Shown: piece after piece, positions 1 to 64,000 of the stretch
Position numbering within the stretch: position 1 is the first letter of the stretch
Layout of the letters: each line of letters starts with the position of its first letter
DNA from: Longimicrobiales bacterium
GTDB taxonomy: Bacteria; Gemmatimonadota; Gemmatimonadetes; Longimicrobiales; Gaopeijiaceae
Assembly: GCA_965219445.1 (NCBI GenBank)
Contig: CBDCNQ010000005.1
Coordinates: forward strand, 256,001 to 320,000
Reading direction: 5' to 3'
DNA: 64,000 nt
Notes under the pieces: model-generated
Database searches by the model: none
Seen by the model: the letters and a program-made list of their open reading frames with translations, nothing else
What the model was told of the DNA's origin: nothing
Program-made: the position numbers and the translations under genes

Positions 1-812
1 GAGATGCCGCCATGGCGGTGCTCGGCATTATACCAACGGAAGAACGAGCGACAGAAGGTCTTGGCTTGCCCCTGATCCCCGAACCGGCCGGGAAACGAGG
101 GATGGTACTTCAAGGTCTTGAACTGAGCCTCGGAGAACGGATTGTCATCCGAGACCTGGGGTCGGCCCAACGAGCGGGTCACGCCGAGATCGGCGAGTAG
201 TTGAGCCGTGCATTGGCTCGTCATCGGAGCCCCTCGATCGGAATGCAGGGTCAGGAGGTGGGGCTGGACGCCATGCTTCAAGCAACTCTGCTGGATCAGC
301 CGGCTGGCCAGGGCAGAGTTCTCCCGATCCGCCACCATCCATCCCACGACGTAGCGGCTGAAGATGTCCAGGATCACGTAGAGGTAGAAGTAACTCCACT
401 TCTTCGGCCCCAGCAGCCGGGTGATATCCCAGGACCAGACCTGGTTCGGGCCCCTCGCCATCAACTCGGGCTTCTGGTATTTGGGATGACTCCGCTGCGC
501 TCGACGCTCCTGAACCGGCACCTGGGAAGCCAGAACGCGATACATCGTACGCTCGCTGCACAGGTAGACGTCCTCGTCGAGCAGCGTCGCCACCACCTCG
601 GCTGGGGACCGGTCCACGAACCGCTCCGAACACAGGGTGTCGAAAATCTTGTCCCGCTCCCTCTCACTTAAGGCCCGGGCGGGGGTCGGGCGGGGCTGCT
701 GATGCCCGGTCGATGCACTCCGACGACGGTAGAACGTGGCTCGCGGCACCCTGAGCGCATCGCACGCGGGCTTCACCCCTACGTGCTTGGCTAGCTCCTG
801 GGTCGCCTTCAT
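1..812 (-). CDS. IS3-family transposase OrfB (rve/DDE integrase core), partial
   Basis: Read manually: MKATQELAKHVGVKPACDALRVPRATFYRR...VWSWDIT...YLYVILDIFSRYVVGW...LHSDRG...DNPFSEAQFKTLK. The ATG overlaps the orfA stop (ATGA) and the frame runs off the window. Confidence 0.9.
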   Translation of the reverse strand, partial: MKATQELAKHVGVKPACDALRVPRATFYRRRSASTGHQQPRPTPARALSERERDKIFDTLCSERFVDRSPAEVVATLLDEDVYLCSERTMYRVLASQVPVQERRAQRSHPKYQKPELMARGPNQVWSWDITRLLGPKKWSYFYLYVILDIFSRYVVGWMVADRENSALASRLIQQSCLKHGVQPHLLTLHSDRGAPMTSQCTAQLLADLGVTRSLGRPQVSDDNPFSEAQFKTLKYHPSFPGRFGDQGQAKTFCRSFFRWYNAEHRHGGI

Positions 813-1258
813 GAGTTCGTCCCGTCCTCGAGGCTCAATCCCAGCAGCCCTGCAACTTTTCCCTGGACGTCGATGATCAAGTGCGCCTTCTGGAGCTCCT
901 TCTCGAGGCGAGTGTTCTCGCGCTCCAGCTTGCGCACCTTCTCCTCCAGCGGATTGCGCTCGCGCTTACGGCCTCGTTTCTTCGACAGCGCTTTCAGGGA
1001 CCCGCTATGCGCCGCCTTGCGCCATGTCGTCAGGTGCGACGAGTACAAGCCCTCCCGCCGTAGGAGTCGGCCAACCTCTCCGGGCTCCGTGCACCGGTCC
1101 GCTTCTTCGACGATCCGCAGCTTGTACGACGGAGCGAACCGCCGGCGCAGCGGCCTATCTACCACCTCCGAGTCCGCAGGAGCTGCCGCGCTTCGCTTAC
1201 CGTCCCAGGTTGGTGGGGCTATTCCATTCTCTTTCATTCTCTCTCGGTGTCTCAGCAT
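809..1258 (-). CDS. IS3-family transposase OrfA (HTH plus coiled coil)
   Basis: RRRFAPSYKLRIVEEAD...LLRREGLYSSHLTTWRK...LERENTRLEKEL. Confidence 0.9.
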   Translation of the reverse strand: MLRHRERMKENGIAPPTWDGKRSAAAPADSEVVDRPLRRRFAPSYKLRIVEEADRCTEPGEVGRLLRREGLYSSHLTTWRKAAHSGSLKALSKKRGRKRERNPLEEKVRKLERENTRLEKELQKAHLIIDVQGKVAGLLGLSLEDGTNS

Positions 1259-1304
1259 CCTCGGTTTCTCTGCCTTCGCCCTACTCTAATTCCTTAGCTG
1301 CTCC

Positions 1305-1829
1305 GTGTCTCACGTAAGTTGGCAGAGAGGGCGCCAGCTTGGACCGCAAGACGTTGACGAGTACGTCGTGCTTCGACGTGAATCGCTCAAAGACAGTCCA
1401 CTAGCGTTCGCCGCCTCTCCTGAAACGGATCGCGGAGCGTCGCCTGACTTCATTCGGGAAGACCTAACCAATCCGCGGTCCGCAATATTCGGCGCTTTCG
1501 ATCCCGATCTCTTCGGCGTCGCCGGGATCGTCGCCAGCAAAGGAAAATCTTCACATACCGCTCACATCTGGGGCATGTATGTGAAGCCGGTTCATCGAGG
1601 TGCGGGCGCGGGGCGGGCTCTGCTCGAGGCGGTGACTCAGTTCGCTGCGGAATTAGAGGCCGTGGAACAGATCCAACTGAGTGTGGCAGAAAGCGCGAGT
1701 GCGGCTCACGGCCTTTACCTATCTGCTGGATTCGAGACATGGGGAACGGAGCCTGACGGTCTTCGGCATGGCTTCGCATCGGTCGCCGTCTTGCACATGG
1801 TAAAGAAAGTCCCGGGCCGCGCTCTCTAA
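1305..1829 (+). CDS. GNAT N-acetyltransferase; native start probably displaced by the IS
   Basis: AHIWGMYVKPVHRGAGAGRALL and LYLSAGF motifs. The first ~9 codons lie within the IS end. Confidence 0.8.
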   Translation: MSHVSWQRGRQLGPQDVDEYVVLRRESLKDSPLAFAASPETDRGASPDFIREDLTNPRSAIFGAFDPDLFGVAGIVASKGKSSHTAHIWGMYVKPVHRGAGAGRALLEAVTQFAAELEAVEQIQLSVAESASAAHGLYLSAGFETWGTEPDGLRHGFASVAVLHMVKKVPGRAL

Positions 1830-2054
1830 CACCACTAAGAAGGACCGGAGGGCAGCCGACAGTGCGCCTCTAAGCCACGAGGACGCTCTAGGCTACGCAG
1901 GATACCGAATAAATACCGAAGACACTTAGAACGCAAATACAGGCTTCTGAAAGGGTTCTGCTTGCGCCTACCGGTCCACTGTCGGATGTTGAGCGCAGTC
2001 TGATCCTCCCACGCCGAGGACATCGGCTCGTCAAGCAACCAAGAGGAGCTTCAC

Positions 2055-2399
2055 ATGCCTGCCACAACCTTCGCCGTACCTCTATTGCCTGGAACGACCG
2101 AGGCCTGGAAGCAGGCCGCAGCAGAGATGACTGGCCCTCGCAGGGCTGAGTTCGAGGAGTCGCGCCGGCGCATGGGTCTGACCCGTGAGGTGGTGAGCCT
2201 CCAGCAAACACCCGAAGGAGATTACGTGGTTGTTTGCATCGAAGGAGATGACCCTGATGGGGTGGTATCGAAATATCTGAACTCGGACGCGCCATTCGAT
2301 CGTTGGTTCGCCGAGACGATACTCATCGGTACTCACGGGATGGATGCTTCGCAGGAGCCACCTCCTCCCAATCAGGTCTTCGTCGATTGGCGGGCGTAG
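2055..2399 (+). CDS. conserved hypothetical protein (small alpha/beta)
   Basis: GAGGAG RBS; coherent 114-aa ORF. Confidence 0.7.
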   Translation: MPATTFAVPLLPGTTEAWKQAAAEMTGPRRAEFEESRRRMGLTREVVSLQQTPEGDYVVVCIEGDDPDGVVSKYLNSDAPFDRWFAETILIGTHGMDASQEPPPPNQVFVDWRA

Positions 2400-2449
2400 C
2401 GGAGCAGCGAGTAGCATGTTGCTCGCTCTGATCTCGCCGAGCTAACACG

Positions 2450-2602
2450 ATGTCCGATCCAGTCGCCCGTCTCAACGCGGCTCTACAGGGTCGCTACCGC
2501 ATCGAGTCCGAACTCGGTGAAGGCGGCATGGCTATGGTGTACTTGGCCGAGGACGAGCGTGCACCTTGGGCTGGCGACGGCCTCGCAGGGGGAGGTTCCT
2601 GA
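2450..2602 (+). pseudogene. 5' fragment of a Hanks-type Ser/Thr protein kinase
   Basis: MSDPVARLNAALQGRYRIESELGEGGMAMVYLAEDE contains the kinase subdomain I glycine loop; unrelated sequence and a stop follow. Confidence 0.85.
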
Positions 2603-2679
2603 CAGCAGGGTGCCAAACTCGCAAAAGCGTCTTTGAAATGCCTATCCCTACTTCCATAGCCCGCGCCAGGCGTCATCTC

Positions 2680-3410
2680 ATGGCGACGATCGTGGTGTCG
2701 ATCACTCTCTCTCTGTCGACACAGGGGAAGGCGGACGCCCAGGCTCCGAGCCTATCGATGAACCTCGAGTGGTGGCACCCGTTCGCCGCCGGTGCCGGGG
2801 TAGCCACCCTCTTCCTGATCGATGAGCCCGTCCGCGACTTCCTCCAGGATCATCGGAGCGATGGGCTCAATGACCTGGGGGACGTCACGACGCACTTCAT
2901 GGACCCAGAGAAGTGTTTTGGATCTCGGGCGGCAGCGCCATCGCGCTCGGCCTGATCACGCAGGAGCCGAAAGTGACCGCCACGGGAGCGCACATCCTCG
3001 CCGCGTACGGCATTTCGTCGTGGATGATGATCGGCACGAAGTGGGCGTTCGGGCGATCACGCCCGTCGGACACTCCGGACGATCCGACCAACTTCGACTG
3101 GTTCGATGGTGGCGAGAACTCAGCCTTCCCGTCTGGAAGCGCCACTGTCGTCTTCAGCCTCGCCACCACGGTCGCCGACGCCGTCGACCGAAGGCCAGTG
3201 TCCGTTGTGTTGTACACGGGCGCCACCTTGAACGCCTGGGCCCGCCTGAACAGCGACCGGCACTGGTTGAGCGACGTCACGCTCGGCGCGCTGTACGGGG
3301 TGACGGCCGCCAAGCTCGTCAACGGCGAGTGGACAATCTTCGGCCTCGAGCTGCCGGCGATGTGGACGGATGGGCGCTCGGTGGGGCTGGGCTACACCCT
3401 CAGGTTCTGA
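2680..3410 (+). pseudogene. PAP2-family phosphatase, frameshifted at about 2908-2912
   Basis: KWAFGRSRP, FPSG and ARLNSDRHWLSDV motifs lie in ORF 2913-3410; the signal-peptide half is in another frame, joined at CCAGAGAAGTG. Confidence 0.75.
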
Positions 3411-3432
3411 CGCCTTGGATGATAGAAGCGAG

Positions 3433-3470
3433 GCGGCCACCTCCATCGTTCGGAGGTGGCCGTCTTCTCG
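3433..3470 (+). terminator. intrinsic terminator-like hairpin
   Basis: GCGGCCACCTCC-atcgttc-GGAGGTGGCCGT followed by CTTCT, just after the PAP2 gene. Confidence 0.65.
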
Positions 3471-4037
3471 TTCAGGACGCACCTTCGAGCAATCAGCGAG
3501 CCGCCCCAGCATCGTTCGATCTAAGGATTCTTCAACGACCGAGTCGCAACTATTCATTACATCCGCCCTCGCAATTTTTCCGGTTTTCGATTTTCGGTGT
3601 TCTCGTCTGAGACTGTAAGGCGGGTGGTTGTGGAATAGACCTTCCCCCTACGCACTCTGCACTCGCGTACTACGTCATTCGACGGCCAGGTGGTGGACGA
3701 AGAGGATGCCCAGCGGGGCGCACATGCGCAGGAGCTGGAGGAGTGCGGCTTCGACGTGTAGGGGTAGACCTTCCTCGCACAGGCCGCCGGATCGGGTTGC
3801 ACGCCATGGGCTTCGCCGCCTCCCTAAAGAGAGAGAGCAAGGTATTCGCAAGGGTAGGGGGCGGCAACCGAGAGAGGCGTGAGATCGCCGGCAAACCGGA
3901 GAACCAGCCGCCCCGCATCCGCACCGCCCGATGAGGGCGTTCTAACCAGCGATGGCTACTGACGTGGGGTCCGGCTAGATTGGGGGTGGTCACCACCGTA
4001 GCCGCGCAGCAGGAAGTAACGTAAAGCCGACTTATAA

Positions 4038-4937
4038 TTGGAGTGTTTGGTGCGGGCATTGTCAGTCTCTTTGAGTGCCGTCGCGCTTACGCTCCTCACG
4101 GCTGGGCCCGGTCCGTGGGACGACCCCTCGCGTGAGGAGCGCCCGGCCAGAACAGGTGAGCCGGTCGAATACACGTCTTTTCTGAGTCCGGCGGCGCTTT
4201 CCAGGGCCTTGGGGCTCGGCAGGTCGAACACCGCACCGGACGGAGCCACCCAGCAGGCAGAGGGAGTGCCGCGCGAGTTCTACTTCTCACGCGTTGCGTA
4301 TTCAGGATACGGGAGAGGGTACGGGCGGGGTTGGGGAAGATGGGCCACGGACTACCCGAAGGCTGACCAGATCTTTCTCTCGTTCATCGACCGCTTGCTC
4401 TCGAACCTCGACGCCTTCGAGCGTGAGCACCCCGTCCGTTTGGACGACCCTGGGGTCAGACGCTTCCCCTTCCTCTACGCTCTCGAGGTCGGTAGCATGG
4501 CCCTCACCGAGCCAGAAATCGCTGGGCTCCGGGACTACCTCCTCGCCGGAGGTTTTCTGGTCATCGACGACTTCTGGGGTTCGAGACAGTGGGCCAACTG
4601 GGAGAACGAGATCCGATCGGTGCTTCCCGGCTACGAGATTGTCGACCTGTCCCTCGACCATCCGATCTTCACGGCCTTCTACGAGATCGACGAGATCCTT
4701 CAAGTCCCCAACGTCCGCAACGGCATCCGTGGCGGGCCGACGCACCAGTCAGACGGGTACGTCCCCATGGTCAAAGGGATCCACGACGAGAACGGCCGAC
4801 TGATGGTGGTCATCAACTGGAACACCGACCTCGGCGACGCCTGGGAGTGGGCGGACAATCCCCGCTACCCCCTCAAGTACTCGACTTATGCGTACGAGAT
4901 GGGCGTGAATATGATCGTCTACGCGATGAGTCACTGA
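4038..4937 (+). CDS. DUF4159-domain protein
   Basis: WATDYPKAD, LRDYLLAGGFLVIDDFWG, NTDLGDAWEW, GVNMIVYAMSH; start codon uncertain. Confidence 0.8.
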   Translation: MECLVRALSVSLSAVALTLLTAGPGPWDDPSREERPARTGEPVEYTSFLSPAALSRALGLGRSNTAPDGATQQAEGVPREFYFSRVAYSGYGRGYGRGWGRWATDYPKADQIFLSFIDRLLSNLDAFEREHPVRLDDPGVRRFPFLYALEVGSMALTEPEIAGLRDYLLAGGFLVIDDFWGSRQWANWENEIRSVLPGYEIVDLSLDHPIFTAFYEIDEILQVPNVRNGIRGGPTHQSDGYVPMVKGIHDENGRLMVVINWNTDLGDAWEWADNPRYPLKYSTYAYEMGVNMIVYAMSH

Positions 4938-5029
4938 CTCGAGACATTTCTTCCGTTCGGCGGGCTGGGCACCTATGATGGCCGGGCCCGTCTCTGCTCC
5001 GACCACCTGCTTTCCTGCAAGGAGCCCGT

Positions 5030-6115
5030 ATGTCGCTGGACCACTATGTCACCCTCGGACGGTCCGGCCTCCGGGTCAGCCCGTTCTGTCTCGGCGCGAT
5101 GACGTTCGGAGAGGACTGGGGATGGGGCTCGAGCGTTGCCGACGCCGAAGCCATCTTGACGCGGTACATGGAGGAGGGCGGAAACTTCATCGACACCGCC
5201 AACTTCTACACCAAGGGGCACTCGGAGAAAATCATCGGTGACTACATCCGCCAGCGCGGGCTACGGCGCGACCAGCTCGTGATCGGAACCAAGTTCTTCT
5301 CCAACCTCTTTCCGTCCGACCCGAACGCCGGGGGGGCCAGCCGCAAGTCGCTGACTGCTGCCTGCGACGAGTCGCTGCGGCGGATGCAGACCGACTACAT
5401 CGACCTCTACTGGATGCACCTGTGGGACCGGTTCACCCCGATCGACGAGACCATGCGCGCACTCGATGACCTCGTGACTGCAGGTAAGGTCCGGTACATT
5501 GGGTTCTCTGACACGCCGGCGTGGAAGGTGGCGCAAGCGCAGGTCACGGCGGCCTTTCGCGACTGGACGCCGCTCGTCGCTCTACAGATCGAATACTCGC
5601 TGATCGAGCGCACGGTCGAAGGCGAGTTGGTCCCGATGGCCCAGGAGCTCGGTCTCGGAATCACTCCTTGGTCGCCGCTGCGGGGCGGCGTGCTGACGGG
5701 AAAATACACCCGTGAGAACCTAGAGGAGGTCGAGCCGGGGCGCGGTGAGCGTGTCACAGCGTTCCTGACCGAGCGGACGTTCAAAATAATCGATGAGCTG
5801 GTTCGCATCGCCGCGGAGCACGATACGAGCCCGGCGGCGATCGCTCTGGCCTGGGTGCAGGCGAGACCGGGTGTCGACTCGACCATCATCGGCGCTCGCA
5901 CGATGGCTCAGCTCGAGAGCAATCTCGTCGGACTAGGTGTGACGTTGGACGAGGCCCAGAGGGCAGCGCTCGACGAGCTATCGGCGCCGACCCTGGGCTT
6001 CCCGATTCGGTTCCTCAAGATGGCTCAGAACTTCATGCATGCGGGGGCGACGGTCGACGGAGTGCCGTCGGAGCCTATTCCATTGGCGCCGGTGAGCGAC
6101 GAGGAGAGGTATTAG
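5030..6115 (+). CDS. aldo/keto reductase
   Basis: LGRSGLRVSPFCLGAMTFG, IDTANFY, TDYIDLYWMH, GKVRYIGFS, PWSPL. Confidence 0.95.
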   Translation: MSLDHYVTLGRSGLRVSPFCLGAMTFGEDWGWGSSVADAEAILTRYMEEGGNFIDTANFYTKGHSEKIIGDYIRQRGLRRDQLVIGTKFFSNLFPSDPNAGGASRKSLTAACDESLRRMQTDYIDLYWMHLWDRFTPIDETMRALDDLVTAGKVRYIGFSDTPAWKVAQAQVTAAFRDWTPLVALQIEYSLIERTVEGELVPMAQELGLGITPWSPLRGGVLTGKYTRENLEEVEPGRGERVTAFLTERTFKIIDELVRIAAEHDTSPAAIALAWVQARPGVDSTIIGARTMAQLESNLVGLGVTLDEAQRAALDELSAPTLGFPIRFLKMAQNFMHAGATVDGVPSEPIPLAPVSDEERY

Positions 6116-6152
6116 GCCCGGATGCGACTGCCGGCGATTGAAGGAGGCCAGC

Positions 6153-6470
6153 GTGGCGTACTACTTGGTTGAAGCAGTGGCGAAGGAAGACCGACTCCCA
6201 GAGCTCTCAGAGCGGTTGGACAGAGACGAGTTCCTTCCCATGCGCCCCTTCGGCGCGTCCGTCACATTGTCGCTGCGTGGGGCCCGCAAGCGTCCCGATG
6301 GCGGAGTGGTTTGGGAGGAGGAGGACTATTGCTCACCGCCACTCGCCCAGGAACGCGCGGCGGTGCTCGACGAGTACTTCGAGGACCTTCGTGTCACAGC
6401 CGTCCAAAGAAATGAGGGCTGGGCCGAGATTCGTGATCTGCCGCGACTCTTCCCGGAGTTGGCGGAGTAA
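6153..6470 (+). CDS. conserved hypothetical protein
   Basis: AAGGAGG RBS before GTG; WEEEDYCSPPLAQER motif. Confidence 0.7.
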   Translation: MAYYLVEAVAKEDRLPELSERLDRDEFLPMRPFGASVTLSLRGARKRPDGGVVWEEEDYCSPPLAQERAAVLDEYFEDLRVTAVQRNEGWAEIRDLPRLFPELAE

Positions 6471-6690
6471 CGCGTCACAACACCGCCTCTCCTGCAGGGA
6501 GTCATCCTTCCGATCGCGCGGGCTCGCCCCACGCAAGGTGCCGTCGAGCGGATCCCGAGCCCCATGAATTTCCGCGCTTGCTAATCCGTTGGGTTCCGGC
6601 ACATCGTGAAATAGCGACATTTCCGCTTCCCTCGACGAGGACATCATGTTGAGTGCCTCGCCGTCCCAATCGTAGCCGGAACCGCCCCGC

Positions 6691-7602
6691 ATGGCCTCGA
6701 CGACGAGCTTTCCCCCCGGTCCCCTGCGCGTCGAGAACGTGGGTGTGTCTGCTGGCGGCACTTGCATCCTCAAGATGGTGGATCTGACGCTTCACCCCGG
6801 GGAAATGTGCGCGCTCATCGGTCCCTCTGGAGCGGGAAAGAGCACGCTTATCAAGGTGCTCCTGGGCCTTCGGGATCCTGACGAGGGGTCCGTGATGATG
6901 GGACCACTGCCTGTGGCGGAGCTGGGCCCGGTTGGCTACGTGCCCCAGGACGACGCACTCCACCGGGGGCTCACCGTGCGGCGTGAGCTGGCCTATGCCG
7001 CAGAGCTGCGCATGCCGGGGACGAGCGCGGACGAGCGTCAGTCCCGGATCGAGGAGATCCTCGATCAGGTCGACCTTGGTGACCGTTCCGAAGTCCGCAT
7101 TCGCCGGCTCTCCGGTGGTCAGAGAAAACGTGTGTCATTGGCCCTCGAGCTCCTGACCGGCCCGCCGTTGCTCATCCTCGACGAGCCGACTTCGGGTCTC
7201 GACCCCGGCCTCGAGGCGCGTACGATGACACTCCTGTCCCAAGTCGCGGGGACCGGCCGGATCGTCCTCGTGGCCACCCACGCCATGGAGAGCATCGAGC
7301 GGGCCCAAGCGCTGTGCGTGTTGGTGGGCGGACACGTCGCCTTCTTCGGGCCGCCCCGAAAGGCGCTCGCGTACTTCCGGGTCGATCGGTACGCCGAACT
7401 CTTCCGCCAGCTCGAGAAACAATCGCCGTCGTCGTGGCACCTCGCCGCCAGCGCGGACCCGGACCAGCGGACGTTTCTCCGCCGCCCGGGCCCCGCGCTC
7501 CGTTCGCCAGCCGCCCGAGCAGGTGGGGAGAGAGGTCAGACCAGCGCTGACGAAGCCCTCGACCGCCTGAAGGCTCGGATGGGGAGCCCGCAGGTTCCGT
7601 GA
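6691..7602 (+). CDS. ABC transporter ATP-binding protein (ABCG/ABC-2 type)
   Basis: GPSGAGKST, LSGGQRKR, ILDEPTSGLD, H-loop. Confidence 0.95.
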   Translation: MASTTSFPPGPLRVENVGVSAGGTCILKMVDLTLHPGEMCALIGPSGAGKSTLIKVLLGLRDPDEGSVMMGPLPVAELGPVGYVPQDDALHRGLTVRRELAYAAELRMPGTSADERQSRIEEILDQVDLGDRSEVRIRRLSGGQRKRVSLALELLTGPPLLILDEPTSGLDPGLEARTMTLLSQVAGTGRIVLVATHAMESIERAQALCVLVGGHVAFFGPPRKALAYFRVDRYAELFRQLEKQSPSSWHLAASADPDQRTFLRRPGPALRSPAARAGGERGQTSADEALDRLKARMGSPQVP

Positions 7603-8336
7603 GCACGCCGCGCCGGCAGTCATACGTCCTGGCAGCCCGCTACCGGGACTGCTTGCTCGGTGACATGGGTGGCCTCGTCCTGATTCTGGCGCAGGCCCCC
7701 CTCATCGGATGGCTGTGCGCCGTGGTGTGGGGGTCCATCGAGAGTGACACGCCCGCGCTCTACTTCGTGCTCTGCCTTGCGGCCGTCTGGTTCGGGTGTA
7801 TCAACGCCTGCCGTGAAATCGTAAAGGAGCGGGCCATCCTCGAGCGGGAGCGCCTCTTCGGCCTCCGCCCCCGCGATTACGTCATCTCCAAGGTGTGGGT
7901 GCTGGCCGCCCTGGGCGCGGCTCAGGTCGTCCTGTTGCAGGGGACGGTGGAGTGGCACCTCCAGCTTCGTGGTCCCATGCCGTTGGAGCTTCTGGCACTC
8001 TTCGGTGCCTCGGTGGCGGGCACCGGCCTCGGCCTCCTCGTCAGCGCCCTGGCAACGACACAGGAGCGGGCGGTGTTCGCGGTGCCGCTTCTCCTCCTTC
8101 CACAAATTTTGTTCTCCCAGCTGGCGATCCCCAATACTCTTTATAGTGACGTCGTCGCTGCCGTGGAGAAGGCGATGCCTGTACACTGGGCCTTCCGCGT
8201 GTTCGAGGAGAGCGCCGCCCTCGAGCCTCGCTGGCACATGGTTGCGCTATTTCTGGTCATCCTGCTGGCCATGTGCACGGCCCTCGTCGTCGCCGCTATG
8301 GTGTCCCTGCTCCCCCGGCGTGAGGTCGTGACATGA
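7599..8336 (+). CDS. ABC-2 type permease
   Basis: About six hydrophobic segments; REIVKERAILERER; GTGA overlap with the ATPase. Confidence 0.9.
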   Translation: MSTPRRQSYVLAARYRDCLLGDMGGLVLILAQAPLIGWLCAVVWGSIESDTPALYFVLCLAAVWFGCINACREIVKERAILERERLFGLRPRDYVISKVWVLAALGAAQVVLLQGTVEWHLQLRGPMPLELLALFGASVAGTGLGLLVSALATTQERAVFAVPLLLLPQILFSQLAIPNTLYSDVVAAVEKAMPVHWAFRVFEESAALEPRWHMVALFLVILLAMCTALVVAAMVSLLPRREVVT

Positions 8337-8824
8337 AAAAGGCCGTGACAGTCCTTCTGGCGCTCACCCTTCTCCTGGGAGGCTACCTCGCCGTAGCGCA
8401 CGTCTCCGGGGGCGCCTTCTCAACGCTGGGCCTGGCCCTCGGCGGGAACCGCGCCGAGCTTCGGCGCATGGCGCTCGCGTTCATAGAGGACATCCAGTTC
8501 AAGGATTTCGTGAGCGCGGCGAGCTACCACGCGCCCGACCTACGCGACAGCGTCGACATTCCGTTTCTTATCCAGCGACTCTTCACGGTGAGACCGGAGG
8601 CCCTCGACATTATGGACTACGAGGTCGTCTTCGCGGAGGTCGACTCAGGCGGGCTGCGGGCCCGGGTAAAGTTGCGCGTAAAGGTGAAGCTCCTCCTGGA
8701 CGGGCGTATCGAGGAGCGGGAGCTCTTACTCTACTTCCGACGCGACAGCGTCGACGATCCCTGGTACATGAGACTGGAAGACAGCCTCCGCCAGCTCTCG
8801 CCGGACTCGACAAAGCGAAGCTGA
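8333..8824 (+). CDS. exported or membrane-anchored hypothetical protein
   Basis: ATGA overlap with the permease; N-terminal hydrophobic segment. Confidence 0.75.
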   Translation: MKKAVTVLLALTLLLGGYLAVAHVSGGAFSTLGLALGGNRAELRRMALAFIEDIQFKDFVSAASYHAPDLRDSVDIPFLIQRLFTVRPEALDIMDYEVVFAEVDSGGLRARVKLRVKVKLLLDGRIEERELLLYFRRDSVDDPWYMRLEDSLRQLSPDSTKRS

Positions 8825-8882
8825 CGGCTCCGCCGCCCTCCAGCGCTCGCATCTGATTTGGCGCTTCTCGGAGCGTGCGGCC

Positions 8883-8959
8883 TGTGCGCGAAAGCCTGCT
8901 ATGTCGTATGATGACTGCCACGCTCCCGTGGCTTTCAGGCACGCATGACCGGTCCCATC
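8883..8959 (+). repeat. 77-bp dispersed repeat, copy A (promoter-like block plus kinase-start stub)
   Basis: Ungapped match to 58199-58275, 62/77 identical by manual count; contains a TATGAT -10-like hexamer. Confidence 0.85.
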
Positions 8960-8977
8960 AAGGCGAGGAAATGAGAA

Positions 8978-11146
8978 ATGACGAAGATGACAAAAGTTGA
9001 GCTTCGACCCGTCCGAACGCAGACTCTCGTGTTTTGCCTCGGCCTCGCCTTCACAGTCTTCATGGCGACGGCAGCGGCTGCCTTCGCTCAGCGCCTACCG
9101 GGGACCGAAAACGGTGAGTGGCGCTATCTGGGCGGCGATGCCGGGCACACCCGCTCCTCGCCCTTGAACCAAATCAACGCTGGCAACTTCGAGAACCTCG
9201 AGCAGCAGTGGGTTTGGCGGGGCGATAACTTCGGCCCCAACGTCGATTACTTTGCCAGGTCCACCCCGCTCTACGTCGACGGAATACTCTACACGGTGGT
9301 CACTCCGCGCCGGCAGGTGGTGGCGATCGACCCTGCCACGGGCGAGACGCTCTGGGTCTTTCGCGAGCCGGAGACGGTCAGGTTTTTGCGCTCTCCCAGG
9401 CGGGCCTACGGAAAAGGGGTCGCATACGGGGAGGTGGACGGGCGCGGAGTGATCTATTTCACTAGCCCCGCCTTCTTCCTTTGGGCGCTCGATGCCAAGA
9501 CGGGCCGGCCCTTGGAGAGCTGGGGCGAGCCCGTACCGCTCGACAATTTCTCCCAGACCGGTGCCCGCGATATGGTGCGGGACCTCCTGGACGGCTGGGG
9601 CCAGTGGGAGCGCTGGGACGAAGGACCGTACGACGCCGACTTCGGGGTCCCGAGGGAGCTCGGCATGGTCACCAGTTCATCGCCGCCGATCGTGGTGAAC
9701 GGGGTGGTCGTGGTGCTCGTGGGCCACGAGCCCAGCTATGGCCAGACCCGGATCCAGAACGTCCCGGGCGACATCATGGGGGTCGACGCCCGAACGGGTG
9801 AGTTGCTCTGGAAGTTCCACGTGATCCCGCGGCCCGGCGAGTTCGGGCACGAGACGTGGGAGAATGACGCCTGGCAGTGGTCGGGGGACCTGTCGTCGTG
9901 GGCTCCCGCGTCCGCCGACCCGGAGCTGGGGCTCGTGTACCTCGTGACGAACGCTTCGACGGTCCAGACGTACGCGGGCCATCGCCCGGGGCATAACCTG
10001 TTCGGCGGCAGCCTCCTCGCGTTGGACGTCCAGACGGGCGAGCGGAGGTGGCACTTCCAGATCCACCACAGCGACCAGTGGAATTACGACATTCCGGCGG
10101 CGCCCATTCTGATGGATCTGACGGTGGACGGAGAGCAGATCCCAGCGGTGATCCAGAACACGAAGCAAGGTCTCGTCTTCGCGTTCAACCGGGAGACCGG
10201 CGAGCCCATCTGGCCCATCGAGGAGCGCCCGGTCATTCAGACGCAAGTCCCTGGCAACTACACTGCGGCCACTCAGCCCTACCCGACCCTGCCGGAACCG
10301 TTGGACCCAATCGTAGTGGACGGGCTGACCGAAGAGTACCTCATCGACTACACTCCGGAGCTGAATGCGCAGGCGCAGATCATGCTGAGTCAGTTCCAGG
10401 TCGGGGGCCTCTACGTACCGCCGCTTCCCTTCAACCACGATAACGACTTCGTCAACAACGTCGGTTGCCAAGGGGGGTTGAACATCCCCCGTCCTGCGGT
10501 CGCGGATCCCAGCACGGGAATGATGTACGCGTCGCACAGCCGGACCTGCAGCGCCCGCCAGTTCATGGCGCCCACCAACGGGGTGGACGAAGAGCGCACG
10601 GAGTACGCCGTACCTGACGAGGGCGGTGCCACTCCCAACTATACTCCCACCACGGGCACCACGGTGGCAGCGTGGCTACCCGGGGGTGGCACAGGGCAGG
10701 GGCGGCTGGAGACGATCGAGGGCCTGCGGCTCTACAAGCCCCTGGACAACCAGCTCTCCGCCTTCCAGATGAACACGGGCAGGCAGGTCTGGTCGTTGCC
10801 AGTCGGCCAGACTCCTGAGCGGATCAGGAATCACCCTCTTCTGGCGGGAGTGGACGTTCCCAATACGGGAGGAGCCGGCGCGTCGATCCAGATGGTCATG
10901 GGCGATCTCTTGGTCCAGACCAGGGCGCTCAGTAACGGGGGCTCGCAGTTACTCCCGGATGCGCCGATGGAGCTCCATGCCCGCGACAAGCGGACGGGCG
11001 AGATCTTGGGGAGCGTCCCGCTTCCGGCCCCCGGCCAGTACGGGATGATGACCTACATGCACGAAGGCAGACAGTACGTCGTCGTGCAGATCGGGAGCAT
11101 CCGCACGGACTTCCCGGGCTCGCTGGTGGCCTACGCGTTGCCTTGA
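8978..11146 (+). CDS. PQQ-binding beta-propeller quinoprotein (glucose-dehydrogenase-like), copy 1
   Basis: Signal peptide; EWRYLGGDAGHTRSSPL, TGERRWHFQIHHSDQWNYD, FNRETGEPIWPIEERPV, MTYMHEGRQYVV. Confidence 0.9.
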   Translation: MTKMTKVELRPVRTQTLVFCLGLAFTVFMATAAAAFAQRLPGTENGEWRYLGGDAGHTRSSPLNQINAGNFENLEQQWVWRGDNFGPNVDYFARSTPLYVDGILYTVVTPRRQVVAIDPATGETLWVFREPETVRFLRSPRRAYGKGVAYGEVDGRGVIYFTSPAFFLWALDAKTGRPLESWGEPVPLDNFSQTGARDMVRDLLDGWGQWERWDEGPYDADFGVPRELGMVTSSSPPIVVNGVVVVLVGHEPSYGQTRIQNVPGDIMGVDARTGELLWKFHVIPRPGEFGHETWENDAWQWSGDLSSWAPASADPELGLVYLVTNASTVQTYAGHRPGHNLFGGSLLALDVQTGERRWHFQIHHSDQWNYDIPAAPILMDLTVDGEQIPAVIQNTKQGLVFAFNRETGEPIWPIEERPVIQTQVPGNYTAATQPYPTLPEPLDPIVVDGLTEEYLIDYTPELNAQAQIMLSQFQVGGLYVPPLPFNHDNDFVNNVGCQGGLNIPRPAVADPSTGMMYASHSRTCSARQFMAPTNGVDEERTEYAVPDEGGATPNYTPTTGTTVAAWLPGGGTGQGRLETIEGLRLYKPLDNQLSAFQMNTGRQVWSLPVGQTPERIRNHPLLAGVDVPNTGGAGASIQMVMGDLLVQTRALSNGGSQLLPDAPMELHARDKRTGEILGSVPLPAPGQYGMMTYMHEGRQYVVVQIGSIRTDFPGSLVAYALP

Positions 11147-11247
11147 TTGGGGCCAGCCGGCGGGGGCCATTCAGCCGGTAGGTGGATGTGCCAAAGCCGC
11201 CTTGAGGGGGTACGCTCGTAAGAGGCACCCCCACAAGGAGGACGTCG

Positions 11248-11937
11248 ATGGGCAAGAACATCGTCCACGTGATCGGAACCGGGACCATCGGTGAGCCGCT
11301 CGTGGGCCTGTTGGCCATTCATAAGGAAGAGTTCAACATCGATGAGGTCACGTTCCACAAGAACATGCCCTACAGTCACGACCGTCCCAAGCTCCTGCAG
11401 ATGATTGGGAAGGGCGCCAACATGGCGACCCGCAAGGACCGCATCGAGAAGTTCGAGGAGCAGGGTATCGAAGTCGCCTACGAGCAAGAGGAAGCGATCG
11501 AGCGGGCAACGGTGGTGATCGATTGCACGCCGAGCGGCATCGGCATCGACAACAAGAACGAGTTCTACGAGAAGTATCGTGACAGGGTACGTGGGTTCAT
11601 CGCCCAAGGTTCTGAGTTCGGGTTCGGCACGATGTACGCGCGGGGCATCAACGACGACGTGCTCGACGACAGCCACTCGCAATTCGTGCACGTGGTCAGC
11701 TGCAATACGCACAATCTGGCTGCGCTGCTGCAAACCTTGGGTGATGACAGCGCCGAGGGATTGGGGATCGAGGAAGCACGTTTCGTGTGTCTGCGGCGCG
11801 CGAACGACATTTCAGAGAACAGCGGGTTCGTGCCTGCACCGCAGCTCGGCGTTCACTCTGACTCACGCTTTGGCACCCATCACGCTCACGATGCGTACCA
11901 TTTGTTCAGGACCAAGGGTCACGAGCTGAATCTGTAT
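11248..11937 (+). pseudogene. archaeal (type II) GAPDH-like oxidoreductase, 5' part, interrupted by IS256
   Basis: VIGTGTIG Rossmann motif, VIDCTPSG, VVSCNTH catalytic-Cys motif, RRAND; AAGGAGG RBS. Confidence 0.8.
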
Positions 11938-13322
11938 GAGCTAGGATCAAGGGTGTGTAAAAAAAGAGGCGACGTACCTTTCCGCTAGGTAGTAAGAAGT
12001 TAACCAGCGAATCCCGGGTGAGCGCCCGGGGGAAAGGAACGATGCCTCGTGAGGAAGAATATGGTGGGACCCGAGAGTGAGTCCAGCACGCCGACGTGGG
12101 AGTGCTTGGAAGCGCTGGTTCGTGAGAAGGCCCAGGAGATGGTCCAGCGGATTCTGGAGGAGGAAGTGACGGAGTTGCTCGGCCGGGAGAAGTCGGAGCG
12201 GAAGACGGTCGTAGACCCGGCGCCAGGCTACCGCAACGGCTACGGCAAGGCTCGGCGGCTGGCGATGAGCTCGGGCACGATCATGCTCCGACGGCCCCGG
12301 GTTCGAGGCATTGAGGAGCGGTTCGAGAGTCGGGTGTTGCCGTTGTTCGCACGACGGACGAAGGAGGTGGGTGCTCTGCTTCCGGAGCTGTATCTGCACG
12401 GGCTGGCGGAGGGAGACTTCGAGCTGGCGATGCGGGGCCTGCTGGGCGAGGGGGCCCCGTTGTCGAAGTCTTCGATTTGGCGGCTGCGGGCGGGATGGAC
12501 AAGGAAATTCGAGGAATGGTCGAAGCGCTCGCTGGCCGACCGTGAGGTCGTCTACGTCTGGGCGGACGGGATCTACGTGAAGGCGGGGCTCGAGCGGGAC
12601 AAGGCAGCGCTGCTGGTGGTTCTCGGTGCGATGCGAGATGGTACGAAGGAGGTGTTGGCCCTGAGATCGGGCTACCGAGAGTCGGTCGAGTCCTGGTCCG
12701 AGGTGTTGCGGGATCTGAAGGCACGCGGCATCGAGGCGCCCCGGCTTTTGATGGCGGACGGCAACGCGGCGATCTGGGGCGCAGTACGGCAGGTATGGCC
12801 TGAGGCGGGCGAGCAACGGTGCTGGAACCACAAGATGAGGAACGTGCTGGACCGGCTGCCTCAGCGGGAGCAGAGCGAGGCGAAGGACCTTCTCAGGACC
12901 GTGGTCTACGCACCGAGGCGGTCCGAGGCGCTGAAGGCCCGTGAGGCGTTCGCCAGGCGCTACAGACCGTGGTATCCGAAGGCGGTGGATGTACTCGAGG
13001 ACGACTGGGAGCGGATGGTGGCGTTCTACGACTTCCCCGAGGACCACTGGAAGCATCTACGCACGACGAACGTGGTCGAGAGCCCCTTTGCCGCAGTACG
13101 GCTCAGGACAACGGCGGCGAAGCGCTTCAAGCGGGTCGAGAGCGCTACGGCGCTGATCTGGAAGCTGCTCTTGGTGGCGGAGAAGCGCTTCAGAAGGCTC
13201 GACGCTCCTCACCTCCTCAAGGACGTATTTGAAGGAAGAAAGTTCGAAGACGGAAAGCCCGTCTCAACCCAACAGCGGAAAAACGCCGCCTGAAACATTT
13301 ACACACCTATTGACCCAACCTC
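11938..13322 (+). mobile_element. IS256-family insertion sequence, 1385 bp
   Basis: Imperfect terminal inverted repeats GAGCTAGGATCAAGGGTGTGTAAA and TTTACACACCTATTGACCCAACCTC around the transposase; no target duplication visible. Confidence 0.9.
12049..13293 (+). CDS. IS256-family transposase (Mutator type)
   Basis: YRNGY, VWADGIYVK, ADG, QRCWNHK, LRTTNVVES. Confidence 0.95.
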   Translation: MRKNMVGPESESSTPTWECLEALVREKAQEMVQRILEEEVTELLGREKSERKTVVDPAPGYRNGYGKARRLAMSSGTIMLRRPRVRGIEERFESRVLPLFARRTKEVGALLPELYLHGLAEGDFELAMRGLLGEGAPLSKSSIWRLRAGWTRKFEEWSKRSLADREVVYVWADGIYVKAGLERDKAALLVVLGAMRDGTKEVLALRSGYRESVESWSEVLRDLKARGIEAPRLLMADGNAAIWGAVRQVWPEAGEQRCWNHKMRNVLDRLPQREQSEAKDLLRTVVYAPRRSEALKAREAFARRYRPWYPKAVDVLEDDWERMVAFYDFPEDHWKHLRTTNVVESPFAAVRLRTTAAKRFKRVESATALIWKLLLVAEKRFRRLDAPHLLKDVFEGRKFEDGKPVSTQQRKNAA

Positions 13323-13323
13323 C

Positions 13324-13569
13324 TCTGCCAACGACATCTTCTCCTTCGGTCGCGAGCACGGTCACTACGGCCGCATCCTGAGCCATACGGTGGTGCCCAC
13401 CCCAGTGCTCGCAGCTCGGGGCGATCACGAGATCGTGGGCTCTTGCTTCACGCCGCAGGATGGCAATTCATTGCTGTCTTCGATCGCGCAGACGTTGCGG
13501 TGGCTGGATCGGGACAGCCTGGACGACCGGATCGACTGTCTGCGGCCGTATCTGTTCCAGGAGATTTAG
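13324..13569 (+). pseudogene. GAPDH-like oxidoreductase, 3' part
   Basis: Open frame resuming right after the IS: SANDIFSFGREHGHYGRILSHTVV...CFTPQDGNSLLSSIA...LFQEI*. Confidence 0.75.
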
Positions 13570-13670
13570 GGGGCAACCACCATCAGAAGATCATCCGGGA
13601 GGTGCTCGACGCGAGGGCGGACCGTAGTTTCAAACTCAATGCCCGATCCCATCAAGGCGAGGAATGAGGA

Positions 13671-15839
13671 ATGACCAAGATGATGAACGTTGAGCTTCGA
13701 CCCGTCCGAACGCAGACTCTCGTGTTTTGCCTCGGCCTCGCCTTCACAGTCTTCATGGCGACGGCAACGACTGCCTTCGCTCAGCGCCTCACAGGGACCG
13801 AGAACGGTGAATGGCGTTACCTGGGCGGCGATGCCGGGCACACCCGCTCCTCGCCCCTGAGCCAAATCAACGCCAACAACTTCGAGGACCTCGACGTGCA
13901 GTGGATCTGGCGGGGCGACAACTTCGGCCCCAGCGTCGACTACTTCATGCGTTCCACTCCGATCTACGTCGACGGAATGCTCTACACGGTGGCCACTCCG
14001 CGGCGGCAGGTGGTGGCCATCGACCCCGCTACGGGGGAGACGATCTGGGTCTTCCGCGAGCCCGAGACCACCCGGTGGTTGCGCTCTCCCAGACGGTCCT
14101 ACGGAAAAGGGGTCGCCTACGGCGAGGTGGACGGCCGCGGGGTGATCTACATGACGACTCCCGGCTTCTTCCTTTGGGCGCTCGACGCCAAGACGGGCCG
14201 GCCCTTGGAGGACTGGGGCGCACCCGTACCGCTCGATGATTTCGAACAGACCGGTGTCGTTGACCTGGTCCCGCAGCTCCTGGACGGCTGGGGCCAGTGG
14301 GAGCGCTGGGATGAAGGCCCGTACGACCCCGACTACGGGGTCCCGAGAGAGCTCGGTATGGTCACCAGCTCGTCGCCGCCGATCGTGGTGAACGGGGTGG
14401 TCGTGGTCCTCGTGGGCCACCAGCCCAGCTACGGCCAGACCCGGGTCGAAAACATCCCGGGCGACATCATGGGGTTCGACGCCAGAACCGGAGAGTTCCT
14501 CTGGAAGTTCCACGTCATCCCGCGGCCCGGGGAGTTCGGCCACGAGACATGGGAGAACGACGCCTGGCAGTGGTCGGGAGACCTTTCGTCATGGGCTCCT
14601 GCCTCCGCCGACCCGGATCTGGGGCTCGTCTACCTCGTGACGAACGCGTCGACGGTGCAGTCGTACGCGGGTCATCGGCCGGGGCACAACCTGTTCGGCG
14701 GTAGCGTCCTCGCGTTGGACGTCCAGACGGGCGAGCGGAGGTGGCACTTCCAGATCCACCACAGTGACCAGTGGAACTATGACCTTCCGACGCCGCCCAT
14801 GCTGATGGATCTGACCGTGAACGGAGAGCAGATCCCCGCGTTGATCCAGAACACGAAGCAGGGCCTCGTCTTCGCGTTCAACCGGGAGACCGGCCAGCCC
14901 ATCTGGCCCATTGAGGAGCGTCCGGTCATTCAGACCCAAGTTCCCGGCAACTATACGGCGGCCACGCAGCCCTATCCGACCCTGCCCGAACCGCTGGACC
15001 CGATCGTATTGAACGGGCTGACCGAAGAGTTCGTCATCGACTACACGCCGGATCTGAAGGCGCAGGCGCAGATCATGCTGAGTCAGTTCCAGATCGGGGG
15101 TCTCTACGTGCCGCCTCTTCCCTTCGACCACGACAACGACTTCGTCAACAACGTTGGCTGTACGAGCGGCGTGAACGTCCCCTTTCCGCCGGTCGCGGAT
15201 CCCAGCACAGGAATGATGTACGCATCGCACCAACGGGGCTGCAGCGCCCCCGGGTTCATGGCGCCCACGGGCGGGGTGGACGTGGACGACTCGGACTATG
15301 CCGTGCCCAACGCTGACGGCGCTACCCCCAACTATACTCCTACCACGGGCACCACGGTGGCAGCGTGGCTGCCCGGCGGTGGCGGAGGGGAGGGGCGCCT
15401 GGGGACGATCGACGGCCTGCGGCTCTGGCGGCCCATGGAGAGCCGGCTCACTGCCCTCCAGATGAACTGGGGCGAGCGGGTCTGGTCGTTGCCGGTCGGC
15501 GAGACTCCCGAGCGGATCAGGAACCACCCGCTTCTGGCGGGAGTGGACATTCCCAATACGGGAGGAATCGGCTTGTCGATCCAGATGGTCATGGGTGATC
15601 TCTTGGTTCAGACCAGGGCGCTCAGTCGAGGCGTCGTGCAGTTTCTCCCCGACGCCCCGTTGGCGCTCAATGCCCGTGACAAGCGGACGGGCGAGATCCT
15701 GGGGAGCGTCGAGCTTCCGGCCCCCGGCCAGTACGGGATGATGACCTACATGCACGAAGGCAAACAGTACGTCGTCGTGCAGATCGGGAGCGTCCGCACC
15801 GACTTTCCGGGCTCGCTGGTGGCGTATGCGCTGCCGTGA
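13671..15839 (+). CDS. PQQ-binding beta-propeller quinoprotein, copy 2
   Basis: Same length (722 aa) as 8978-11146 with long identical stretches. Confidence 0.9.
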   Translation: MTKMMNVELRPVRTQTLVFCLGLAFTVFMATATTAFAQRLTGTENGEWRYLGGDAGHTRSSPLSQINANNFEDLDVQWIWRGDNFGPSVDYFMRSTPIYVDGMLYTVATPRRQVVAIDPATGETIWVFREPETTRWLRSPRRSYGKGVAYGEVDGRGVIYMTTPGFFLWALDAKTGRPLEDWGAPVPLDDFEQTGVVDLVPQLLDGWGQWERWDEGPYDPDYGVPRELGMVTSSSPPIVVNGVVVVLVGHQPSYGQTRVENIPGDIMGFDARTGEFLWKFHVIPRPGEFGHETWENDAWQWSGDLSSWAPASADPDLGLVYLVTNASTVQSYAGHRPGHNLFGGSVLALDVQTGERRWHFQIHHSDQWNYDLPTPPMLMDLTVNGEQIPALIQNTKQGLVFAFNRETGQPIWPIEERPVIQTQVPGNYTAATQPYPTLPEPLDPIVLNGLTEEFVIDYTPDLKAQAQIMLSQFQIGGLYVPPLPFDHDNDFVNNVGCTSGVNVPFPPVADPSTGMMYASHQRGCSAPGFMAPTGGVDVDDSDYAVPNADGATPNYTPTTGTTVAAWLPGGGGGEGRLGTIDGLRLWRPMESRLTALQMNWGERVWSLPVGETPERIRNHPLLAGVDIPNTGGIGLSIQMVMGDLLVQTRALSRGVVQFLPDAPLALNARDKRTGEILGSVELPAPGQYGMMTYMHEGKQYVVVQIGSVRTDFPGSLVAYALP

Positions 15840-15899
15840 TTGCCAACGTGGTCTTTCCTCAGCCACCCAACCCCGTGGAGCCGGGTAGCTCCCCGCGGA

Positions 15900-16937
15900 T
15901 TATCGATCCAGTACGCGAATACCTCCACCGAAGACCGCGCCACCGATAGGGGTGCGGCCGCCAAGCTGCATCATCGTTCCCATATCGAAGGTCACCATAT
16001 CGTCGGTGGACTCATTCATCACGTGGAGAGTGTTGCTATCGGGTGAGAACAATGGGAAGCCATGCCCTGTGTCATCCGGGCTGATCCTCAGGCTGGCCAG
16101 GATCTCCTTCGTCCGCGTGTCGATGATGGATACCTCTGGACCCTGTGTCGCGGCCGCCAACCGGCCGTCTGGTGAGACTGCGACCCGCCCCCTCCCGTTG
16201 ATTCGGGTTTGGATTACCGTGATCACCTCGTCGGTGGCGGAATCAATGACCGTTACCGAGCCATCTCCATCCCCATTGACCCACACTTCGTCATTCGGGC
16301 CTCCGAAGTCGACCCCGTTGGGGCGGCTACCCGCGTGGAGCCGGATGATTCTGAGAATCCGGTCCCTCTTCGCGTCGATGACGACGACGCGGTCGTCACG
16401 TGTCGGAAAGTAGAGTTTGTCATTGCCTGGATGGACCCCCAGATGATTGCCCGCAATCACCGTGTCGATCTTCTTGACGGCCTCGGTCTCGACGTCATAG
16501 ACCACTACACCGGGCACTTCCGCATACTGGACCGTGATGTACAGCTTGCTCCCGTCGCGGTTGAGCGCCACACCATGAGGGTCGCTGGAGGTCGATTCGC
16601 GCCGCCCGATTCGTGCAAATCCACGTACTTCCAGAGGCCGGGAAAAGTACTCGGTCTCGATCGCTCCTCTTTCCTCGAACGTAACCAAGTCCAGAATGAC
16701 GACCTTCTTCGCATAAGGCACTGACACGTATATTGTCCTGCCATCTGGACTGACAGCGCCCTCATGGGTCTCTCCGTACCACTCACCCGGCACCACGAAC
16801 TCATTGAGGATCTCCCTTGTGAGCGGATCGACCTCGGACACCTTGTTGTCCGTGTGGCTGACTGCGAGAACCGTATAATCTTGGGCTAGTGCCGGAGCCA
16901 CAGTGAGAAACATCAGCACGCAGGTCATCCTCAACAT
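15900..16937 (-). CDS. YncE/YVTN-type beta-propeller protein, secreted
   Basis: Repeated AVSPDG...YV and SVTVIDSAT blades; signal peptide ending ALAQ. Confidence 0.85.
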   Translation of the reverse strand: MLRMTCVLMFLTVAPALAQDYTVLAVSHTDNKVSEVDPLTREILNEFVVPGEWYGETHEGAVSPDGRTIYVSVPYAKKVVILDLVTFEERGAIETEYFSRPLEVRGFARIGRRESTSSDPHGVALNRDGSKLYITVQYAEVPGVVVYDVETEAVKKIDTVIAGNHLGVHPGNDKLYFPTRDDRVVVIDAKRDRILRIIRLHAGSRPNGVDFGGPNDEVWVNGDGDGSVTVIDSATDEVITVIQTRINGRGRVAVSPDGRLAAATQGPEVSIIDTRTKEILASLRISPDDTGHGFPLFSPDSNTLHVMNESTDDMVTFDMGTMMQLGGRTPIGGAVFGGGIRVLDR

Positions 16938-17096
16938 ACGAACACCATCCTCGCAAGAGTTACCCGATGTGGAGTCGCTCTGGGACTTCGATTTTCCATC
17001 TTACGAAAACCCTCGTGTCCTGACCATCACACACAGGAGGAACCGCGTGGCGCGGGAAGATACCTCCTCAGAAGACACCTCCTCAGTCGGGTGGCG

Positions 17097-18368
17097 CTAC
17101 TGGATCCCCGCGTTCTCGTACCAGACCACGTTTTCGGTGCCGGATCCGATCGAGAGTATGTCCAGCCTTCCATCTCCGTTGATGTCCTTGACATCGAGGC
17201 TCGACACGCTGACCCCTCCCACATCGAGCGGGATGCGCTCCCACGATTCCGAGTTCGGCTGATACCGGTAGATGAAGAGGCCGTAATCTCCCCCTCGGTA
17301 CCCGGCGACGATCTCGTCGTAGCCGTCTCCGTCCAGATCGGCGGCCACCAGCCCATGCCCGCCATTGAACTCGTTCTCGATCACCTCTCTGGACCAGGGG
17401 AGGGCACCGCCATCGTTGGGCGTGTAGACGACCACCTCATTGCCGTGCCACGGCTCGATCGTCGCGAGAAACCGCCCTTGATCCGACCCCAGGGTGCCCA
17501 AGCTCACCTCGCTGGAGCCTCTCTGCGGTCGAGGGCCCTCCTTGCCGGCGCCAACGTGAAGGACATAATCCACTCCCGCCGCCAGAGCTGGACGAAACAG
17601 CAGCACACCTACCCCGCTCGCGGTGAGAATGTCGTCCGCCCTGTCGCCATCCCAGTCCACGACCGCGATGCCATGGGCCACCTCGAGTCGTGAATCGTCC
17701 AATACCGCCGTCTGCCAGGGGCCGGTCGGGTCCGCCGGAATCGAGTGCGACTTGAACTCGGAGGCGCCGATATACTCCGGGCCAGACACACCGACGCCGA
17801 TGATGGGCAGAACCAACAGCTCCTTCCTGCCGTCGCCGTCGATGTCCCCCCATCTGATGCGGTGCGAGGCCGGCACGGCGTCGATCAATCGGATCGTCCA
17901 CTCCTGATTCGTCGTGGGATCGTCCGGCGCCTCGGCCCAATGGACCAGACCCCCGTTGTTCGAGTCGCCCAGGCTGAACTCACTCGCCATCGCCAGGTCG
18001 ACATCGCCGTCCCCATCGACGTCGTAGGGTGCCATGTTGATGAAGCGCTCGGTAGCCGAACTGATGTTGAACTCCTCCCAAGTGGGGTTCTTGTACCAGA
18101 CGAGCTTCGAGCTGGAGAATGCGGTGATGTCGTTGCGGCCGTCCCCATCGATATCGACCACGAGGGCTTGAGAGCCCGAAGGCATTTCGGCAACCATATG
18201 CCTTGTGAAGCTTGGGAACTCTTCCTGCCACGCGGCACCTGACGTCGTGGCATCGGCCGCCCCTCCGTCACCGCCGCCACAAGCCACCAACGCGAGACTG
18301 CCACCACATGCCGCCAACGCGAGAATGACCGGCGGACACACGCGCTTGCTGTTTCCTCTCGTAGTCAC
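17097..18368 (-). CDS. FG-GAP/VCBS repeat lipoprotein
   Basis: Repeated D(I/V/W/L)DGDG..DI motifs; lipobox-like LVAC; start placed at the GTG after a purine-rich RBS. Confidence 0.85.
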   Translation of the reverse strand: MTTRGNSKRVCPPVILALAACGGSLALVACGGGDGGAADATTSGAAWQEEFPSFTRHMVAEMPSGSQALVVDIDGDGRNDITAFSSSKLVWYKNPTWEEFNISSATERFINMAPYDVDGDGDVDLAMASEFSLGDSNNGGLVHWAEAPDDPTTNQEWTIRLIDAVPASHRIRWGDIDGDGRKELLVLPIIGVGVSGPEYIGASEFKSHSIPADPTGPWQTAVLDDSRLEVAHGIAVVDWDGDRADDILTASGVGVLLFRPALAAGVDYVLHVGAGKEGPRPQRGSSEVSLGTLGSDQGRFLATIEPWHGNEVVVYTPNDGGALPWSREVIENEFNGGHGLVAADLDGDGYDEIVAGYRGGDYGLFIYRYQPNSESWERIPLDVGGVSVSSLDVKDINGDGRLDILSIGSGTENVVWYENAGIQ

Positions 18369-18675
18369 GGTGGGAGACTCCCCTGTGAACGATGGATATG
18401 GTCTTGCGCTCTCGAGAACGCCCGGCGTGCGTTGCAGACCCTCAAGGGCATGCAACGAGGCAAGCCGACACGGTCCCCGCATAATGAGCATCCGACAGAA
18501 GTGCGGCAACAGAGGGAGATCCTGGATTCCCGGGATCAATGGCGGTCAGGTATTGGCTTCCCGCCTCGGCGCACCGGCGTGGGATCTCATGTTGACCGTC
18601 TCGGCCCTGCCCCTCACGTTATCCCGACCGGCAAAGGTTTCTTGGGTCCCTGTCCCTAGAGATTGTGGAGGTGAT

Positions 18676-20328
18676 GTGACCAGGCGGCTTCAGATCTTGA
18701 GTCTCTTGCTCCTCGCCTCGGCTTGCCAGGATCGCTCCGGGCGGACGCCCGCGGAGCAGAGCGGCGATCGCGTGGAGGGCATCGACGCCAACTCTCTGAT
18801 GGAGCACGTGCGAACGCTGGCGTCGGATGAATTTGAAGGCCGCGCGCCAGGCTCCGCCGGTGAGGAAAAGACCATCGCGTACCTCACCGAGCAGTTCAGC
18901 ACGCTCGGGCTGATGCCTGGTAACCCTGACGGCACCTGGGTTCAGCAGGTCCCCCTGGTCGGCATCACGCCCTCAGAAGGCAACACGCTCATCGTTCGAG
19001 GCCGAGGTCAGTCGAAGTTCTTTGAGCCGGGTGCGGATTATGTGGCCTCGACCAGACGGGTCGTGGAGCGGGTCGATCTCGACGGTGAGCTCGTCTTCGT
19101 GGGTTACGGTGCGTCCGCGCCCGAATACGACTGGGACGATTACAAGGACGCCGACGTACGGGGCAAGGTGTTGCTCATGCTCGTCAACGACCCGCCCCAC
19201 GAGGAGATTTTCGGCGGCGACGCGATGACGTACTACGGACGCTGGACGTACAAGTACGAAATCGCGTCGGAAATGGGGGCGGCGGGCGCGTTCGTCATTC
19301 ATGAGACCGGGCCTGCCGGCTATCCGTGGGAAGTCATCGGCGGCAGTCCCTTCGGTGAGTCGTTCGATCTGGTCAGCGCCGACAGAAACACGGGGCGAGT
19401 GAGCGTCGAGGGATGGATGCAGCGCGCAACCGTCGAGGAGATCTTTGCGATGGCCGGCCTCGACTTCGAGGAGCAGAAACAGGCTGCCTCGGAGCGTACA
19501 TTCGAGCCGGTTTCGCTGGGTGTCTCTGCGAGTACACGGATCAACAACACCCTGCGCACGATCGACTCGAACAACGTCGTGGCCAAGCTGGAGGGTACCG
19601 AAGCCCCCGATGAGGTGGTCATGTACATGGCTCATTGGGATCACTTGGGGATCGATTCCTCAATCCGCGGCGATCAGATCTTCAATGGTGCTGCAGACAA
19701 CGCGACCGGCACCGCCGGCTTGCTCGAGCTCGCCAACGCGTTCGTTCGGAGCGGTGAGCGACCGCGCCGCAGCATTCTGTGGCTCGCTGCGACGGCGGAG
19801 GAGCAAGGGCTGCTCGGTTCTCGGTACTATGGAGAAAATCCTCTTTATCCTGCGGCCAAGACCGTGGCAGCGATCAATATGGACGTGCTCAACACCTGGG
19901 GTCGTACCCGTGACCTCACGGTCGTTGGACTGGGTCAGTCCGAGTTGGACCAGGTGGCTGCCGAAGTTGCCCGCCAGCAGGGTCGGGTCTTGATGCCCGA
20001 CCCGGAACCGGGAAAGGGCTTCTACTACCGGTCCGATCACTTCTCACTCGCCAAGGTCGGCATCCCGGCCTTCTACGCCGATGGCGGAGTGGATTTTCTC
20101 GGGAAGCCGCAAGGATACGGCATCGAGAAGCGCGAGCAGTACACGGCCGAGGACTATCACAAGGTCTCCGACGAGGTGAAGGATGACTGGGACCTGTCGG
20201 GTGCGGTCGAGGACCTCAGTTTCTTCTACCGTATGGGCCGTCGCCTCGCCACGGGTACGGCGTGGCCCGCGTGGAGCGAGACGAGCGAGTTCCGGGCGGT
20301 CCGTGAAGCGCAGATGGGCCCGCCCTAG
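18676..20328 (+). CDS. M28-family metallopeptidase with PA domain, lipoprotein
   Basis: AHWDHLG, NGAADNATG, AEEQGLLGS, YRSDH, YHKVSD; GGAGGT RBS; LASAC lipobox. Confidence 0.92.
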   Translation: MTRRLQILSLLLLASACQDRSGRTPAEQSGDRVEGIDANSLMEHVRTLASDEFEGRAPGSAGEEKTIAYLTEQFSTLGLMPGNPDGTWVQQVPLVGITPSEGNTLIVRGRGQSKFFEPGADYVASTRRVVERVDLDGELVFVGYGASAPEYDWDDYKDADVRGKVLLMLVNDPPHEEIFGGDAMTYYGRWTYKYEIASEMGAAGAFVIHETGPAGYPWEVIGGSPFGESFDLVSADRNTGRVSVEGWMQRATVEEIFAMAGLDFEEQKQAASERTFEPVSLGVSASTRINNTLRTIDSNNVVAKLEGTEAPDEVVMYMAHWDHLGIDSSIRGDQIFNGAADNATGTAGLLELANAFVRSGERPRRSILWLAATAEEQGLLGSRYYGENPLYPAAKTVAAINMDVLNTWGRTRDLTVVGLGQSELDQVAAEVARQQGRVLMPDPEPGKGFYYRSDHFSLAKVGIPAFYADGGVDFLGKPQGYGIEKREQYTAEDYHKVSDEVKDDWDLSGAVEDLSFFYRMGRRLATGTAWPAWSETSEFRAVREAQMGPP

Positions 20329-20437
20329 ACGACTGTAGGGGGCGCTCCATGAGCGCCGCCTGACCATAACGTAGCTTGCCGCCCCACACCCCTTAGACGC
20401 CTATTGACCGCCATGTCCGATGCCGCCACCCGCCCGG

Positions 20438-20956
20438 CTAAAAGGGCTTGTAGAACGTCAGCAGGCGGCCATAGGTGATGATCCCCAGCCAAAGGATCAG
20501 GGAGATTCCACCGATAAGTCTGGCTCTCATCGGCGCGTGCTCCCCGGCCTTCACGCCCTCCACATCACGATAGGCTACTAGGTAGAAGACCAGAAGGTTG
20601 ATCCCGCTCAGCAACATGAACAGCATCTTGAATGCAAATGCTGCGTTGTAGATGAAATCGGCCGGCGTACCCACGAAGAACAGGGTGCCGGTGATGAGGT
20701 TGATTCCGAAGCCAAGAACACCGATGGGGACGAGCTGATGGAGGGTGGACGGCTGCAGATTCTTGGCGAACCCGAGCAAACGCAAATCGAATAGTCCCAC
20801 AGTTCCGATCAATAGCGAGAGTCCCAGGAAGTGAAGGGACTCCATCGCCTGCCACAAATACTGGTTACCGGTGACGAACGACGACAGCGCCGTGCCTTGC
20901 AGCCAAAGCTCCAGGGATTCGAGCATTTCGAGGGACTCGAGAAAGCTGGTCATCAC
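20438..20956 (-). CDS. DUF6644-type membrane protein
   Basis: ESLHFLGLSLLIG..DLRLLG, F..KM, GRLL. Confidence 0.75.
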   Translation of the reverse strand: MMTSFLESLEMLESLELWLQGTALSSFVTGNQYLWQAMESLHFLGLSLLIGTVGLFDLRLLGFAKNLQPSTLHQLVPIGVLGFGINLITGTLFFVGTPADFIYNAAFAFKMLFMLLSGINLLVFYLVAYRDVEGVKAGEHAPMRARLIGGISLILWLGIITYGRLLTFYKPF

Positions 20957-21459
20957 TGGAGAAAGAGCATGTCTTCGCTCGTCAGCACGGTATAGGTATA
21001 CGCCAGCAAGCGCCCTGCCGTGATTACGGAAACCCAGAGAAGAAGCGACATGCCCGCCAGGATCTTTGCCTTTTTCGGAATGAGGTCATTCGAGCCGGGG
21101 CTGCGCACGTGGGTTTGTAGCCGCCACAGGACGATCAGGGCAAGCGCAATGAGCGTCAGTTTGACGTAGAAGACCGGGTTCGTGAAGGCTTTTACGGGAT
21201 AGGCGATCAAGAGCGCGCTACCGGACAGAGCGTTGACCACGAGGCCGAACCACATGAGGGGGAAAACCCTTTCCATGGACCGGAGGGGTATGGATTCGGC
21301 GAGGCCGAGGATTCTGAAATCGAGTGCGGCATTCATTCCCACAAGAAACGCCATGCCGATGGCGTGCAGGACCAGCGGCACCGGAAACGCCCACATGGAA
21401 GGTGACTCGCGGAGCCAGGTACCGTAGGCAGTCTGTTCGACCCAGATAAGGATATCCAT
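20953..21459 (-). CDS. DUF6644-type membrane protein (paralog)
   Basis: LHAIGMAFLVG..DFRILG, NPVFYVKL, AGRLLAY; overlaps the next gene. Confidence 0.75.
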   Translation of the reverse strand: MDILIWVEQTAYGTWLRESPSMWAFPVPLVLHAIGMAFLVGMNAALDFRILGLAESIPLRSMERVFPLMWFGLVVNALSGSALLIAYPVKAFTNPVFYVKLTLIALALIVLWRLQTHVRSPGSNDLIPKKAKILAGMSLLLWVSVITAGRLLAYTYTVLTSEDMLFLQ

Positions 21460-21725
21460 TTCGACATTCCGTTGGGTGTGATCGCGGCCACGTTATCGGA
21501 AGCTGCGGGGAAGATCAACGTGGTGGAGCGAGCCAACGCTGATCAGACTCGCGTACGCCGTCGAACACGCCACGCGTATTCGGCGGCCCGGACCAGCACA
21601 CCGCCGCTGTCAGTTGAACGCGGTCTGATCCGGAGTGCGCCCGTGCCCGATCCGGTGACTCGTCTGAACCCGCAGTAGCCCGGGGGAGGTTGCACTGGCG
21701 TTTCCCGTGCAAGAGCTTCAGCACC

Positions 21726-22427
21726 ATGACCCAGCGACTAATGAGCCCGGACCAGTTCGGTGAGTGTGATCGAGCTGGCCGAGAGAAGAAGGAGTTGGCG
21801 CCGCTTCCGTGGCAGAAGAGGATGCTGGACGTTACCCTTTCGTTGGGCCTTCTTCTCTTGTTCTCCCCAGTGATCGTCCTGATCGTCGTGATGATCTTGT
21901 TGGAGGGACTGGTTCGACCCGCCTGTAGAGGCCCTATCCTCCTCTCGGAGCCTCGGGGGTCCGAAGGGGGAGTCTTCAGAATCCCCAAGTTCCGGATTAT
22001 TCGGATGGACGCCTACCGAAGGATCTCCAGTGAGCAGAAGCACCTTCATATCAAACCGATGGAACGGGTGCCCGAGAACCTCACGACGGTAGGCCGGTTC
22101 TTGAAAAAGATCTATCTCGACGAGCTTCCTCAACTCTTCTCGATTCTGAAGGGTGACATGAGCTTCGTCGGTCCCCGGCCCTGGCCGCTCGAGCCCTACT
22201 ACGACGAACTCGAGCGCGGCATCCTCAGGAAGAAGCTGATTAGGTCTGGGCTCACGGGACTGGTGCAGGTGAACAAGGGAAATCCGGACTCGCCCGACGA
22301 GTGGACCCTCGACTACGCCTACATCGGATTCATGGCGTCGAGCCGAAGCGGTTGGGTGAAGGTCGGGCTCGACTTCAAGATCCTGTTCTGGTCCATCAGG
22401 ACCGTCCTTCAGGCCAAGGGTCTCTAA
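21726..22427 (+). CDS. bacterial sugar transferase (undecaprenyl-phosphate glycosylphosphotransferase family)
   Basis: KRMLD, KFR, LDELPQL..ILKGDMSFVGPRP, GLTGL.QV. Confidence 0.9.
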   Translation: MTQRLMSPDQFGECDRAGREKKELAPLPWQKRMLDVTLSLGLLLLFSPVIVLIVVMILLEGLVRPACRGPILLSEPRGSEGGVFRIPKFRIIRMDAYRRISSEQKHLHIKPMERVPENLTTVGRFLKKIYLDELPQLFSILKGDMSFVGPRPWPLEPYYDELERGILRKKLIRSGLTGLVQVNKGNPDSPDEWTLDYAYIGFMASSRSGWVKVGLDFKILFWSIRTVLQAKGL

Positions 22428-22833
22428 TCGCCCACGCGCACCTCTCTTACTTGCGCCGGCGTACCGTCCCCCTCCTCGATCGTATCATCACCCCGCGGTA
22501 GGATGGTTTGCCCACCCCGCCGAATCGCGGCTGTGGCGTAGTGATGCTCAGGGCGCTCGGCAGCCAACTGCCTCAAGGACTTGCCGGCGATGCGGGCACC
22601 CTCTCTGACCTTGAGACCGATCAAGTGGACACGTCCGTCAGCAAACGACGCGACGTCCGTGGCGACCTCGCTGCTCCGTTACCGACCACCGTCATGATGT
22701 CGAGCCGATTTCCGACGTCCTCGGCGCGCGCCGCGCTGGAGTCGATCAGCACAACGTCCTGAGTCTCTTCCGATAAGCGTTCGGCAAGGTGGAAACCGAC
22801 CTCACCGCCACCAACTACGATCACCAAACTCAT
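22424..22833 (-). pseudogene. trkA: TrkA K+ uptake regulatory subunit remnant
   Basis: IVVGGGEVGFHLAERLS...GNGA is joined out of frame to ATDVASFADGRVHLIGLKV...AIRRGGQTILPRGDDTIEEGD, then truncated. Confidence 0.8.
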
Positions 22834-23005
22834 GGGTTCTCCGTATTCACGAGCCGGTTCGGGGGCGGTCGGAAGCTACAAATGGCGGCACTGCCCGCGT
22901 GCCGCCGATCTACCTCAAGGCAGGAGATCGAACGGCGTGCACGGTCGAAGGGATCGGCACTCTAAGCAACACCGTAGAGGCTCTGAGCACCGACCCCTAG
23001 CGGCC

Positions 23006-23806
23006 TCAGTAGTGGTCGTACCCCTCGGTCAGCTCGATGCGGACACCCGATGGGTCCGTGAGGTAGGCGATGTTGAGCTGAAGGGCGTCGATCACGCGGA
23101 AATCCGTTTCGAACTCGATGCCCTTCGCCTTGAGCTGCTCAGTGTACGCCTGGAGGTTGTCGACTTCGAACCCGATGTGGTCGATCGCTCGCCCACGGGT
23201 GGGAGCCATCGCCTCGTCCGCGCCGCCGAAGCTCAGGTTCATGCCCGGTACGTTGGTGGTCGTCAGGATCCTGCCGCGCGGTCGCATCTCGAGCCCGAAG
23301 ACGTCGAGATACCAGTCGAGCAGTTCCTCGTGCCCTGGTGTGCGGAAGTGGATGTGATAGCCCGAGACCTCCACCGGCAGCATCTGGTCTTCCTGCAGCT
23401 CGATCCGGGCGCCATCCGGCATCGTCACGAAGGCGTTTGCCTGACCTTCCGAGCCGTTAAACTCCGAATCGACCGAACGACCGGCGGCGCGCCACTTGGC
23501 CAGGAACTTCTCCATGCTCCGGACTTTGAAGCCGAAGTGATCCATCCCCGAGCCCAGCGATCCGCCGGTCGGCGCACGTGAGCTGAGCGCCACCAGGAGC
23601 CCGGGAAGCCGCACGGCGATGAGTGAACCCTTTTGCGTCACTACACCGCCGAAGTGCTCCACCCACAACTGCTTGTGCAGCTCGACGTCAGTGACGTTCA
23701 GGTGCACATGGCCGTAGGTCAGACCAGCCTCGTTGGGCACGGCGAGCTGGGCATGAGCCGGCGAGACGAGTGACATCAGAGCGACGACAGTTAGTAGCAT
23801 CCTCAT
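23006..23806 (-). CDS. VOC/glyoxalase family protein, secreted, two domains
   Basis: GHVHLNV, DHFGFKV, DHIGFEV, TDPSGVRIEL; signal peptide ending AHAQ. Confidence 0.85.
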   Translation of the reverse strand: MRMLLTVVALMSLVSPAHAQLAVPNEAGLTYGHVHLNVTDVELHKQLWVEHFGGVVTQKGSLIAVRLPGLLVALSSRAPTGGSLGSGMDHFGFKVRSMEKFLAKWRAAGRSVDSEFNGSEGQANAFVTMPDGARIELQEDQMLPVEVSGYHIHFRTPGHEELLDWYLDVFGLEMRPRGRILTTTNVPGMNLSFGGADEAMAPTRGRAIDHIGFEVDNLQAYTEQLKAKGIEFETDFRVIDALQLNIAYLTDPSGVRIELTEGYDHY

Positions 23807-24047
23807 GGTTCGATCCTCCTCGGTGGCCAAGCGCCACAGTACGGTCTTCCGGAGCGAGGCCCTTCAAGGCCTCATCCTGTTTCGTCGGGCTTCCATTGTA
23901 ACGGGTCATGCGTCTCCCGACAGGGGGTCCGCGCGAACCCCTCGGCGGTAGGTGGATGCCAGCTGTTGCTCACCCGGATGCTCAGCGCCTACAATGGGGC
24001 TGGTTTCTGTCGGGAAAACCATTCGAACAGACAGCGCAGGAGGACAC

Positions 24048-26078
24048 ATGACTCGGACGATCGCAGCTCTTCTGACGGTGTTGTGCCTGGTCACGTCGAC
24101 CGCCGATGCGGAAATCGTGCGGATCGAAGTGCGCTCCAGGACGGATCTGGCCGGTGGCAAGTTGTTCGGATTGGCCGGGTCGTACGAGAGACTGATCGGC
24201 ACCATCTACTTCGCGGTCGACCCTGACAATCCGGCCAACCGGATCATCACGGACATCGCGTTCGCGCCCAGGAATGCCGACGGCATGGTCGAGTTCCACT
24301 CCGACTTCTTCTTGATCAAGCCCAAGGATGTGGAGCGCGGCAACGGCACGCTTCTGTACGAAGTGTCGAATCGTGGTGGGAAGGGCATGCTGCGTTACTT
24401 CAACCGCGCCGCCGGGAGCCTGGCCCCGCTGACCGAAGAGGAGATGGGCGACGGCCTCCTGCTGAGCAACGGTTTCACGCTTCTCTGGCTGGGCTGGCAG
24501 TTCGATCCACCACCTGATCGGGACGGGCTCGTGCGGCTGTTCACGCAAGTTGCAACCGACGGCGTGACCGCGATCGAGGGGCTGGTCCGAAGCGAAGTCG
24601 TCGTGCAGGAGCGCGAGTTCGACCGATCCCTGGCGGACCGGAGCCATATGGCATACGCCGTCGCCGACCCAAACGACGCGGCGAACATGATGACGGTGCG
24701 TGATGGTGTGGATCAACCGCGCCGGGTGGTTCCTCGGATCCAATGGAGATTCGCTCGCTTGGAGAACGGGCAGGTCGTGCCGGACCGGACCCGCGTCTAC
24801 CTCGAGGGCGGATTCGAACCCCACAAGATCTACGACGTCGTCTACAAGGCACAGGATCCACCGCTGGTCGGCTTGGGTCCGGCAGCCGTCCGAGACGCAG
24901 TGGCGCTGTTCAAGTATGGCGCGGTGGAAGAGCTCTCGATCCCGGCCGGTGCCATCGACCGCGCAGTGGCTTGGGGGGTCTCGCAGAGCGGCCGGTTCCT
25001 ACGGACGTTCCTGTACTACGGATTCAATGAAACCGAGGACCACCGCAAGGCGTTCGACGGCGTCATGTCGCACGTTGCCGGTGGCGGCCGCGGCAGCTTC
25101 AACCACCGGTTCGCCCAGGCGTCCCGCGACGGCCATCCTTACCTGAACAAGCTGTATCCGACGGACATCTTCCCCTTTACAGACGTCGCACAGACCGACC
25201 TCGAGACCGGAATGCGGGGTGGACTCCTGGACCGCGTGGAGCCGGCGTTCATGCCGAAGATCTTCTACACGAACTCGTCGTACGAGTACTGGGGACGTGC
25301 GGCCTCGCTGATCCATACGTCCATCGATGGCACACAGGACAGTCCGTTGATGGACAACGTGCGAATCTATTCCTTTGCCGGCGGGCAGCACGGCCCGGGC
25401 AGCTTCCCACCGGTGCAACGGAGCGGCCAGGAGCTCAGCAACCCCAACGACTATTCTTGGTTCATGCGTAGCCTGCTGCTGGCCATGAACCGCTGGGCCG
25501 CCGACGACTCACCACCGCCGGCGAGCAACTACCCGCGGATCAGCGACGGCGATCTGGTACTCCCCGAGCAGCTGGACTTCCCGCAGCTGCCGGGTGTGGG
25601 CCAGCCCGCTGTGCCGCATTTGGCCTACCGGGTGGACTACGGTCCCGAGTTTGCCACCAGGGGCATCGTCACAGTCGAGCCTCCGGAGGTAGCCTCGGCG
25701 TTTCCGATCCTGGTTCCGCAAGTCGATGCCGACGGCAACGAAACGGGTGGCCTGAAGATGCCGGAAGTCGCGGTGCCGCTGGCTACCTACACCGGGTGGA
25801 ATCTGTTCCAGTCCGAATTTGGACCCGAAGACGTGCTGTCCAGCATGCAGGGCTCCTATATTCCGTTCCCTCGGACGACCGTCGACGGGCAGCGGAGCAG
25901 CGATCCGAGACGTGCCATCGAGGAACGCTATCGCAGCCGCGAGCAATACGTGGGCCTCGTGTCGGATGCGGCGCTCCGACTCATCGACGAGGGCTACCTG
26001 CTCGCCGAAGACCTGGCACCGATTCTGGACCGGGCCGGCGAGCATTGGAGTTACCTCATGGAGGCGGGGACCAACTAG
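24048..26078 (+). CDS. secreted alpha/beta-hydrolase-domain protein
   Basis: GVSQSG nucleophile motif, YEVSNRG, VDADGNE; AGGAGG RBS. Confidence 0.8.
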   Translation: MTRTIAALLTVLCLVTSTADAEIVRIEVRSRTDLAGGKLFGLAGSYERLIGTIYFAVDPDNPANRIITDIAFAPRNADGMVEFHSDFFLIKPKDVERGNGTLLYEVSNRGGKGMLRYFNRAAGSLAPLTEEEMGDGLLLSNGFTLLWLGWQFDPPPDRDGLVRLFTQVATDGVTAIEGLVRSEVVVQEREFDRSLADRSHMAYAVADPNDAANMMTVRDGVDQPRRVVPRIQWRFARLENGQVVPDRTRVYLEGGFEPHKIYDVVYKAQDPPLVGLGPAAVRDAVALFKYGAVEELSIPAGAIDRAVAWGVSQSGRFLRTFLYYGFNETEDHRKAFDGVMSHVAGGGRGSFNHRFAQASRDGHPYLNKLYPTDIFPFTDVAQTDLETGMRGGLLDRVEPAFMPKIFYTNSSYEYWGRAASLIHTSIDGTQDSPLMDNVRIYSFAGGQHGPGSFPPVQRSGQELSNPNDYSWFMRSLLLAMNRWAADDSPPPASNYPRISDGDLVLPEQLDFPQLPGVGQPAVPHLAYRVDYGPEFATRGIVTVEPPEVASAFPILVPQVDADGNETGGLKMPEVAVPLATYTGWNLFQSEFGPEDVLSSMQGSYIPFPRTTVDGQRSSDPRRAIEERYRSREQYVGLVSDAALRLIDEGYLLAEDLAPILDRAGEHWSYLMEAGTN

Positions 26079-26113
26079 CCCAGAAGGACCAGACGGAGGT
26101 CTGAAACGGCCGT

Positions 26114-27388
26114 CTACGGGGACCGGTAGACGACGCCCTCCTTCATGACGAAGTCGACTCGCTCCATAACCGAGATGTCGGCGCTAGGGTCGCCTGGTAC
26201 CGCGACAATATCCGCGATCTTGCCCGGCGCAACTGTGCCGAGCTGATCTTCCATGCCGAGTACCATGGCCGCTGTCAGCGTCGCCGACCGAATCGTTTCC
26301 AGAGCGGGAATGCCCGCTTCAACCATGAGTCCGAACTCTTGACCATTGGTGCCATGCGGGGGAACCCCGGCGTCCGTTCCGAACGCAATTTTGACGCCCG
26401 CCGCGTATGCCCGTATGACGGTTCCCATGAGCATGGGTCCGATGGCCGCGGCTTTCACCCGAATCATCTCCGGAAAGAAGCCCTCGATTTCGGCTTGCTC
26501 AGCCACGAACCTGCCGGCACTGATCGTGGGGACGAGGTAGGCGCCATACTCCTTCATGAGTTCGATCCCTTCGTCGTCCATTAGCGAGCCATGATCGATG
26601 GTGCGGACACCTGCTCGGATCGCGCGCTTGATTCCCTCAGCACCGTGTGCATGGGCCGCTACGTGGAACCCGTAATCGCTCGCGGTCTGCACGATCGCAC
26701 GGATTTCCTCTTCCGTCAGCTGGGGGCCGTCGCCGTTTGGAGCGAGGCTCAGTACCCCTCCAGTGGCGGGAATCTTGATGAGATCTGCGCCCTCCTTATA
26801 CCGTTGCCGCACCGCCTGCCGCGCCTCATCCGGGTTGTTGATGATCCCCTCCGTCGGGCCAGCGCTACCCCTGAGGTCGCTCCGCCAGCCATTGGTTGGA
26901 TCCATGTGACTGCCGGTCGAGCTAACCCGACCCGCCTGGAAGATCCGTGGGCCTGGGATTCGGCCCTCTTTGATGGCGTCGCGCAATGCTCGGCCCACCA
27001 CGTTGCCCAGGTCACGAACGGTCGTGAACCCGGCCATCAAAGTCCTTTCTGCGTTTCCAACACTGCGAAACGCATAGTCCGCAGGATCTAATGTGAACCG
27101 CTCGACGGTTCTATTCGGACTCTGTTCAGAAGACAGATGAACATGAAGATCGATCAGACCCGGCATACAGGTCTGGTTACGGAGATCGACAACGGTTGAG
27201 TTGGGATTGGATGGAGCGAAGCCCTCACTCACGCTAGCGATTCGTCCGTCTTGTACGACGATCGTGCGTTCGCCGCGTACGGCGAGCGCCTCCGCATCGA
27301 TCAAGGAGCCACAGTGAAGCACAGTGGTTTGAGCGCCGAGTCCTCCAGCAATGGCAAAAAGCGCGAAACCTCCGAGAGCGAAACGCAT
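26114..27388 (-). CDS. metal-dependent amidohydrolase (Xaa-Pro dipeptidase-like subgroup)
   Basis: MPGLIDLHVH, IKI, AAHAHG, IDHG, FGTDAG. Confidence 0.92.
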   Translation of the reverse strand: MRFALGGFALFAIAGGLGAQTTVLHCGSLIDAEALAVRGERTIVVQDGRIASVSEGFAPSNPNSTVVDLRNQTCMPGLIDLHVHLSSEQSPNRTVERFTLDPADYAFRSVGNAERTLMAGFTTVRDLGNVVGRALRDAIKEGRIPGPRIFQAGRVSSTGSHMDPTNGWRSDLRGSAGPTEGIINNPDEARQAVRQRYKEGADLIKIPATGGVLSLAPNGDGPQLTEEEIRAIVQTASDYGFHVAAHAHGAEGIKRAIRAGVRTIDHGSLMDDEGIELMKEYGAYLVPTISAGRFVAEQAEIEGFFPEMIRVKAAAIGPMLMGTVIRAYAAGVKIAFGTDAGVPPHGTNGQEFGLMVEAGIPALETIRSATLTAAMVLGMEDQLGTVAPGKIADIVAVPGDPSADISVMERVDFVMKEGVVYRSP

Positions 27389-27576
27389 GGAAATCTCCTT
27401 GGAATCGTTGCAGTCGAATTGAGAGCCTACCGACGTCGGTTCGACGAACTCGCGACTCTGCTGTGGGGCTACGATGCCGAGCTGTGACGGGGATCAAAGT
27501 ACCACCCACCTCCTCCATGTCATATGATTCGGGCTCTCACGTCACTTATCTCTAAGGATGGATCAGCAACGTTTGG

Positions 27577-28122
27577 ATGAGTTCGTCCGAACTGACGCCC
27601 GAGGAGCTGGAGGCTCAGCTCGAGCAGTTGCACGCAGACAGTTTCGGGTGGGCGTTGAGTTGCTGTGGATGGGACGAAGCAGACGCTGAGGACGTTCTGC
27701 AAACGACGTATCTGAGGGTGGTTTCGCGGCGTGCGCGCTTCGGCGGCAAGTCCGCGTTCAAGACGTGGCTCTTCGGCGTAATCCGGCAGACGGCCCGTGA
27801 GCATTTGAGGCGGGCGCTCTCTCACCGGGAGCGGGTCGAGAGACTGGAACAGGAGATCGCGTCCGGAGATAGAGCTGTGGCGCAACCGGACGAACAGGTG
27901 GAACGCTCGGAGACTGGTAACGCGCTGCTCGAGGCCATGGCGGCGCTGGCGCCGAAGCAACGTGAGGTGCTGCACTTGGTGTTCTACCAAGACCTTACGG
28001 TCCGCGAGGCGGCCGAGGTGATGGGGGTATCCCTGGGCACGGCCCGGGTGCATTATGACCGAGGAAAGAAGAGGCTGAAGGCCCTTCTCTCCGATGAGGA
28101 AGTAGGCGGAGGATCTCCGTAA
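27577..28122 (+). CDS. ECF sigma-70 factor
   Basis: DAEDVLQ, FKTWLFGV, region 4 EAAEVMGVSLGTARVH. Confidence 0.92.
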   Translation: MSSSELTPEELEAQLEQLHADSFGWALSCCGWDEADAEDVLQTTYLRVVSRRARFGGKSAFKTWLFGVIRQTAREHLRRALSHRERVERLEQEIASGDRAVAQPDEQVERSETGNALLEAMAALAPKQREVLHLVFYQDLTVREAAEVMGVSLGTARVHYDRGKKRLKALLSDEEVGGGSP

Positions 28123-28589
28123 TGCAGAGACATGACGACGACCGCTTGAGGGAGGAGTTCGGACGACTCAGGTCCGAAACGGAGGAGTCCGCACGCGTAC
28201 CCGAGTTCCGGGCGATGCTCGAGAAGGCCAAGGCCGACGCGGTGGCGAGCCCCGAGCTTCGGGTTGTGCAAGGCGGGCAATCCGACGCCGGAGCGCGGCG
28301 CAGGCGCATTGTCAGGATCGGTGGTTGGGCCTCGGCGGCCGTTGCGGCGGGCATCGCCGCCGTTCTGCTGATAGGCGGCCCCTCGGATGCTGATCGGGAG
28401 TTCGAACGTCTTGTGGCCGCCTATTCGGCCGACGCGTCGTCCGGGGCTTGGCAGTCACCGACTTCTGGACTCTTGAACGTCCCAGGCATGAACCTCACCC
28501 GCTCGGTGCCGTCGCTCGGCGCCGCGATTCGAGGTATCGATCCGGACGAGCTCCGGAACGTCCCCGATCCCGACGCGAGGGACTCATGA
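28122..28589 (+). CDS. probable membrane anti-sigma factor
   Basis: Coupled to the ECF gene; single central transmembrane segment. Confidence 0.7.
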   Translation: MQRHDDDRLREEFGRLRSETEESARVPEFRAMLEKAKADAVASPELRVVQGGQSDAGARRRRIVRIGGWASAAVAAGIAAVLLIGGPSDADREFERLVAAYSADASSGAWQSPTSGLLNVPGMNLTRSVPSLGAAIRGIDPDELRNVPDPDARDS

Positions 28590-29056
28590 GATGCCCGAGC
28601 GCTGGATTACCGAGCACTGGACTTCTGATCGCGCTCGTGATGTGCTCGGGCGCGCTGGCGAGGCCGGCCCTCGCCCAGCAGGAGCAGGCGGTGGGCGAGG
28701 ATCCGCTGTTTGCGACGCTCTTTCCACCCGAGCTGATCATGCAGCACCGGCGCGCGATCGGCCTCAGCGACGAGCAGCGGGACGCGATCAGCCAGTTGAT
28801 CGGGGAGCTGCAGGGGCGCGTCGTCCGGCTCCAGTGGGAGCTCCTCGACGAGATTCAGCAGCTGGCGGAGATTACCTCGGGCACCAGGGTGGACCTCGAT
28901 CGGTCTCTCGATCAGATCGAGAGCGTCCTCGACACTGAAAATGAGATCAAGCACGCGCATCTCGAGATGTTGGTGCGAATCAAGAATCTGCTGAGCGCCG
29001 AGCAGCAGGCGACGCTGGAAAGGCTACGGGCTGCCGAGGCGCCGCCGCCCGGCTGA
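28586..29056 (+). CDS. Spy/CpxP-like periplasmic protein
   Basis: Signal peptide; IGLSDEQR and LLSAEQQ (LTxxQ-like) motifs. Confidence 0.7.
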   Translation: MRCPSAGLPSTGLLIALVMCSGALARPALAQQEQAVGEDPLFATLFPPELIMQHRRAIGLSDEQRDAISQLIGELQGRVVRLQWELLDEIQQLAEITSGTRVDLDRSLDQIESVLDTENEIKHAHLEMLVRIKNLLSAEQQATLERLRAAEAPPPG

Positions 29057-29118
29057 CCGAACCGCCGACCGGCCGCGCACCGCCGGCCGGCGGCACGGGC
29101 GCCCCATCTCGGACCGAT

Positions 29119-29739
29119 CTAGGGCCACCACGACACGCCGAGGTTGAAGCGTGACGACGTCGCGTCGAAGTCCAGGCCACTCACCGAGACGTTATCGACC
29201 GTCACGGTGTTGAACTCCCCTCCGGTCCACAGCAACTGCATGTCCAGAGCCCACGTCTCGCTGAAGTAGAAGTCGACTCCGCCCCCGAGCGTGAGCCCCG
29301 CGCCCGAAATGGAGAGCTCGTTCACCGGGGCCGCGTCGACCACGGGATCCGTGACGCTCACCACTCGATAGCCGAGCGCCGCCTGCAGGAAGGGAATCCA
29401 CTTCCGCAGCGAGTTCGCGAAGTTGAACCGGATACCGAGGTCGAAGTGGCCCATGGTCCACTCACCCTCGACATTGTCCGTGGTCAGATCGTCGAACTTC
29501 GCGCCATCACCCTGAGCGAAGATCGTGATCCGGCGGTTCACGCCGTAGCCGAAAAGGACGCCGCCCCCGCCCGCGTTTTCGCGGTCATTGCTGGCGCCCT
29601 GGGGGTCCAGTGACGCACCGGTCCCGTGAAGCCCGATCGTGAACCCTCGTGTCGTGGACTCTTGCGCCGCGGCGGATTCGGCCACGAAGAAGAGGGCCAG
29701 AGCGGCCAAGGGAAGGAGATTGAGCTTCGAGCGTCGCAT
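29119..29739 (-). CDS. outer-membrane beta-barrel protein (8-stranded type)
   Basis: Signal peptide, alternating beta strands, aromatic C-terminus. Confidence 0.8.
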   Translation of the reverse strand: MRRSKLNLLPLAALALFFVAESAAAQESTTRGFTIGLHGTGASLDPQGASNDRENAGGGGVLFGYGVNRRITIFAQGDGAKFDDLTTDNVEGEWTMGHFDLGIRFNFANSLRKWIPFLQAALGYRVVSVTDPVVDAAPVNELSISGAGLTLGGGVDFYFSETWALDMQLLWTGGEFNTVTVDNVSVSGLDFDATSSRFNLGVSWWP

Positions 29740-29865
29740 GGTTGCCTCGGTGGTCCAGGTGCGAAGGATCCCGGTCCGGCGCCGGTGACCGTGACGGATG
29801 CGGAGCTCGCTGCATCCAAAACAATCATAATGGTCCGACGGCGGACCGGGGCGAGTTTTTTCTCT

Positions 29866-30964
29866 CTAGAGCAAAATGCCGAGAATCACGAGATCGTCGA
29901 TCGGGTCGATCAGATCCTCGAGGAAGTCGAACACGTCTTCGATGGTGTCGACGATCCGGTGGAGCACCAGCGTCTCGCCGATGGTAAGCGGCTCACCGCC
30001 CTGACCGACGATCGTCGGTTCGTCCGCGGGGCCGGACACCGTGGCGAAGATGTCACCGTTGAGGAAGAACGTCCCTTCCAGGATCCCGTCGCTTCCATCC
30101 ATATCGACTCGGATAGAGTGTGCGCGATGGCGCACCGTGAGGTCGATTTCTCCTTCGCCCTCAGTACCCTCCTCGACGCCGCCGACGTTACCGGTGATGC
30201 TGAAGTCACGCGCGTCGACTCGGAGCTCGAACGCGACGTCGAGCGTGGTTTGGGTCTCGGTTTCCGTCCCGACGGCCTCGATGTGGAAGTCCAGTCGGAC
30301 GCCGTCCCCCTGCAAGAAGCCATGGACGGTCAGAGCGCCTCGATTCGCGTTTTCATCCAACGTGGTGCGGTAATCGAGCACCGTTGTCTCGTTCTGTACG
30401 ACGGTGAGGTGCAGGACGATGTCCTCGGCGCTCCCGTCTCCCTCATCGATCAGGTCCGCGTACCCGGTCTCCTGCTCGACGATCGGCGTGCCGGTTCCGT
30501 TCTACGTCGTACGTGATGAAGCGCACGCCGGTCTCGGGCGCACCGGTGCGCTCTGGATCGGCCGCGTAGTCGTCGGTCGCCGGATCGTAGACAAAAGTCA
30601 CACCGCGATGTGTGTCGGAGATGATCGGCGCAGCCGACGGTCCTGGCGTGGCTTCGGCCGCCTGGATCCGCCGGGCCAGGTTCAGCGCGAACGCCCGCCC
30701 GCCGTCCTCGGCGTTCGGCGCGCTCATTGAGGCTACGACGTCGATCGCGGCGGGTGCGCCTCCGAACGGTGTACGGCTTTCCAGAGCCTTGAAACCGGCA
30801 AACTCGGTCGAACCGAGAGCCGCACCCAGTGCCTCGTAGTCTGCGAGTGCTGCCTCCGTATCGAGCGCCGTCTCGATATCGGGCCCTGTACTGCTGTCAC
30901 ACGCTACGGCGAACATGCCCAGGGCTGCGATCGTCGCCAGCCGGCTCGGTCGACTCTTCCACAT
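29866..30964 (-). pseudogene. acidic lipoprotein of unknown function, frameshifted at about 30495-30502
   Basis: The FAVAC lipobox frame reads to RFITYDV, then continues in another frame as GTPIVEQETGYADLIDEG... to the stop at 29866. Confidence 0.7.
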
Positions 30965-31213
30965 GGTTCGGTCCTCCCCGTTTCTCATTCTCGAAGTCGC
31001 TTCGGTCGAGGGTGAGTGACCTGGGGGCTCCCGTTGTATGACAAGCGCTCGGCCGCCCAATCCCGAGTCTGGGCTTTTCTTGCTCGGGGCGAGGGTCGTC
31101 CGCATACTGATTGGCACGCCAGCGCACGACTCTACTTGTCCTCCCCCCAGTCGCTCGCTCGCGCTAGTTGGGGGGCGCTAGCATGGAGGGGTCTGTGGAG
31201 ACCTATCTGCCCG

Positions 31214-31864
31214 ATGGATGAGACCGCGGGTCACCGATCCTTCTTTCGGGCCGCCCACGAGCGGAAGCTACCGCTCTTGTCACTCGTCGCGATCACCGTC
31301 CTTTCGGGTTGGCTTGGCGTCCGAGCGCTTCTCTCCGGCGAAGCGGCCACAGATTCCCGGTCGGAAGAGTTGCCGCTCGTGATCCTCATGGACTCCCATC
31401 ATCCCGCGCGGGTTTATGATGAGGAGACGCGAGCGGCCAACGCCACCAACGCGGACGTACTCAGCGACGTCTTGCTCGACCTGCCGATTCGTCGGCAACG
31501 CGAATCCATCGGGCCGGAGTGGCATCGAGATGAAGAGATCCTGCGCTTCGATCCGGAGCTGATCGTCATCCACTACTCAGGGTTTCGGCAAGCGGACGGG
31601 AGCGGGCCTCGCGAGCGGCTTCGGCTCTTGATCAGCTTCTTTGGTGAGTCCGACACGCGGTTCCTGATCTACAGCCGGGCAGCGGAGGCAGCGCTTCGGG
31701 TAGCGGTGAATGGTCTACTAGCCGACCTCTACGCCGAGCATCCTGGCCTTCTGGAGAGAGTCAGCGTCTTCGGCCTTGATGACTACGGTCCACCCAGCTG
31801 GCTGAGCCCGCTGACGACCAACCCGCTCAAGCTCAGGGTGAAGCAGATACTCGCCATTCCCTGA
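31214..31864 (+). CDS. membrane-anchored hypothetical protein
   Basis: N-terminal transmembrane segment then an alpha/beta domain; stop overlaps the next ATG. Confidence 0.7.
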   Translation: MDETAGHRSFFRAAHERKLPLLSLVAITVLSGWLGVRALLSGEAATDSRSEELPLVILMDSHHPARVYDEETRAANATNADVLSDVLLDLPIRRQRESIGPEWHRDEEILRFDPELIVIHYSGFRQADGSGPRERLRLLISFFGESDTRFLIYSRAAEAALRVAVNGLLADLYAEHPGLLERVSVFGLDDYGPPSWLSPLTTNPLKLRVKQILAIP

Positions 31865-33732
31865 TGGCTCAACACACCATGGCGCGACGACTTCTGAGAC
31901 GCTCGATCCTGTGGATGGCGGCGCTCGGCGTGGCCTTGCCGGCCGCGCCTGCTTTCGGCCAACGGGGCGCTCAGAACGGGGAGTGGCGGAGCTACGGCGG
32001 AGACACCGGCAGCACGAAATACTCGTCCCTCGACGCCATCGACGAGACCAACGTGCAGAATCTCCAAGTGGTCTGGAGATGGGAGTCGGTGGACTATCAG
32101 CGTCAGGCGGAGGATCCCGGGCTCACATTCAACAACGTCCTGTTGGCGACGCCCCTGAAGGTGGGGAACGCGCTGTACACCAGCACGAACCTCGGCCAGG
32201 CGGCCGCGATCGATCCCGTCACGGGCGAGACGCTTTGGGTCTACAACTCCATCGCTGAGGGTACGGCTGTAGAGCGAGCGCGGAGGACACGCGGTCTCGC
32301 GTATTGGACGGACGGATCCGACGGCCGAGTCATGGGGCCCGAGCTCGAGCCGTTCAACTGGAATGCCGCTCCGGTGGTGTGCGGAGACGTGGTCATTGTC
32401 GGAGCAGCGATGTCGGACAACCCGTCCCGGCAGGAGATGACGCCCGGGTACGTGAGGGCCTACGACGTCGTCACCGGGCAGCTACGGTGGCGATTCAACC
32501 CGGTTCCTCAGCCCGGGGATGTTGGAAACGAAACGTGGGAGAATGGTTCTTGGGAATACAGTGGACACACCAACGTCTGGTCGCTGATGAGCGCCGACGA
32601 AGAACAGGGCTACGTGTACCTGCCGGTGAGCACGCCGACGAACGACTGGTATGGTGGGCACCGGCTAGGCGACAACCTCTTCGCCGAGAGTCTCGTGGCT
32701 CTCGAATGCGCCACAGGTGAGCGTGTGTGGCACTTCCAAATGGTCCACCACGGCTTGTGGGACTACGACAACCCTGCAGCGCCAAATTTGGTCGACATCA
32801 CTGTAGACGGGCGCCCGATCAAGGCAGTCGCGCAAGTCTCCAAGCAAGGCTTCACTTACGTGTTCGACCGCGTCACCGGGGAACCAGTTTGGCCGATCGA
32901 AGAGCGGGCGGTCCCTCCTTCGACGGTTCCGGGGGAGCGCGCCTCACCCACACAGCCGTTTCCGACCAAGCCTGCGCCTTTCGAGCGGCAGGGCATCAGC
33001 GTTGACGACCTGATCGATTTCACACCCGAGCTTCGTGCCGAGGCGATCGAGATCCTCAACGGTTATGTGTACGGGCCGATGTTTACCCCCCCGTCGGTAC
33101 GCTCCGACGACCCGGAGGACACACAAGGGACCGTTCAGCTGCCCGGTTGGGTCGGTGGCGCGGATTGGAACGGCGGGGCCTTCGACCCCGAGACGCAGAT
33201 TCTCTACGTGCCGTCCATTACCGCACCGATCGTGGCGGCGCTCGTCGAGCCAGACCCGGACGTCTCGAACTTCGACTACGTGAGGGGAACACCACGGAGC
33301 GTGGTGGGCCCTCGAGGGCTGCCGCTCGTGAAGCCACCGTGGGGTCGCATTACGGCGATCGACCTCAACAGCGGTGAGCACGTATGGATGGTGCCGAACG
33401 GTGAGGGTCCCCGTGACCATGAGGCACTGCAGGGCCTCGATCTTCCCAGGCTCGGTGTCCCCGGCCGACCCGCTCCGTTGCTGACCAAGACGCTGCTGTT
33501 CATCGGTGAGGGAAGTCCGAACATGGTGGCGATGCCCCAGTTCGGCGGTGGCGAGATGTTCCGGGCCTACCACAAAGAAACTGGGGAGGTACTGTGGGAA
33601 ACGGAGCTACCTGCCGGCACTTCAGGGGCTCCGATGACTTACATGGCGGATGGCAGTCAGTACGTCGTCGTCGCGGTCAGTGATGCGATCCATCATGCGG
33701 AATTCATCGCCTTGAGCGTTCGTTCGAGGTGA
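31864..33732 (+). CDS. PQQ-binding beta-propeller quinoprotein, copy 3 (apparent internal in-frame deletion)
   Basis: EWRSYGGD, WHFQMVHHGLWDYD, PGWVGGADWNG, KPPWGRITAIDL. Confidence 0.85.
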   Translation: MAQHTMARRLLRRSILWMAALGVALPAAPAFGQRGAQNGEWRSYGGDTGSTKYSSLDAIDETNVQNLQVVWRWESVDYQRQAEDPGLTFNNVLLATPLKVGNALYTSTNLGQAAAIDPVTGETLWVYNSIAEGTAVERARRTRGLAYWTDGSDGRVMGPELEPFNWNAAPVVCGDVVIVGAAMSDNPSRQEMTPGYVRAYDVVTGQLRWRFNPVPQPGDVGNETWENGSWEYSGHTNVWSLMSADEEQGYVYLPVSTPTNDWYGGHRLGDNLFAESLVALECATGERVWHFQMVHHGLWDYDNPAAPNLVDITVDGRPIKAVAQVSKQGFTYVFDRVTGEPVWPIEERAVPPSTVPGERASPTQPFPTKPAPFERQGISVDDLIDFTPELRAEAIEILNGYVYGPMFTPPSVRSDDPEDTQGTVQLPGWVGGADWNGGAFDPETQILYVPSITAPIVAALVEPDPDVSNFDYVRGTPRSVVGPRGLPLVKPPWGRITAIDLNSGEHVWMVPNGEGPRDHEALQGLDLPRLGVPGRPAPLLTKTLLFIGEGSPNMVAMPQFGGGEMFRAYHKETGEVLWETELPAGTSGAPMTYMADGSQYVVVAVSDAIHHAEFIALSVRSR

Positions 33733-35291
33733 CCATGGATTCCGCCCGAGCCGGTGTGGCTGCCGTCGCTCTCACGCTCATGGGCATCGCCTGCTCCGGC
33801 TCCTCGAGGCCGATCGACGTGGTCGAAGCAACCATCGCGTCGATTCAAGACGAAATTCGCTCACGGCGGACGAGTTGCCGACTCGTGGTGCAGGCCTATC
33901 TCGATCGGATCGAGGCGTACGACGAGGCCACGGTGAACGCGATCACAGTTGTGAACCCGAACGCGCTCGCGCGTGCCGATGAGATCGACGCCTCGATTGA
34001 GGCAGGCGATGAACTCGGGCCGCTCTTTTGTGCTCCGCTCCTCGTGAAGGACAATTTCGACACACATGATCTGCCGACCACCGGTGGATCGATCGCGCTA
34101 ATGGGGAGCATTCCACCGGACGACGCCTTTATGGTGCGGCGTATTCGCGAGGCGGACGCGATCGTCATCGCGAAGACCAATATGGCGGAATGGGCGTTCA
34201 GCCCGAGACAGACGGTGAGCTCCTCCTACGACACGACTGCGAACGCCTATGCGTTGGACCGCGTGCCGGCCGGGTCCAGCGGAGGTACCGCATCGGGGGT
34301 GGCCGCGAGCTTCGGTGTCGCCGGACTGGGGAGTGACACCGGGAACTCCATCCGCGGACCGTCTTCGCACCTGGCGCTCGTCGGCATCCGGTCCACGATC
34401 GGGCTGACCAGCCGCGATGGGGTCATCCCCCTCTCCTTCGATCGAGACATCGCTGGGCCAATGGCCCGCACCGTCGAGGACGCGGCAAGGATGTTCAATG
34501 TGGTGGCGGGATATGATCCGGCCGACCCGTACACCGAGGCCGGGAGAGGGCGTAAAGAGGCCGATTATACCGCCGCGCTCGACGATGATGGGCTCCGCGG
34601 GGCACGGCTTGCCGTGATGCGGGACCTCGTCGATACCGAGGATGCAGATGCTGCCGTCGTGAGAGTCTTCGAGCAGGCGGTGGCCGACCTGGCGCGGCTC
34701 GGTGCTGAAATCGTGGATCCGTTTGATTTCGACGTGCAGGAGCAGCGCGACCGTCCCAACATGTTCTGCAGACGATTTCGCTACGACATGCACGTCTACC
34801 TGGAGTCGTTGGGAGACGGGGCGCCCATTCGAGACGTCCTGGAAGTCCTGAAAACCGGTCAGTACTCTGAATACGTCGAGGCCTCGCTCCGCAGATCCGA
34901 AGAAACGCCCCTGGACGTCCACCCGGCGAACGGCGACCCCCCGTGTCCGGGCTACCTCGAAAACGAAGGAAGACAGGCCTTTCTCTCGGCTCTCGTCGCG
35001 GCTATGGACGCTGCCCGCGTCGACGCCGTCATCTACCCCACATGGCGTAACCCCCCGGCCCATATCGATCGCGGAGACGAGGAATACCTCGGCGACAACA
35101 GCCAGGTGGTAGCTCCCGCGACCGGAACGCCAGCAATCACTGTCCCCATGGGCTTTACCTATGGCCGTCTACCCGCGGGACTTCAGATCCTGGCTCGCCC
35201 CTACGACGAGCTGCTCCTGTTCCGGCTCGCCTACGCCTACGAGCAGGGAACACATCATCGAGTCGCTCCCGAGGGCTTCCCTGCGCTATGA
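33729..35291 (+). CDS. amidase-signature family lipoprotein
   Basis: VKDNFD, AGSSGG, GSDTGNSIR. Confidence 0.92.
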   Translation: MTMDSARAGVAAVALTLMGIACSGSSRPIDVVEATIASIQDEIRSRRTSCRLVVQAYLDRIEAYDEATVNAITVVNPNALARADEIDASIEAGDELGPLFCAPLLVKDNFDTHDLPTTGGSIALMGSIPPDDAFMVRRIREADAIVIAKTNMAEWAFSPRQTVSSSYDTTANAYALDRVPAGSSGGTASGVAASFGVAGLGSDTGNSIRGPSSHLALVGIRSTIGLTSRDGVIPLSFDRDIAGPMARTVEDAARMFNVVAGYDPADPYTEAGRGRKEADYTAALDDDGLRGARLAVMRDLVDTEDADAAVVRVFEQAVADLARLGAEIVDPFDFDVQEQRDRPNMFCRRFRYDMHVYLESLGDGAPIRDVLEVLKTGQYSEYVEASLRRSEETPLDVHPANGDPPCPGYLENEGRQAFLSALVAAMDAARVDAVIYPTWRNPPAHIDRGDEEYLGDNSQVVAPATGTPAITVPMGFTYGRLPAGLQILARPYDELLLFRLAYAYEQGTHHRVAPEGFPAL

Positions 35292-35298
35292 GTGAAGC

Positions 35299-36879
35299 AT
35301 GATGGATTCGAAGGCCTTAGCCATGACGCCCCTCTTTTTTGCGCTCGGCCTGGCGGCGTGCGGGGGCCAGACGGTTGGAGGGGAAGGTGAGGGGAGCGGC
35401 ACCTTCTCCCTGGAAGAAGCTACCATCCGAGGGATCCACGACGCCTTCGCGTCGGGTACTCTCACCTGCGTTCAATTGGTGCAGTACTACCTCCGCCGGA
35501 TCGAGGCGTACGACGACCAGGGGCCGGCGCTCAACGCGATTCTGACCGTGAACCCACGTGCCCTCGATTCCGCCCGAGAGATGGACCGCCTCTATACCAC
35601 GGACGAAACCGACGGCCGGCCACTGCACTGCATTCCCGTGATCGTGAAGGACAACTACGACACCGCCGATATGCCTACCACGGGCGCCTCGGTCGCCCTG
35701 GCCCACTCCGTCCCGCCAGACGACGCCTTCGTCGTGCGGCGACTGCGGGAGGCCGGAGCGCTAATTCTGGCCAAGTCGAACCTCACAGAGCTGGCCCGGG
35801 GCGGGACGACTATCAGCTCTTTGGGGGGACAGACTCGAAACCCGTACGACCTCAGCCGCACGCCGGGCGGATCCAGTGGCGGGACGGGCGCCGCGATTGC
35901 GGCCGACTTCGGCGTGCTGGGGACCGGAAGCGACACCGGCCAGTCGATCCGGTCGCCAGCCTCGGCTCAGAGTCTGGTCGGCATACGTGCGAGCCGTGGC
36001 CTCGTGAGCCGAGACGGGGTGATACCGGTCAGCTTCACTCAAGACGAGGTGGGGCCGATCGTGCGGACGGTCGAAGACGCCGCCCGGATGCTCGACGTCA
36101 TCGCCGGTTACGACCCTGCCGATCCGATCACGGCCTTCAGCACGGGGGAGATACCTCCGAGCTACACGGAGTCACTCGACCCGAACGGTCTCGAAGGAGC
36201 TCGCATCGGCCTGGTGCTGGATCTCGTCGGACAAGATGCGATCCACGAGGAGGTGAACGCGGTCGTCGAGGAGGCGATCGCGACCATGACCGAGGCGGGC
36301 GCCACCGTCGTACGCCTCCCTATTCCGAACTTCGCCGACCTCACACGGGACATCGCGCTCGGGGGCTTCGAGTTCAAGATCGCGTTCAATCGCTACCTGG
36401 CGAGCCTGGGCCCTGCCGCTCCGGTCGGTAGCCTCGAGGAGTTCATCGAGCGGGGTGAGTTCCACCCGCCACTCCGGCGTGGACTCGAGGCGGACCAGAG
36501 CGTCCAGAACGGTCTCGCCGACCCTGAGTATCGCCGTCGACTTCTTCGACGCGAGGAGCTGCGGCAAGCGGTGATGACCGTGATCGCGGACAACGAGTTA
36601 GACGCTGTACTTTACCCGCACCAGCGGCGCCTGGTGGCGCCCATCGGGGAGGACCAGCGCGAGCGCAACGGCGTGCTCTCGAACAGCACGGGCTTCCCGG
36701 CGATCACCTTTCCCGGCGGTTTTTCGGCAGCTACAGAATCGGCCCCGCTGGGTGTTACGATCGGCATTGAGCTGCTCGGCCCCGACTGGAGCGAGCCTAC
36801 GTTGATCAGACTCGCGTACGCCTTCGAACAGGCCACGCGCACTCGGCGGCCCCCGGCGAGCACACCGCCTCTGTCCTGA
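35299..36879 (+). CDS. amidase-signature family lipoprotein (paralog)
   Basis: VKDNYD, GGSSGG, GSDTGQSIR. Confidence 0.92.
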   Translation: MMDSKALAMTPLFFALGLAACGGQTVGGEGEGSGTFSLEEATIRGIHDAFASGTLTCVQLVQYYLRRIEAYDDQGPALNAILTVNPRALDSAREMDRLYTTDETDGRPLHCIPVIVKDNYDTADMPTTGASVALAHSVPPDDAFVVRRLREAGALILAKSNLTELARGGTTISSLGGQTRNPYDLSRTPGGSSGGTGAAIAADFGVLGTGSDTGQSIRSPASAQSLVGIRASRGLVSRDGVIPVSFTQDEVGPIVRTVEDAARMLDVIAGYDPADPITAFSTGEIPPSYTESLDPNGLEGARIGLVLDLVGQDAIHEEVNAVVEEAIATMTEAGATVVRLPIPNFADLTRDIALGGFEFKIAFNRYLASLGPAAPVGSLEEFIERGEFHPPLRRGLEADQSVQNGLADPEYRRRLLRREELRQAVMTVIADNELDAVLYPHQRRLVAPIGEDQRERNGVLSNSTGFPAITFPGGFSAATESAPLGVTIGIELLGPDWSEPTLIRLAYAFEQATRTRRPPASTPPLS

Positions 36880-36933
36880 AGGGCTGGCCCCGTCGCGGCC
36901 GGCCCTGAGGGCAACCGCGTCGTCGCATCGGGG

Positions 36934-37878
36934 CTAGTCGCTGATCCGTGCCCACCTCAGCGCGTTTTGCGCCTGACGGCCCTCGTTGTCGGTAAAGACG
37001 GGTGGTCGTAGGGTGAGATGCGTGTCGGTCAGCTCGTAGGCACGTGGGGCATCGGTCCCGGTCTGCGCCGGGCTCAGGTTCCCGATCCGATGATGGACTA
37101 GATAGCCCTCGTCCTCATGCACCGAGAACGGACCGAAATAGCTGCCGTACGTCTGTACGGCCGCGAGCGCCTCCTCCGGGGTCGGCTGCGTGCCCGAGTA
37201 CGGCGCGCGGCCTGGTCGCATCAGATGCACCGCCATGTGCCCGGAGGGAGCGTAGATGATGAACGCAGTCTGGTACTGGGGAACCGGGACCGACTCGCCC
37301 TCCACGATCCGCCGTGAAACCGACTCGACCCGGTAGAAGCCGAACAGCCGCCTGTGCGTATCGGTGAGCTCGGATTCGGGCAGGTCCGGGAGCCTCTCCC
37401 ACGTGAGCTGCGTGTGATTCCCGTTCTCTTGCGCGGGTGGCTGCAGCGTCAGCCGATTTCCCGAAAACGTATAGAAGCGCTTGTAGTCTGATCCGGCGCC
37501 GCGGGTGTTCAGACTGCCCTCGAGGTGGTGCGTCAGAAACCCTTCGGCCTCGTTGACGGTGAACGTGCCGAAGTACGAGGTGTAGGTCGAATAGGAAGCG
37601 AGCCCCTCTTCAGGCGTCCGCTGGTTGCCGGCATATGGCCGGCGGTCTGGCCGCATGATCGCGACACCCATGTATCCGGCCGGGTCGTAGATGATGTAGC
37701 CGAGGCGGTCCTCAATAGGGGGCGCCAGCAGCTCACCGTCGGCATCAAACTGCTCGATCTTGACCAGCGTCCACGCGCCGGCAAATTGGCTCGTTGGATT
37801 CGCTCGGGCGCCACCACCGCAGGCGGACAGCGCGACCAGCGCGACGGGACCGAGTAGCGTGATCAGCTTCGTGGGCAT
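36934..37878 (-). CDS. lipoprotein with two tandem lipocalin-like domains
   Basis: Duplicated IIY.P.G.M.V..MRP.R.PY.G...TPEE.LA....Y.SYFG.F.V.E.EG.L.HH; LSAC lipobox. Confidence 0.8.
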   Translation of the reverse strand: MPTKLITLLGPVALVALSACGGGARANPTSQFAGAWTLVKIEQFDADGELLAPPIEDRLGYIIYDPAGYMGVAIMRPDRRPYAGNQRTPEEGLASYSTYTSYFGTFTVNEAEGFLTHHLEGSLNTRGAGSDYKRFYTFSGNRLTLQPPAQENGNHTQLTWERLPDLPESELTDTHRRLFGFYRVESVSRRIVEGESVPVPQYQTAFIIYAPSGHMAVHLMRPGRAPYSGTQPTPEEALAAVQTYGSYFGPFSVHEDEGYLVHHRIGNLSPAQTGTDAPRAYELTDTHLTLRPPVFTDNEGRQAQNALRWARISD

Positions 37879-38063
37879 CCTCTCCTCCTCTGGTGACCGG
37901 CGCGCCTCGACATCACGAGTGCCGGGCCGCCACGACGTTCTACCGCGCGGTGCAACCCTGGTAATACGCGCTCACCGTTCGCTCATGCAAGGACGAGACG
38001 AACGGATGCGAATACATCCATTGGGATGCGGAGGCGTTTGCCGAGTTTCGTAGGCGCTCTCAC

Positions 38064-39062
38064 TCAGATCGCGAGCCAGCGACGGGCCTGGAGTCGTGGG
38101 TCGGGATTGCGCTCGTCGAGCCTGGTCAGGCCGAGCTCCCGAGCGATCGCCTGTGCTTCGGTGAATTCATGCCCCTGAAGGCGTCGATCGATCTCCGGAT
38201 AGGTGGTCGCCGAGACTTTGCCGGCCGGGTAGTACTGATCCATGAGGTTCACGTATGTGCCCGGTCCCAGCTCCCCCGCGATCCACTCGAGAATCGCCCG
38301 CGTCTCGTCGAGCATCCCAGGCATGACCAGGTGGCGGACGAGGAGCCCGCGCGCGACGAGCCCGTCCTGGTCGAGCTCCAGCGGCCCCACCTGCCGGTGC
38401 ATCTCCGTGATGGCGACCCGGGCGGCCTCGGGGTAGTCCCCGGCCTTGAGATACCGCTTGGCCGTCGACCGGCTCCATACCTTGAAGTCCGGCATGTAGA
38501 TGTCGACCACGCCGTCGAGCCACGCCAGGCTCTCCAGCGCGTCGTACGCGCTGGTATTGTAGACGAGGGGAAGACGCAGTCCCTGCTCCACCGCGGGTAC
38601 CAGTGCCTCGAGAACCTGGGGCACGACGTGCTCGGGAGTGACGAAGTTGATGTTGTGGCAGCCCCTCCTCTGGAGCGAGAGCATGAGGTCCGCGATCTCG
38701 TCGGGAAGCATCCCCTCGTCCGTCTCACCCGGCGGGACGGCCTGCGAGATGTCATAGTTCTGGCAGAAGACGCAGCGCAGATTGCAGTGTGAGAAGAAGA
38801 TCGTACCGGACCCTTGCCACCCCCGGAGGCAGTCCTCTTCGCCGAAGTGCGGGAAGGCGCTGCTCACGCGCGCATACCGCCCGGTTTTACACGCCGACCA
38901 CTTTCCGTGTAAGCGATCGACTCCACAGTCGCGCGGGCAGAGGCGACAATCGGCCAGCGCGCCAACGGCTTCCTCAGCTCGGCGTCGAAGCTCGTCGACG
39001 CCGAGAGCCAGGTAGCCGGGAACGGACGGGCGGGGACCCCTCGTCGGGGTGATGTCGGTCAT
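38064..39062 (-). CDS. radical SAM protein, PflX-like
   Basis: CRLCPRDC, CNLRCVFCQN, HNINFVTP, DIYMPDFK, VRHLVMPG. Confidence 0.9.
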   Translation of the reverse strand: MTDITPTRGPRPSVPGYLALGVDELRRRAEEAVGALADCRLCPRDCGVDRLHGKWSACKTGRYARVSSAFPHFGEEDCLRGWQGSGTIFFSHCNLRCVFCQNYDISQAVPPGETDEGMLPDEIADLMLSLQRRGCHNINFVTPEHVVPQVLEALVPAVEQGLRLPLVYNTSAYDALESLAWLDGVVDIYMPDFKVWSRSTAKRYLKAGDYPEAARVAITEMHRQVGPLELDQDGLVARGLLVRHLVMPGMLDETRAILEWIAGELGPGTYVNLMDQYYPAGKVSATTYPEIDRRLQGHEFTEAQAIARELGLTRLDERNPDPRLQARRWLAI

Positions 39063-39178
39063 AGGACTCTTCTCCTCGGGTAGGGACGCTTCCCCGCCAC
39101 CCGAGTCAGTACCACGTGCACGAAGATGGTTCCGCAAGCCCGGTGGTGGCTCTTCGAAAGTGGAAGGCTAGGTGCGCC

Positions 39179-40687
39179 TCAACGAAGCCGTATTCGGGTG
39201 AATCCAGTTTCGTCCGAGCGGAGGCGGTAGGTCCGGACCGACACGATGTCCCCCTCATCAGCGTCGCGCAGTGCGTCCTCGAAATCACGCTCGGAGCGGA
39301 CGCGCACGTCGTTCACGTGGGTGATGATGTCGTAGTCGGCGAAGATCTTGCCGTAGGACGGGCCGGCGGGTTGAACGCCCGTGACCACGAGTCCGGCGTC
39401 CTTCGGGTCGATGAGACCCCTCGGCAGGCCGAACGCCTTCTCGAACGCCACCAGGCAGACACCCAGTGGGTTGTTCGCGCACGGCACCTCCACATCACGC
39501 TCGCGGTGCTCCGCCCGAGCGGAAGCCGTACGATCGTTGGTCTCCTCCGCGCCCAGATACACCGTCACGGTCCGGGGGGTGTCGGCTTCCCGGTGCACCT
39601 TCAGGACCACGCTCTCTCCCGGCGCCTTGAACCAGACCCTCCGTTGCAACTGGGCCACGGACATCACGCGGCGGCCGTCGACTTCGACGATCACGTCGCC
39701 CGGTCGGAGTCCGGCGCGATACGCCGGGCTGTCCTCGTCCCCCACGTCCTGCACCACGACGCCACCGACCGTGTCGAGGCCGACGGCGAGAGCGTCCTCC
39801 ACGGTCGCTAGCAAGGTGACGGCACCCAGGACACCACGAGTGACATGTCCCCGCTCGATCAGCTCCGATATCACCGGGAGGATCAGATTGGCCGGGATCG
39901 CCAGGGTGTACCCCTGGTAGTATCCGGATCGGGTCGCGATGGCCGAGTTCATGCCGATGATGCGGCCGTGGAGGTCCACCAACGGCCCCCCCGAGTTGCC
40001 GCTGTTGGCCACGGCGTCGGTCTGGATGAACTCCACCACCGAGCCCAGGCCCATGGAGCGGTCGGTCGCGCTGACGATCCCTGCCGTCACGCTGAACGCC
40101 AGGGTGTTGCCCATGGGGTTGCCGATGGCCAGAACCCACTCGCCCACCCGAATCTGGTCGGAGTCGCCCAGGGACGCCGTCGGCAAATTCGTCTCGTCGA
40201 TCCGCACGACCGCGATGTCGCTCAGGGCGTCCTCGCCGACGATCTCGGCTTCATACTCACGACCGTCGAAGAGACGGACGAGAACGCGACGTGCGCCGTC
40301 GATGACGTGATGATTCGTGACGATGTAGCCGTTGGAAAGGACGATGAATCCGGTTCCACTGGACGTTGTGGCGTGTGGAAAGTCGCCGGCGAAGGCACCG
40401 TGCAGACTTGTCGGCATGCCCGGCGGCATGCGGAGGCCTGTGGTCACCCTCTCGACCATGATGAAGACCACGGCGGGCCGAACGACGTTAGCCACCGCCG
40501 CGAAGGCGTTGCCGAGCTGTAGCGCCGAGGCGGTGCCCTCGATCTCGACCTGGTGCTCGTCGACGACGATGGCAGAGGGTGATGGGCCCACGGCTGCCGA
40601 CGCACCGGTGAAAGGGAGGATCGACGCTGCGGCCAGCGTGAGGGCGAGGCGTCGCCCCCTGTTTTCCGTAAGCCGTATCTGTCTCAT
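39179..40687 (-). CDS. degP: HtrA/DegP-family serine protease with two PDZ domains
   Basis: TNHHVI, DIAV and GNSGGPL catalytic triad motifs; PDZ motifs; signal peptide. Confidence 0.92.
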   Translation of the reverse strand: MRQIRLTENRGRRLALTLAAASILPFTGASAAVGPSPSAIVVDEHQVEIEGTASALQLGNAFAAVANVVRPAVVFIMVERVTTGLRMPPGMPTSLHGAFAGDFPHATTSSGTGFIVLSNGYIVTNHHVIDGARRVLVRLFDGREYEAEIVGEDALSDIAVVRIDETNLPTASLGDSDQIRVGEWVLAIGNPMGNTLAFSVTAGIVSATDRSMGLGSVVEFIQTDAVANSGNSGGPLVDLHGRIIGMNSAIATRSGYYQGYTLAIPANLILPVISELIERGHVTRGVLGAVTLLATVEDALAVGLDTVGGVVVQDVGDEDSPAYRAGLRPGDVIVEVDGRRVMSVAQLQRRVWFKAPGESVVLKVHREADTPRTVTVYLGAEETNDRTASARAEHRERDVEVPCANNPLGVCLVAFEKAFGLPRGLIDPKDAGLVVTGVQPAGPSYGKIFADYDIITHVNDVRVRSERDFEDALRDADEGDIVSVRTYRLRSDETGFTRIRLR

Positions 40688-40849
40688 GTCGATCTCCGTG
40701 CATTTTTCGCGAAACGCCGGAGATCACTGCTTTTTGCCTACCGCTCCACTCGTGTTCCGGCGCGTACGCCCCGATGCGCCATGGCCCGAATCCTCAGAGG
40801 AGACCTCATGCCCATCTCCGCCCACGGACCGTTTCCATAACAGAACCGT

Positions 40850-40866
40850 TGCAATGGGCATGCCAG
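40850..40866 (-). promoter_or_regulatory. sigma-54 (-24/-12) promoter for degP
   Basis: Minus strand CTGGCATGCCCATTGCA (GG-N10-GC), about 165 bp upstream of the start. Confidence 0.75.
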
Positions 40867-41126
40867 GAGTGAGGATCGAGTTTCGGCCGGGAAAGCCTCC
40901 GGAAGCCAACCGGCATTCACCGGAAATGTTTTCCGCATCCCGGGCATTGTTTTCCACCACTCGTCCTCGGCGCGAGTCCAGCACCAACACGTGTGCGTTC
41001 CGTTGCCTACGCTAGCGAAACGGTGTAAGTCTGATCCGATCTGGCCAGACCTTCCACATCAACGGCGGTGCGCTCCGAGGCTAGGCTGGAACAGACAGGT
41101 ATCTTGCTCGCAAAGGAGTTAGGAGC

Positions 41127-42239
41127 ATGAAGGATTCTGGTAGGGCCCGATTGAGCCGGCGGCAGGCGATCAGTGTCCTCGGTGCGGGCGCAGGGTCCGG
41201 TCTCTTCTTGGCGGCAAACCCCGTCTCGAGCCTACTTGCTGCGACATGGCGGAGCGCGGGATCGACTGCGACCGAGCGGGCTATTCCTAAGAGTGCCATC
41301 CCTCCCGATGGCGCCATCATTAGGGCTATTTTCTCGGACCTTGCTCCGGAGGATTTGGCGAAGGGGATGACCCTGTTCCACGAGCACTTGTCGGCCGCCT
41401 ATTCTCGTACGGAGCTACAGCCGACGCTGCCACCCCCCTCTTCGGCTGACACCGGTCCGGTGATCGAAGATGTCAAAGCGGCGGTCCGGGAGGGCGTGAC
41501 GTGCATCGTGGACGGTGGGCATCCGGATATGGGTCGCAACCTGGAGCACTTGCGGCAGATTTCCACGGAGACGGGCGTGCACGTGGTCGCGAGCGGGGGC
41601 TATTATCGACAGAGCACGTATCCCTTGGAGATCTCGGGTCAGAGCGAGGATCAGATCGCCGCCGACCTCGCGGCTGAGGCAGCCGCCTTTCGATACGGGG
41701 CCCTCGGAGAGATAGGCCAGATGCCGGATATGGTGGACTTTACGCCCGACGAGCGGAAGATGTTTCGGGCAGTCGGCAAGGCCCACGTTCTGACTGGCCT
41801 GCCAATCTTCACCCACACTCCATACGGGACGGGACCGAACGTGCCGCGAGACATTGGTCTGCGCCAGCTCGACCTCTTCGAGTCAGTTGGGGTCGACCCG
41901 CAGCACGTGACCATCGGCCATGCCTGCTGCCTCGACGATCCGAGTGCGGAGATCATCAAACAGGTGGCGATGCGGGGCGCGTTCGTCGGATTCGACCGGT
42001 TGACCGGAGGGCGAGTCGACGACCCGCAGAAGGTCGAGACGATCCTGGCCTTTCTGGACGCCGGGTATGAGGACAAACTGCTGCTTTCAACCGATCTGCG
42101 GCGCGAATTCTACCGCACCACCAGGGTGTTTGTCCCGAAACTGCTCGCGGCGGGCGTAGACGCGGAGACGGTCCGGACCATTCTCGTCGACAATCCGGCT
42201 CGCTTCCTCGCCTTCTTGCCGAAAGAGGCTGCTGGGTGA
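41127..42239 (+). CDS. phosphotriesterase-family protein with Tat signal
   Basis: SRRQAI; FHEHL, GEIG, FTHT, IGH, LSTD metal ligands. Confidence 0.88.
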   Translation: MKDSGRARLSRRQAISVLGAGAGSGLFLAANPVSSLLAATWRSAGSTATERAIPKSAIPPDGAIIRAIFSDLAPEDLAKGMTLFHEHLSAAYSRTELQPTLPPPSSADTGPVIEDVKAAVREGVTCIVDGGHPDMGRNLEHLRQISTETGVHVVASGGYYRQSTYPLEISGQSEDQIAADLAAEAAAFRYGALGEIGQMPDMVDFTPDERKMFRAVGKAHVLTGLPIFTHTPYGTGPNVPRDIGLRQLDLFESVGVDPQHVTIGHACCLDDPSAEIIKQVAMRGAFVGFDRLTGGRVDDPQKVETILAFLDAGYEDKLLLSTDLRREFYRTTRVFVPKLLAAGVDAETVRTILVDNPARFLAFLPKEAAG

Positions 42240-43708
42240 ATACCTTCACCCTTACTAGGCGCAGTTTATTGAAGCGCGCGGTCGCCGCCGGGGGCATCGT
42301 CGCGATGCCGGGGGCATCGCCTCCCCTCGCCCGGGCGCGGAAGCTACAGCAGGTAGAAGGAACACCAGCGCAGGAGGCCAATGCTGCGCTGGCACTGGCT
42401 CGAATTCTCAACCCGACGAGATTCGAAGATCTACCGCCGGTAGCGGTCGAGCACGCCAAGATGATCATCGCCAGCACCCTGGCCAGCGCCGCACCCGGAT
42501 CACTCATCGGGTCGGCTCGTATGGTCCGCGAGCTGGCGGAGGAGCACGGCGGTAGGCCGGAGGCCACAGTCTGGTTCGATGGCGCGAGGTTGCCAGCGCA
42601 TGAGGTCGCGCGAGTCAACGCGATACTCAGCGATGCCGCCGCGTCGGATGACAGTGACATGCGCAACACGGCCCACTGCGGTACGACCCTTGCCTCGGTG
42701 GGGCTGTCCGTCGCCGAGCGCACGGGCGCCACGGGGCAGGATCTGCTTCTGGCTATGGTAACTGGCTACGAGGCGGCGGGTCGGATCGGCGAGGCGCGGG
42801 TGGGGGGGAGAGGCGGTGTCCACGCCTCCCAGCTCGTCGCCTTCGGCGGGGCCGTCGCGGCAGCGAAGCTCTTGAAACTGACGGACGAGCAGATGGCCCA
42901 CGCGATCGGGATCACTGCGATCACACAGGGCGGCCTCTCGATAGGGACCAACAGCTGGGCGCGGGAGTACATGGCGGCGAATGCAGCGCTCTGCGCCGTC
43001 AACGCCGCGCTGGCGGCGGACCGCGGTTTTACGGTCAACGAGAATATTCTCGATCCGCCGCGTGGCTTTGTGGGGGTCTATGGCGGTGGCAATGTCGAAA
43101 GCCTGACGCGCGATCTCCAGGAGTGGGACATCGTCAGGTATCTGGCGATCAAGCTCTGGCCCGGCGCCCATCCGTTTTCGGGTACCGTGGAAGCGGCGGT
43201 CGATGCTGCCCGGCAGGCGGACGTGCAGCCGGAAGACGTGGCTCAGATCCTGGTTTCTGGTCGGAACCGGACGACAGTGAGTGGCAGCCGGCGCCCCCAG
43301 GACCTGATCGAGGCAATCCACAGCCTGCCGTACTTCGTCGCCTCCGCCGTGGCCGACAAGGACTTTTCCTGGGTCCATGCGACGTCGGCGAAGATCCACG
43401 ACCCGGTGATCGGTATGCTCATGGACCTGGTCGACGTCGACCCATCCCCGCCACCGGTCAATTACGAGTGGAATTGGGGTGGCACGGTCACGATAGTAAC
43501 GAACTCCGGAGACAGGCACACCAGCACGGTCGATGCGCCGCGAGGGTCCGGGCCACGCGGCATCGAGTGGAGCGATGTCGACGCCAAGTACCGGGCTCTC
43601 ATGCCGGACTCCGGTCTGCCCACTAGCCGTATCGAGGAAGTCTTGAATGTGATCCACGAGTTCGAAGGCGTGGAAGATGTCTCAGAGCTGACGACCCTGC
43701 TCAGCTGA
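42236..43708 (+). CDS. MmgE/PrpD-family protein with Tat-like signal
   Basis: TRRSLLK; AHCG, GYEAAGR, HSLPY, PRGS...KY. Confidence 0.88.
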   Translation: MNTFTLTRRSLLKRAVAAGGIVAMPGASPPLARARKLQQVEGTPAQEANAALALARILNPTRFEDLPPVAVEHAKMIIASTLASAAPGSLIGSARMVRELAEEHGGRPEATVWFDGARLPAHEVARVNAILSDAAASDDSDMRNTAHCGTTLASVGLSVAERTGATGQDLLLAMVTGYEAAGRIGEARVGGRGGVHASQLVAFGGAVAAAKLLKLTDEQMAHAIGITAITQGGLSIGTNSWAREYMAANAALCAVNAALAADRGFTVNENILDPPRGFVGVYGGGNVESLTRDLQEWDIVRYLAIKLWPGAHPFSGTVEAAVDAARQADVQPEDVAQILVSGRNRTTVSGSRRPQDLIEAIHSLPYFVASAVADKDFSWVHATSAKIHDPVIGMLMDLVDVDPSPPPVNYEWNWGGTVTIVTNSGDRHTSTVDAPRGSGPRGIEWSDVDAKYRALMPDSGLPTSRIEEVLNVIHEFEGVEDVSELTTLLS

Positions 43709-43745
43709 TCCACCTATGTCAATTCTCTGTCGATGGAGGAGTACG

Positions 43746-45344
43746 ATGGGACAAGATCGAGATCTAGACCCTGACCTGGCAGCGGGATTAACCCCCAGCC
43801 TCACCCGGCGCAGCCTATTGCGGACGGCGCTTGCGAGCGGGGTCACCGTGAGTATGGCAGGCGCCTGGCCCGTTGACGCGTTCGGTCGAGAGCTTGAGCG
43901 GCGTGAGGGCGTCCCAGAAAGCTACCCCGAGCCACAGAGCGGACAGCTGGACTCTCTGGCGTCTCTCCAGCAGCAGGCGTCGTTGAGCCGAGAGCTCGCG
44001 CGTTGGGTCGCTGATCTGCGCTACGAGGATCTGCCTGCTGCCGTGGTCGACCGCGCCAAGGGGGTCACCCTCCAGGCACTCGCGTCTGTGCTGCTCGGAT
44101 CCGAGTCAGGCCGGGGCCAACAGTCCGTCGATCTCATCACGGAGGAGGAAACCGGCGTGCGCAACGGTGCCACCATCATGGTGCACGGTACCAAGGTGAC
44201 GAAGGCTGGTGCCGCCTACGCCAATGCAGCGATGCTGGGCGCCGGGGGCAAGTGGGACACATTCCGCATGCTCACGCACCCGGGCACGAGCATCATTCCG
44301 TGCGCATTTGTGGCGGCGGAGAGCGCCGGCGCTTCGGGACGGGACTTCATGACCGGCATCGTAGCCGGCTACGAGGTCATGAACCGGATGTCGGCTGATT
44401 ACGTGCCGACGATGATTGCGCGCGGCTTCCACCCCAGCATGGTCTTCGGCACCTTCGGCGCCGCGGTGGCCGCCGCAAAAATCCTGGGCCTCACGGAGGG
44501 TCAGGTGCACGACGCGATCTCCCTGTGCGTGGCCCTGACCATCGGGGGCCGTGGGATCCGAGAGCACGGATCCGCGCGCAACGCCATGCTGGCGGTCGCG
44601 CTGGCACGGCAGCGTTCTGGCGGGGGCGGTGATTCTAGGGTCCTCGAAGGCGACGGAGGCTTCTACTGGGCCTACGCCGGCAACAATGAGGGACAGCTCA
44701 CCTATAGCTTCGTCGGTGACACGCAGACCAGCCTGGACAAGATCACCGCCAATCTCGGGGAAGACTGGCTCTTCCTGGAGACGCTCTACCGCATCTACTC
44801 GACCGCGGGATACAACATCGCGCACGTCGACGTCACGGCGCAGCTCTGCGAGGAGTACGATATCCGTTATGAGGACGTCGACCGGGTCGAGGCAGTCGTG
44901 AACTGGCTCGAGACGCAGTATCCGACCCCGGCGTTTCCAACTTCAAGACAAGACCTGGATGTGGAGCCCACACCGGGCAGCACCCGATACTATACCGCGT
45001 ATGGTGTCGTGCAGCGCGGTTTCCCACTCCTCGGTCTGCGTGGTGCCGCCGACCCGCCCGAGGTCCTGGACCTCATGAGGCGGGTGAAGATCATCCCGTC
45101 GAACCGGATGGGGCTCTTCGCACCGCGGATCACCATCTTCACCAAGGATGGAAGGAGCTACACGAAGCAGGGCACGGGACAGGAGTTCATATGGGACTTC
45201 GAGGAAGAGGTGCGACGCATTCGCGGCGTAGTCGACGGAATCCCCATTCCAGCTGCGCAGTTTGAAGAGATGATCTCGACGTGCCGCGATCTGGACCGGC
45301 AAGCCCGGGCCGACCGGCTCGTTCAGCTGACACTAAAAGTGTAG
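43746..45344 (+). CDS. MmgE/PrpD-family protein with Tat-like signal
   Basis: TRRSLLR; LRYEDLP, THPG, AGYEV, RGFHP; GGAGGAG RBS. Confidence 0.85.
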   Translation: MGQDRDLDPDLAAGLTPSLTRRSLLRTALASGVTVSMAGAWPVDAFGRELERREGVPESYPEPQSGQLDSLASLQQQASLSRELARWVADLRYEDLPAAVVDRAKGVTLQALASVLLGSESGRGQQSVDLITEEETGVRNGATIMVHGTKVTKAGAAYANAAMLGAGGKWDTFRMLTHPGTSIIPCAFVAAESAGASGRDFMTGIVAGYEVMNRMSADYVPTMIARGFHPSMVFGTFGAAVAAAKILGLTEGQVHDAISLCVALTIGGRGIREHGSARNAMLAVALARQRSGGGGDSRVLEGDGGFYWAYAGNNEGQLTYSFVGDTQTSLDKITANLGEDWLFLETLYRIYSTAGYNIAHVDVTAQLCEEYDIRYEDVDRVEAVVNWLETQYPTPAFPTSRQDLDVEPTPGSTRYYTAYGVVQRGFPLLGLRGAADPPEVLDLMRRVKIIPSNRMGLFAPRITIFTKDGRSYTKQGTGQEFIWDFEEEVRRIRGVVDGIPIPAAQFEEMISTCRDLDRQARADRLVQLTLKV

Positions 45345-45370
45345 TGCGTCCGTCCCTGAGGGTCGGAGCT

Positions 45371-46735
45371 TCAGCGGACGAGGCGCGTTTCAGGATACTG
45401 TGCGTACCATCCGAACCAGAACGCACGGTGGGAAGGTAGCCGTCGTAGGGATGTCTGACCGGGGCTGGTGAGGGCCACTTCGGTCAGCGTCCAACGCTCG
45501 CCGCTCTCGTCCCGGACTCCGTCTTGACCGTCCCAACGGGAGAACCGCCGGCCATGTGTTTCGTACACGCGGCTCGCACCGCTCTGGTCGGTCAACACGA
45601 CGAAATCAACGTCACCGAGCGAATCGTGATACACGGTCCGGCCTGCAAGGAATGCGACGGCGATGGCCAGCTGCTCCATAGGAACTTCGGAGAACCGCAG
45701 CGCGAGAACCTCGTCCTTGTTCTTGAGGCGCGTGTCTAGTTCGGGCACGGCGAACATGAGTTCGTCGGTATTGAAGTAGTCGCGGTACGCCGCCCCCTCG
45801 CTGTAGTCACGCTCATGCCCGGTATCGATCGACAGCACTTTCGTGCCTGGATGGCGCCGCCGCCACTCCCCCCATGTCGTGGTAACGACGAAGAGAGGCT
45901 CCAACTCGAGGTCGCGCTCCGCGAGAGGGCCCACGACTGGCCCGCCGGACAGTGTGGACCAAAGCGACCGAGTGGCATGGTCGTACATCAATTTGTTGGA
46001 ACGGTAGAGGAATCCGCTGGTGCCGAGTTCATGGTGTTCCCCGTCAATCGTCGATCGGTAGAGGATCATCGAACCGCAGAGGGTGCAGTACACACCTGTG
46101 AAGTGCTCGCCACCGATGGTGTCCTTGAACATCTCGTGCCAGGCCATGATGCGCTTGGGATATGCACGTTCATCCCCGTTGATCGCAATGCCGAACACGA
46201 TGTTGTCATCGTCCAAGTACCGGGCCCGACGGGCGTTGGTGAAAGCAGGCAGGTCAAGCGGCGGAATCCCGTCGCGCAACACGCCTCCCCATCGGATTTC
46301 GTCGAGACGGATCTTCGCCTCGAGACCGTCGTCGAAGTAGTCGCGGAAGCTCGGATCGGTAAGCCCGTACAGCGCCGCCTTGAACATCGAGTAATCGGGA
46401 TGCGTACCGGGATTCGCTGCCCAGATCCAATTCCACCACCCATCCATGTCTTGTCGGAAGGACTGTCCGGTGGCGCGCTCGAGCAACGCCAAGAGGCGAG
46501 GCTGATCGGTCCACCGGGCGAACCGGTGGAGCTCGACAAGTATGGCGGCATGGGAATCGTCCCACCCGTCCAGAATCATTCGCTCTGCGACCGCCGCTCG
46601 CTCGGGATCCGCGCGAAGGAGGTCGAAGAACGTCTGGATATCCGTCGCCTGTCCTCGAAGGGACGCGGGTATCAGGACGGGTATCAGGAGTAGGAGTAGG
46701 AGCACGGGTCTGGCTACCATGGTTGGACCCCTCAT
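45371..46735 (-). CDS. DUF3179-domain protein
   Basis: GGVLRDGIPPL, RAYP, WHEM, YCTLCGS, GTSGFLYRSNKLMYD, FWFGW. Confidence 0.88.
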   Translation of the reverse strand: MRGPTMVARPVLLLLLLIPVLIPASLRGQATDIQTFFDLLRADPERAAVAERMILDGWDDSHAAILVELHRFARWTDQPRLLALLERATGQSFRQDMDGWWNWIWAANPGTHPDYSMFKAALYGLTDPSFRDYFDDGLEAKIRLDEIRWGGVLRDGIPPLDLPAFTNARRARYLDDDNIVFGIAINGDERAYPKRIMAWHEMFKDTIGGEHFTGVYCTLCGSMILYRSTIDGEHHELGTSGFLYRSNKLMYDHATRSLWSTLSGGPVVGPLAERDLELEPLFVVTTTWGEWRRRHPGTKVLSIDTGHERDYSEGAAYRDYFNTDELMFAVPELDTRLKNKDEVLALRFSEVPMEQLAIAVAFLAGRTVYHDSLGDVDFVVLTDQSGASRVYETHGRRFSRWDGQDGVRDESGERWTLTEVALTSPGQTSLRRLPSHRAFWFGWYAQYPETRLVR

Positions 46736-47100
46736 GGCCCAAGCGCCCGTTCGACCGCGCCGACGAGTTGCCTGAACTCGAAGGGCTTCATGATGATCTC
46801 GGCTGCGCCAAGAGCTGAGGCCTTCAAGAGGAGCTCGTCTTTCGCAATCGCACCGCCGCCCGAGACCGCAATGATCGGGACCTCTGGGTGCAGCACCCGG
46901 ATGGCCTCGATCACGTCGTGCCCATCCAAACCGGGCATGTTGATGTCGGTGAGAACCAAATCGGGTTGGCGTTTCCCGAAGAGCCGCAGGCCCTCTGCGC
47001 CGTCGAGCGCCTCCTCGACCTGGTGGCCTTCCCCGACGAGCATGTGTTTTACGAGCGTGCGGATTTCCTCGTCATCATCGATCACGAGAACGCGGGCCAT
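46732..47100 (-). CDS. single-domain response regulator
   Basis: VIDDD, TDINMPG, SGG, KPF. Confidence 0.92.
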   Translation of the reverse strand: MARVLVIDDDEEIRTLVKHMLVGEGHQVEEALDGAEGLRLFGKRQPDLVLTDINMPGLDGHDVIEAIRVLHPEVPIIAVSGGGAIAKDELLLKASALGAAEIIMKPFEFRQLVGAVERALGP

Positions 47101-47160
47101 CGGTGGTCTCCTCGGCGGCTAGGGTGGAACTCGTTCGGGACAGGCTTCAGTCCCCGAATC

Positions 47161-48153
47161 TCAAAACACGGCGAGAGGGTTCAGCGGAGAACCCGTGCCG
47201 CCAGGGATCGCGAGCGGCGCGAGCATCAGCAGGAACTCCGACCGGTCTCTCTCGGCCGCCGCTGCGCCGAGCGCCTCGAGGTCACAGTTATCGAGCATGT
47301 GGATCCCAAGATGCAGGATGGCGAAATCGTGCACAGCCCCGGGCAGGTTCGAAGGCGCCACATACGCCGGATGGTCACTTCCCAGTAGCGCCACATCCCG
47401 ATCTTTCAACCACGGAATCACGGATGGGTGGAGACCGGCCGACCGACCACCCTCGCGTCGGCCGCGAAGCCATGGTCCTTCGGCCTCGCGTCGAGCCCAG
47501 ACGCCTGTGCGAATGAACAGCGCGTCACCCGAGGAGATTCGCACCCCGGTTTGCTCTTCCCAAGCCTCCAGATCCTCCACGTAGATCGGAGTGCCCGGTT
47601 CGAGATACGGTAGGCCCCTGAACCTTGGAATGTCGATCAGGACGCCACGGGTGAGGACGCCGTCTTTGAGGTTGTGGATCGAGCTCTTCTCGTGACCACT
47701 TTCGAGAGTCACGTCGGCGTCGGGCGTGTACCCATTGAAGAAAGTCCCGCCGTCGTTCACATGAGCCAGGGCGTCCACATGAGTGTGGGAGATGCCGTGA
47801 TAACGCAAGCGAAGCTGGTCCGAGCTGATAGAGAGCATCTCGTGCTCATACGGGTAGGGATTGTCGACGGCCTGGACCGTATTTGCGTCCAGCGCTAGCG
47901 ACACTGAAACCCCCTCCCGCGCCAGTGCCAGTGCCTCCAAGCGCTTCTCTGGCGTGATCAGGTTCAGGGCCCCGATCTCATCGTCCACCCCCCATCGCCC
48001 CCAGTTGGACAGGTCCACCTTCCACTGTTCATACTCGGCGGGGCTGACATCCCTATTGGAACCAACATCCGGCAGTTGCCCGGAGGCGGGTCGGGATAAG
48101 GCGATGACCGAAATCAGTGGTACCAGGGAAAATCTGGTGAGCAGCCTCATCAT
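47161..48153 (-). CDS. cyclase family (kynurenine formamidase-like) protein, secreted
   Basis: NWGRWG, HGISHTHVDALAH, RGVLID, GTGSPLNP. Confidence 0.88.
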   Translation of the reverse strand: MMRLLTRFSLVPLISVIALSRPASGQLPDVGSNRDVSPAEYEQWKVDLSNWGRWGVDDEIGALNLITPEKRLEALALAREGVSVSLALDANTVQAVDNPYPYEHEMLSISSDQLRLRYHGISHTHVDALAHVNDGGTFFNGYTPDADVTLESGHEKSSIHNLKDGVLTRGVLIDIPRFRGLPYLEPGTPIYVEDLEAWEEQTGVRISSGDALFIRTGVWARREAEGPWLRGRREGGRSAGLHPSVIPWLKDRDVALLGSDHPAYVAPSNLPGAVHDFAILHLGIHMLDNCDLEALGAAAAERDRSEFLLMLAPLAIPGGTGSPLNPLAVF

Positions 48154-48276
48154 TGGTCCTCCGCTAGTGTGGCGCGATTCTGGAAGAGACTAGCGCCGAA
48201 TCGTGAAGTGAGAAAGTATGGATGGTGACGGCGCTCAGGTTGCGTCTCGTGTTGTGGACCTTTGCTGGAGGATCTC

Positions 48277-48555
48277 GTGAAGCTCAACCTCAAAGCACTC
48301 ACCATTGCGTCGGCGATCGCGTGGGGCGGTTGCTTCCTGCTCGTCGGAGTGGCCAACGTCATTTGGCCCCCGTACGGCGAATCATGGCTGCAGTTGGGGC
48401 AGTCGATCTATCCTGGCTACAACGGGCCCGCCGGTTTCGGGTCGGTGATCATCGTGACCATCTACGCCGTGCTGGACGGAGCAGTGGCGGGGGCAGTGGT
48501 CGCGTGGCTGTACAACATGTTCGCCGGAGCGAAAGAAGGAACACCGGCGGTGTAG
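48277..48555 (+). CDS. small membrane protein
   Basis: GGAGG RBS; two hydrophobic helices; SIYPGY and AWLYN motifs. Confidence 0.7.
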   Translation: MKLNLKALTIASAIAWGGCFLLVGVANVIWPPYGESWLQLGQSIYPGYNGPAGFGSVIIVTIYAVLDGAVAGAVVAWLYNMFAGAKEGTPAV

Positions 48556-48677
48556 TGCGCGTCTACGGTATCCGCGGAGGCACGCAGGCTTCAAAGGGTG
48601 CATGACAACGGCTCACCACCTATGATCCGGTGAACCAGGTTTGATGCGTAGAATCGGCCTGAACAGGGGAGGGGTCT

Positions 48678-49187
48678 ATGCCGAATATCCTTGGAGCCTT
48701 GCTCGTGCTTGCGCAGGTGAGCTCGACTCCCATCCCGGCGCTCGATGTGACGGCCGCCGACATTCAAGCCACCTTGGAGAACGCGATCGAGAACGGCGAG
48801 ACGGACACGCCGATGAGCACCATCGATGCGGGCGGGCACCATGTCGGCGTCGCTCTCGTTTATCGGGGCCCGACGGCGAACGTCGTCGCCGGCACCATCC
48901 ACAGCGAAGTCACCGAGGTCTACAGCGTCCTCGAGGGCTCAGGCACATTGGTCACCGGTGGCGGCCTGATCGATCCGCGGCCGCGTGAGAACACGGCTCG
49001 CCGGCGCAGGGTGTCGGGGCCTGGGTGGACGGGTAGGGGCATGGAAGGTGCGGTGACCCGTCAGGTCGCCAAGGGCGACGTCATCATCATCCCAGCGGGC
49101 ACGCCACACTATTTCTCCGACATTCCTGAGTCGATTACGTATACGGTCGTGCGGATCGACCCGGGCCAGGGACTGACCCTCCACTAA
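48678..49187 (+). CDS. secreted cupin-domain protein
   Basis: IHSEVTEVY.VLEGSG and GDVIIIPAGTPH. Confidence 0.8.
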   Translation: MPNILGALLVLAQVSSTPIPALDVTAADIQATLENAIENGETDTPMSTIDAGGHHVGVALVYRGPTANVVAGTIHSEVTEVYSVLEGSGTLVTGGGLIDPRPRENTARRRRVSGPGWTGRGMEGAVTRQVAKGDVIIIPAGTPHYFSDIPESITYTVVRIDPGQGLTLH

Positions 49188-49229
49188 CGTGCGAGCGGCT
49201 CGGGTCATCCCTGAGCACGGTGTAGTGTC

Positions 49230-49263
49230 TTGACACGATGTTCGTGTAACACGATATTCGTGT
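49230..49263 (+). promoter_or_regulatory. TA promoter/operator: TTGACA plus two tandem ACACGA-N3-TCGTGT palindromes
   Basis: TTGACACGATGTTCGTGTAACACGATATTCGTGT immediately before the antitoxin ATG. Confidence 0.8.
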
Positions 49264-49264
49264 C

Positions 49265-49519
49265 ATGCCTAGGCGACTCAAGAATGTCACGGTAACGCTG
49301 GACGAAGAGACCGCACATTGGGCCCGAGTCGAAGCGGCCAGGCGGGACACCTCCGTCTCGAAGCTCCTCGGCGAGATTCTGCAGACCGAGATGCGCCAAG
49401 AGGCCCAGTACGAGGCGGCAAAGCAGACCTATCTGGCCCAAGAGCCCGGGATTCATCGTGGTCAGGGCCAGTGCCTGCCCTCCAGGGACGAGCTACACGA
49501 TAGAAGTGCTGGGAGCTAG
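49265..49519 (+). CDS. ribbon-helix-helix antitoxin (VapB-like)
   Basis: KNVTVTLDEETAHWARVEAARRDTSVSKLL; upstream of the PIN gene. Confidence 0.85.
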   Translation: MPRRLKNVTVTLDEETAHWARVEAARRDTSVSKLLGEILQTEMRQEAQYEAAKQTYLAQEPGIHRGQGQCLPSRDELHDRSAGS

Positions 49520-49532
49520 AGGCGCTACGATC

Positions 49533-49976
49533 GTGACCGTCTTCGTCGATACCAACGTGCTCGTCTACGCCCGCGACCGGAGCGAGGGCGACAAGCAGCG
49601 GCGTGCGGCACAGTGGATGGCGCACCTCTGGGATACGGGCCTCGGACGGCTGAGCTATCAGGTCATCCAGGAGTATTACGTCACCCTGACGAGCAAGCTC
49701 GATCCACCTCGATCGACCGAGGACGCGCGAGAGGACGTCACGGCTCTGGGCGCCTGGAATCCAGTGGGCATCGATCAGCGCACCATCGAGGCCGCCTGGG
49801 AGGTCCAGGATCGTTACGGCAACTCGTGGTGGGATTCGCTCATCGTGGCGGCGGCCCTCCAATCGGGCTGCCGGTACCTACTGAGCGAAGACCTCCGGAG
49901 CGGCCAGGTGATCGATACGATGACGATCATCAGCCCGTTCGTTCAGGAGCCTGAGAAGATTCTTCCGGGTCTCTGA
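49533..49976 (+). CDS. vapC: PIN-domain toxin
   Basis: VFVDTNVLVY, QVIQEY, SWWDSLIVAAA, LLSEDL. Confidence 0.9.
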   Translation: MTVFVDTNVLVYARDRSEGDKQRRAAQWMAHLWDTGLGRLSYQVIQEYYVTLTSKLDPPRSTEDAREDVTALGAWNPVGIDQRTIEAAWEVQDRYGNSWWDSLIVAAALQSGCRYLLSEDLRSGQVIDTMTIISPFVQEPEKILPGL

Positions 49977-50059
49977 CCAAGCGTTCGGGCGGCACCGTGG
50001 AGCTCATGCTTCGCGAGATGTTTGCCGCCCTCCGAACCCCCACCCGTCGCCGACCCGAT

Positions 50060-51025
50060 TCAATATCGTTCAGAACTCGGCGTGTACACTTCCACGACGT
50101 CGGTCTGTGCGAGACCCGCCTCCGGACCGCCCGCGATGACGTAGATCCGGTCGCCGATGGCGGCGGCGGCGAGGCCGTGTCGCGCCGTGGGCAGCTCAGG
50201 CAGCGATGTCCAGCGGTCTGTGATCGGATCGTAAACCTCGTGGTTGTCGAACACGCCCCTGGAGGTTTCACCTCCGTAGGTATGGATCCTCCCTCCCAGA
50301 GCAACCACCGCCAGGCCCCCTCGGCGGCTGGGCATGGGCGCTCGGGTCGTCCACGTGTTGCTGGCCAGATCGTAGGCCTCCACCAGGTCGAAATTGCGGT
50401 CGGCATTCAGCGGCCGTCCTCCCACGGCGTAGAGAAGGCCGTTCACAACGGCGGCGCCGAGATGGTCCCGCGGGGTGGGAATCGGCGCGCCGGATCGCCA
50501 CGTATCGGCGCTCGGATCGTAGATGGCGATGGCCTCGATGAGCATGCCGTTGTCATCGACACCTCCCACCACGATGAGCCGGCCATCCACGACCCCGACC
50601 GCGCTGGCGCCACGGGCCTGCGGGAGGGGCGCACGTTCCAGCCATCGATCGGCCGCTGCGTCGTACCGCCACAGGGTTGCCATTGCGCCGAATCCCGTCG
50701 GGCCGAAACCGCCCACGGCATAGAAGGAGCCGTTTACGACGGCCAGCGGCATATGGTGCCGGGGCTCCGGCACCGGTGAGATGGCCTCCCAGGCATCGGT
50801 GTCCGGATCATATCGATATGCTGCAGCAGTGGCGCTGTTGCTGGTGTCGAACCCACCGGCCACATAGATCTTCCCGTCCACGACGGCACCGTGCAGCTCC
50901 TGGAGCGGCTCGGATAGGGGTCGTGCCGTCGACCAGCTCAGGGCGTCGTCGGGATCGGTCGTGCAGCTAACCGAGAGTATCGCGACACCCAGCACCACGC
51001 GAAGGCGACTCATGAGCTCAGTCAT
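50060..51025 (-). CDS. Kelch-repeat lipoprotein
   Basis: Six GG...YD...W Kelch repeats; LSVSC lipobox; start uncertain. Confidence 0.88.
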   Translation of the reverse strand: MTELMSRLRVVLGVAILSVSCTTDPDDALSWSTARPLSEPLQELHGAVVDGKIYVAGGFDTSNSATAAAYRYDPDTDAWEAISPVPEPRHHMPLAVVNGSFYAVGGFGPTGFGAMATLWRYDAAADRWLERAPLPQARGASAVGVVDGRLIVVGGVDDNGMLIEAIAIYDPSADTWRSGAPIPTPRDHLGAAVVNGLLYAVGGRPLNADRNFDLVEAYDLASNTWTTRAPMPSRRGGLAVVALGGRIHTYGGETSRGVFDNHEVYDPITDRWTSLPELPTARHGLAAAAIGDRIYVIAGGPEAGLAQTDVVEVYTPSSERY

Positions 51026-51258
51026 CCGAGCCGCCAAGCTCTGCAGGAATCGGGTTCTCAGGACTCTCGACGTCCCAGACGATGTTCGTGATCCACCATC
51101 GTCCACCGGCGACGCGACATCGGCAGGGTCAGCCGCCCCTATCGTCGAATTCTTGAAGTCCTCCGTTCTATCTAGCATGGGATTCCGCCTCGGTCTTGGT
51201 CGTCGCAAAGTAGCTCGATCCTTGCAGCCCGACACGCCTGAGACGCATGTTGTCTGTC

Positions 51259-51690
51259 ATGTCGGATCGCATCACCCAGGACCTTCCTCAGGCGCTCCAC
51301 GGCTTTCTTGAGCTGTTCAATGCGGGAGAGTACTGGGAGAGCCACGAGGTGCTCGAGGGCCCATGGCGCGAGGGGGGGAGCGACTTCTACCAGGGCTTGA
51401 TCCTCTACGCCAGTGCGTTCGTACACGCCCAGCGGGGCAACGCACGCGGCATCGGCGCGCAGCTCGAGAAGGCAGAGCGGAAGCTGGCCGGGTACCGGCC
51501 ATGCTACCTGGGTGTCGACGTCGATGCCGTGCTTGCCCACGCGGCCCGCTGCCGCGAGCTCGTCGAACGTCGTCGGGACGAGGACCCGCGTTCGTGGCTG
51601 GAAGTCGCCGACGTGCCTCACCTCGAGCTCGACAGACGGCTCGTGCGCGGGGACGAGCCAGAGCTCCGGCCACTACCGGATACTCGATGA
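51259..51690 (+). CDS. DUF309-domain protein
   Basis: LFNAGEYWESHEVLE..W, FYQGLI. Confidence 0.88.
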   Translation: MSDRITQDLPQALHGFLELFNAGEYWESHEVLEGPWREGGSDFYQGLILYASAFVHAQRGNARGIGAQLEKAERKLAGYRPCYLGVDVDAVLAHAARCRELVERRRDEDPRSWLEVADVPHLELDRRLVRGDEPELRPLPDTR

Positions 51691-51735
51691 ACGGAGTGGC
51701 GTCCGACCTCTTCCTCTGGGCGCTACACTGAACGC

Positions 51736-52062
51736 ATGGGATTCCTGGACACGAGCGCCTTCCGTCGCTTCGCGGCGGATAAGATGCAGAAGATGAACCT
51801 GTTCGAGACGCCGCAGATGTTTTGCGATGTGTACTGTCTCGAGCCGGGCCAGGCGCAGAAGGTGCACGCACACCCCGGGGCCACGAAGTTCTACTACGTG
51901 ATCGAGGGCGAGGGCACCTTCACCATAGGGGATGCCACGCGCACCCTCGGGCCCGGCCGCCTCGCTTGGTCCGCGCCCGATGAAGCGCACGGAGTGGAAA
52001 ACCGCGGCACCCTGCAGCTCGTGGTGCTCGTCTCGATGGCGCCCAACCCGAACATCCCCTAG
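51736..52062 (+). CDS. cupin-domain protein
   Basis: LEPGQAQKVHAH...YYVIEGEG...EAHGVEN. Confidence 0.88.
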   Translation: MGFLDTSAFRRFAADKMQKMNLFETPQMFCDVYCLEPGQAQKVHAHPGATKFYYVIEGEGTFTIGDATRTLGPGRLAWSAPDEAHGVENRGTLQLVVLVSMAPNPNIP

Positions 52063-52144
52063 CCTGTTGACGGGCCGGGGCTCTGCGCACAGCATGTCTC
52101 AAACACCCAGCCAATAGGCTACAGACCCACGAGGCTTCAGAACG

Positions 52145-53356
52145 ATGATGAACCGGCGCCAGTTCGTCTACGCAACCGCCGCAGGCGTCGTGACATTCGC
52201 CCGTGGCTCAGGGCAGCTCGCCGCTTATGACCTGATCGTCAAAGGCGGGCGCGTCATTGATCCCTCACTGAGGGTCAACGCAATCCGCGACGTGGCGATC
52301 ACGGGCGGCCGGATCGCGGCGATCGAGGCCGACATCGAGGCCGATGCCGCGGAGGTCATCGATGCGACGGGGAAGGTCGTCGTCCCCGGACTGCTCGATA
52401 TCCATACGCACTATGCCCGAGAAGAAGAAGGCCCCTTGGTGGGCCTGGCCGGCGGTGTGACCGGATGGGTCGATGCCGGATCGGCGGGCGCGGATCAGAT
52501 CGACGAAATGGCGGCCATTGCGGAGTCGGCACCGCAGCCGGGGCGCATGCTTATCAACATCGGGCGCGCCGGTATCCTGCCCGATGGCGACACGATGGAC
52601 CTGCGCCTCGCTGATGTCAGTGCGGCGACGGCGGCCATTGCGCGCAACCGCGATGTCGTCGTGGGCGTCAAGGCGCGACTGACGAGGGGGGTCGCCGCAG
52701 ACGACGTCGAGGTGTTGCGCCGCGCGCAGGATGTGGCCACGTCCTTCGATTTGCCAGTGATGATCCACATGGGCCAAACGGCCTCGCCACTGCCCAACCT
52801 GCTCAGCCAGCTCAAGCGCGGAGATATCGTCACCCACATGTTTGCACCGCCGCCGAACAGCATCATCGATGACGACGATCACATCTTGCCGGAGGTGCTC
52901 GCCGCGCGCCGCCGCGGCGTGTGGTTCGACGTCGCCAACGGACGGACGGGGCATCTGCGATGGGACACCTTCGATGGGATCATCCAGGCGGGTTTCTGGC
53001 CAGATACGATCTCCACTGACGGGAGCACGACGAGCCCGACCGCGGAAAGCGTCATCGATTTCCCCAACGTTTTGTCCAAGTTCCTGAACTTCGGGATGAC
53101 GTTGGATCAGGTCGTTGCCCGCGCGACCTTCAATCCTTCGCGCATCTTCCCGCTGTTCCATGATCGTGGCACGCTCAACGTGGGCGCGCCGGCCGACGTG
53201 GCGGTGCTCGAACTGCGAGAAGGCAGATTCGAATTCGTGGACAACTACGGGAACACGCGGACCGGCCGCCAGAGACTCTTCCCGAGCGAGACCGTGCTCG
53301 GCGGCACACGGGTGTCCCCGCGCATGACACTCGCCCTCGCCAGGCTTCGCCTCTGA
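52145..53356 (+). CDS. amidohydrolase/deacetylase (dihydroorotase-like) with Tat signal
   Basis: NRRQFV; PGLLDIHTH, DAGSAG, GVKAR, MIHMG, ISTD. Confidence 0.88.
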   Translation: MMNRRQFVYATAAGVVTFARGSGQLAAYDLIVKGGRVIDPSLRVNAIRDVAITGGRIAAIEADIEADAAEVIDATGKVVVPGLLDIHTHYAREEEGPLVGLAGGVTGWVDAGSAGADQIDEMAAIAESAPQPGRMLINIGRAGILPDGDTMDLRLADVSAATAAIARNRDVVVGVKARLTRGVAADDVEVLRRAQDVATSFDLPVMIHMGQTASPLPNLLSQLKRGDIVTHMFAPPPNSIIDDDDHILPEVLAARRRGVWFDVANGRTGHLRWDTFDGIIQAGFWPDTISTDGSTTSPTAESVIDFPNVLSKFLNFGMTLDQVVARATFNPSRIFPLFHDRGTLNVGAPADVAVLELREGRFEFVDNYGNTRTGRQRLFPSETVLGGTRVSPRMTLALARLRL

Positions 53357-53369
53357 CGCGCAGGCCTCA

Positions 53370-54341
53370 TCACATCCAGAGCCGCTCCTCATCTTCATCC
53401 ACGACGTGCCTCGGCTCGGCGACGACTTCGACCATGGCGTCCCCCGTCACCTCCAGCTCCGTAGACACGGGCTCGATATCGATCCTCCAAGCGCTCAACT
53501 CGTACGTGCCTTTGGGCACCCCCACGCTTGCCAGTCCTCGCTCGTCGGTCTCCGCCCGATAAGCACCCAGTCTCACCTCGATATTGTCCAGGGGAGCGTC
53601 GATGCCCTTGGGAACGATCTGCACGGTGACGGTGTGCTCGGGCGGCTCGAGGGAGCGGAACGTAAAGTCCCCCGAAGCCTCTCGATGCGGCAAGTCCAAC
53701 TCTGTGGGCGCAAAGCTGACGGAACGGGCAAACACCCCCGCTTGGCTCGGTGCGACTAAACTCACCTCTGCCTCGTAGAGGGCGGTGGTCCCCGGCCGCG
53801 GGTCGTCGCCGAGTCTTCCGTCACCCAGCTTGACCCCCGCCTTGTCCCGGACCTCAACGAGCTGCCCCGCCAAACTGCACTGGGCGGTGCATTTGATCCC
53901 CACACTGACCCCAAAACGACTGCCCCTCAACGGAGACGGGACATCCCATACAGCCACGCTGGTGGTATGTGGCACAATGGTGGAGGTGACGGTGAGAACG
54001 TATTCCTCGTGGACGACCCCCCCGACCTCCTGCCCGGGGAACGTAATCGACCATACCCTTTCGCCGACCTGAGCCGGTGCGTTCAGAACGAGGTCCCCGG
54101 TCTCTGCCGTCTCAGCGCTTTCAGATCCCCCGAGCTCCTCCGTGAGGACGACTTCCTCCGAGCTTTCAATGTTGACGAGCCCGCCTCGCAGGTCGCACCC
54201 CTCCGCGCAGGATACTCGCGCCCTCACCACAATATCAGCTCCGGCCTCCACCTCCGGCGGGAAGGCCTCGGCGAGCTCCACGGTCGGCTGGTGTCCCGCC
54301 GCTGCTGTTCGGCCCTCCCCTCCAGGGGCCGATCTAGCCAC
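53370..54341 (-). CDS. hypothetical beta-rich protein with repeated CxxxCxL domains
   Basis: SCAEGCDLRG and KCTAQCSLAG; directly downstream of the FAD enzyme. Confidence 0.7.
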   Translation of the reverse strand: MARSAPGGEGRTAAAGHQPTVELAEAFPPEVEAGADIVVRARVSCAEGCDLRGGLVNIESSEEVVLTEELGGSESAETAETGDLVLNAPAQVGERVWSITFPGQEVGGVVHEEYVLTVTSTIVPHTTSVAVWDVPSPLRGSRFGVSVGIKCTAQCSLAGQLVEVRDKAGVKLGDGRLGDDPRPGTTALYEAEVSLVAPSQAGVFARSVSFAPTELDLPHREASGDFTFRSLEPPEHTVTVQIVPKGIDAPLDNIEVRLGAYRAETDERGLASVGVPKGTYELSAWRIDIEPVSTELEVTGDAMVEVVAEPRHVVDEDEERLWM

Positions 54342-54376
54342 GGCCCTTCACCCGTCCATGCTGCTGAAGATCGGCC

Positions 54377-56011
54377 TCACCCGTTTACGGCTGCATCCCT
54401 GCCGGCGACGCGGCCAAACAGCGAGGATCTACCCAGGCCATGCTGAGGAAATCCGCCCATGGATTCGCCGCAGGTATATAGACCGGTGATCACCTCTCCG
54501 TGGACGTCGATCACCCGACACCTGGTGTCTACTCTCAGTCCACACAAGGAGTCGTGCAGGACGGGCGTGGACCACGCAGCGTAGAACGGCGGTGTCTGGA
54601 TCTTGTAGCGAGGAGTCGGCTTGCCGAAGTCCTCGTCCGTTCCTGCGTCTACGAAGGAGTTGTAACGGGACACCGTTTCCTGCAACACGGCGCCTCGCAT
54701 GGGCAGAGTCTGATAGGGATTCTCAATCTTCCCCGCCAATTCCGCGAGCGTATCGGCACTGTAGAAATACCCGTTCGGATCCACGTTCGGTGGGGTGGGA
54801 TCCCACCTCTGGCGCGTTACCGCCTCTGCGTCGAAGATCGCCCAGATCGGTCCTCCACCGTTCTTCTCGTTCGGATCCCCACTGTACGACATGCAGGCTG
54901 CGAAGAAGTCGTGCCCTCCGTCCGTCTCATCGTGAAACCGCACACCCGTCTGCTTCACGAGGATGGCGTTCTGCCAATTCACGCCCGTCAAGCCGGAGGC
55001 GCGCACCTTGTCGAAGATGGGACTGTCGGGCTGCCAATGCAGGCTCGAATAGCCGTATTGACACCCGATATGAGCCGTCTTCGAGATCGCGGCCCCAGCC
55101 TCCATGGTCTGGCTGGCGGTCCCCCAGAGCGCCGCTCCGAGCGCCATGGCCGCGAGCTCTCCATCCGCGGTTTGCTTGGAGTAAGGCTCGCCTGCGACCT
55201 GATATTCCTCGGTCAGCCGGGGGTCGAACGTGCGCCGAAAGTTCACGTTGCTCGTATGTCCCCCCGTCGCGAGAACCAATCCCTTGGTCCCCCGGATCCG
55301 CACCGTCTGACCTTCATGGACCGCCTCCAATCCCACGACCCTTCCCGTGGACGGGTCCTGAACGAGCTCTGTCATCTTATGGAGCAGCAGGATCTGGGCG
55401 CCTTTGGCCCGGGCGCTCTTCTCCAGCGCTCTGACGAGCCCCGACCCGCGCCGGGTCTCAACCGACGTGATCAGCTCCTCGTAAACGGGCCACTGAAGAG
55501 TCCGCCCATTTCTCGAATCGCCTCCTGCCACCTCGTCTTGAAACTGCACGCCGTTTTCAACCATCCACTCGAAGGTCTCGGTGCTCAGGTCTGCGTACAC
55601 CCGGGTGAGATCCCGGTCCGTGTATCGCGTTTGATAGGGTTGCGGGCGTATCCAATCCGCGAACACGGCGTCCGCTGAGTCCTCCACGCCGTGCCTCCGC
55701 TGGCGAGTCGTTCCTCCGCCCAGGTTCACACGTCCGCCGCTCACCATTCCATGGCCACCGCAGTCGTTGTTCTCCTCCACCATGATCACGGAGGCGCCAC
55801 GATCAAGGGCCTCAATCGCGGCAGAGAGCCCCGACACGCCGGCTCCGGCGATCACGACATCCGCGGTCATGCCCCACTCTTGCGCGGGACTCTGTCCCTC
55901 GAGGTCGTCCCCGACCACCCCGCCCAGGGCTGTCGCACCGAGGCCGGCGGCTGTGCCTTTCTTGACGAAACCGCGTCTGCTGATCGAACCGTTGGGCCTG
56001 TCCTTGCTCAT
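54377..56011 (-). CDS. Tat-exported FAD-dependent oxidoreductase (flavocytochrome c / succinate-dehydrogenase flavoprotein family)
   Basis: SRRGFVK; GAGVSG, LATGG, GLYTCGE, FGRVAG. Confidence 0.9.
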   Translation of the reverse strand: MSKDRPNGSISRRGFVKKGTAAGLGATALGGVVGDDLEGQSPAQEWGMTADVVIAGAGVSGLSAAIEALDRGASVIMVEENNDCGGHGMVSGGRVNLGGGTTRQRRHGVEDSADAVFADWIRPQPYQTRYTDRDLTRVYADLSTETFEWMVENGVQFQDEVAGGDSRNGRTLQWPVYEELITSVETRRGSGLVRALEKSARAKGAQILLLHKMTELVQDPSTGRVVGLEAVHEGQTVRIRGTKGLVLATGGHTSNVNFRRTFDPRLTEEYQVAGEPYSKQTADGELAAMALGAALWGTASQTMEAGAAISKTAHIGCQYGYSSLHWQPDSPIFDKVRASGLTGVNWQNAILVKQTGVRFHDETDGGHDFFAACMSYSGDPNEKNGGGPIWAIFDAEAVTRQRWDPTPPNVDPNGYFYSADTLAELAGKIENPYQTLPMRGAVLQETVSRYNSFVDAGTDEDFGKPTPRYKIQTPPFYAAWSTPVLHDSLCGLRVDTRCRVIDVHGEVITGLYTCGESMGGFPQHGLGRSSLFGRVAGRDAAVNG

Positions 56012-56334
56012 GATCGGTCTCCGCTTCTCATGTGATCGAGACTCCCCCCGCTCTTCTCAAAGCGATGGGGCTCCCGCGCCCGGTGCACCGCCTTCCGCCA
56101 CTACCTCTTCTGTCCTACGAAGCTGCCGAGATCAGGATGGGAAAGTTCACAGGCCCTGTCCAGTACGGGGGGTCGGTCTGGGGTGGCTGCTCGCTGCAAG
56201 GAGCGAGACGGTCACTTGATCCCGACCCTTCGGACAGCTATTTGATAGGAGTGTCTGGCCGTGTCGTGGATCCCGCTGGAATGGAGGTCGAAATGAGCAA
56301 TCGTATGGCGGTGGGTGGTCGAGGCCATGCAGTG

Positions 56335-57393
56335 ATGTCGCGTTACTCCGCTCTATTTCTAGCCGTTCTCTGTACAGCCGCAGCGCCCGGCGCCGTTTCG
56401 AGCGCGGCGGCGCAGGCTCGAGCCTCCGACACCGGAAATTGGGAAGTCCCCAGGACACCCGACGGCCATCCGGACTTTCAGGGGATCTGGACGAACTCGA
56501 CGCTCACTCCGTTCGAGCGGGAAGAGGGTAGGGGAGCGGTGTTCACTCGGGAGGAAGTCGAGGAGATCGAGCGGCCAGACGGAGTCTGCCCCCCCAACCC
56601 GGGGACGGTCGAGTGCGGAAGGGTCCTCGCCGAGTCCGGGACGAATGAGGTTCGACTGCGCGGCCAGGAGTACAACGAGGTCTATTGGGATCGGGGCACG
56701 CGGGTTGCAGTCGTCGACGGCGAGCCCAGATCCTCTCTGGTCACCCATCCGGCGAACGGGCGCCGTCCGGCCCTCACGCCGGAGGGCGAGCGGCGGATCC
56801 AGGAGTCCCGGGACTTCAGGGGCCAATTCGGCCTCTACGACCACCCGGAGCTGAGACCACTCGGCGAGCGCTGCATCATTTTAGGTTCCCCTGCGGGACC
56901 CCCCATGGTCCCTGTCGGGGCGTACAACTCCAACTACATAATCGTACAGACGGCCGATCACGTGATGATCATGACGGAAATGGTCCACGATGCGCGGATT
57001 ATCCGGATCGGTGACGGCCCGCGGCTGCACCGAAACGTCCGTCCGTGGTTCGGCGACTCTTGGGGTCGGTGGGAAGGTGACGCACTCGTGGTCGAGACCA
57101 CGAACCTCAATCCACAACAGTCTGTCCAGCGAGTCCCCCCCTCGGAGCACATGAAGGTGACCGAACGCTTCACTCGGGTCGACGAAGAGACGATCCTCTA
57201 CGAGTTCACCGTCGATGACCCGACGATGTACACTCAAGCCTGGGGAGGAGAGATTCCGATCAAGAAGTTGAACAACAGGGTCTACGAATACGCTTGCCAC
57301 GAGGGCAACTACGGTCTGACCGGCGTTCTGAGCGGCGCGCGTTATGAGGAGAGAATGGAGGCGCAGGGATCGAGCGGTGCTAGCCGTGACTGA
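56335..57393 (+). CDS. secreted conserved hypothetical protein
   Basis: PRTPDGHPDFQGIW, ERC, GDSWGRWEGDALVVETTN, EYACHEGN; start uncertain (56281, 56293 or 56335). Confidence 0.8.
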   Translation: MSRYSALFLAVLCTAAAPGAVSSAAAQARASDTGNWEVPRTPDGHPDFQGIWTNSTLTPFEREEGRGAVFTREEVEEIERPDGVCPPNPGTVECGRVLAESGTNEVRLRGQEYNEVYWDRGTRVAVVDGEPRSSLVTHPANGRRPALTPEGERRIQESRDFRGQFGLYDHPELRPLGERCIILGSPAGPPMVPVGAYNSNYIIVQTADHVMIMTEMVHDARIIRIGDGPRLHRNVRPWFGDSWGRWEGDALVVETTNLNPQQSVQRVPPSEHMKVTERFTRVDEETILYEFTVDDPTMYTQAWGGEIPIKKLNNRVYEYACHEGNYGLTGVLSGARYEERMEAQGSSGASRD

Positions 57394-57519
57394 GAGCCGT
57401 GAGTGTCTCTTCCATGGGTCAGTCGTGCGGCCCAAAAGGGCCAGATTGTCCCCGGCACCCGCTCCCTCCTCCGGGACTTTTCGCTCGCAGGCGCATGATT
57501 CGCACGGATTCGTGAAACA

Positions 57520-57534
57520 TGGCATGGTCCATGC
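57520..57534 (+). promoter_or_regulatory. possible sigma-54 promoter
   Basis: TGGCATGGTCCATGC (GG-N10-GC), about 85 bp upstream of 57620. Confidence 0.55.
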
Positions 57535-57619
57535 GAATTAGGACGTACGACGCCCGAGCATAGGGTGTCGGGAGAAAGGCCCGAATGGGGCCTCCCGAGC
57601 ATCAACACCTGGAGGACGC

Positions 57620-58039
57620 ATGAATACCATTGGAAAGGTGATGAGCATGGTGATCCTGGCGGGTGCCCTGACCGCCATGAGCCCTGGGCCTCTCTGGGCC
57701 CAAGCGACGGATAATGCCCCCACTGAGGACGCGCTCGCCGAGCGGAAGCCTCACGCGGAGCTGGTTGTGCAGAACAACAATTGGTTGGATGCGCACGTAT
57801 ACGTGGTGCGGGGGGGTAGGAGGACCTCATTGGGCCTCATGACCGCGCTCGGGAAGAGTAAGTTCGAGCTTCCGTCGTGGGCCACCCTACCCGGCGATGA
57901 CTTCCAGATCCTGGTCCACCTGATCGGCGGGGCGTCCTATCTGACACCGCTGGTCCACGTGTACCGCGGAGACGTAGTGGAGTTGGTGGTTCAGAACAAC
58001 CTTGGCCTGAGCAGCGCGGTGGTCTTCCGCGCTGGGTGA
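57620..58039 (+). CDS. secreted hypothetical protein
   Basis: GGAGG RBS; signal peptide; beta-rich domain. Confidence 0.75.
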   Translation: MNTIGKVMSMVILAGALTAMSPGPLWAQATDNAPTEDALAERKPHAELVVQNNNWLDAHVYVVRGGRRTSLGLMTALGKSKFELPSWATLPGDDFQILVHLIGGASYLTPLVHVYRGDVVELVVQNNLGLSSAVVFRAG

Positions 58040-58096
58040 CAGTGATCTGAGGGAAGGCCGGGGCGATCGGTCTTAGGACCCTCGACTGCGATCATC

Positions 58097-58130
58097 ACGG
58101 GAGAGTCCATTCATGGACTCTCCCGTTCTT
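58097..58130 (+). terminator. intrinsic terminator
   Basis: ACGGGAGAGTCCAT-tc-ATGGACTCTCCCGT followed by TCTT. Confidence 0.8.
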
Positions 58131-58198
58131 GCAAATCCTTACTACCGAACCACTTCTCCAGTCGGGACGGCCGGATCGCGGACCCGTTGGGAGCCAAT

Positions 58199-58275
58199 TG
58201 TGCGCGCAAGCCCACTATGTCGTATCATGACAGGCACGCTCCCGTGGCCCTGAGGCGCTCATGCCTGATCCCGTC
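58199..58275 (+). repeat. 77-bp dispersed repeat, copy B
   Basis: Ungapped match to 8883-8959. Confidence 0.85.
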
Positions 58276-58329
58276 ACCCGCCTGAACGCGGCCCTAGAAG
58301 GGTGCTACGCCACATTGAACGAGGGTTGA
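58261..58329 (+). pseudogene. Ser/Thr kinase 5' stub
   Basis: MPDPVTRLNAALEGCYA... aligns with the 2450 fragment MSDPVARLNAALQGRYR. Confidence 0.75.
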
Positions 58330-58332
58330 ACG

Positions 58333-59919
58333 GTGAAACGCTTTCTGATGATCGCGATCGCTATCATGGCCACGACACTCGCCGACGCCACTGCAGCCTC
58401 AGCGCGGGCCGGTGGGGAGGGGGGGGCGCTCGCGGGCGCCGACAACGTGTGGTGCGGAGATCTGACCTCGTCCTCGATTATGGAGGGGACCGTCACGAGC
58501 GCCGAAGTGGTCGAGACCGGGGCGTTCACGCCTCCGGTCGCATCAGGCGGTCGCGCCCCCTCGAGGGCTTCGGTGACCCGCACTTACGGTGCTTTGCCCG
58601 CGTTCTGCCGGGTGATCGCCACACTCCGACCCACGAACGATTCGAACATCACCGTCGAGGTGTGGATGCCGCTCTCGGGATGGAACGGAAAATACCAGGC
58701 GGTCGGGAACGGTGCGTTCAGGGGATCGATCAGTCATAGCGCCATGGCTGCCGCGCTGGCCAACGGCTACGCGACCAGCTCGACCGATACCGGGCATATC
58801 GGCAACACGGCAGAGTTTGGTCTCGATCATCCCGAGAAGGTCGTCGACTTCGGCTGGCGCTCGCTGCACCTGATGGCTGTCCTCACCAAGGAGGTCATCG
58901 CGGCTCATTACGATGAGGCTCTCCGCTACTCCTATTGGAACGGGTGTTCCGCCGGCGGCCGCCAGGCGATGAAGATGGCGCAGGCCTTTCCCGAAGACTT
59001 CGACGGCATCGTGGCCGGAGCACCGGGCCAGGATTGGAGCGGACGTGCAGCCGGAGCACTCCGAGTCGCCACGTATCTGGAATCCAACCCAGCCGCCCGT
59101 CTCTCCGAAGATGACAGATTGCTTGTGCATGCGGCGGCAATCAGCGCGTGCGACGCGGCTGATGGTGTCGTGGACGGCGTTATCGACAGCCCTCAGCGTT
59201 GTGATTTCGACCCCGCCGTCCTCCGATGTGAGGGTGCCAAGAACGGCTCCTGCCTGACGGCCGCACAGGTCGGGACCGTGCGGATGCTGTACACGTCCCC
59301 GGTGAATCCCAGCACCAACCGGGAGATTACCGGTCTGGTTCCGGGGAGCGAGCTCAACTGGACCGACCTCGGGTGGACCAACTCCGCACGCGCCACCGGC
59401 CTCGAACTTTATCGTTATCTGGTATACGGCGACCCCAACTGGACCATCGACCGATTCGATTTCGACACCGATATCGTGAAGGCGGAGGAGACCGACGACG
59501 AGACGCTGAATGCCCTCGATCCTGACCTCGAGCCGTTCTTCGCCCGGGGCGGCAAGTTGCTCGCGTATCACGGCTGGAGCGACGCGCAGATTTCACCCTT
59601 GAACGCCACCCAGTATTACGAGCGTGTGGTGGAATCCGTCGGGAGTGCCGAGGAAGTTCACGACTCGTATCGTCTGTTCATGGCGCCGGGCATGGGGCAT
59701 TGCGGCGGTGGTGAGGGACCCAGCGCTTTTGACAAGATGGCGCTAATTGAAGCGTGGGTCGAAGAGGGTCGAGCGCCAGACCGGGTGCTTGCGACCAAGT
59801 TCGGTCCGGAGGGCGAAGTGGAGATGCGCCGCCCGCTGTGCGCTTACCCGGCGAGGGCTGTTTACGACGGGAACGGAGACCCGAAAAGGGAGGATAGCTT
59901 CTCGTGCGCCACACGCTGA
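58333..59919 (+). CDS. tannase/feruloyl esterase family alpha/beta hydrolase
   Basis: GCSAGG, STDTGH, YHGWSD, PGMGHCGGG (CS-D-HC motif). Confidence 0.93.
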   Translation: MKRFLMIAIAIMATTLADATAASARAGGEGGALAGADNVWCGDLTSSSIMEGTVTSAEVVETGAFTPPVASGGRAPSRASVTRTYGALPAFCRVIATLRPTNDSNITVEVWMPLSGWNGKYQAVGNGAFRGSISHSAMAAALANGYATSSTDTGHIGNTAEFGLDHPEKVVDFGWRSLHLMAVLTKEVIAAHYDEALRYSYWNGCSAGGRQAMKMAQAFPEDFDGIVAGAPGQDWSGRAAGALRVATYLESNPAARLSEDDRLLVHAAAISACDAADGVVDGVIDSPQRCDFDPAVLRCEGAKNGSCLTAAQVGTVRMLYTSPVNPSTNREITGLVPGSELNWTDLGWTNSARATGLELYRYLVYGDPNWTIDRFDFDTDIVKAEETDDETLNALDPDLEPFFARGGKLLAYHGWSDAQISPLNATQYYERVVESVGSAEEVHDSYRLFMAPGMGHCGGGEGPSAFDKMALIEAWVEEGRAPDRVLATKFGPEGEVEMRRPLCAYPARAVYDGNGDPKREDSFSCATR

Positions 59920-59959
59920 CGAGGCCGGGATAGAGAGGTCCGCCTGCGAGGCCGGAGCC

Positions 59960-62026
59960 TCAAGGAATGCTGAGCGCCACCAGCGCGCCGGGCACCGGCA
60001 GGATGATGCGCTGCCGCCCCTCGTGCATATAGGACATCATCCCGTACATCCCAAGGCCCGGCATCTCCAGGCTTCCCAGACGCTCGCCGGTCGCCTTGTC
60101 CACAGCGTAGAGGAACGGGGTATTCCCGTCCTCACCGCGAGCGGTATGAAGGAGCAAGCTCGGCGTCACCATCATGGCGGAGTGGGTCAGATTCCCCGTG
60201 GGAGGGATGTCCAACCCCCGCAACGCCGGGTGGTCCTGAATGAACTGCGGTGTACCCCCGTTCGGAATCCACCACAGACGCTCGCCGCTGTTCAGGTCGA
60301 TCGCGCTGATTCGGCTGTATGGCGGCTTTGTGAGCGGTAAGCCCTGGGGACCGGGAATACCGGCCGCACTGCCCCTCCACAGGGCATAATCCGGGACGGT
60401 CCTCCCTGTCGGTTGCCAGCTCGTCAGCTCGCCGTCCACCTCCTCTCCCGGTCCAACGATCCGCATCGCACAGTTCGTCCGTGAGACGACGTAAATGACT
60501 CCCGTTTGGGGGTCGGCTGCCGGTGGGCCGCTGATGTTGGTGCCGCCCAGTTCGCCGGGACACCAGATCGAGCCGACCAGCCCGTCGGGATTGTCCCGGT
60601 TCAGGGGCGGATTGAAGAGAGGCCCTAGCCGATAATCCGCCGTCATCTCCAGTGCCTCTCGCCGCAGCTCGGGCGTGAAGTCGATGAGGTCGTCCTCGGT
60701 AAGCCCTTGCAAATCGTACGGCGCCGGCTTGGTGGGGAACGGTTGGGTGCTCGATAACCGGTCGCCAGGAATCTCCGAGGGGGGCACGGGCCGCTCCTCA
60801 ATGGGCCAGATGGGCTCGCCCGTCTCGCGGTTGAAGGCGTAGATCATCGACTGTTTCGTGGCCTGGAACACCCCCGGAATCCTCTGCCCGTCCACCGTGA
60901 CATCCAGCAGAACCGGCGCCGTCGGGGTGTCGTAGTTCCAGATGTCGTGATGGACCAACTGGTAGTGCCAGATGCGTTGACCCGTCTGCACGTCCAGCGC
61001 GATGACGCTGGTGCCGAACAGGAGGTCCCCGGGACGCCAGCCCGCAGAGTAGTCTATCGTCCCTCCCTTCGTCGGGATGTAGACGATCCCGCGCTCCGGA
61101 TCGGCGGACATTGGCGCCCACGAGCCGATGTTGCCCGACCAGGCCCACGCATCGCTCTCCCAGGTGTCGTGGCCGAACTCGCCGGGCCGCGGGATCACGT
61201 GGAACTTCCAGAGGTGCTCGCCGGTCCGGGCGTCGTAGGCCACGATGTCGCCGGGGATGTTCTCGATCCGGGTCTGGTTCTGACCGTTTTCATGTGAGGT
61301 CCCCACGATCACTACACCGTTGACCACGATCGGAGGGGAGGACGCGGTGGCGTAGCCGATCTCGAGCGGGATCCCCTGGTACGGATCCCACGGCTGGTTG
61401 AGGCTCTCCCAGGGATCCCAGCCCCGGGCCTGATCTTCCAGGGCGTCCACCACTCCGGTCTGAGGGAAGCCCTCGATCGCCACCGGCCTCCCCCAGTTCT
61501 GTAGCGGCCGGCCCGTCTTGGCGTCCAGCGCCCAGAGGAAGCGAGCTGGGCTGATGCTGAAGATCACTCCCCGGCCGTCCACCTCGGCGTAAGCAACACC
61601 CTTTCCGTTGTTGGCCCGCATGGAATGCTCCCACCGGAAGGTGTCCGGCTCCCGGAAGCTCCAGATAATGACACCCGTGCCGGCATCGATGGCCACCACG
61701 CTCCGGCGATCCCCGGCCACGGTGTAGAGCACCCCGTCCACGTAGATGGGCGTGGAGCGGGCCAGGAGGACCCCAAAGCTGTCCCCTCTCCAGATCCACT
61801 CGACCTCGAGATTCTCGAAATTCGAGGCGTTGACCTGGTTTAGCGGCGAGTATCTGGTGTGCGAGGCGTCCCCGCCGATGTAGCGCCACTCCCCCCGCTC
61901 GGCCCCCTGCATGGATTGGGAAGTCTGGGCAGCACACGGCGCCGGCAGGGGAACCAAGATTCCGAGAGCCGCGGTGAGCCAGGCTCCGAGCAAGGGGAGT
62001 CTGAAGCCGTGCGTCTCTCTTCTCAT
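59960..62026 (-). CDS. PQQ-binding beta-propeller quinoprotein, copy 4
   Basis: EWRYIGGD, WHYQLVHHDIWNYD, KPPYSRISAIDL; AGGAGG RBS. Confidence 0.9.
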   Translation of the reverse strand: MRRETHGFRLPLLGAWLTAALGILVPLPAPCAAQTSQSMQGAERGEWRYIGGDASHTRYSPLNQVNASNFENLEVEWIWRGDSFGVLLARSTPIYVDGVLYTVAGDRRSVVAIDAGTGVIIWSFREPDTFRWEHSMRANNGKGVAYAEVDGRGVIFSISPARFLWALDAKTGRPLQNWGRPVAIEGFPQTGVVDALEDQARGWDPWESLNQPWDPYQGIPLEIGYATASSPPIVVNGVVIVGTSHENGQNQTRIENIPGDIVAYDARTGEHLWKFHVIPRPGEFGHDTWESDAWAWSGNIGSWAPMSADPERGIVYIPTKGGTIDYSAGWRPGDLLFGTSVIALDVQTGQRIWHYQLVHHDIWNYDTPTAPVLLDVTVDGQRIPGVFQATKQSMIYAFNRETGEPIWPIEERPVPPSEIPGDRLSSTQPFPTKPAPYDLQGLTEDDLIDFTPELRREALEMTADYRLGPLFNPPLNRDNPDGLVGSIWCPGELGGTNISGPPAADPQTGVIYVVSRTNCAMRIVGPGEEVDGELTSWQPTGRTVPDYALWRGSAAGIPGPQGLPLTKPPYSRISAIDLNSGERLWWIPNGGTPQFIQDHPALRGLDIPPTGNLTHSAMMVTPSLLLHTARGEDGNTPFLYAVDKATGERLGSLEMPGLGMYGMMSYMHEGRQRIILPVPGALVALSIP

Positions 62027-62094
62027 CTCTCTTCTCCTCCTTCGCTTATTCGGCTCTGACGTCACCGCCAATCCCGGGTGGTGAAGGGCCGAAC

Positions 62095-63600
62095 TCACAT
62101 TATAGGCCCAACGATCTCCCTCGCCTCTCCCGTTAGCTCGACGATGTGCATGCCCGTATTCGCCCGATCCACGAGATAGATGTAACCACGATCATCGACC
62201 TCCACGTTATTTGTCTGGATAGCGACTTTACACCGGTCCTGGCCGGCTACAGTGATGCATCGCTCGGCGGTGTTTTCGTTGATGGCGGGGACGTAATAGC
62301 CAACCTCGACGGGGTTGTAGGGGTCGCGAATATCCACGACCCGCACGCCGGCATTGAACCACGTGACAAACAGGAGCTTACCGTAGTAGATGGGCGTGGA
62401 ATTCTCATGGGACCCATGGGCGCCGAAGCGCCCGCCGCGCTGGCAAAAGTCGCCGCTGGCTTCAGGAACGTTGAAGCTGGAGACGGGCCACGGGTGCGCT
62501 TCGTCCGTAATTTCCACCATGAACACCATCTGCCGCGCCTGGCCCGTGCATTCGTTTAGGGTTTGCTCGTTAACGACTGCGACGAAATCCTGCCGATCCA
62601 TAGCCTGATCGTTGGCAAACTCTTCGAGCTGCATATCGAGGATCGGCAAGGTCGTGTGGGCCCCCATGTAGTCCGGTAGCCTGAGCTGTCCGACCACGGG
62701 TGCGCTCAGCTCCTCTGCGGTCGGCTTGGCAGGATCCACGAGCGAATCATTGATGAGGATGTCGCGACCCAAGATCGTAAGCACGCCGCGCGCCGCCGTA
62801 CCGTGGCCGCAGTAGACGCAGTTTTTTTCCACCACCGAAACGCAGCCATGCAGCTCCATGCCATTGACATCTTGGCCCGAGGGGGCATCACTGGTCCCGC
62901 CGGGCTGCTGTCCGACCAGGCCGAAGTTGCGGATGAATTTCGGCTCCGAGGGATCGCGGAAGTCATAGATCTGCATCATACGATCTGTACTCCAGCCAGG
63001 GACGCCCGATACGACATAGGCGACGCCCGTCTCGCATTCCCACCAGGTTTTGTGGGTATCCGTGAGGCCGTCGACAACAAGACTCAGCAGTTCCGGCGCA
63101 GCAGGATCGGTCACATCGAAAACCTGATGGTAGGAGGCACCCGCTCGCAGTAGGTAGGCTCGGCCGGCTCGACCGTTCGGTAGCTCGTCGCCTGTGCAGA
63201 TTCGTACCATCTGGGCCCCTGAGCTGCCCTCGATGGGTGGGATGTGGTGAAGATAGACCGGATTCCCCGGGTCTGTGACGTCGACGAGCGACGTCCCGTT
63301 CTGTTCGACGTCACCTGTCAACGTATTCAGAGATTCCCCGGCATGATGTCCGACATAAGCGATCCATCGTTCTTCCCCGGCGACGATCTGTCGCTTGATC
63401 TCAGGTTGATAGGCCGTCCGGGCCTGAAGCGCGTCGTGACCGAGCAGGCGCACGTTATCGCTCTGGGCTCCATTCGGGCCGTCAGGCCAGACCGGACTGG
63501 CCCAGAGATTCTGTTGGCTGACCGCCGCTAGGCTCCAGGCGCCTAACGCGATCATCAGGAAGAGAGGACGGAGAAGTCTCGGGTGGTGTGATGGCTGCAT
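62095..63600 (-). CDS. LVIVD-repeat secreted protein
   Basis: SLVDVTDPGNP, VFDVTDPAAP, VVDIRDPYNPVEVGYY. Confidence 0.8.
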   Translation of the reverse strand: MQPSHHPRLLRPLFLMIALGAWSLAAVSQQNLWASPVWPDGPNGAQSDNVRLLGHDALQARTAYQPEIKRQIVAGEERWIAYVGHHAGESLNTLTGDVEQNGTSLVDVTDPGNPVYLHHIPPIEGSSGAQMVRICTGDELPNGRAGRAYLLRAGASYHQVFDVTDPAAPELLSLVVDGLTDTHKTWWECETGVAYVVSGVPGWSTDRMMQIYDFRDPSEPKFIRNFGLVGQQPGGTSDAPSGQDVNGMELHGCVSVVEKNCVYCGHGTAARGVLTILGRDILINDSLVDPAKPTAEELSAPVVGQLRLPDYMGAHTTLPILDMQLEEFANDQAMDRQDFVAVVNEQTLNECTGQARQMVFMVEITDEAHPWPVSSFNVPEASGDFCQRGGRFGAHGSHENSTPIYYGKLLFVTWFNAGVRVVDIRDPYNPVEVGYYVPAINENTAERCITVAGQDRCKVAIQTNNVEVDDRGYIYLVDRANTGMHIVELTGEAREIVGPIM

Positions 63601-63772
63601 GGGCTCCCTCCTGGAAGGGGCGCACAGGCTCGGAATCGTTGACCCGAATAAGGATAGGCGATTCAGGAACTAGCGCAAAAGGGCTGAGCTCGCACCGCAC
63701 CGCCGTCGCGGTTACAGAGCTTGTCGCGGAGTACCGGTTGGCGAAACGCCGAACCGCGGTCCCGACTCCACC

Positions 63773-64000
63773 CTAGCGAGCTACCACGCGGAACGACCAC
63801 CAATGATCCGGACGTGGTGTGCCTACAGGTACTGCCGGGTTTATGGGTGAACTGTGAACCTGCAGCTTGTCTACCCTCGCTTCCCAGGCACGATCTAGTT
63901 CGTTTGGATTCAGTACCCGGATAGCAGTTACAGGGTATACAGTCCCGTCCAGTCGCATTCTAGCACTGCTATTGTCAAGCACTGCACTGGCCCACCGCTT
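63773..64000 (-). CDS. hypothetical protein, 3' part only
   Basis: Open frame entering from the window edge, ending WWSFRVVAR*. Confidence 0.55.
   Translation of the reverse strand, partial: KRWASAVLDNSSARMRLDGTVYPVTAIRVLNPNELDRAWEARVDKLQVHSSPINPAVPVGTPRPDHWWSFRVVAR

Follow-up and report, generated by a model that had tools for sequence, protein, structure and literature searches.

Short 5′ relics of a sensor-kinase family in front of unrelated genes most likely record kinase decay and promoter reuse

Introduction

In integron gene-cassette arrays, unrelated genes form modules on one strand with a short sequence recurring between them, and integrative elements at tRNA and tmRNA genes leave fixed-length 3′-end scars that flank an integrase-bearing element. 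IS copies and rRNA operons are dispersed repeats between which homologous recombination takes place, and the gene order of close relatives differs there. In the citrate-use case of Escherichia coli and the ldh case of Lactococcus lactis, promoters were reportedly captured through duplication or IS activity under laboratory selection.

We analysed a 64-kb stretch of DNA (C5:256001-320000; hereafter the window) in which short 5′ ends of Ser/Thr kinase genes (stubs) recur in front of unrelated genes (cargo). Like integron arrays, the locus shows a recurring short sequence between unrelated modules, and the same cargo is found in different contexts among related genomes; unlike them, it has no integrase nearby, no attC-like site and variable crossover points, its modules comprise several genes in both orientations, and a putative promoter is part of the recurring sequence. 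As with the duplicates left by tRNA/tmRNA elements, short same-strand copies of one gene end border accessory DNA, but here they are 5′ ends of variable length without element structure. Dispersed near-identical sequences probably act as crossover points, as IS copies and rRNA operons do, but here the repeated units are 5′ ends of protein-coding paralogs, or relics of these, and each crossover would also swap a putative promoter. The E. coli and L. lactis cases share with this locus a structural DNA change that puts a gene under a foreign (here putative) promoter; unlike them, the dozens of natural fusions here appear to have arisen mostly by loss of the promoter's own gene.

Putative mobile promoters of prokaryotes offer a further comparison. 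The part of the survey by Nijveen, Matus-Garcia and van Passel (2012, PMC3575422) on which we draw describes upstream regions that are similar at ≥80% over ≥50 nt before non-homologous genes, within a genome and between relatives; it gives the mobilisation route as unknown and filters out promoters reaching into coding sequence. Set against that part of the survey, closely similar upstream regions likewise precede non-homologous genes here, but the units come from one kinase family, often with its first 4-35 codons; the route to several joins can be read from relatives, as kinase deletion followed by trimming; and three putative promoter types have been exchanged at one junction.

Results

The kinase family is genus-wide and comprises Ser/Thr kinases of about 890 aa that carry a PD40 sensor domain. 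Fifteen full-length members (745-933 aa) are present in this genome, with the first ~100 residues >90% conserved and the sensor part divergent; one of them matched Pkinase (PF00069, E 4.4e-47) and PD40 in Pfam. The stubs consist of a putative promoter and the first 4-35 codons of such genes. Scanning the whole genome with an anchored PWM, and a reversed genome as control, gave 54 vs 0 matches at ≥25 bits, 69 vs 2 at ≥20 bits and 96 vs 5 at ≥18 bits. By length, the matches at ≥25 bits include 17 of 299-300 nt and 35 shorter stubs; the latter, together with the 22.6-bit stub at 21643, make up our count of 36 short 5′ stubs (18-229 nt), and stub lengths are strongly skewed to <100 nt. With nhmmer, the stub DNA scored E 6.4e-22 at 2450 and 4.6e-9 at 58261. 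Both methods indicate homology to the 5′ end of intact kinase paralogs beyond chance and, with the upstream classes described below, they bear out an earlier sequence-only reading in which six plus-strand kinase starts in the window were copies of one kinase start. In relatives G006 and G007, 5′-anchored stubs account for 22 of 34 and 20 of 38 kinase matches, with four and eight long matches, respectively. A control family of ~20 PQQ-dehydrogenase paralogs was essentially free of fragments.

Among 41 candidate stubs, the next same-strand ORF is fused in frame or starts within 50 nt in 16, whereas 10, including that at 20413, face an opposite-strand gene; the 31 that are co-oriented with the next gene are not clearly above the genome's 61%. 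The DNA 3′ of these candidates is mostly unique, with no common element end. The genes 3′ of stubs or upstream classes are not paralogs (tannase, PQQ dehydrogenase, DUF309, sugar transferase, PAP2, aldo-keto reductase, DUF5916, esterase, methyltransferase and others), in keeping with the mobile-promoter definition.

The window contains seven stubs (Table 1), which end after 11, 16, 19, 22, 27, 52 and 105 nt; the one at 51259 was absent from the earlier list. All seven lie on the plus strand, but so do 35 of 53 window genes (p about 0.055 for seven of seven), so the shared strand does not exceed what gene orientation gives. The window has no intact kinase, as had been claimed: tblastn recovered only the 2450 stub, and none of the 62 ORFs matched Pkinase. 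This stub resembles kinase residues 1-35 (80%, tblastn) and alone includes the glycine loop of subdomain I (GxGxxG), the other window stubs stopping short of it; its 50-aa ORF matched no Pfam family and is a fragment rather than a complete kinase catalytic domain. Pfam also confirmed the cargo names (tannase, sugar transferase, two DUF6644, two PQQ enzymes and PAP2). A frameshift is possible 5′ of the PAP2 ORF, since a signal-like ORF (2638-2955) lies in a different frame. The two DUF6644 genes are on the minus strand, and the 20413 stub is probably a dead relic, as it faces their ends.

Table 1 Kinase stubs, putative promoters and associated features of the window
Feature	Position	Strand	Evidence and remarks
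IS3-family transposase genes	3..1258	-	Pfam rve + HTH_Tnp_1
Class B putative promoter/leader, no kinase codons	1920..2006	+	nhmmer E 4.4e-20
Kinase stub, 105 nt (35 codons, LGEGGMA glycine loop included)	2450..2554	+	PWM 112.7 bits
ORF of the 2450 stub, 50 aa	2450..2602	+	unrelated sequence after 2554 up to stop
PAP2 phosphatase ORF, 3′ of the 2450 stub	2913..3410	+	Pfam PF01569 E 7.7e-15
Class C putative promoter/leader	8886..8944	+	88% over 50 nt to region 5′ of 58261, E 8.8e-8
Kinase stub, 11-12 nt	from 8945 (unit ends 8956)	+	class C upstream; layout of G006 orthologue
IS256 (Mutator family) transposase	12049..13293	+	Pfam PF00872 E 8.1e-59
Kinase stub, 16 nt	13639..13654	+	PWM 20.5 bits; putative promoter part lost
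Class A putative promoter	20369..20412	+	nhmmer E 3.6e-9
Kinase stub, 22 nt	20413..20434	+	PWM 26.5 bits
DUF6644 genes (two)	20438-21459	-	Pfam
Partial class B leader	21612..21642	+	nhmmer E 0.0014
Kinase stub, 27 nt, GTG start at 21643	21643..21669	+	PWM 22.6 bits
Class A putative promoter	51216..51258	+	nhmmer E 2.5e-8
Kinase stub, 19 nt	51259..51277	+	PWM 21.8 bits
Class C putative promoter/leader	58199..58260	+	similar to class C region at 8883
Kinase stub, 52 nt	58261..58312	+	PWM 66.7 bits
Tannase	58333-59919	+	Pfam PF07519 E 3.6e-105

The placement of stubs at module junctions stands for five of the seven, each of which falls exactly at an edge of the homology to relatives (8883, 13649, ~21690, 51276 and 58304); the flanks of the 2450 and 20413 stubs had no match in five relatives. 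The 8945 stub is fused to the 5′UTR of a PQQ dehydrogenase (8978-11146), and G007 (93%) and G006 (88%) share the module that begins at 8883, the G006 copy having the same layout with a mutated start codon. Homology at the 13639 stub, which precedes the duplicated PQQ dehydrogenase (13671-15839), begins at 13649-13655. The sugar transferase 3′ of the 21643 stub retains its own promoter-like region, and its orthologues in G008 (89%) and G006 (77%) are without a stub, homology beginning at ~21690-21709. The 51259 stub is in frame with a DUF309 gene running to 51690 (Pfam DUF309 E 5.4e-19), whose similarity to the G006 and G004 orthologues is limited to the part from 51276/7 onwards; in G004 a class B putative promoter takes the place of the window's class A.

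A Pfam scan of the 62 window ORFs found no integrase or resolvase, the co-occurring recombinase that gene capture was expected to bring; the only transposases were those of IS3 (rve) and IS256 (Mutator). The IS3 element, which covers about 1-1331, recurs dozens of times in G006 and G007. The IS256 element sits within a gene between the two PQQ modules, and the sequences at 11192-11937 and 13323-13571 are contiguous in G005.

Kinase upstream regions fall into three recurrent types, A, B and C, with a -35/-10-like layout as read by eye from alignments, and in class A the -35-like hexamer is the exact point where homology sets in. Upstream class and first codons vary together (GCT as codon 6 in 7/13 class B copies vs 0/22 class A copies). 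Classes A and B also precede genes other than kinases, without any kinase codons. In the window, the copy at 1920-2006, not noticed in the earlier reading and detected with an nhmmer model built from eight kinase-linked class B regions, precedes a DUF6176-like ORF (2055-2399; weak Pfam DUF6176 match, E 0.0013); elsewhere, such copies are found before the G004 DUF309 gene and at further sites (G000 C4:272613-272688, an ADOP-type permease, other gene starts). Three kinase-linked class B regions match window 1916-2010 at 82-90% over 54-91 nt, and both these matches and the class C pair at 8883 and 58199 lie within the mobile-promoter threshold of ≥80% over ≥50 nt. We infer that the three types are promoters and now drive the genes 3′ of them.

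Orthologous loci point to deletion. It had been proposed that new genes replaced the kinase body, and a comparison of relatives did reveal intact and gutted kinases, but already 5′ of the cargo in G005, which argues for loss of the kinase rather than insertion of the cargo. In this relative a full kinase ends ~165 nt before the PQQ-dehydrogenase orthologue, and at the window PQQ junction CCATCA is common to kinase codons 4-6 and the native PQQ 5′UTR. Upstream of the G005 orthologue of an amidohydrolase gene (window 52145) lie, in order, class C, kinase nt 2-95, the last ~60 nt of a kinase and 39 nt, and the G007 copy of this gene directly follows a 70-nt stub. Relative to G006 and G007, the tannase stub here is 50 nt shorter through a deletion between two ACGCCA repeats; the reconstructed tannase-stub and kinase-PQQ junctions both show microhomologies of 6 nt. 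This genome also carries an internal-deletion relic (C3:331603 plus 331792-331965), nine 3′ kinase relics and, by nhmmer, ~12 non-anchored fragments of the 5′ region. Middle and 3′ remnants, whose abundance had been taken as the mark of ordinary decay, do exist, but 5′ relics are commoner (36 vs 9 3′ relics); this excess is partly a matter of detection, since the 5′ end is far better conserved, and among relics of ≥60 aa, seven derive from the 5′ end and four from the 3′ end.

Two loci fit this picture less well. At the DUF5916 locus (C2:376227; 229-nt stub in G000), four relatives have neither kinase nor stub within 3.2 kb upstream, a misfit to the deletion model. At the amidohydrolase gene, three unrelated upstream contexts stop at one identical nucleotide, the G000 upstream and the 39 nt of G005 being similar only at shuffle level, and such coinciding boundaries are not predicted by independent random deletions.

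Recombination has also acted at the kinase 5′ end. G006 and G007 have an identical stub-tannase junction, which G000 retains, yet in these three species it lies behind class B (G006), class A (G007) and class C (G000), with unalignable flanks farther upstream; since the DNA 3′ of the tannase is common to G006 and G007, only the upstream side has changed. Similarly, a small gene follows class A in G007, B in G000 and C in G006, and the region before a DUF5916 gene is class A in G000 but class B in G006. At four-fold sites, identity among 14 paralogs is 0.69 over codons 1-25 and 0.59 over codons 26-50, and it drops to 0.40-0.52 thereafter; homogenisation of synonymous sites is confined to the first ~50 codons and requires exchange between copies. 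Swaps at the fixed tannase junction need a crossover within ≤59 nt of DNA with ~85% identity, a short stretch for RecA recombination, and a reciprocal product of this promoter swap was looked for without success. The extreme 5′ end of the kinase genes appears to be a recurrent recombination point, and its near-identical sequences are likely also to serve as crossover points. Of the earlier proposal that this end is a recombination or integration point, the first half survives and att-like integration finds no support.

Discussion

We propose, with a probability of roughly 60%, that the stubs are 5′ relics of a large paralogous family of PD40-sensor kinases, made by microhomology-mediated deletion of upstream kinases, which fused the kinase promoter to the next gene. 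The whole is most likely gene decay with promoter reuse rather than a new gene-capture machine. In this scenario, a kinase gene lying 5′ of another gene would be removed via microhomology, and the deletion would place the next gene under the kinase promoter. Stubs may then be kept because that gene needs a promoter, successive deletions would shorten them, and promoters could be swapped by homologous recombination among the ~50 near-identical 5′ ends of each genome. Independent decay of kinase paralogs, which the sequence-only reading had set aside as the duller alternative, emerges as the main process from the spread of 5′ breakpoints, the 3′ and internal relics, the kinases 5′ of cargo in relatives, the junction microhomology and the lack of integrase or resolvase in the window.

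Decay alone, through random deletions and IS activity, is an unlikely account. It would leave the stubs without a role, make the 5′ excess an artefact and trace promoter differences to different ancestral kinases, and it draws on the non-anchored matches and 3′ relics, the 7 to 4 ratio among the longer relics, a 330-nt stub that adjoins a multi-copy IS, and the few intact kinases of G006 and G007 with their dozens of IS3 copies. However, within the equally conserved first 450-600 nt, most fragments start at or 5′ of the start codon (start-anchored vs other: 22 vs 8 in G006, 20 vs 8 in G007, G000 similar). The skew of stub lengths, the single tannase junction behind three promoter classes and the homogenised codons 1-50, with the inter-copy exchange they require, also stand against it.

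It is conceivable, though quite unlikely, that the first 75-150 nt of the kinase genes and their promoter form a dedicated recombination handle, in which a short-homology or site-specific system with ~50 docking sites per genome would swap promoters and move modules. If so, this would amount to an integrase-free cassette system rewiring how periplasmic enzymes and sensor kinases are expressed throughout the genus.

Very unlikely, in our view, is an att-like site-specific capture hotspot at which newly arriving genes take the place of the kinase body and an integron-like cassette array builds up. The stubs do lie at module boundaries, the amidohydrolase and DUF309 genes have coinciding boundaries on the cargo side, and one element inserted at a fixed position of three kinases could give the tannase junction behind three promoters; stub ends also gather at nt 80-89 (8/36) and, in G006 and G007, at nt 76-88 (5/21 and 5/20), but under smooth null models the gathering at nt 80-89 reaches significance only with a post hoc restriction. 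The breakpoints scatter between nt 11 and nt 229, with no fixed crossover point and no common motif after them, and no cassette structure was found at the locus. The mostly unique sequences after the 41 stubs, the lack of integrase or resolvase in the window and the tannase locus, where change is confined to the upstream side, weigh against capture as well, as do cargo blocks that contain opposite-strand genes and genes with their own promoter-like region. No kinase remainder lies 3′ of the cargo, and relatives have kinases 5′ of the same cargo.

The least probable reading, that the A, B and C regions are mobile promoter elements (MITE-like or other) sometimes carrying a few kinase codons, accommodates the kinase-free class A and B copies and the identities that fit the operational definition in the part of PMC3575422 cited above, but the alignments inspected show no terminal inverted repeats, target duplications or fixed right end, the start of class A at the -35-like hexamer and a similar layout at the sugar transferase suggest a shared promoter design, and deletion, as evidenced at the PQQ and amidohydrolase loci, accounts for the joins without transposition.

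One low-depth metagenome contig joins window 59935 to 58251, as a free circular or empty-site form of a module might, and a kinase gene after a tannase gene in another organism would explain it equally well.

The kinase family and its 5′ remnants

A regular-expression search of the six-frame translation of the source genome (G000; 4.56 Mb in five contigs) located the kinase glycine loop at 28 places, and more than 700 residues follow the loop at 15 of them. These 15 kinases belong to one family of 745–933 aa, whose conservation across copies is 88–96% over the first ~100 residues, ~75–90% over the kinase domain and just 30–50% over the C-terminal half. Pfam assigned Pkinase (E 4.4e-47) and PD40 beta-propeller repeats to one family member. 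A position matrix built from the first 300 nt of 14 kinase copies, anchored at the start codon, was scanned over both strands, with the reversed genome as control. At a threshold of at least 25 bits there were 54 matches in the genome and 0 in the control (69 and 2 at ≥20 bits; 96 and 5 at ≥18 bits), so stubs, that is, promoter-side 5′ ends with the first kinase codons, lie above chance level. The 54 comprise 17 matches of 299–300 nt, one frameshifted full gene, one doubtful case and 35 shorter stubs; with the copy at window position 21643, this makes 36 short stubs of 18–229 nt, 29 of them below 100 nt.

Other parts of the kinase have also left traces. When one full kinase was used in tblastn, 22 of the 68 HSPs were truncated pieces starting at residues 1–15, and ~12 fragments of the first 450 nt in G000 do not begin at position 1. 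We found nine 3′ relics, six through a C-terminal motif scan (21 matches) and three more by tblastn. The sequence-only reading had taken equally common middle and 3′ remnants as the mark of ordinary decay, and here the outcome is divided: relics of at least 60 aa number 7 for the 5′ end and 4 for the 3′ end, yet pieces of the first 450–600 nt are mostly start-anchored. Since the two ends are about equally common among the longer relics, the 5′ excess is partly due to the 5′ end being much better conserved.

The family 5′ end was detected in 10 of the 11 further genomes of the genus, but not in the one other genus of the family that was examined (0 of 1); among other families of the order, 2 of 8 genomes have it. 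Searches with the first 450–600 nt of the kinase gave 34 matches in the relative G006 (22 5′-anchored stubs, 4 long, 8 other) and 38 in G007 (20 5′-anchored stubs, 8 long, 2 intermediate, 8 other). Long kinase-domain matches number 26–27 in G005, 18–19 in G008, 8–9 in G007 and 3 in G006. Dozens of copies of the IS3 element at 1–1331, ~87% identical to the window copy, occur in G006 and G007, as against few matches in G005, G008 and G004; this suggests that a recent burst of IS activity reached only some members of the genus, and the genomes concerned are those in which intact kinases are rarest. A control family of ~20 PQQ dehydrogenases has essentially no fragments, and the turnover is thus particular to the kinases. 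The sensor parts of two full kinases, used as queries, found no nucleotide-level orthologue in the five relatives.

Three recurrent upstream classes

Homology among the kinases extends 5′ of the start codon in three recurrent types. Class A (~40 nt) ends at the ATG and looks leaderless, since a −35-like hexamer lies ~38 nt ahead of the start; class B (~100 nt) carries a Shine-Dalgarno leader; class C spans ~60 nt. Rfam returned no match in the whole window at gathering thresholds, so no known RNA accounts for these regions. Codon choice at the very start of the gene varies with the upstream class (GCT at codon 6 in 7/13 class B and 0/22 class A copies; GCC at codon 4 in 9/22 class A and 1/13 class B copies), indicating that the promoter and the first ~20 nt travel together. 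At four-fold degenerate sites of identical residues in 14 paralogs, identity is 0.69 in codons 1–25, 0.59 in codons 26–50 and 0.40–0.52 in the rest of the kinase domain. The DNA of the extreme 5′ end is therefore held uniform, an effect that exchange among the copies would have.

Stubs within and beside the window

The six stub sequences described from sequence alone read as written, the names given to the genes behind them are correct (the DUF6644 pair lies on the opposite strand), and the absence of an intact kinase from the window is borne out. Two features had been missed, at 51259 and 1920–2006. The common strand of the stubs, noted in the sequence-only reading, is not significant against 35 of 53 window genes on the plus strand (p ~0.055). 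The class C regions of the stubs at 58261 and 8945 are 88% identical over 50 nt.

Features of the window and of related loci (bare positions refer to the window; C2–C7 are contigs and L numbers are loci)
Feature	Position	Score (bits)	Kinase 5′ end retained	Upstream region	Remark
Stub	2450	112.7	105 nt
Stub	58261	66.7	52 nt	class C	ahead of tannase
Stub	20413	26.5	22 nt	class A, E 3.6e-9
Stub	21643	22.6	27 nt	end of class B, E 0.0014
Stub	13639	20.5	16 nt		ahead of PQQ dehydrogenase
Stub	8945		11–12 nt	class C	ahead of PQQ dehydrogenase
Fused stub	51259		19 nt	class A	in-frame fusion to DUF309 gene
Upstream copy	1920–2006			class B	ahead of DUF6176-like ORF
Intact kinase	C5:322583 (+)			broken class A, C5:322487–322582	just past window end
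Intact kinase	C5:326297 (+)			broken class A, C5:326216–326296	just past window end
Fused stub	C3:175787–177010 (G000)		45 nt		in-frame fusion to 407-aa PD40/He_PIG protein
IS3 element	1–1331
Gene split by IS256	11248–11988 and 13323–13571				transposase 12049–13293; halves contiguous in G005
Amidohydrolase gene	52145
Recurring short sequence	3678–3760
Recurring short sequence	21523–21611				directly 5′ of stub at 21643
Recurring short sequence	L009:1484–1531
ORF	56032–57393				no Pfam family
Shared 1.9-kb segment	L004:12456–14359 (G000 C4:1222455–1224358)				in G007 at C7:64692–66595

Between the broken promoters of the two intact kinases past the window end and their start codons lies a mini-stub or an insert of ~40 nt, and these count as additional scars at the 5′ ends of kinases. 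The recurring short sequences (45–90 nt, 87–98% identical) occur at unrelated places in several genomes of the genus and may be MITEs, terminators or small RNAs. The fusion on contig C3 may be a kinase that has lost just its kinase domain. At 16 of 41 candidate stubs across the genome, the next same-strand ORF begins no more than 50 nt away or forms an in-frame fusion, and DUF5916/CBM9 genes follow 4 of the 36 stubs (expected 0.26).

Comparison of stub junctions with relatives

The window shares almost no long-range synteny with the five relatives; its single genes or small groups match them at 71–97% in scattered places, and five stubs sit exactly at the boundaries of homology. At the tannase, G007 (gene 97% identical) and G006 (95%) carry a 59-nt stub and a common stub–spacer–tannase junction. 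The downstream end of this junction is the same in G000, where 50 nt are missing between two ACGCCA repeats, which gives a direct view of stub erosion. The class of the upstream region differs among the genomes, being A in G007, B in G006 and C in G000, and the DNA beyond it is unrelated in all three; DNA 3′ of the gene is common to G006 and G007, not G000. The G006 and G007 stubs differ at 6 of the first 24 positions and 1 of the next 35, a pattern that would fit a crossover near nt 24–30. Orthologues in G005 and G008 of the flank upstream of 58261 have no kinase within ~4 kb downstream, hence this locus yielded no allele with an intact kinase; the upstream flanks of the G007 and G006 stubs are mosaics or match elsewhere, with no reciprocal recombination product. 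In front of a small gene lie class A and 20 nt of stub in G007, class B and no codons in G000, and class C with ~50 nt in G006; all three retain a few terminal stub bases next to the gene. Likewise, a DUF5916 gene is preceded by class A and 48 nt in G000 and by class B and ~17 nt in G006. Both cases may be read, from few bases, as a single ancient junction that later underwent internal deletions and an exchange of promoters. In four metagenome runs the stub sequence is high-copy (depth 400–530 versus ~5–40 alongside), with many loose ends at 58260. A contig from a marine-sediment metagenome (run X7) joins 59935 to 58251 with 3 bases between, running from just past the tannase gene into the kinase 5′ start; either a kinase gene lies behind tannase in the organism concerned, or the contig reflects a tandem or circularised module.

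For the PQQ dehydrogenases, whose window copies lie at 8978–11146 and 13671–15839, most paralogs and orthologues have a native upstream region ending in a 5′UTR that contains CCATCA. At the window join, CCATCA forms a 6-nt microhomology between this 5′UTR and kinase codons 4–6, and it is here that the class C promoter with 11 kinase nucleotides meets the 5′UTR; G006 has the identical join with a mutated start codon. In G005, a full-length kinase ends ~165 nt 5′ of the orthologue of the gene at 13671–15839. Such a join is what would remain if a deletion had run from the start of the kinase to the leader of the next gene. Most PQQ-dehydrogenase paralogs and orthologues of the genus also share a conserved element of ~90 nt, possibly a regulator site or leader RNA, before the Shine-Dalgarno sequence; it is seen in the native upstream regions at loci L021, L022, L024, L026, L007 and L023.

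The amidohydrolase gene is preceded in G005 by a class C promoter, kinase nt 2–95, the last ~60 nt of a kinase, ending in the C-terminal motif of the family, and 39 nt. In G007 class B and a 70-nt stub are joined straight to the gene, G004 has the same junction with the upstream part lost, and G000 and G006 have a different upstream region and no stub. For the DUF309 gene, G000 has class A followed by six kinase codons, G004 has class B but none of the kinase codons, and the N-terminus is longer in G006. The sugar transferase retains its own promoter-like region, and G008 and G006 have no stub at that place.

Origin of the stubs

We rate the stubs as pseudogene relics combined with promoter reuse, with an unusually clear record of their origin. 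Kinases of the family often have another gene directly 3′, in many cases one that encodes a secreted or periplasmic enzyme. The kinases of the genus are probably undergoing loss by deletion, and a deletion from inside a kinase to before the next gene would leave a promoter, a stub and that gene, with later deletions trimming the stub. The many near-identical 5′ ends could then recombine, moving promoters between genes and scrambling gene order. We infer that the upstream types are active promoters and that the stubs are kept by selection for expression of the downstream gene; the exchange of 5′ ends is probably ordinary homologous recombination.

A dedicated short-homology or site-specific process could instead drive the exchange, for which we allow about one chance in eight. 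Room for it comes from features that sit less easily with the main account: the tannase junction, where the crossover must fall within at most 59 nt; the amidohydrolase, where three unrelated upstream contexts end at one nucleotide; a modest pile-up of stub ends at nt 76–89 in three genomes; and one DUF5916 locus with a stub in G000 only. Such a mechanism, if at work, would amount to a new type of promoter-shuffling system. A breakpoint hotspot at nt 80–89 was rejected (scan statistic p ~0.5 under exponential or log-uniform nulls), the cluster reaching p 0.001–0.01 only after post hoc restriction. For the cassette-like array suggested by the sequence-only reading, the comparison with integrons fails on recombinase, site and cassette structure. 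IS insertion as a general cause is ruled out, since the 400 nt after each of the 41 candidate stubs are mostly unique sequence and a single stub adjoins an IS. A conserved leader peptide is excluded by differing tails and lengths and by the G006 PQQ copy without a start codon.

Deletion with promoter reuse has its closest described counterpart in the 'putative mobile promoters' of PMC3575422, and the class B and C regions fall within the operational definition given there. The same paper describes the routes of their movement as unknown, and the route by which promoters get reused is the point that the promoter-reuse literature left open. The literature searched on mobile promoters and Gemmatimonadota held no description of stubs of this kinase family. 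They offer a natural record of how a gene family that expands and then collapses leaves its promoters to neighbouring genes. Besides IS elements, the 5′ ends of paralogs can thus be the repeats that reshuffle gene order and promoter–gene pairings in a genus. The stubs also give rise to false short ORFs and false N-termini, for example in the DUF309 gene at 51259 and an aldo-keto reductase at C2:410550.

Other observations

The ORF at 56032–57393 belongs to a large paralogous family with ~12 copies in G000 and many more matches in the relatives. The 1.9-kb segment shared by G000 and G007 is 100% identical, whereas matched genes elsewhere differ by 3–29% between genomes, which suggests that a mobile element has recently passed from one of the two lineages to the other.
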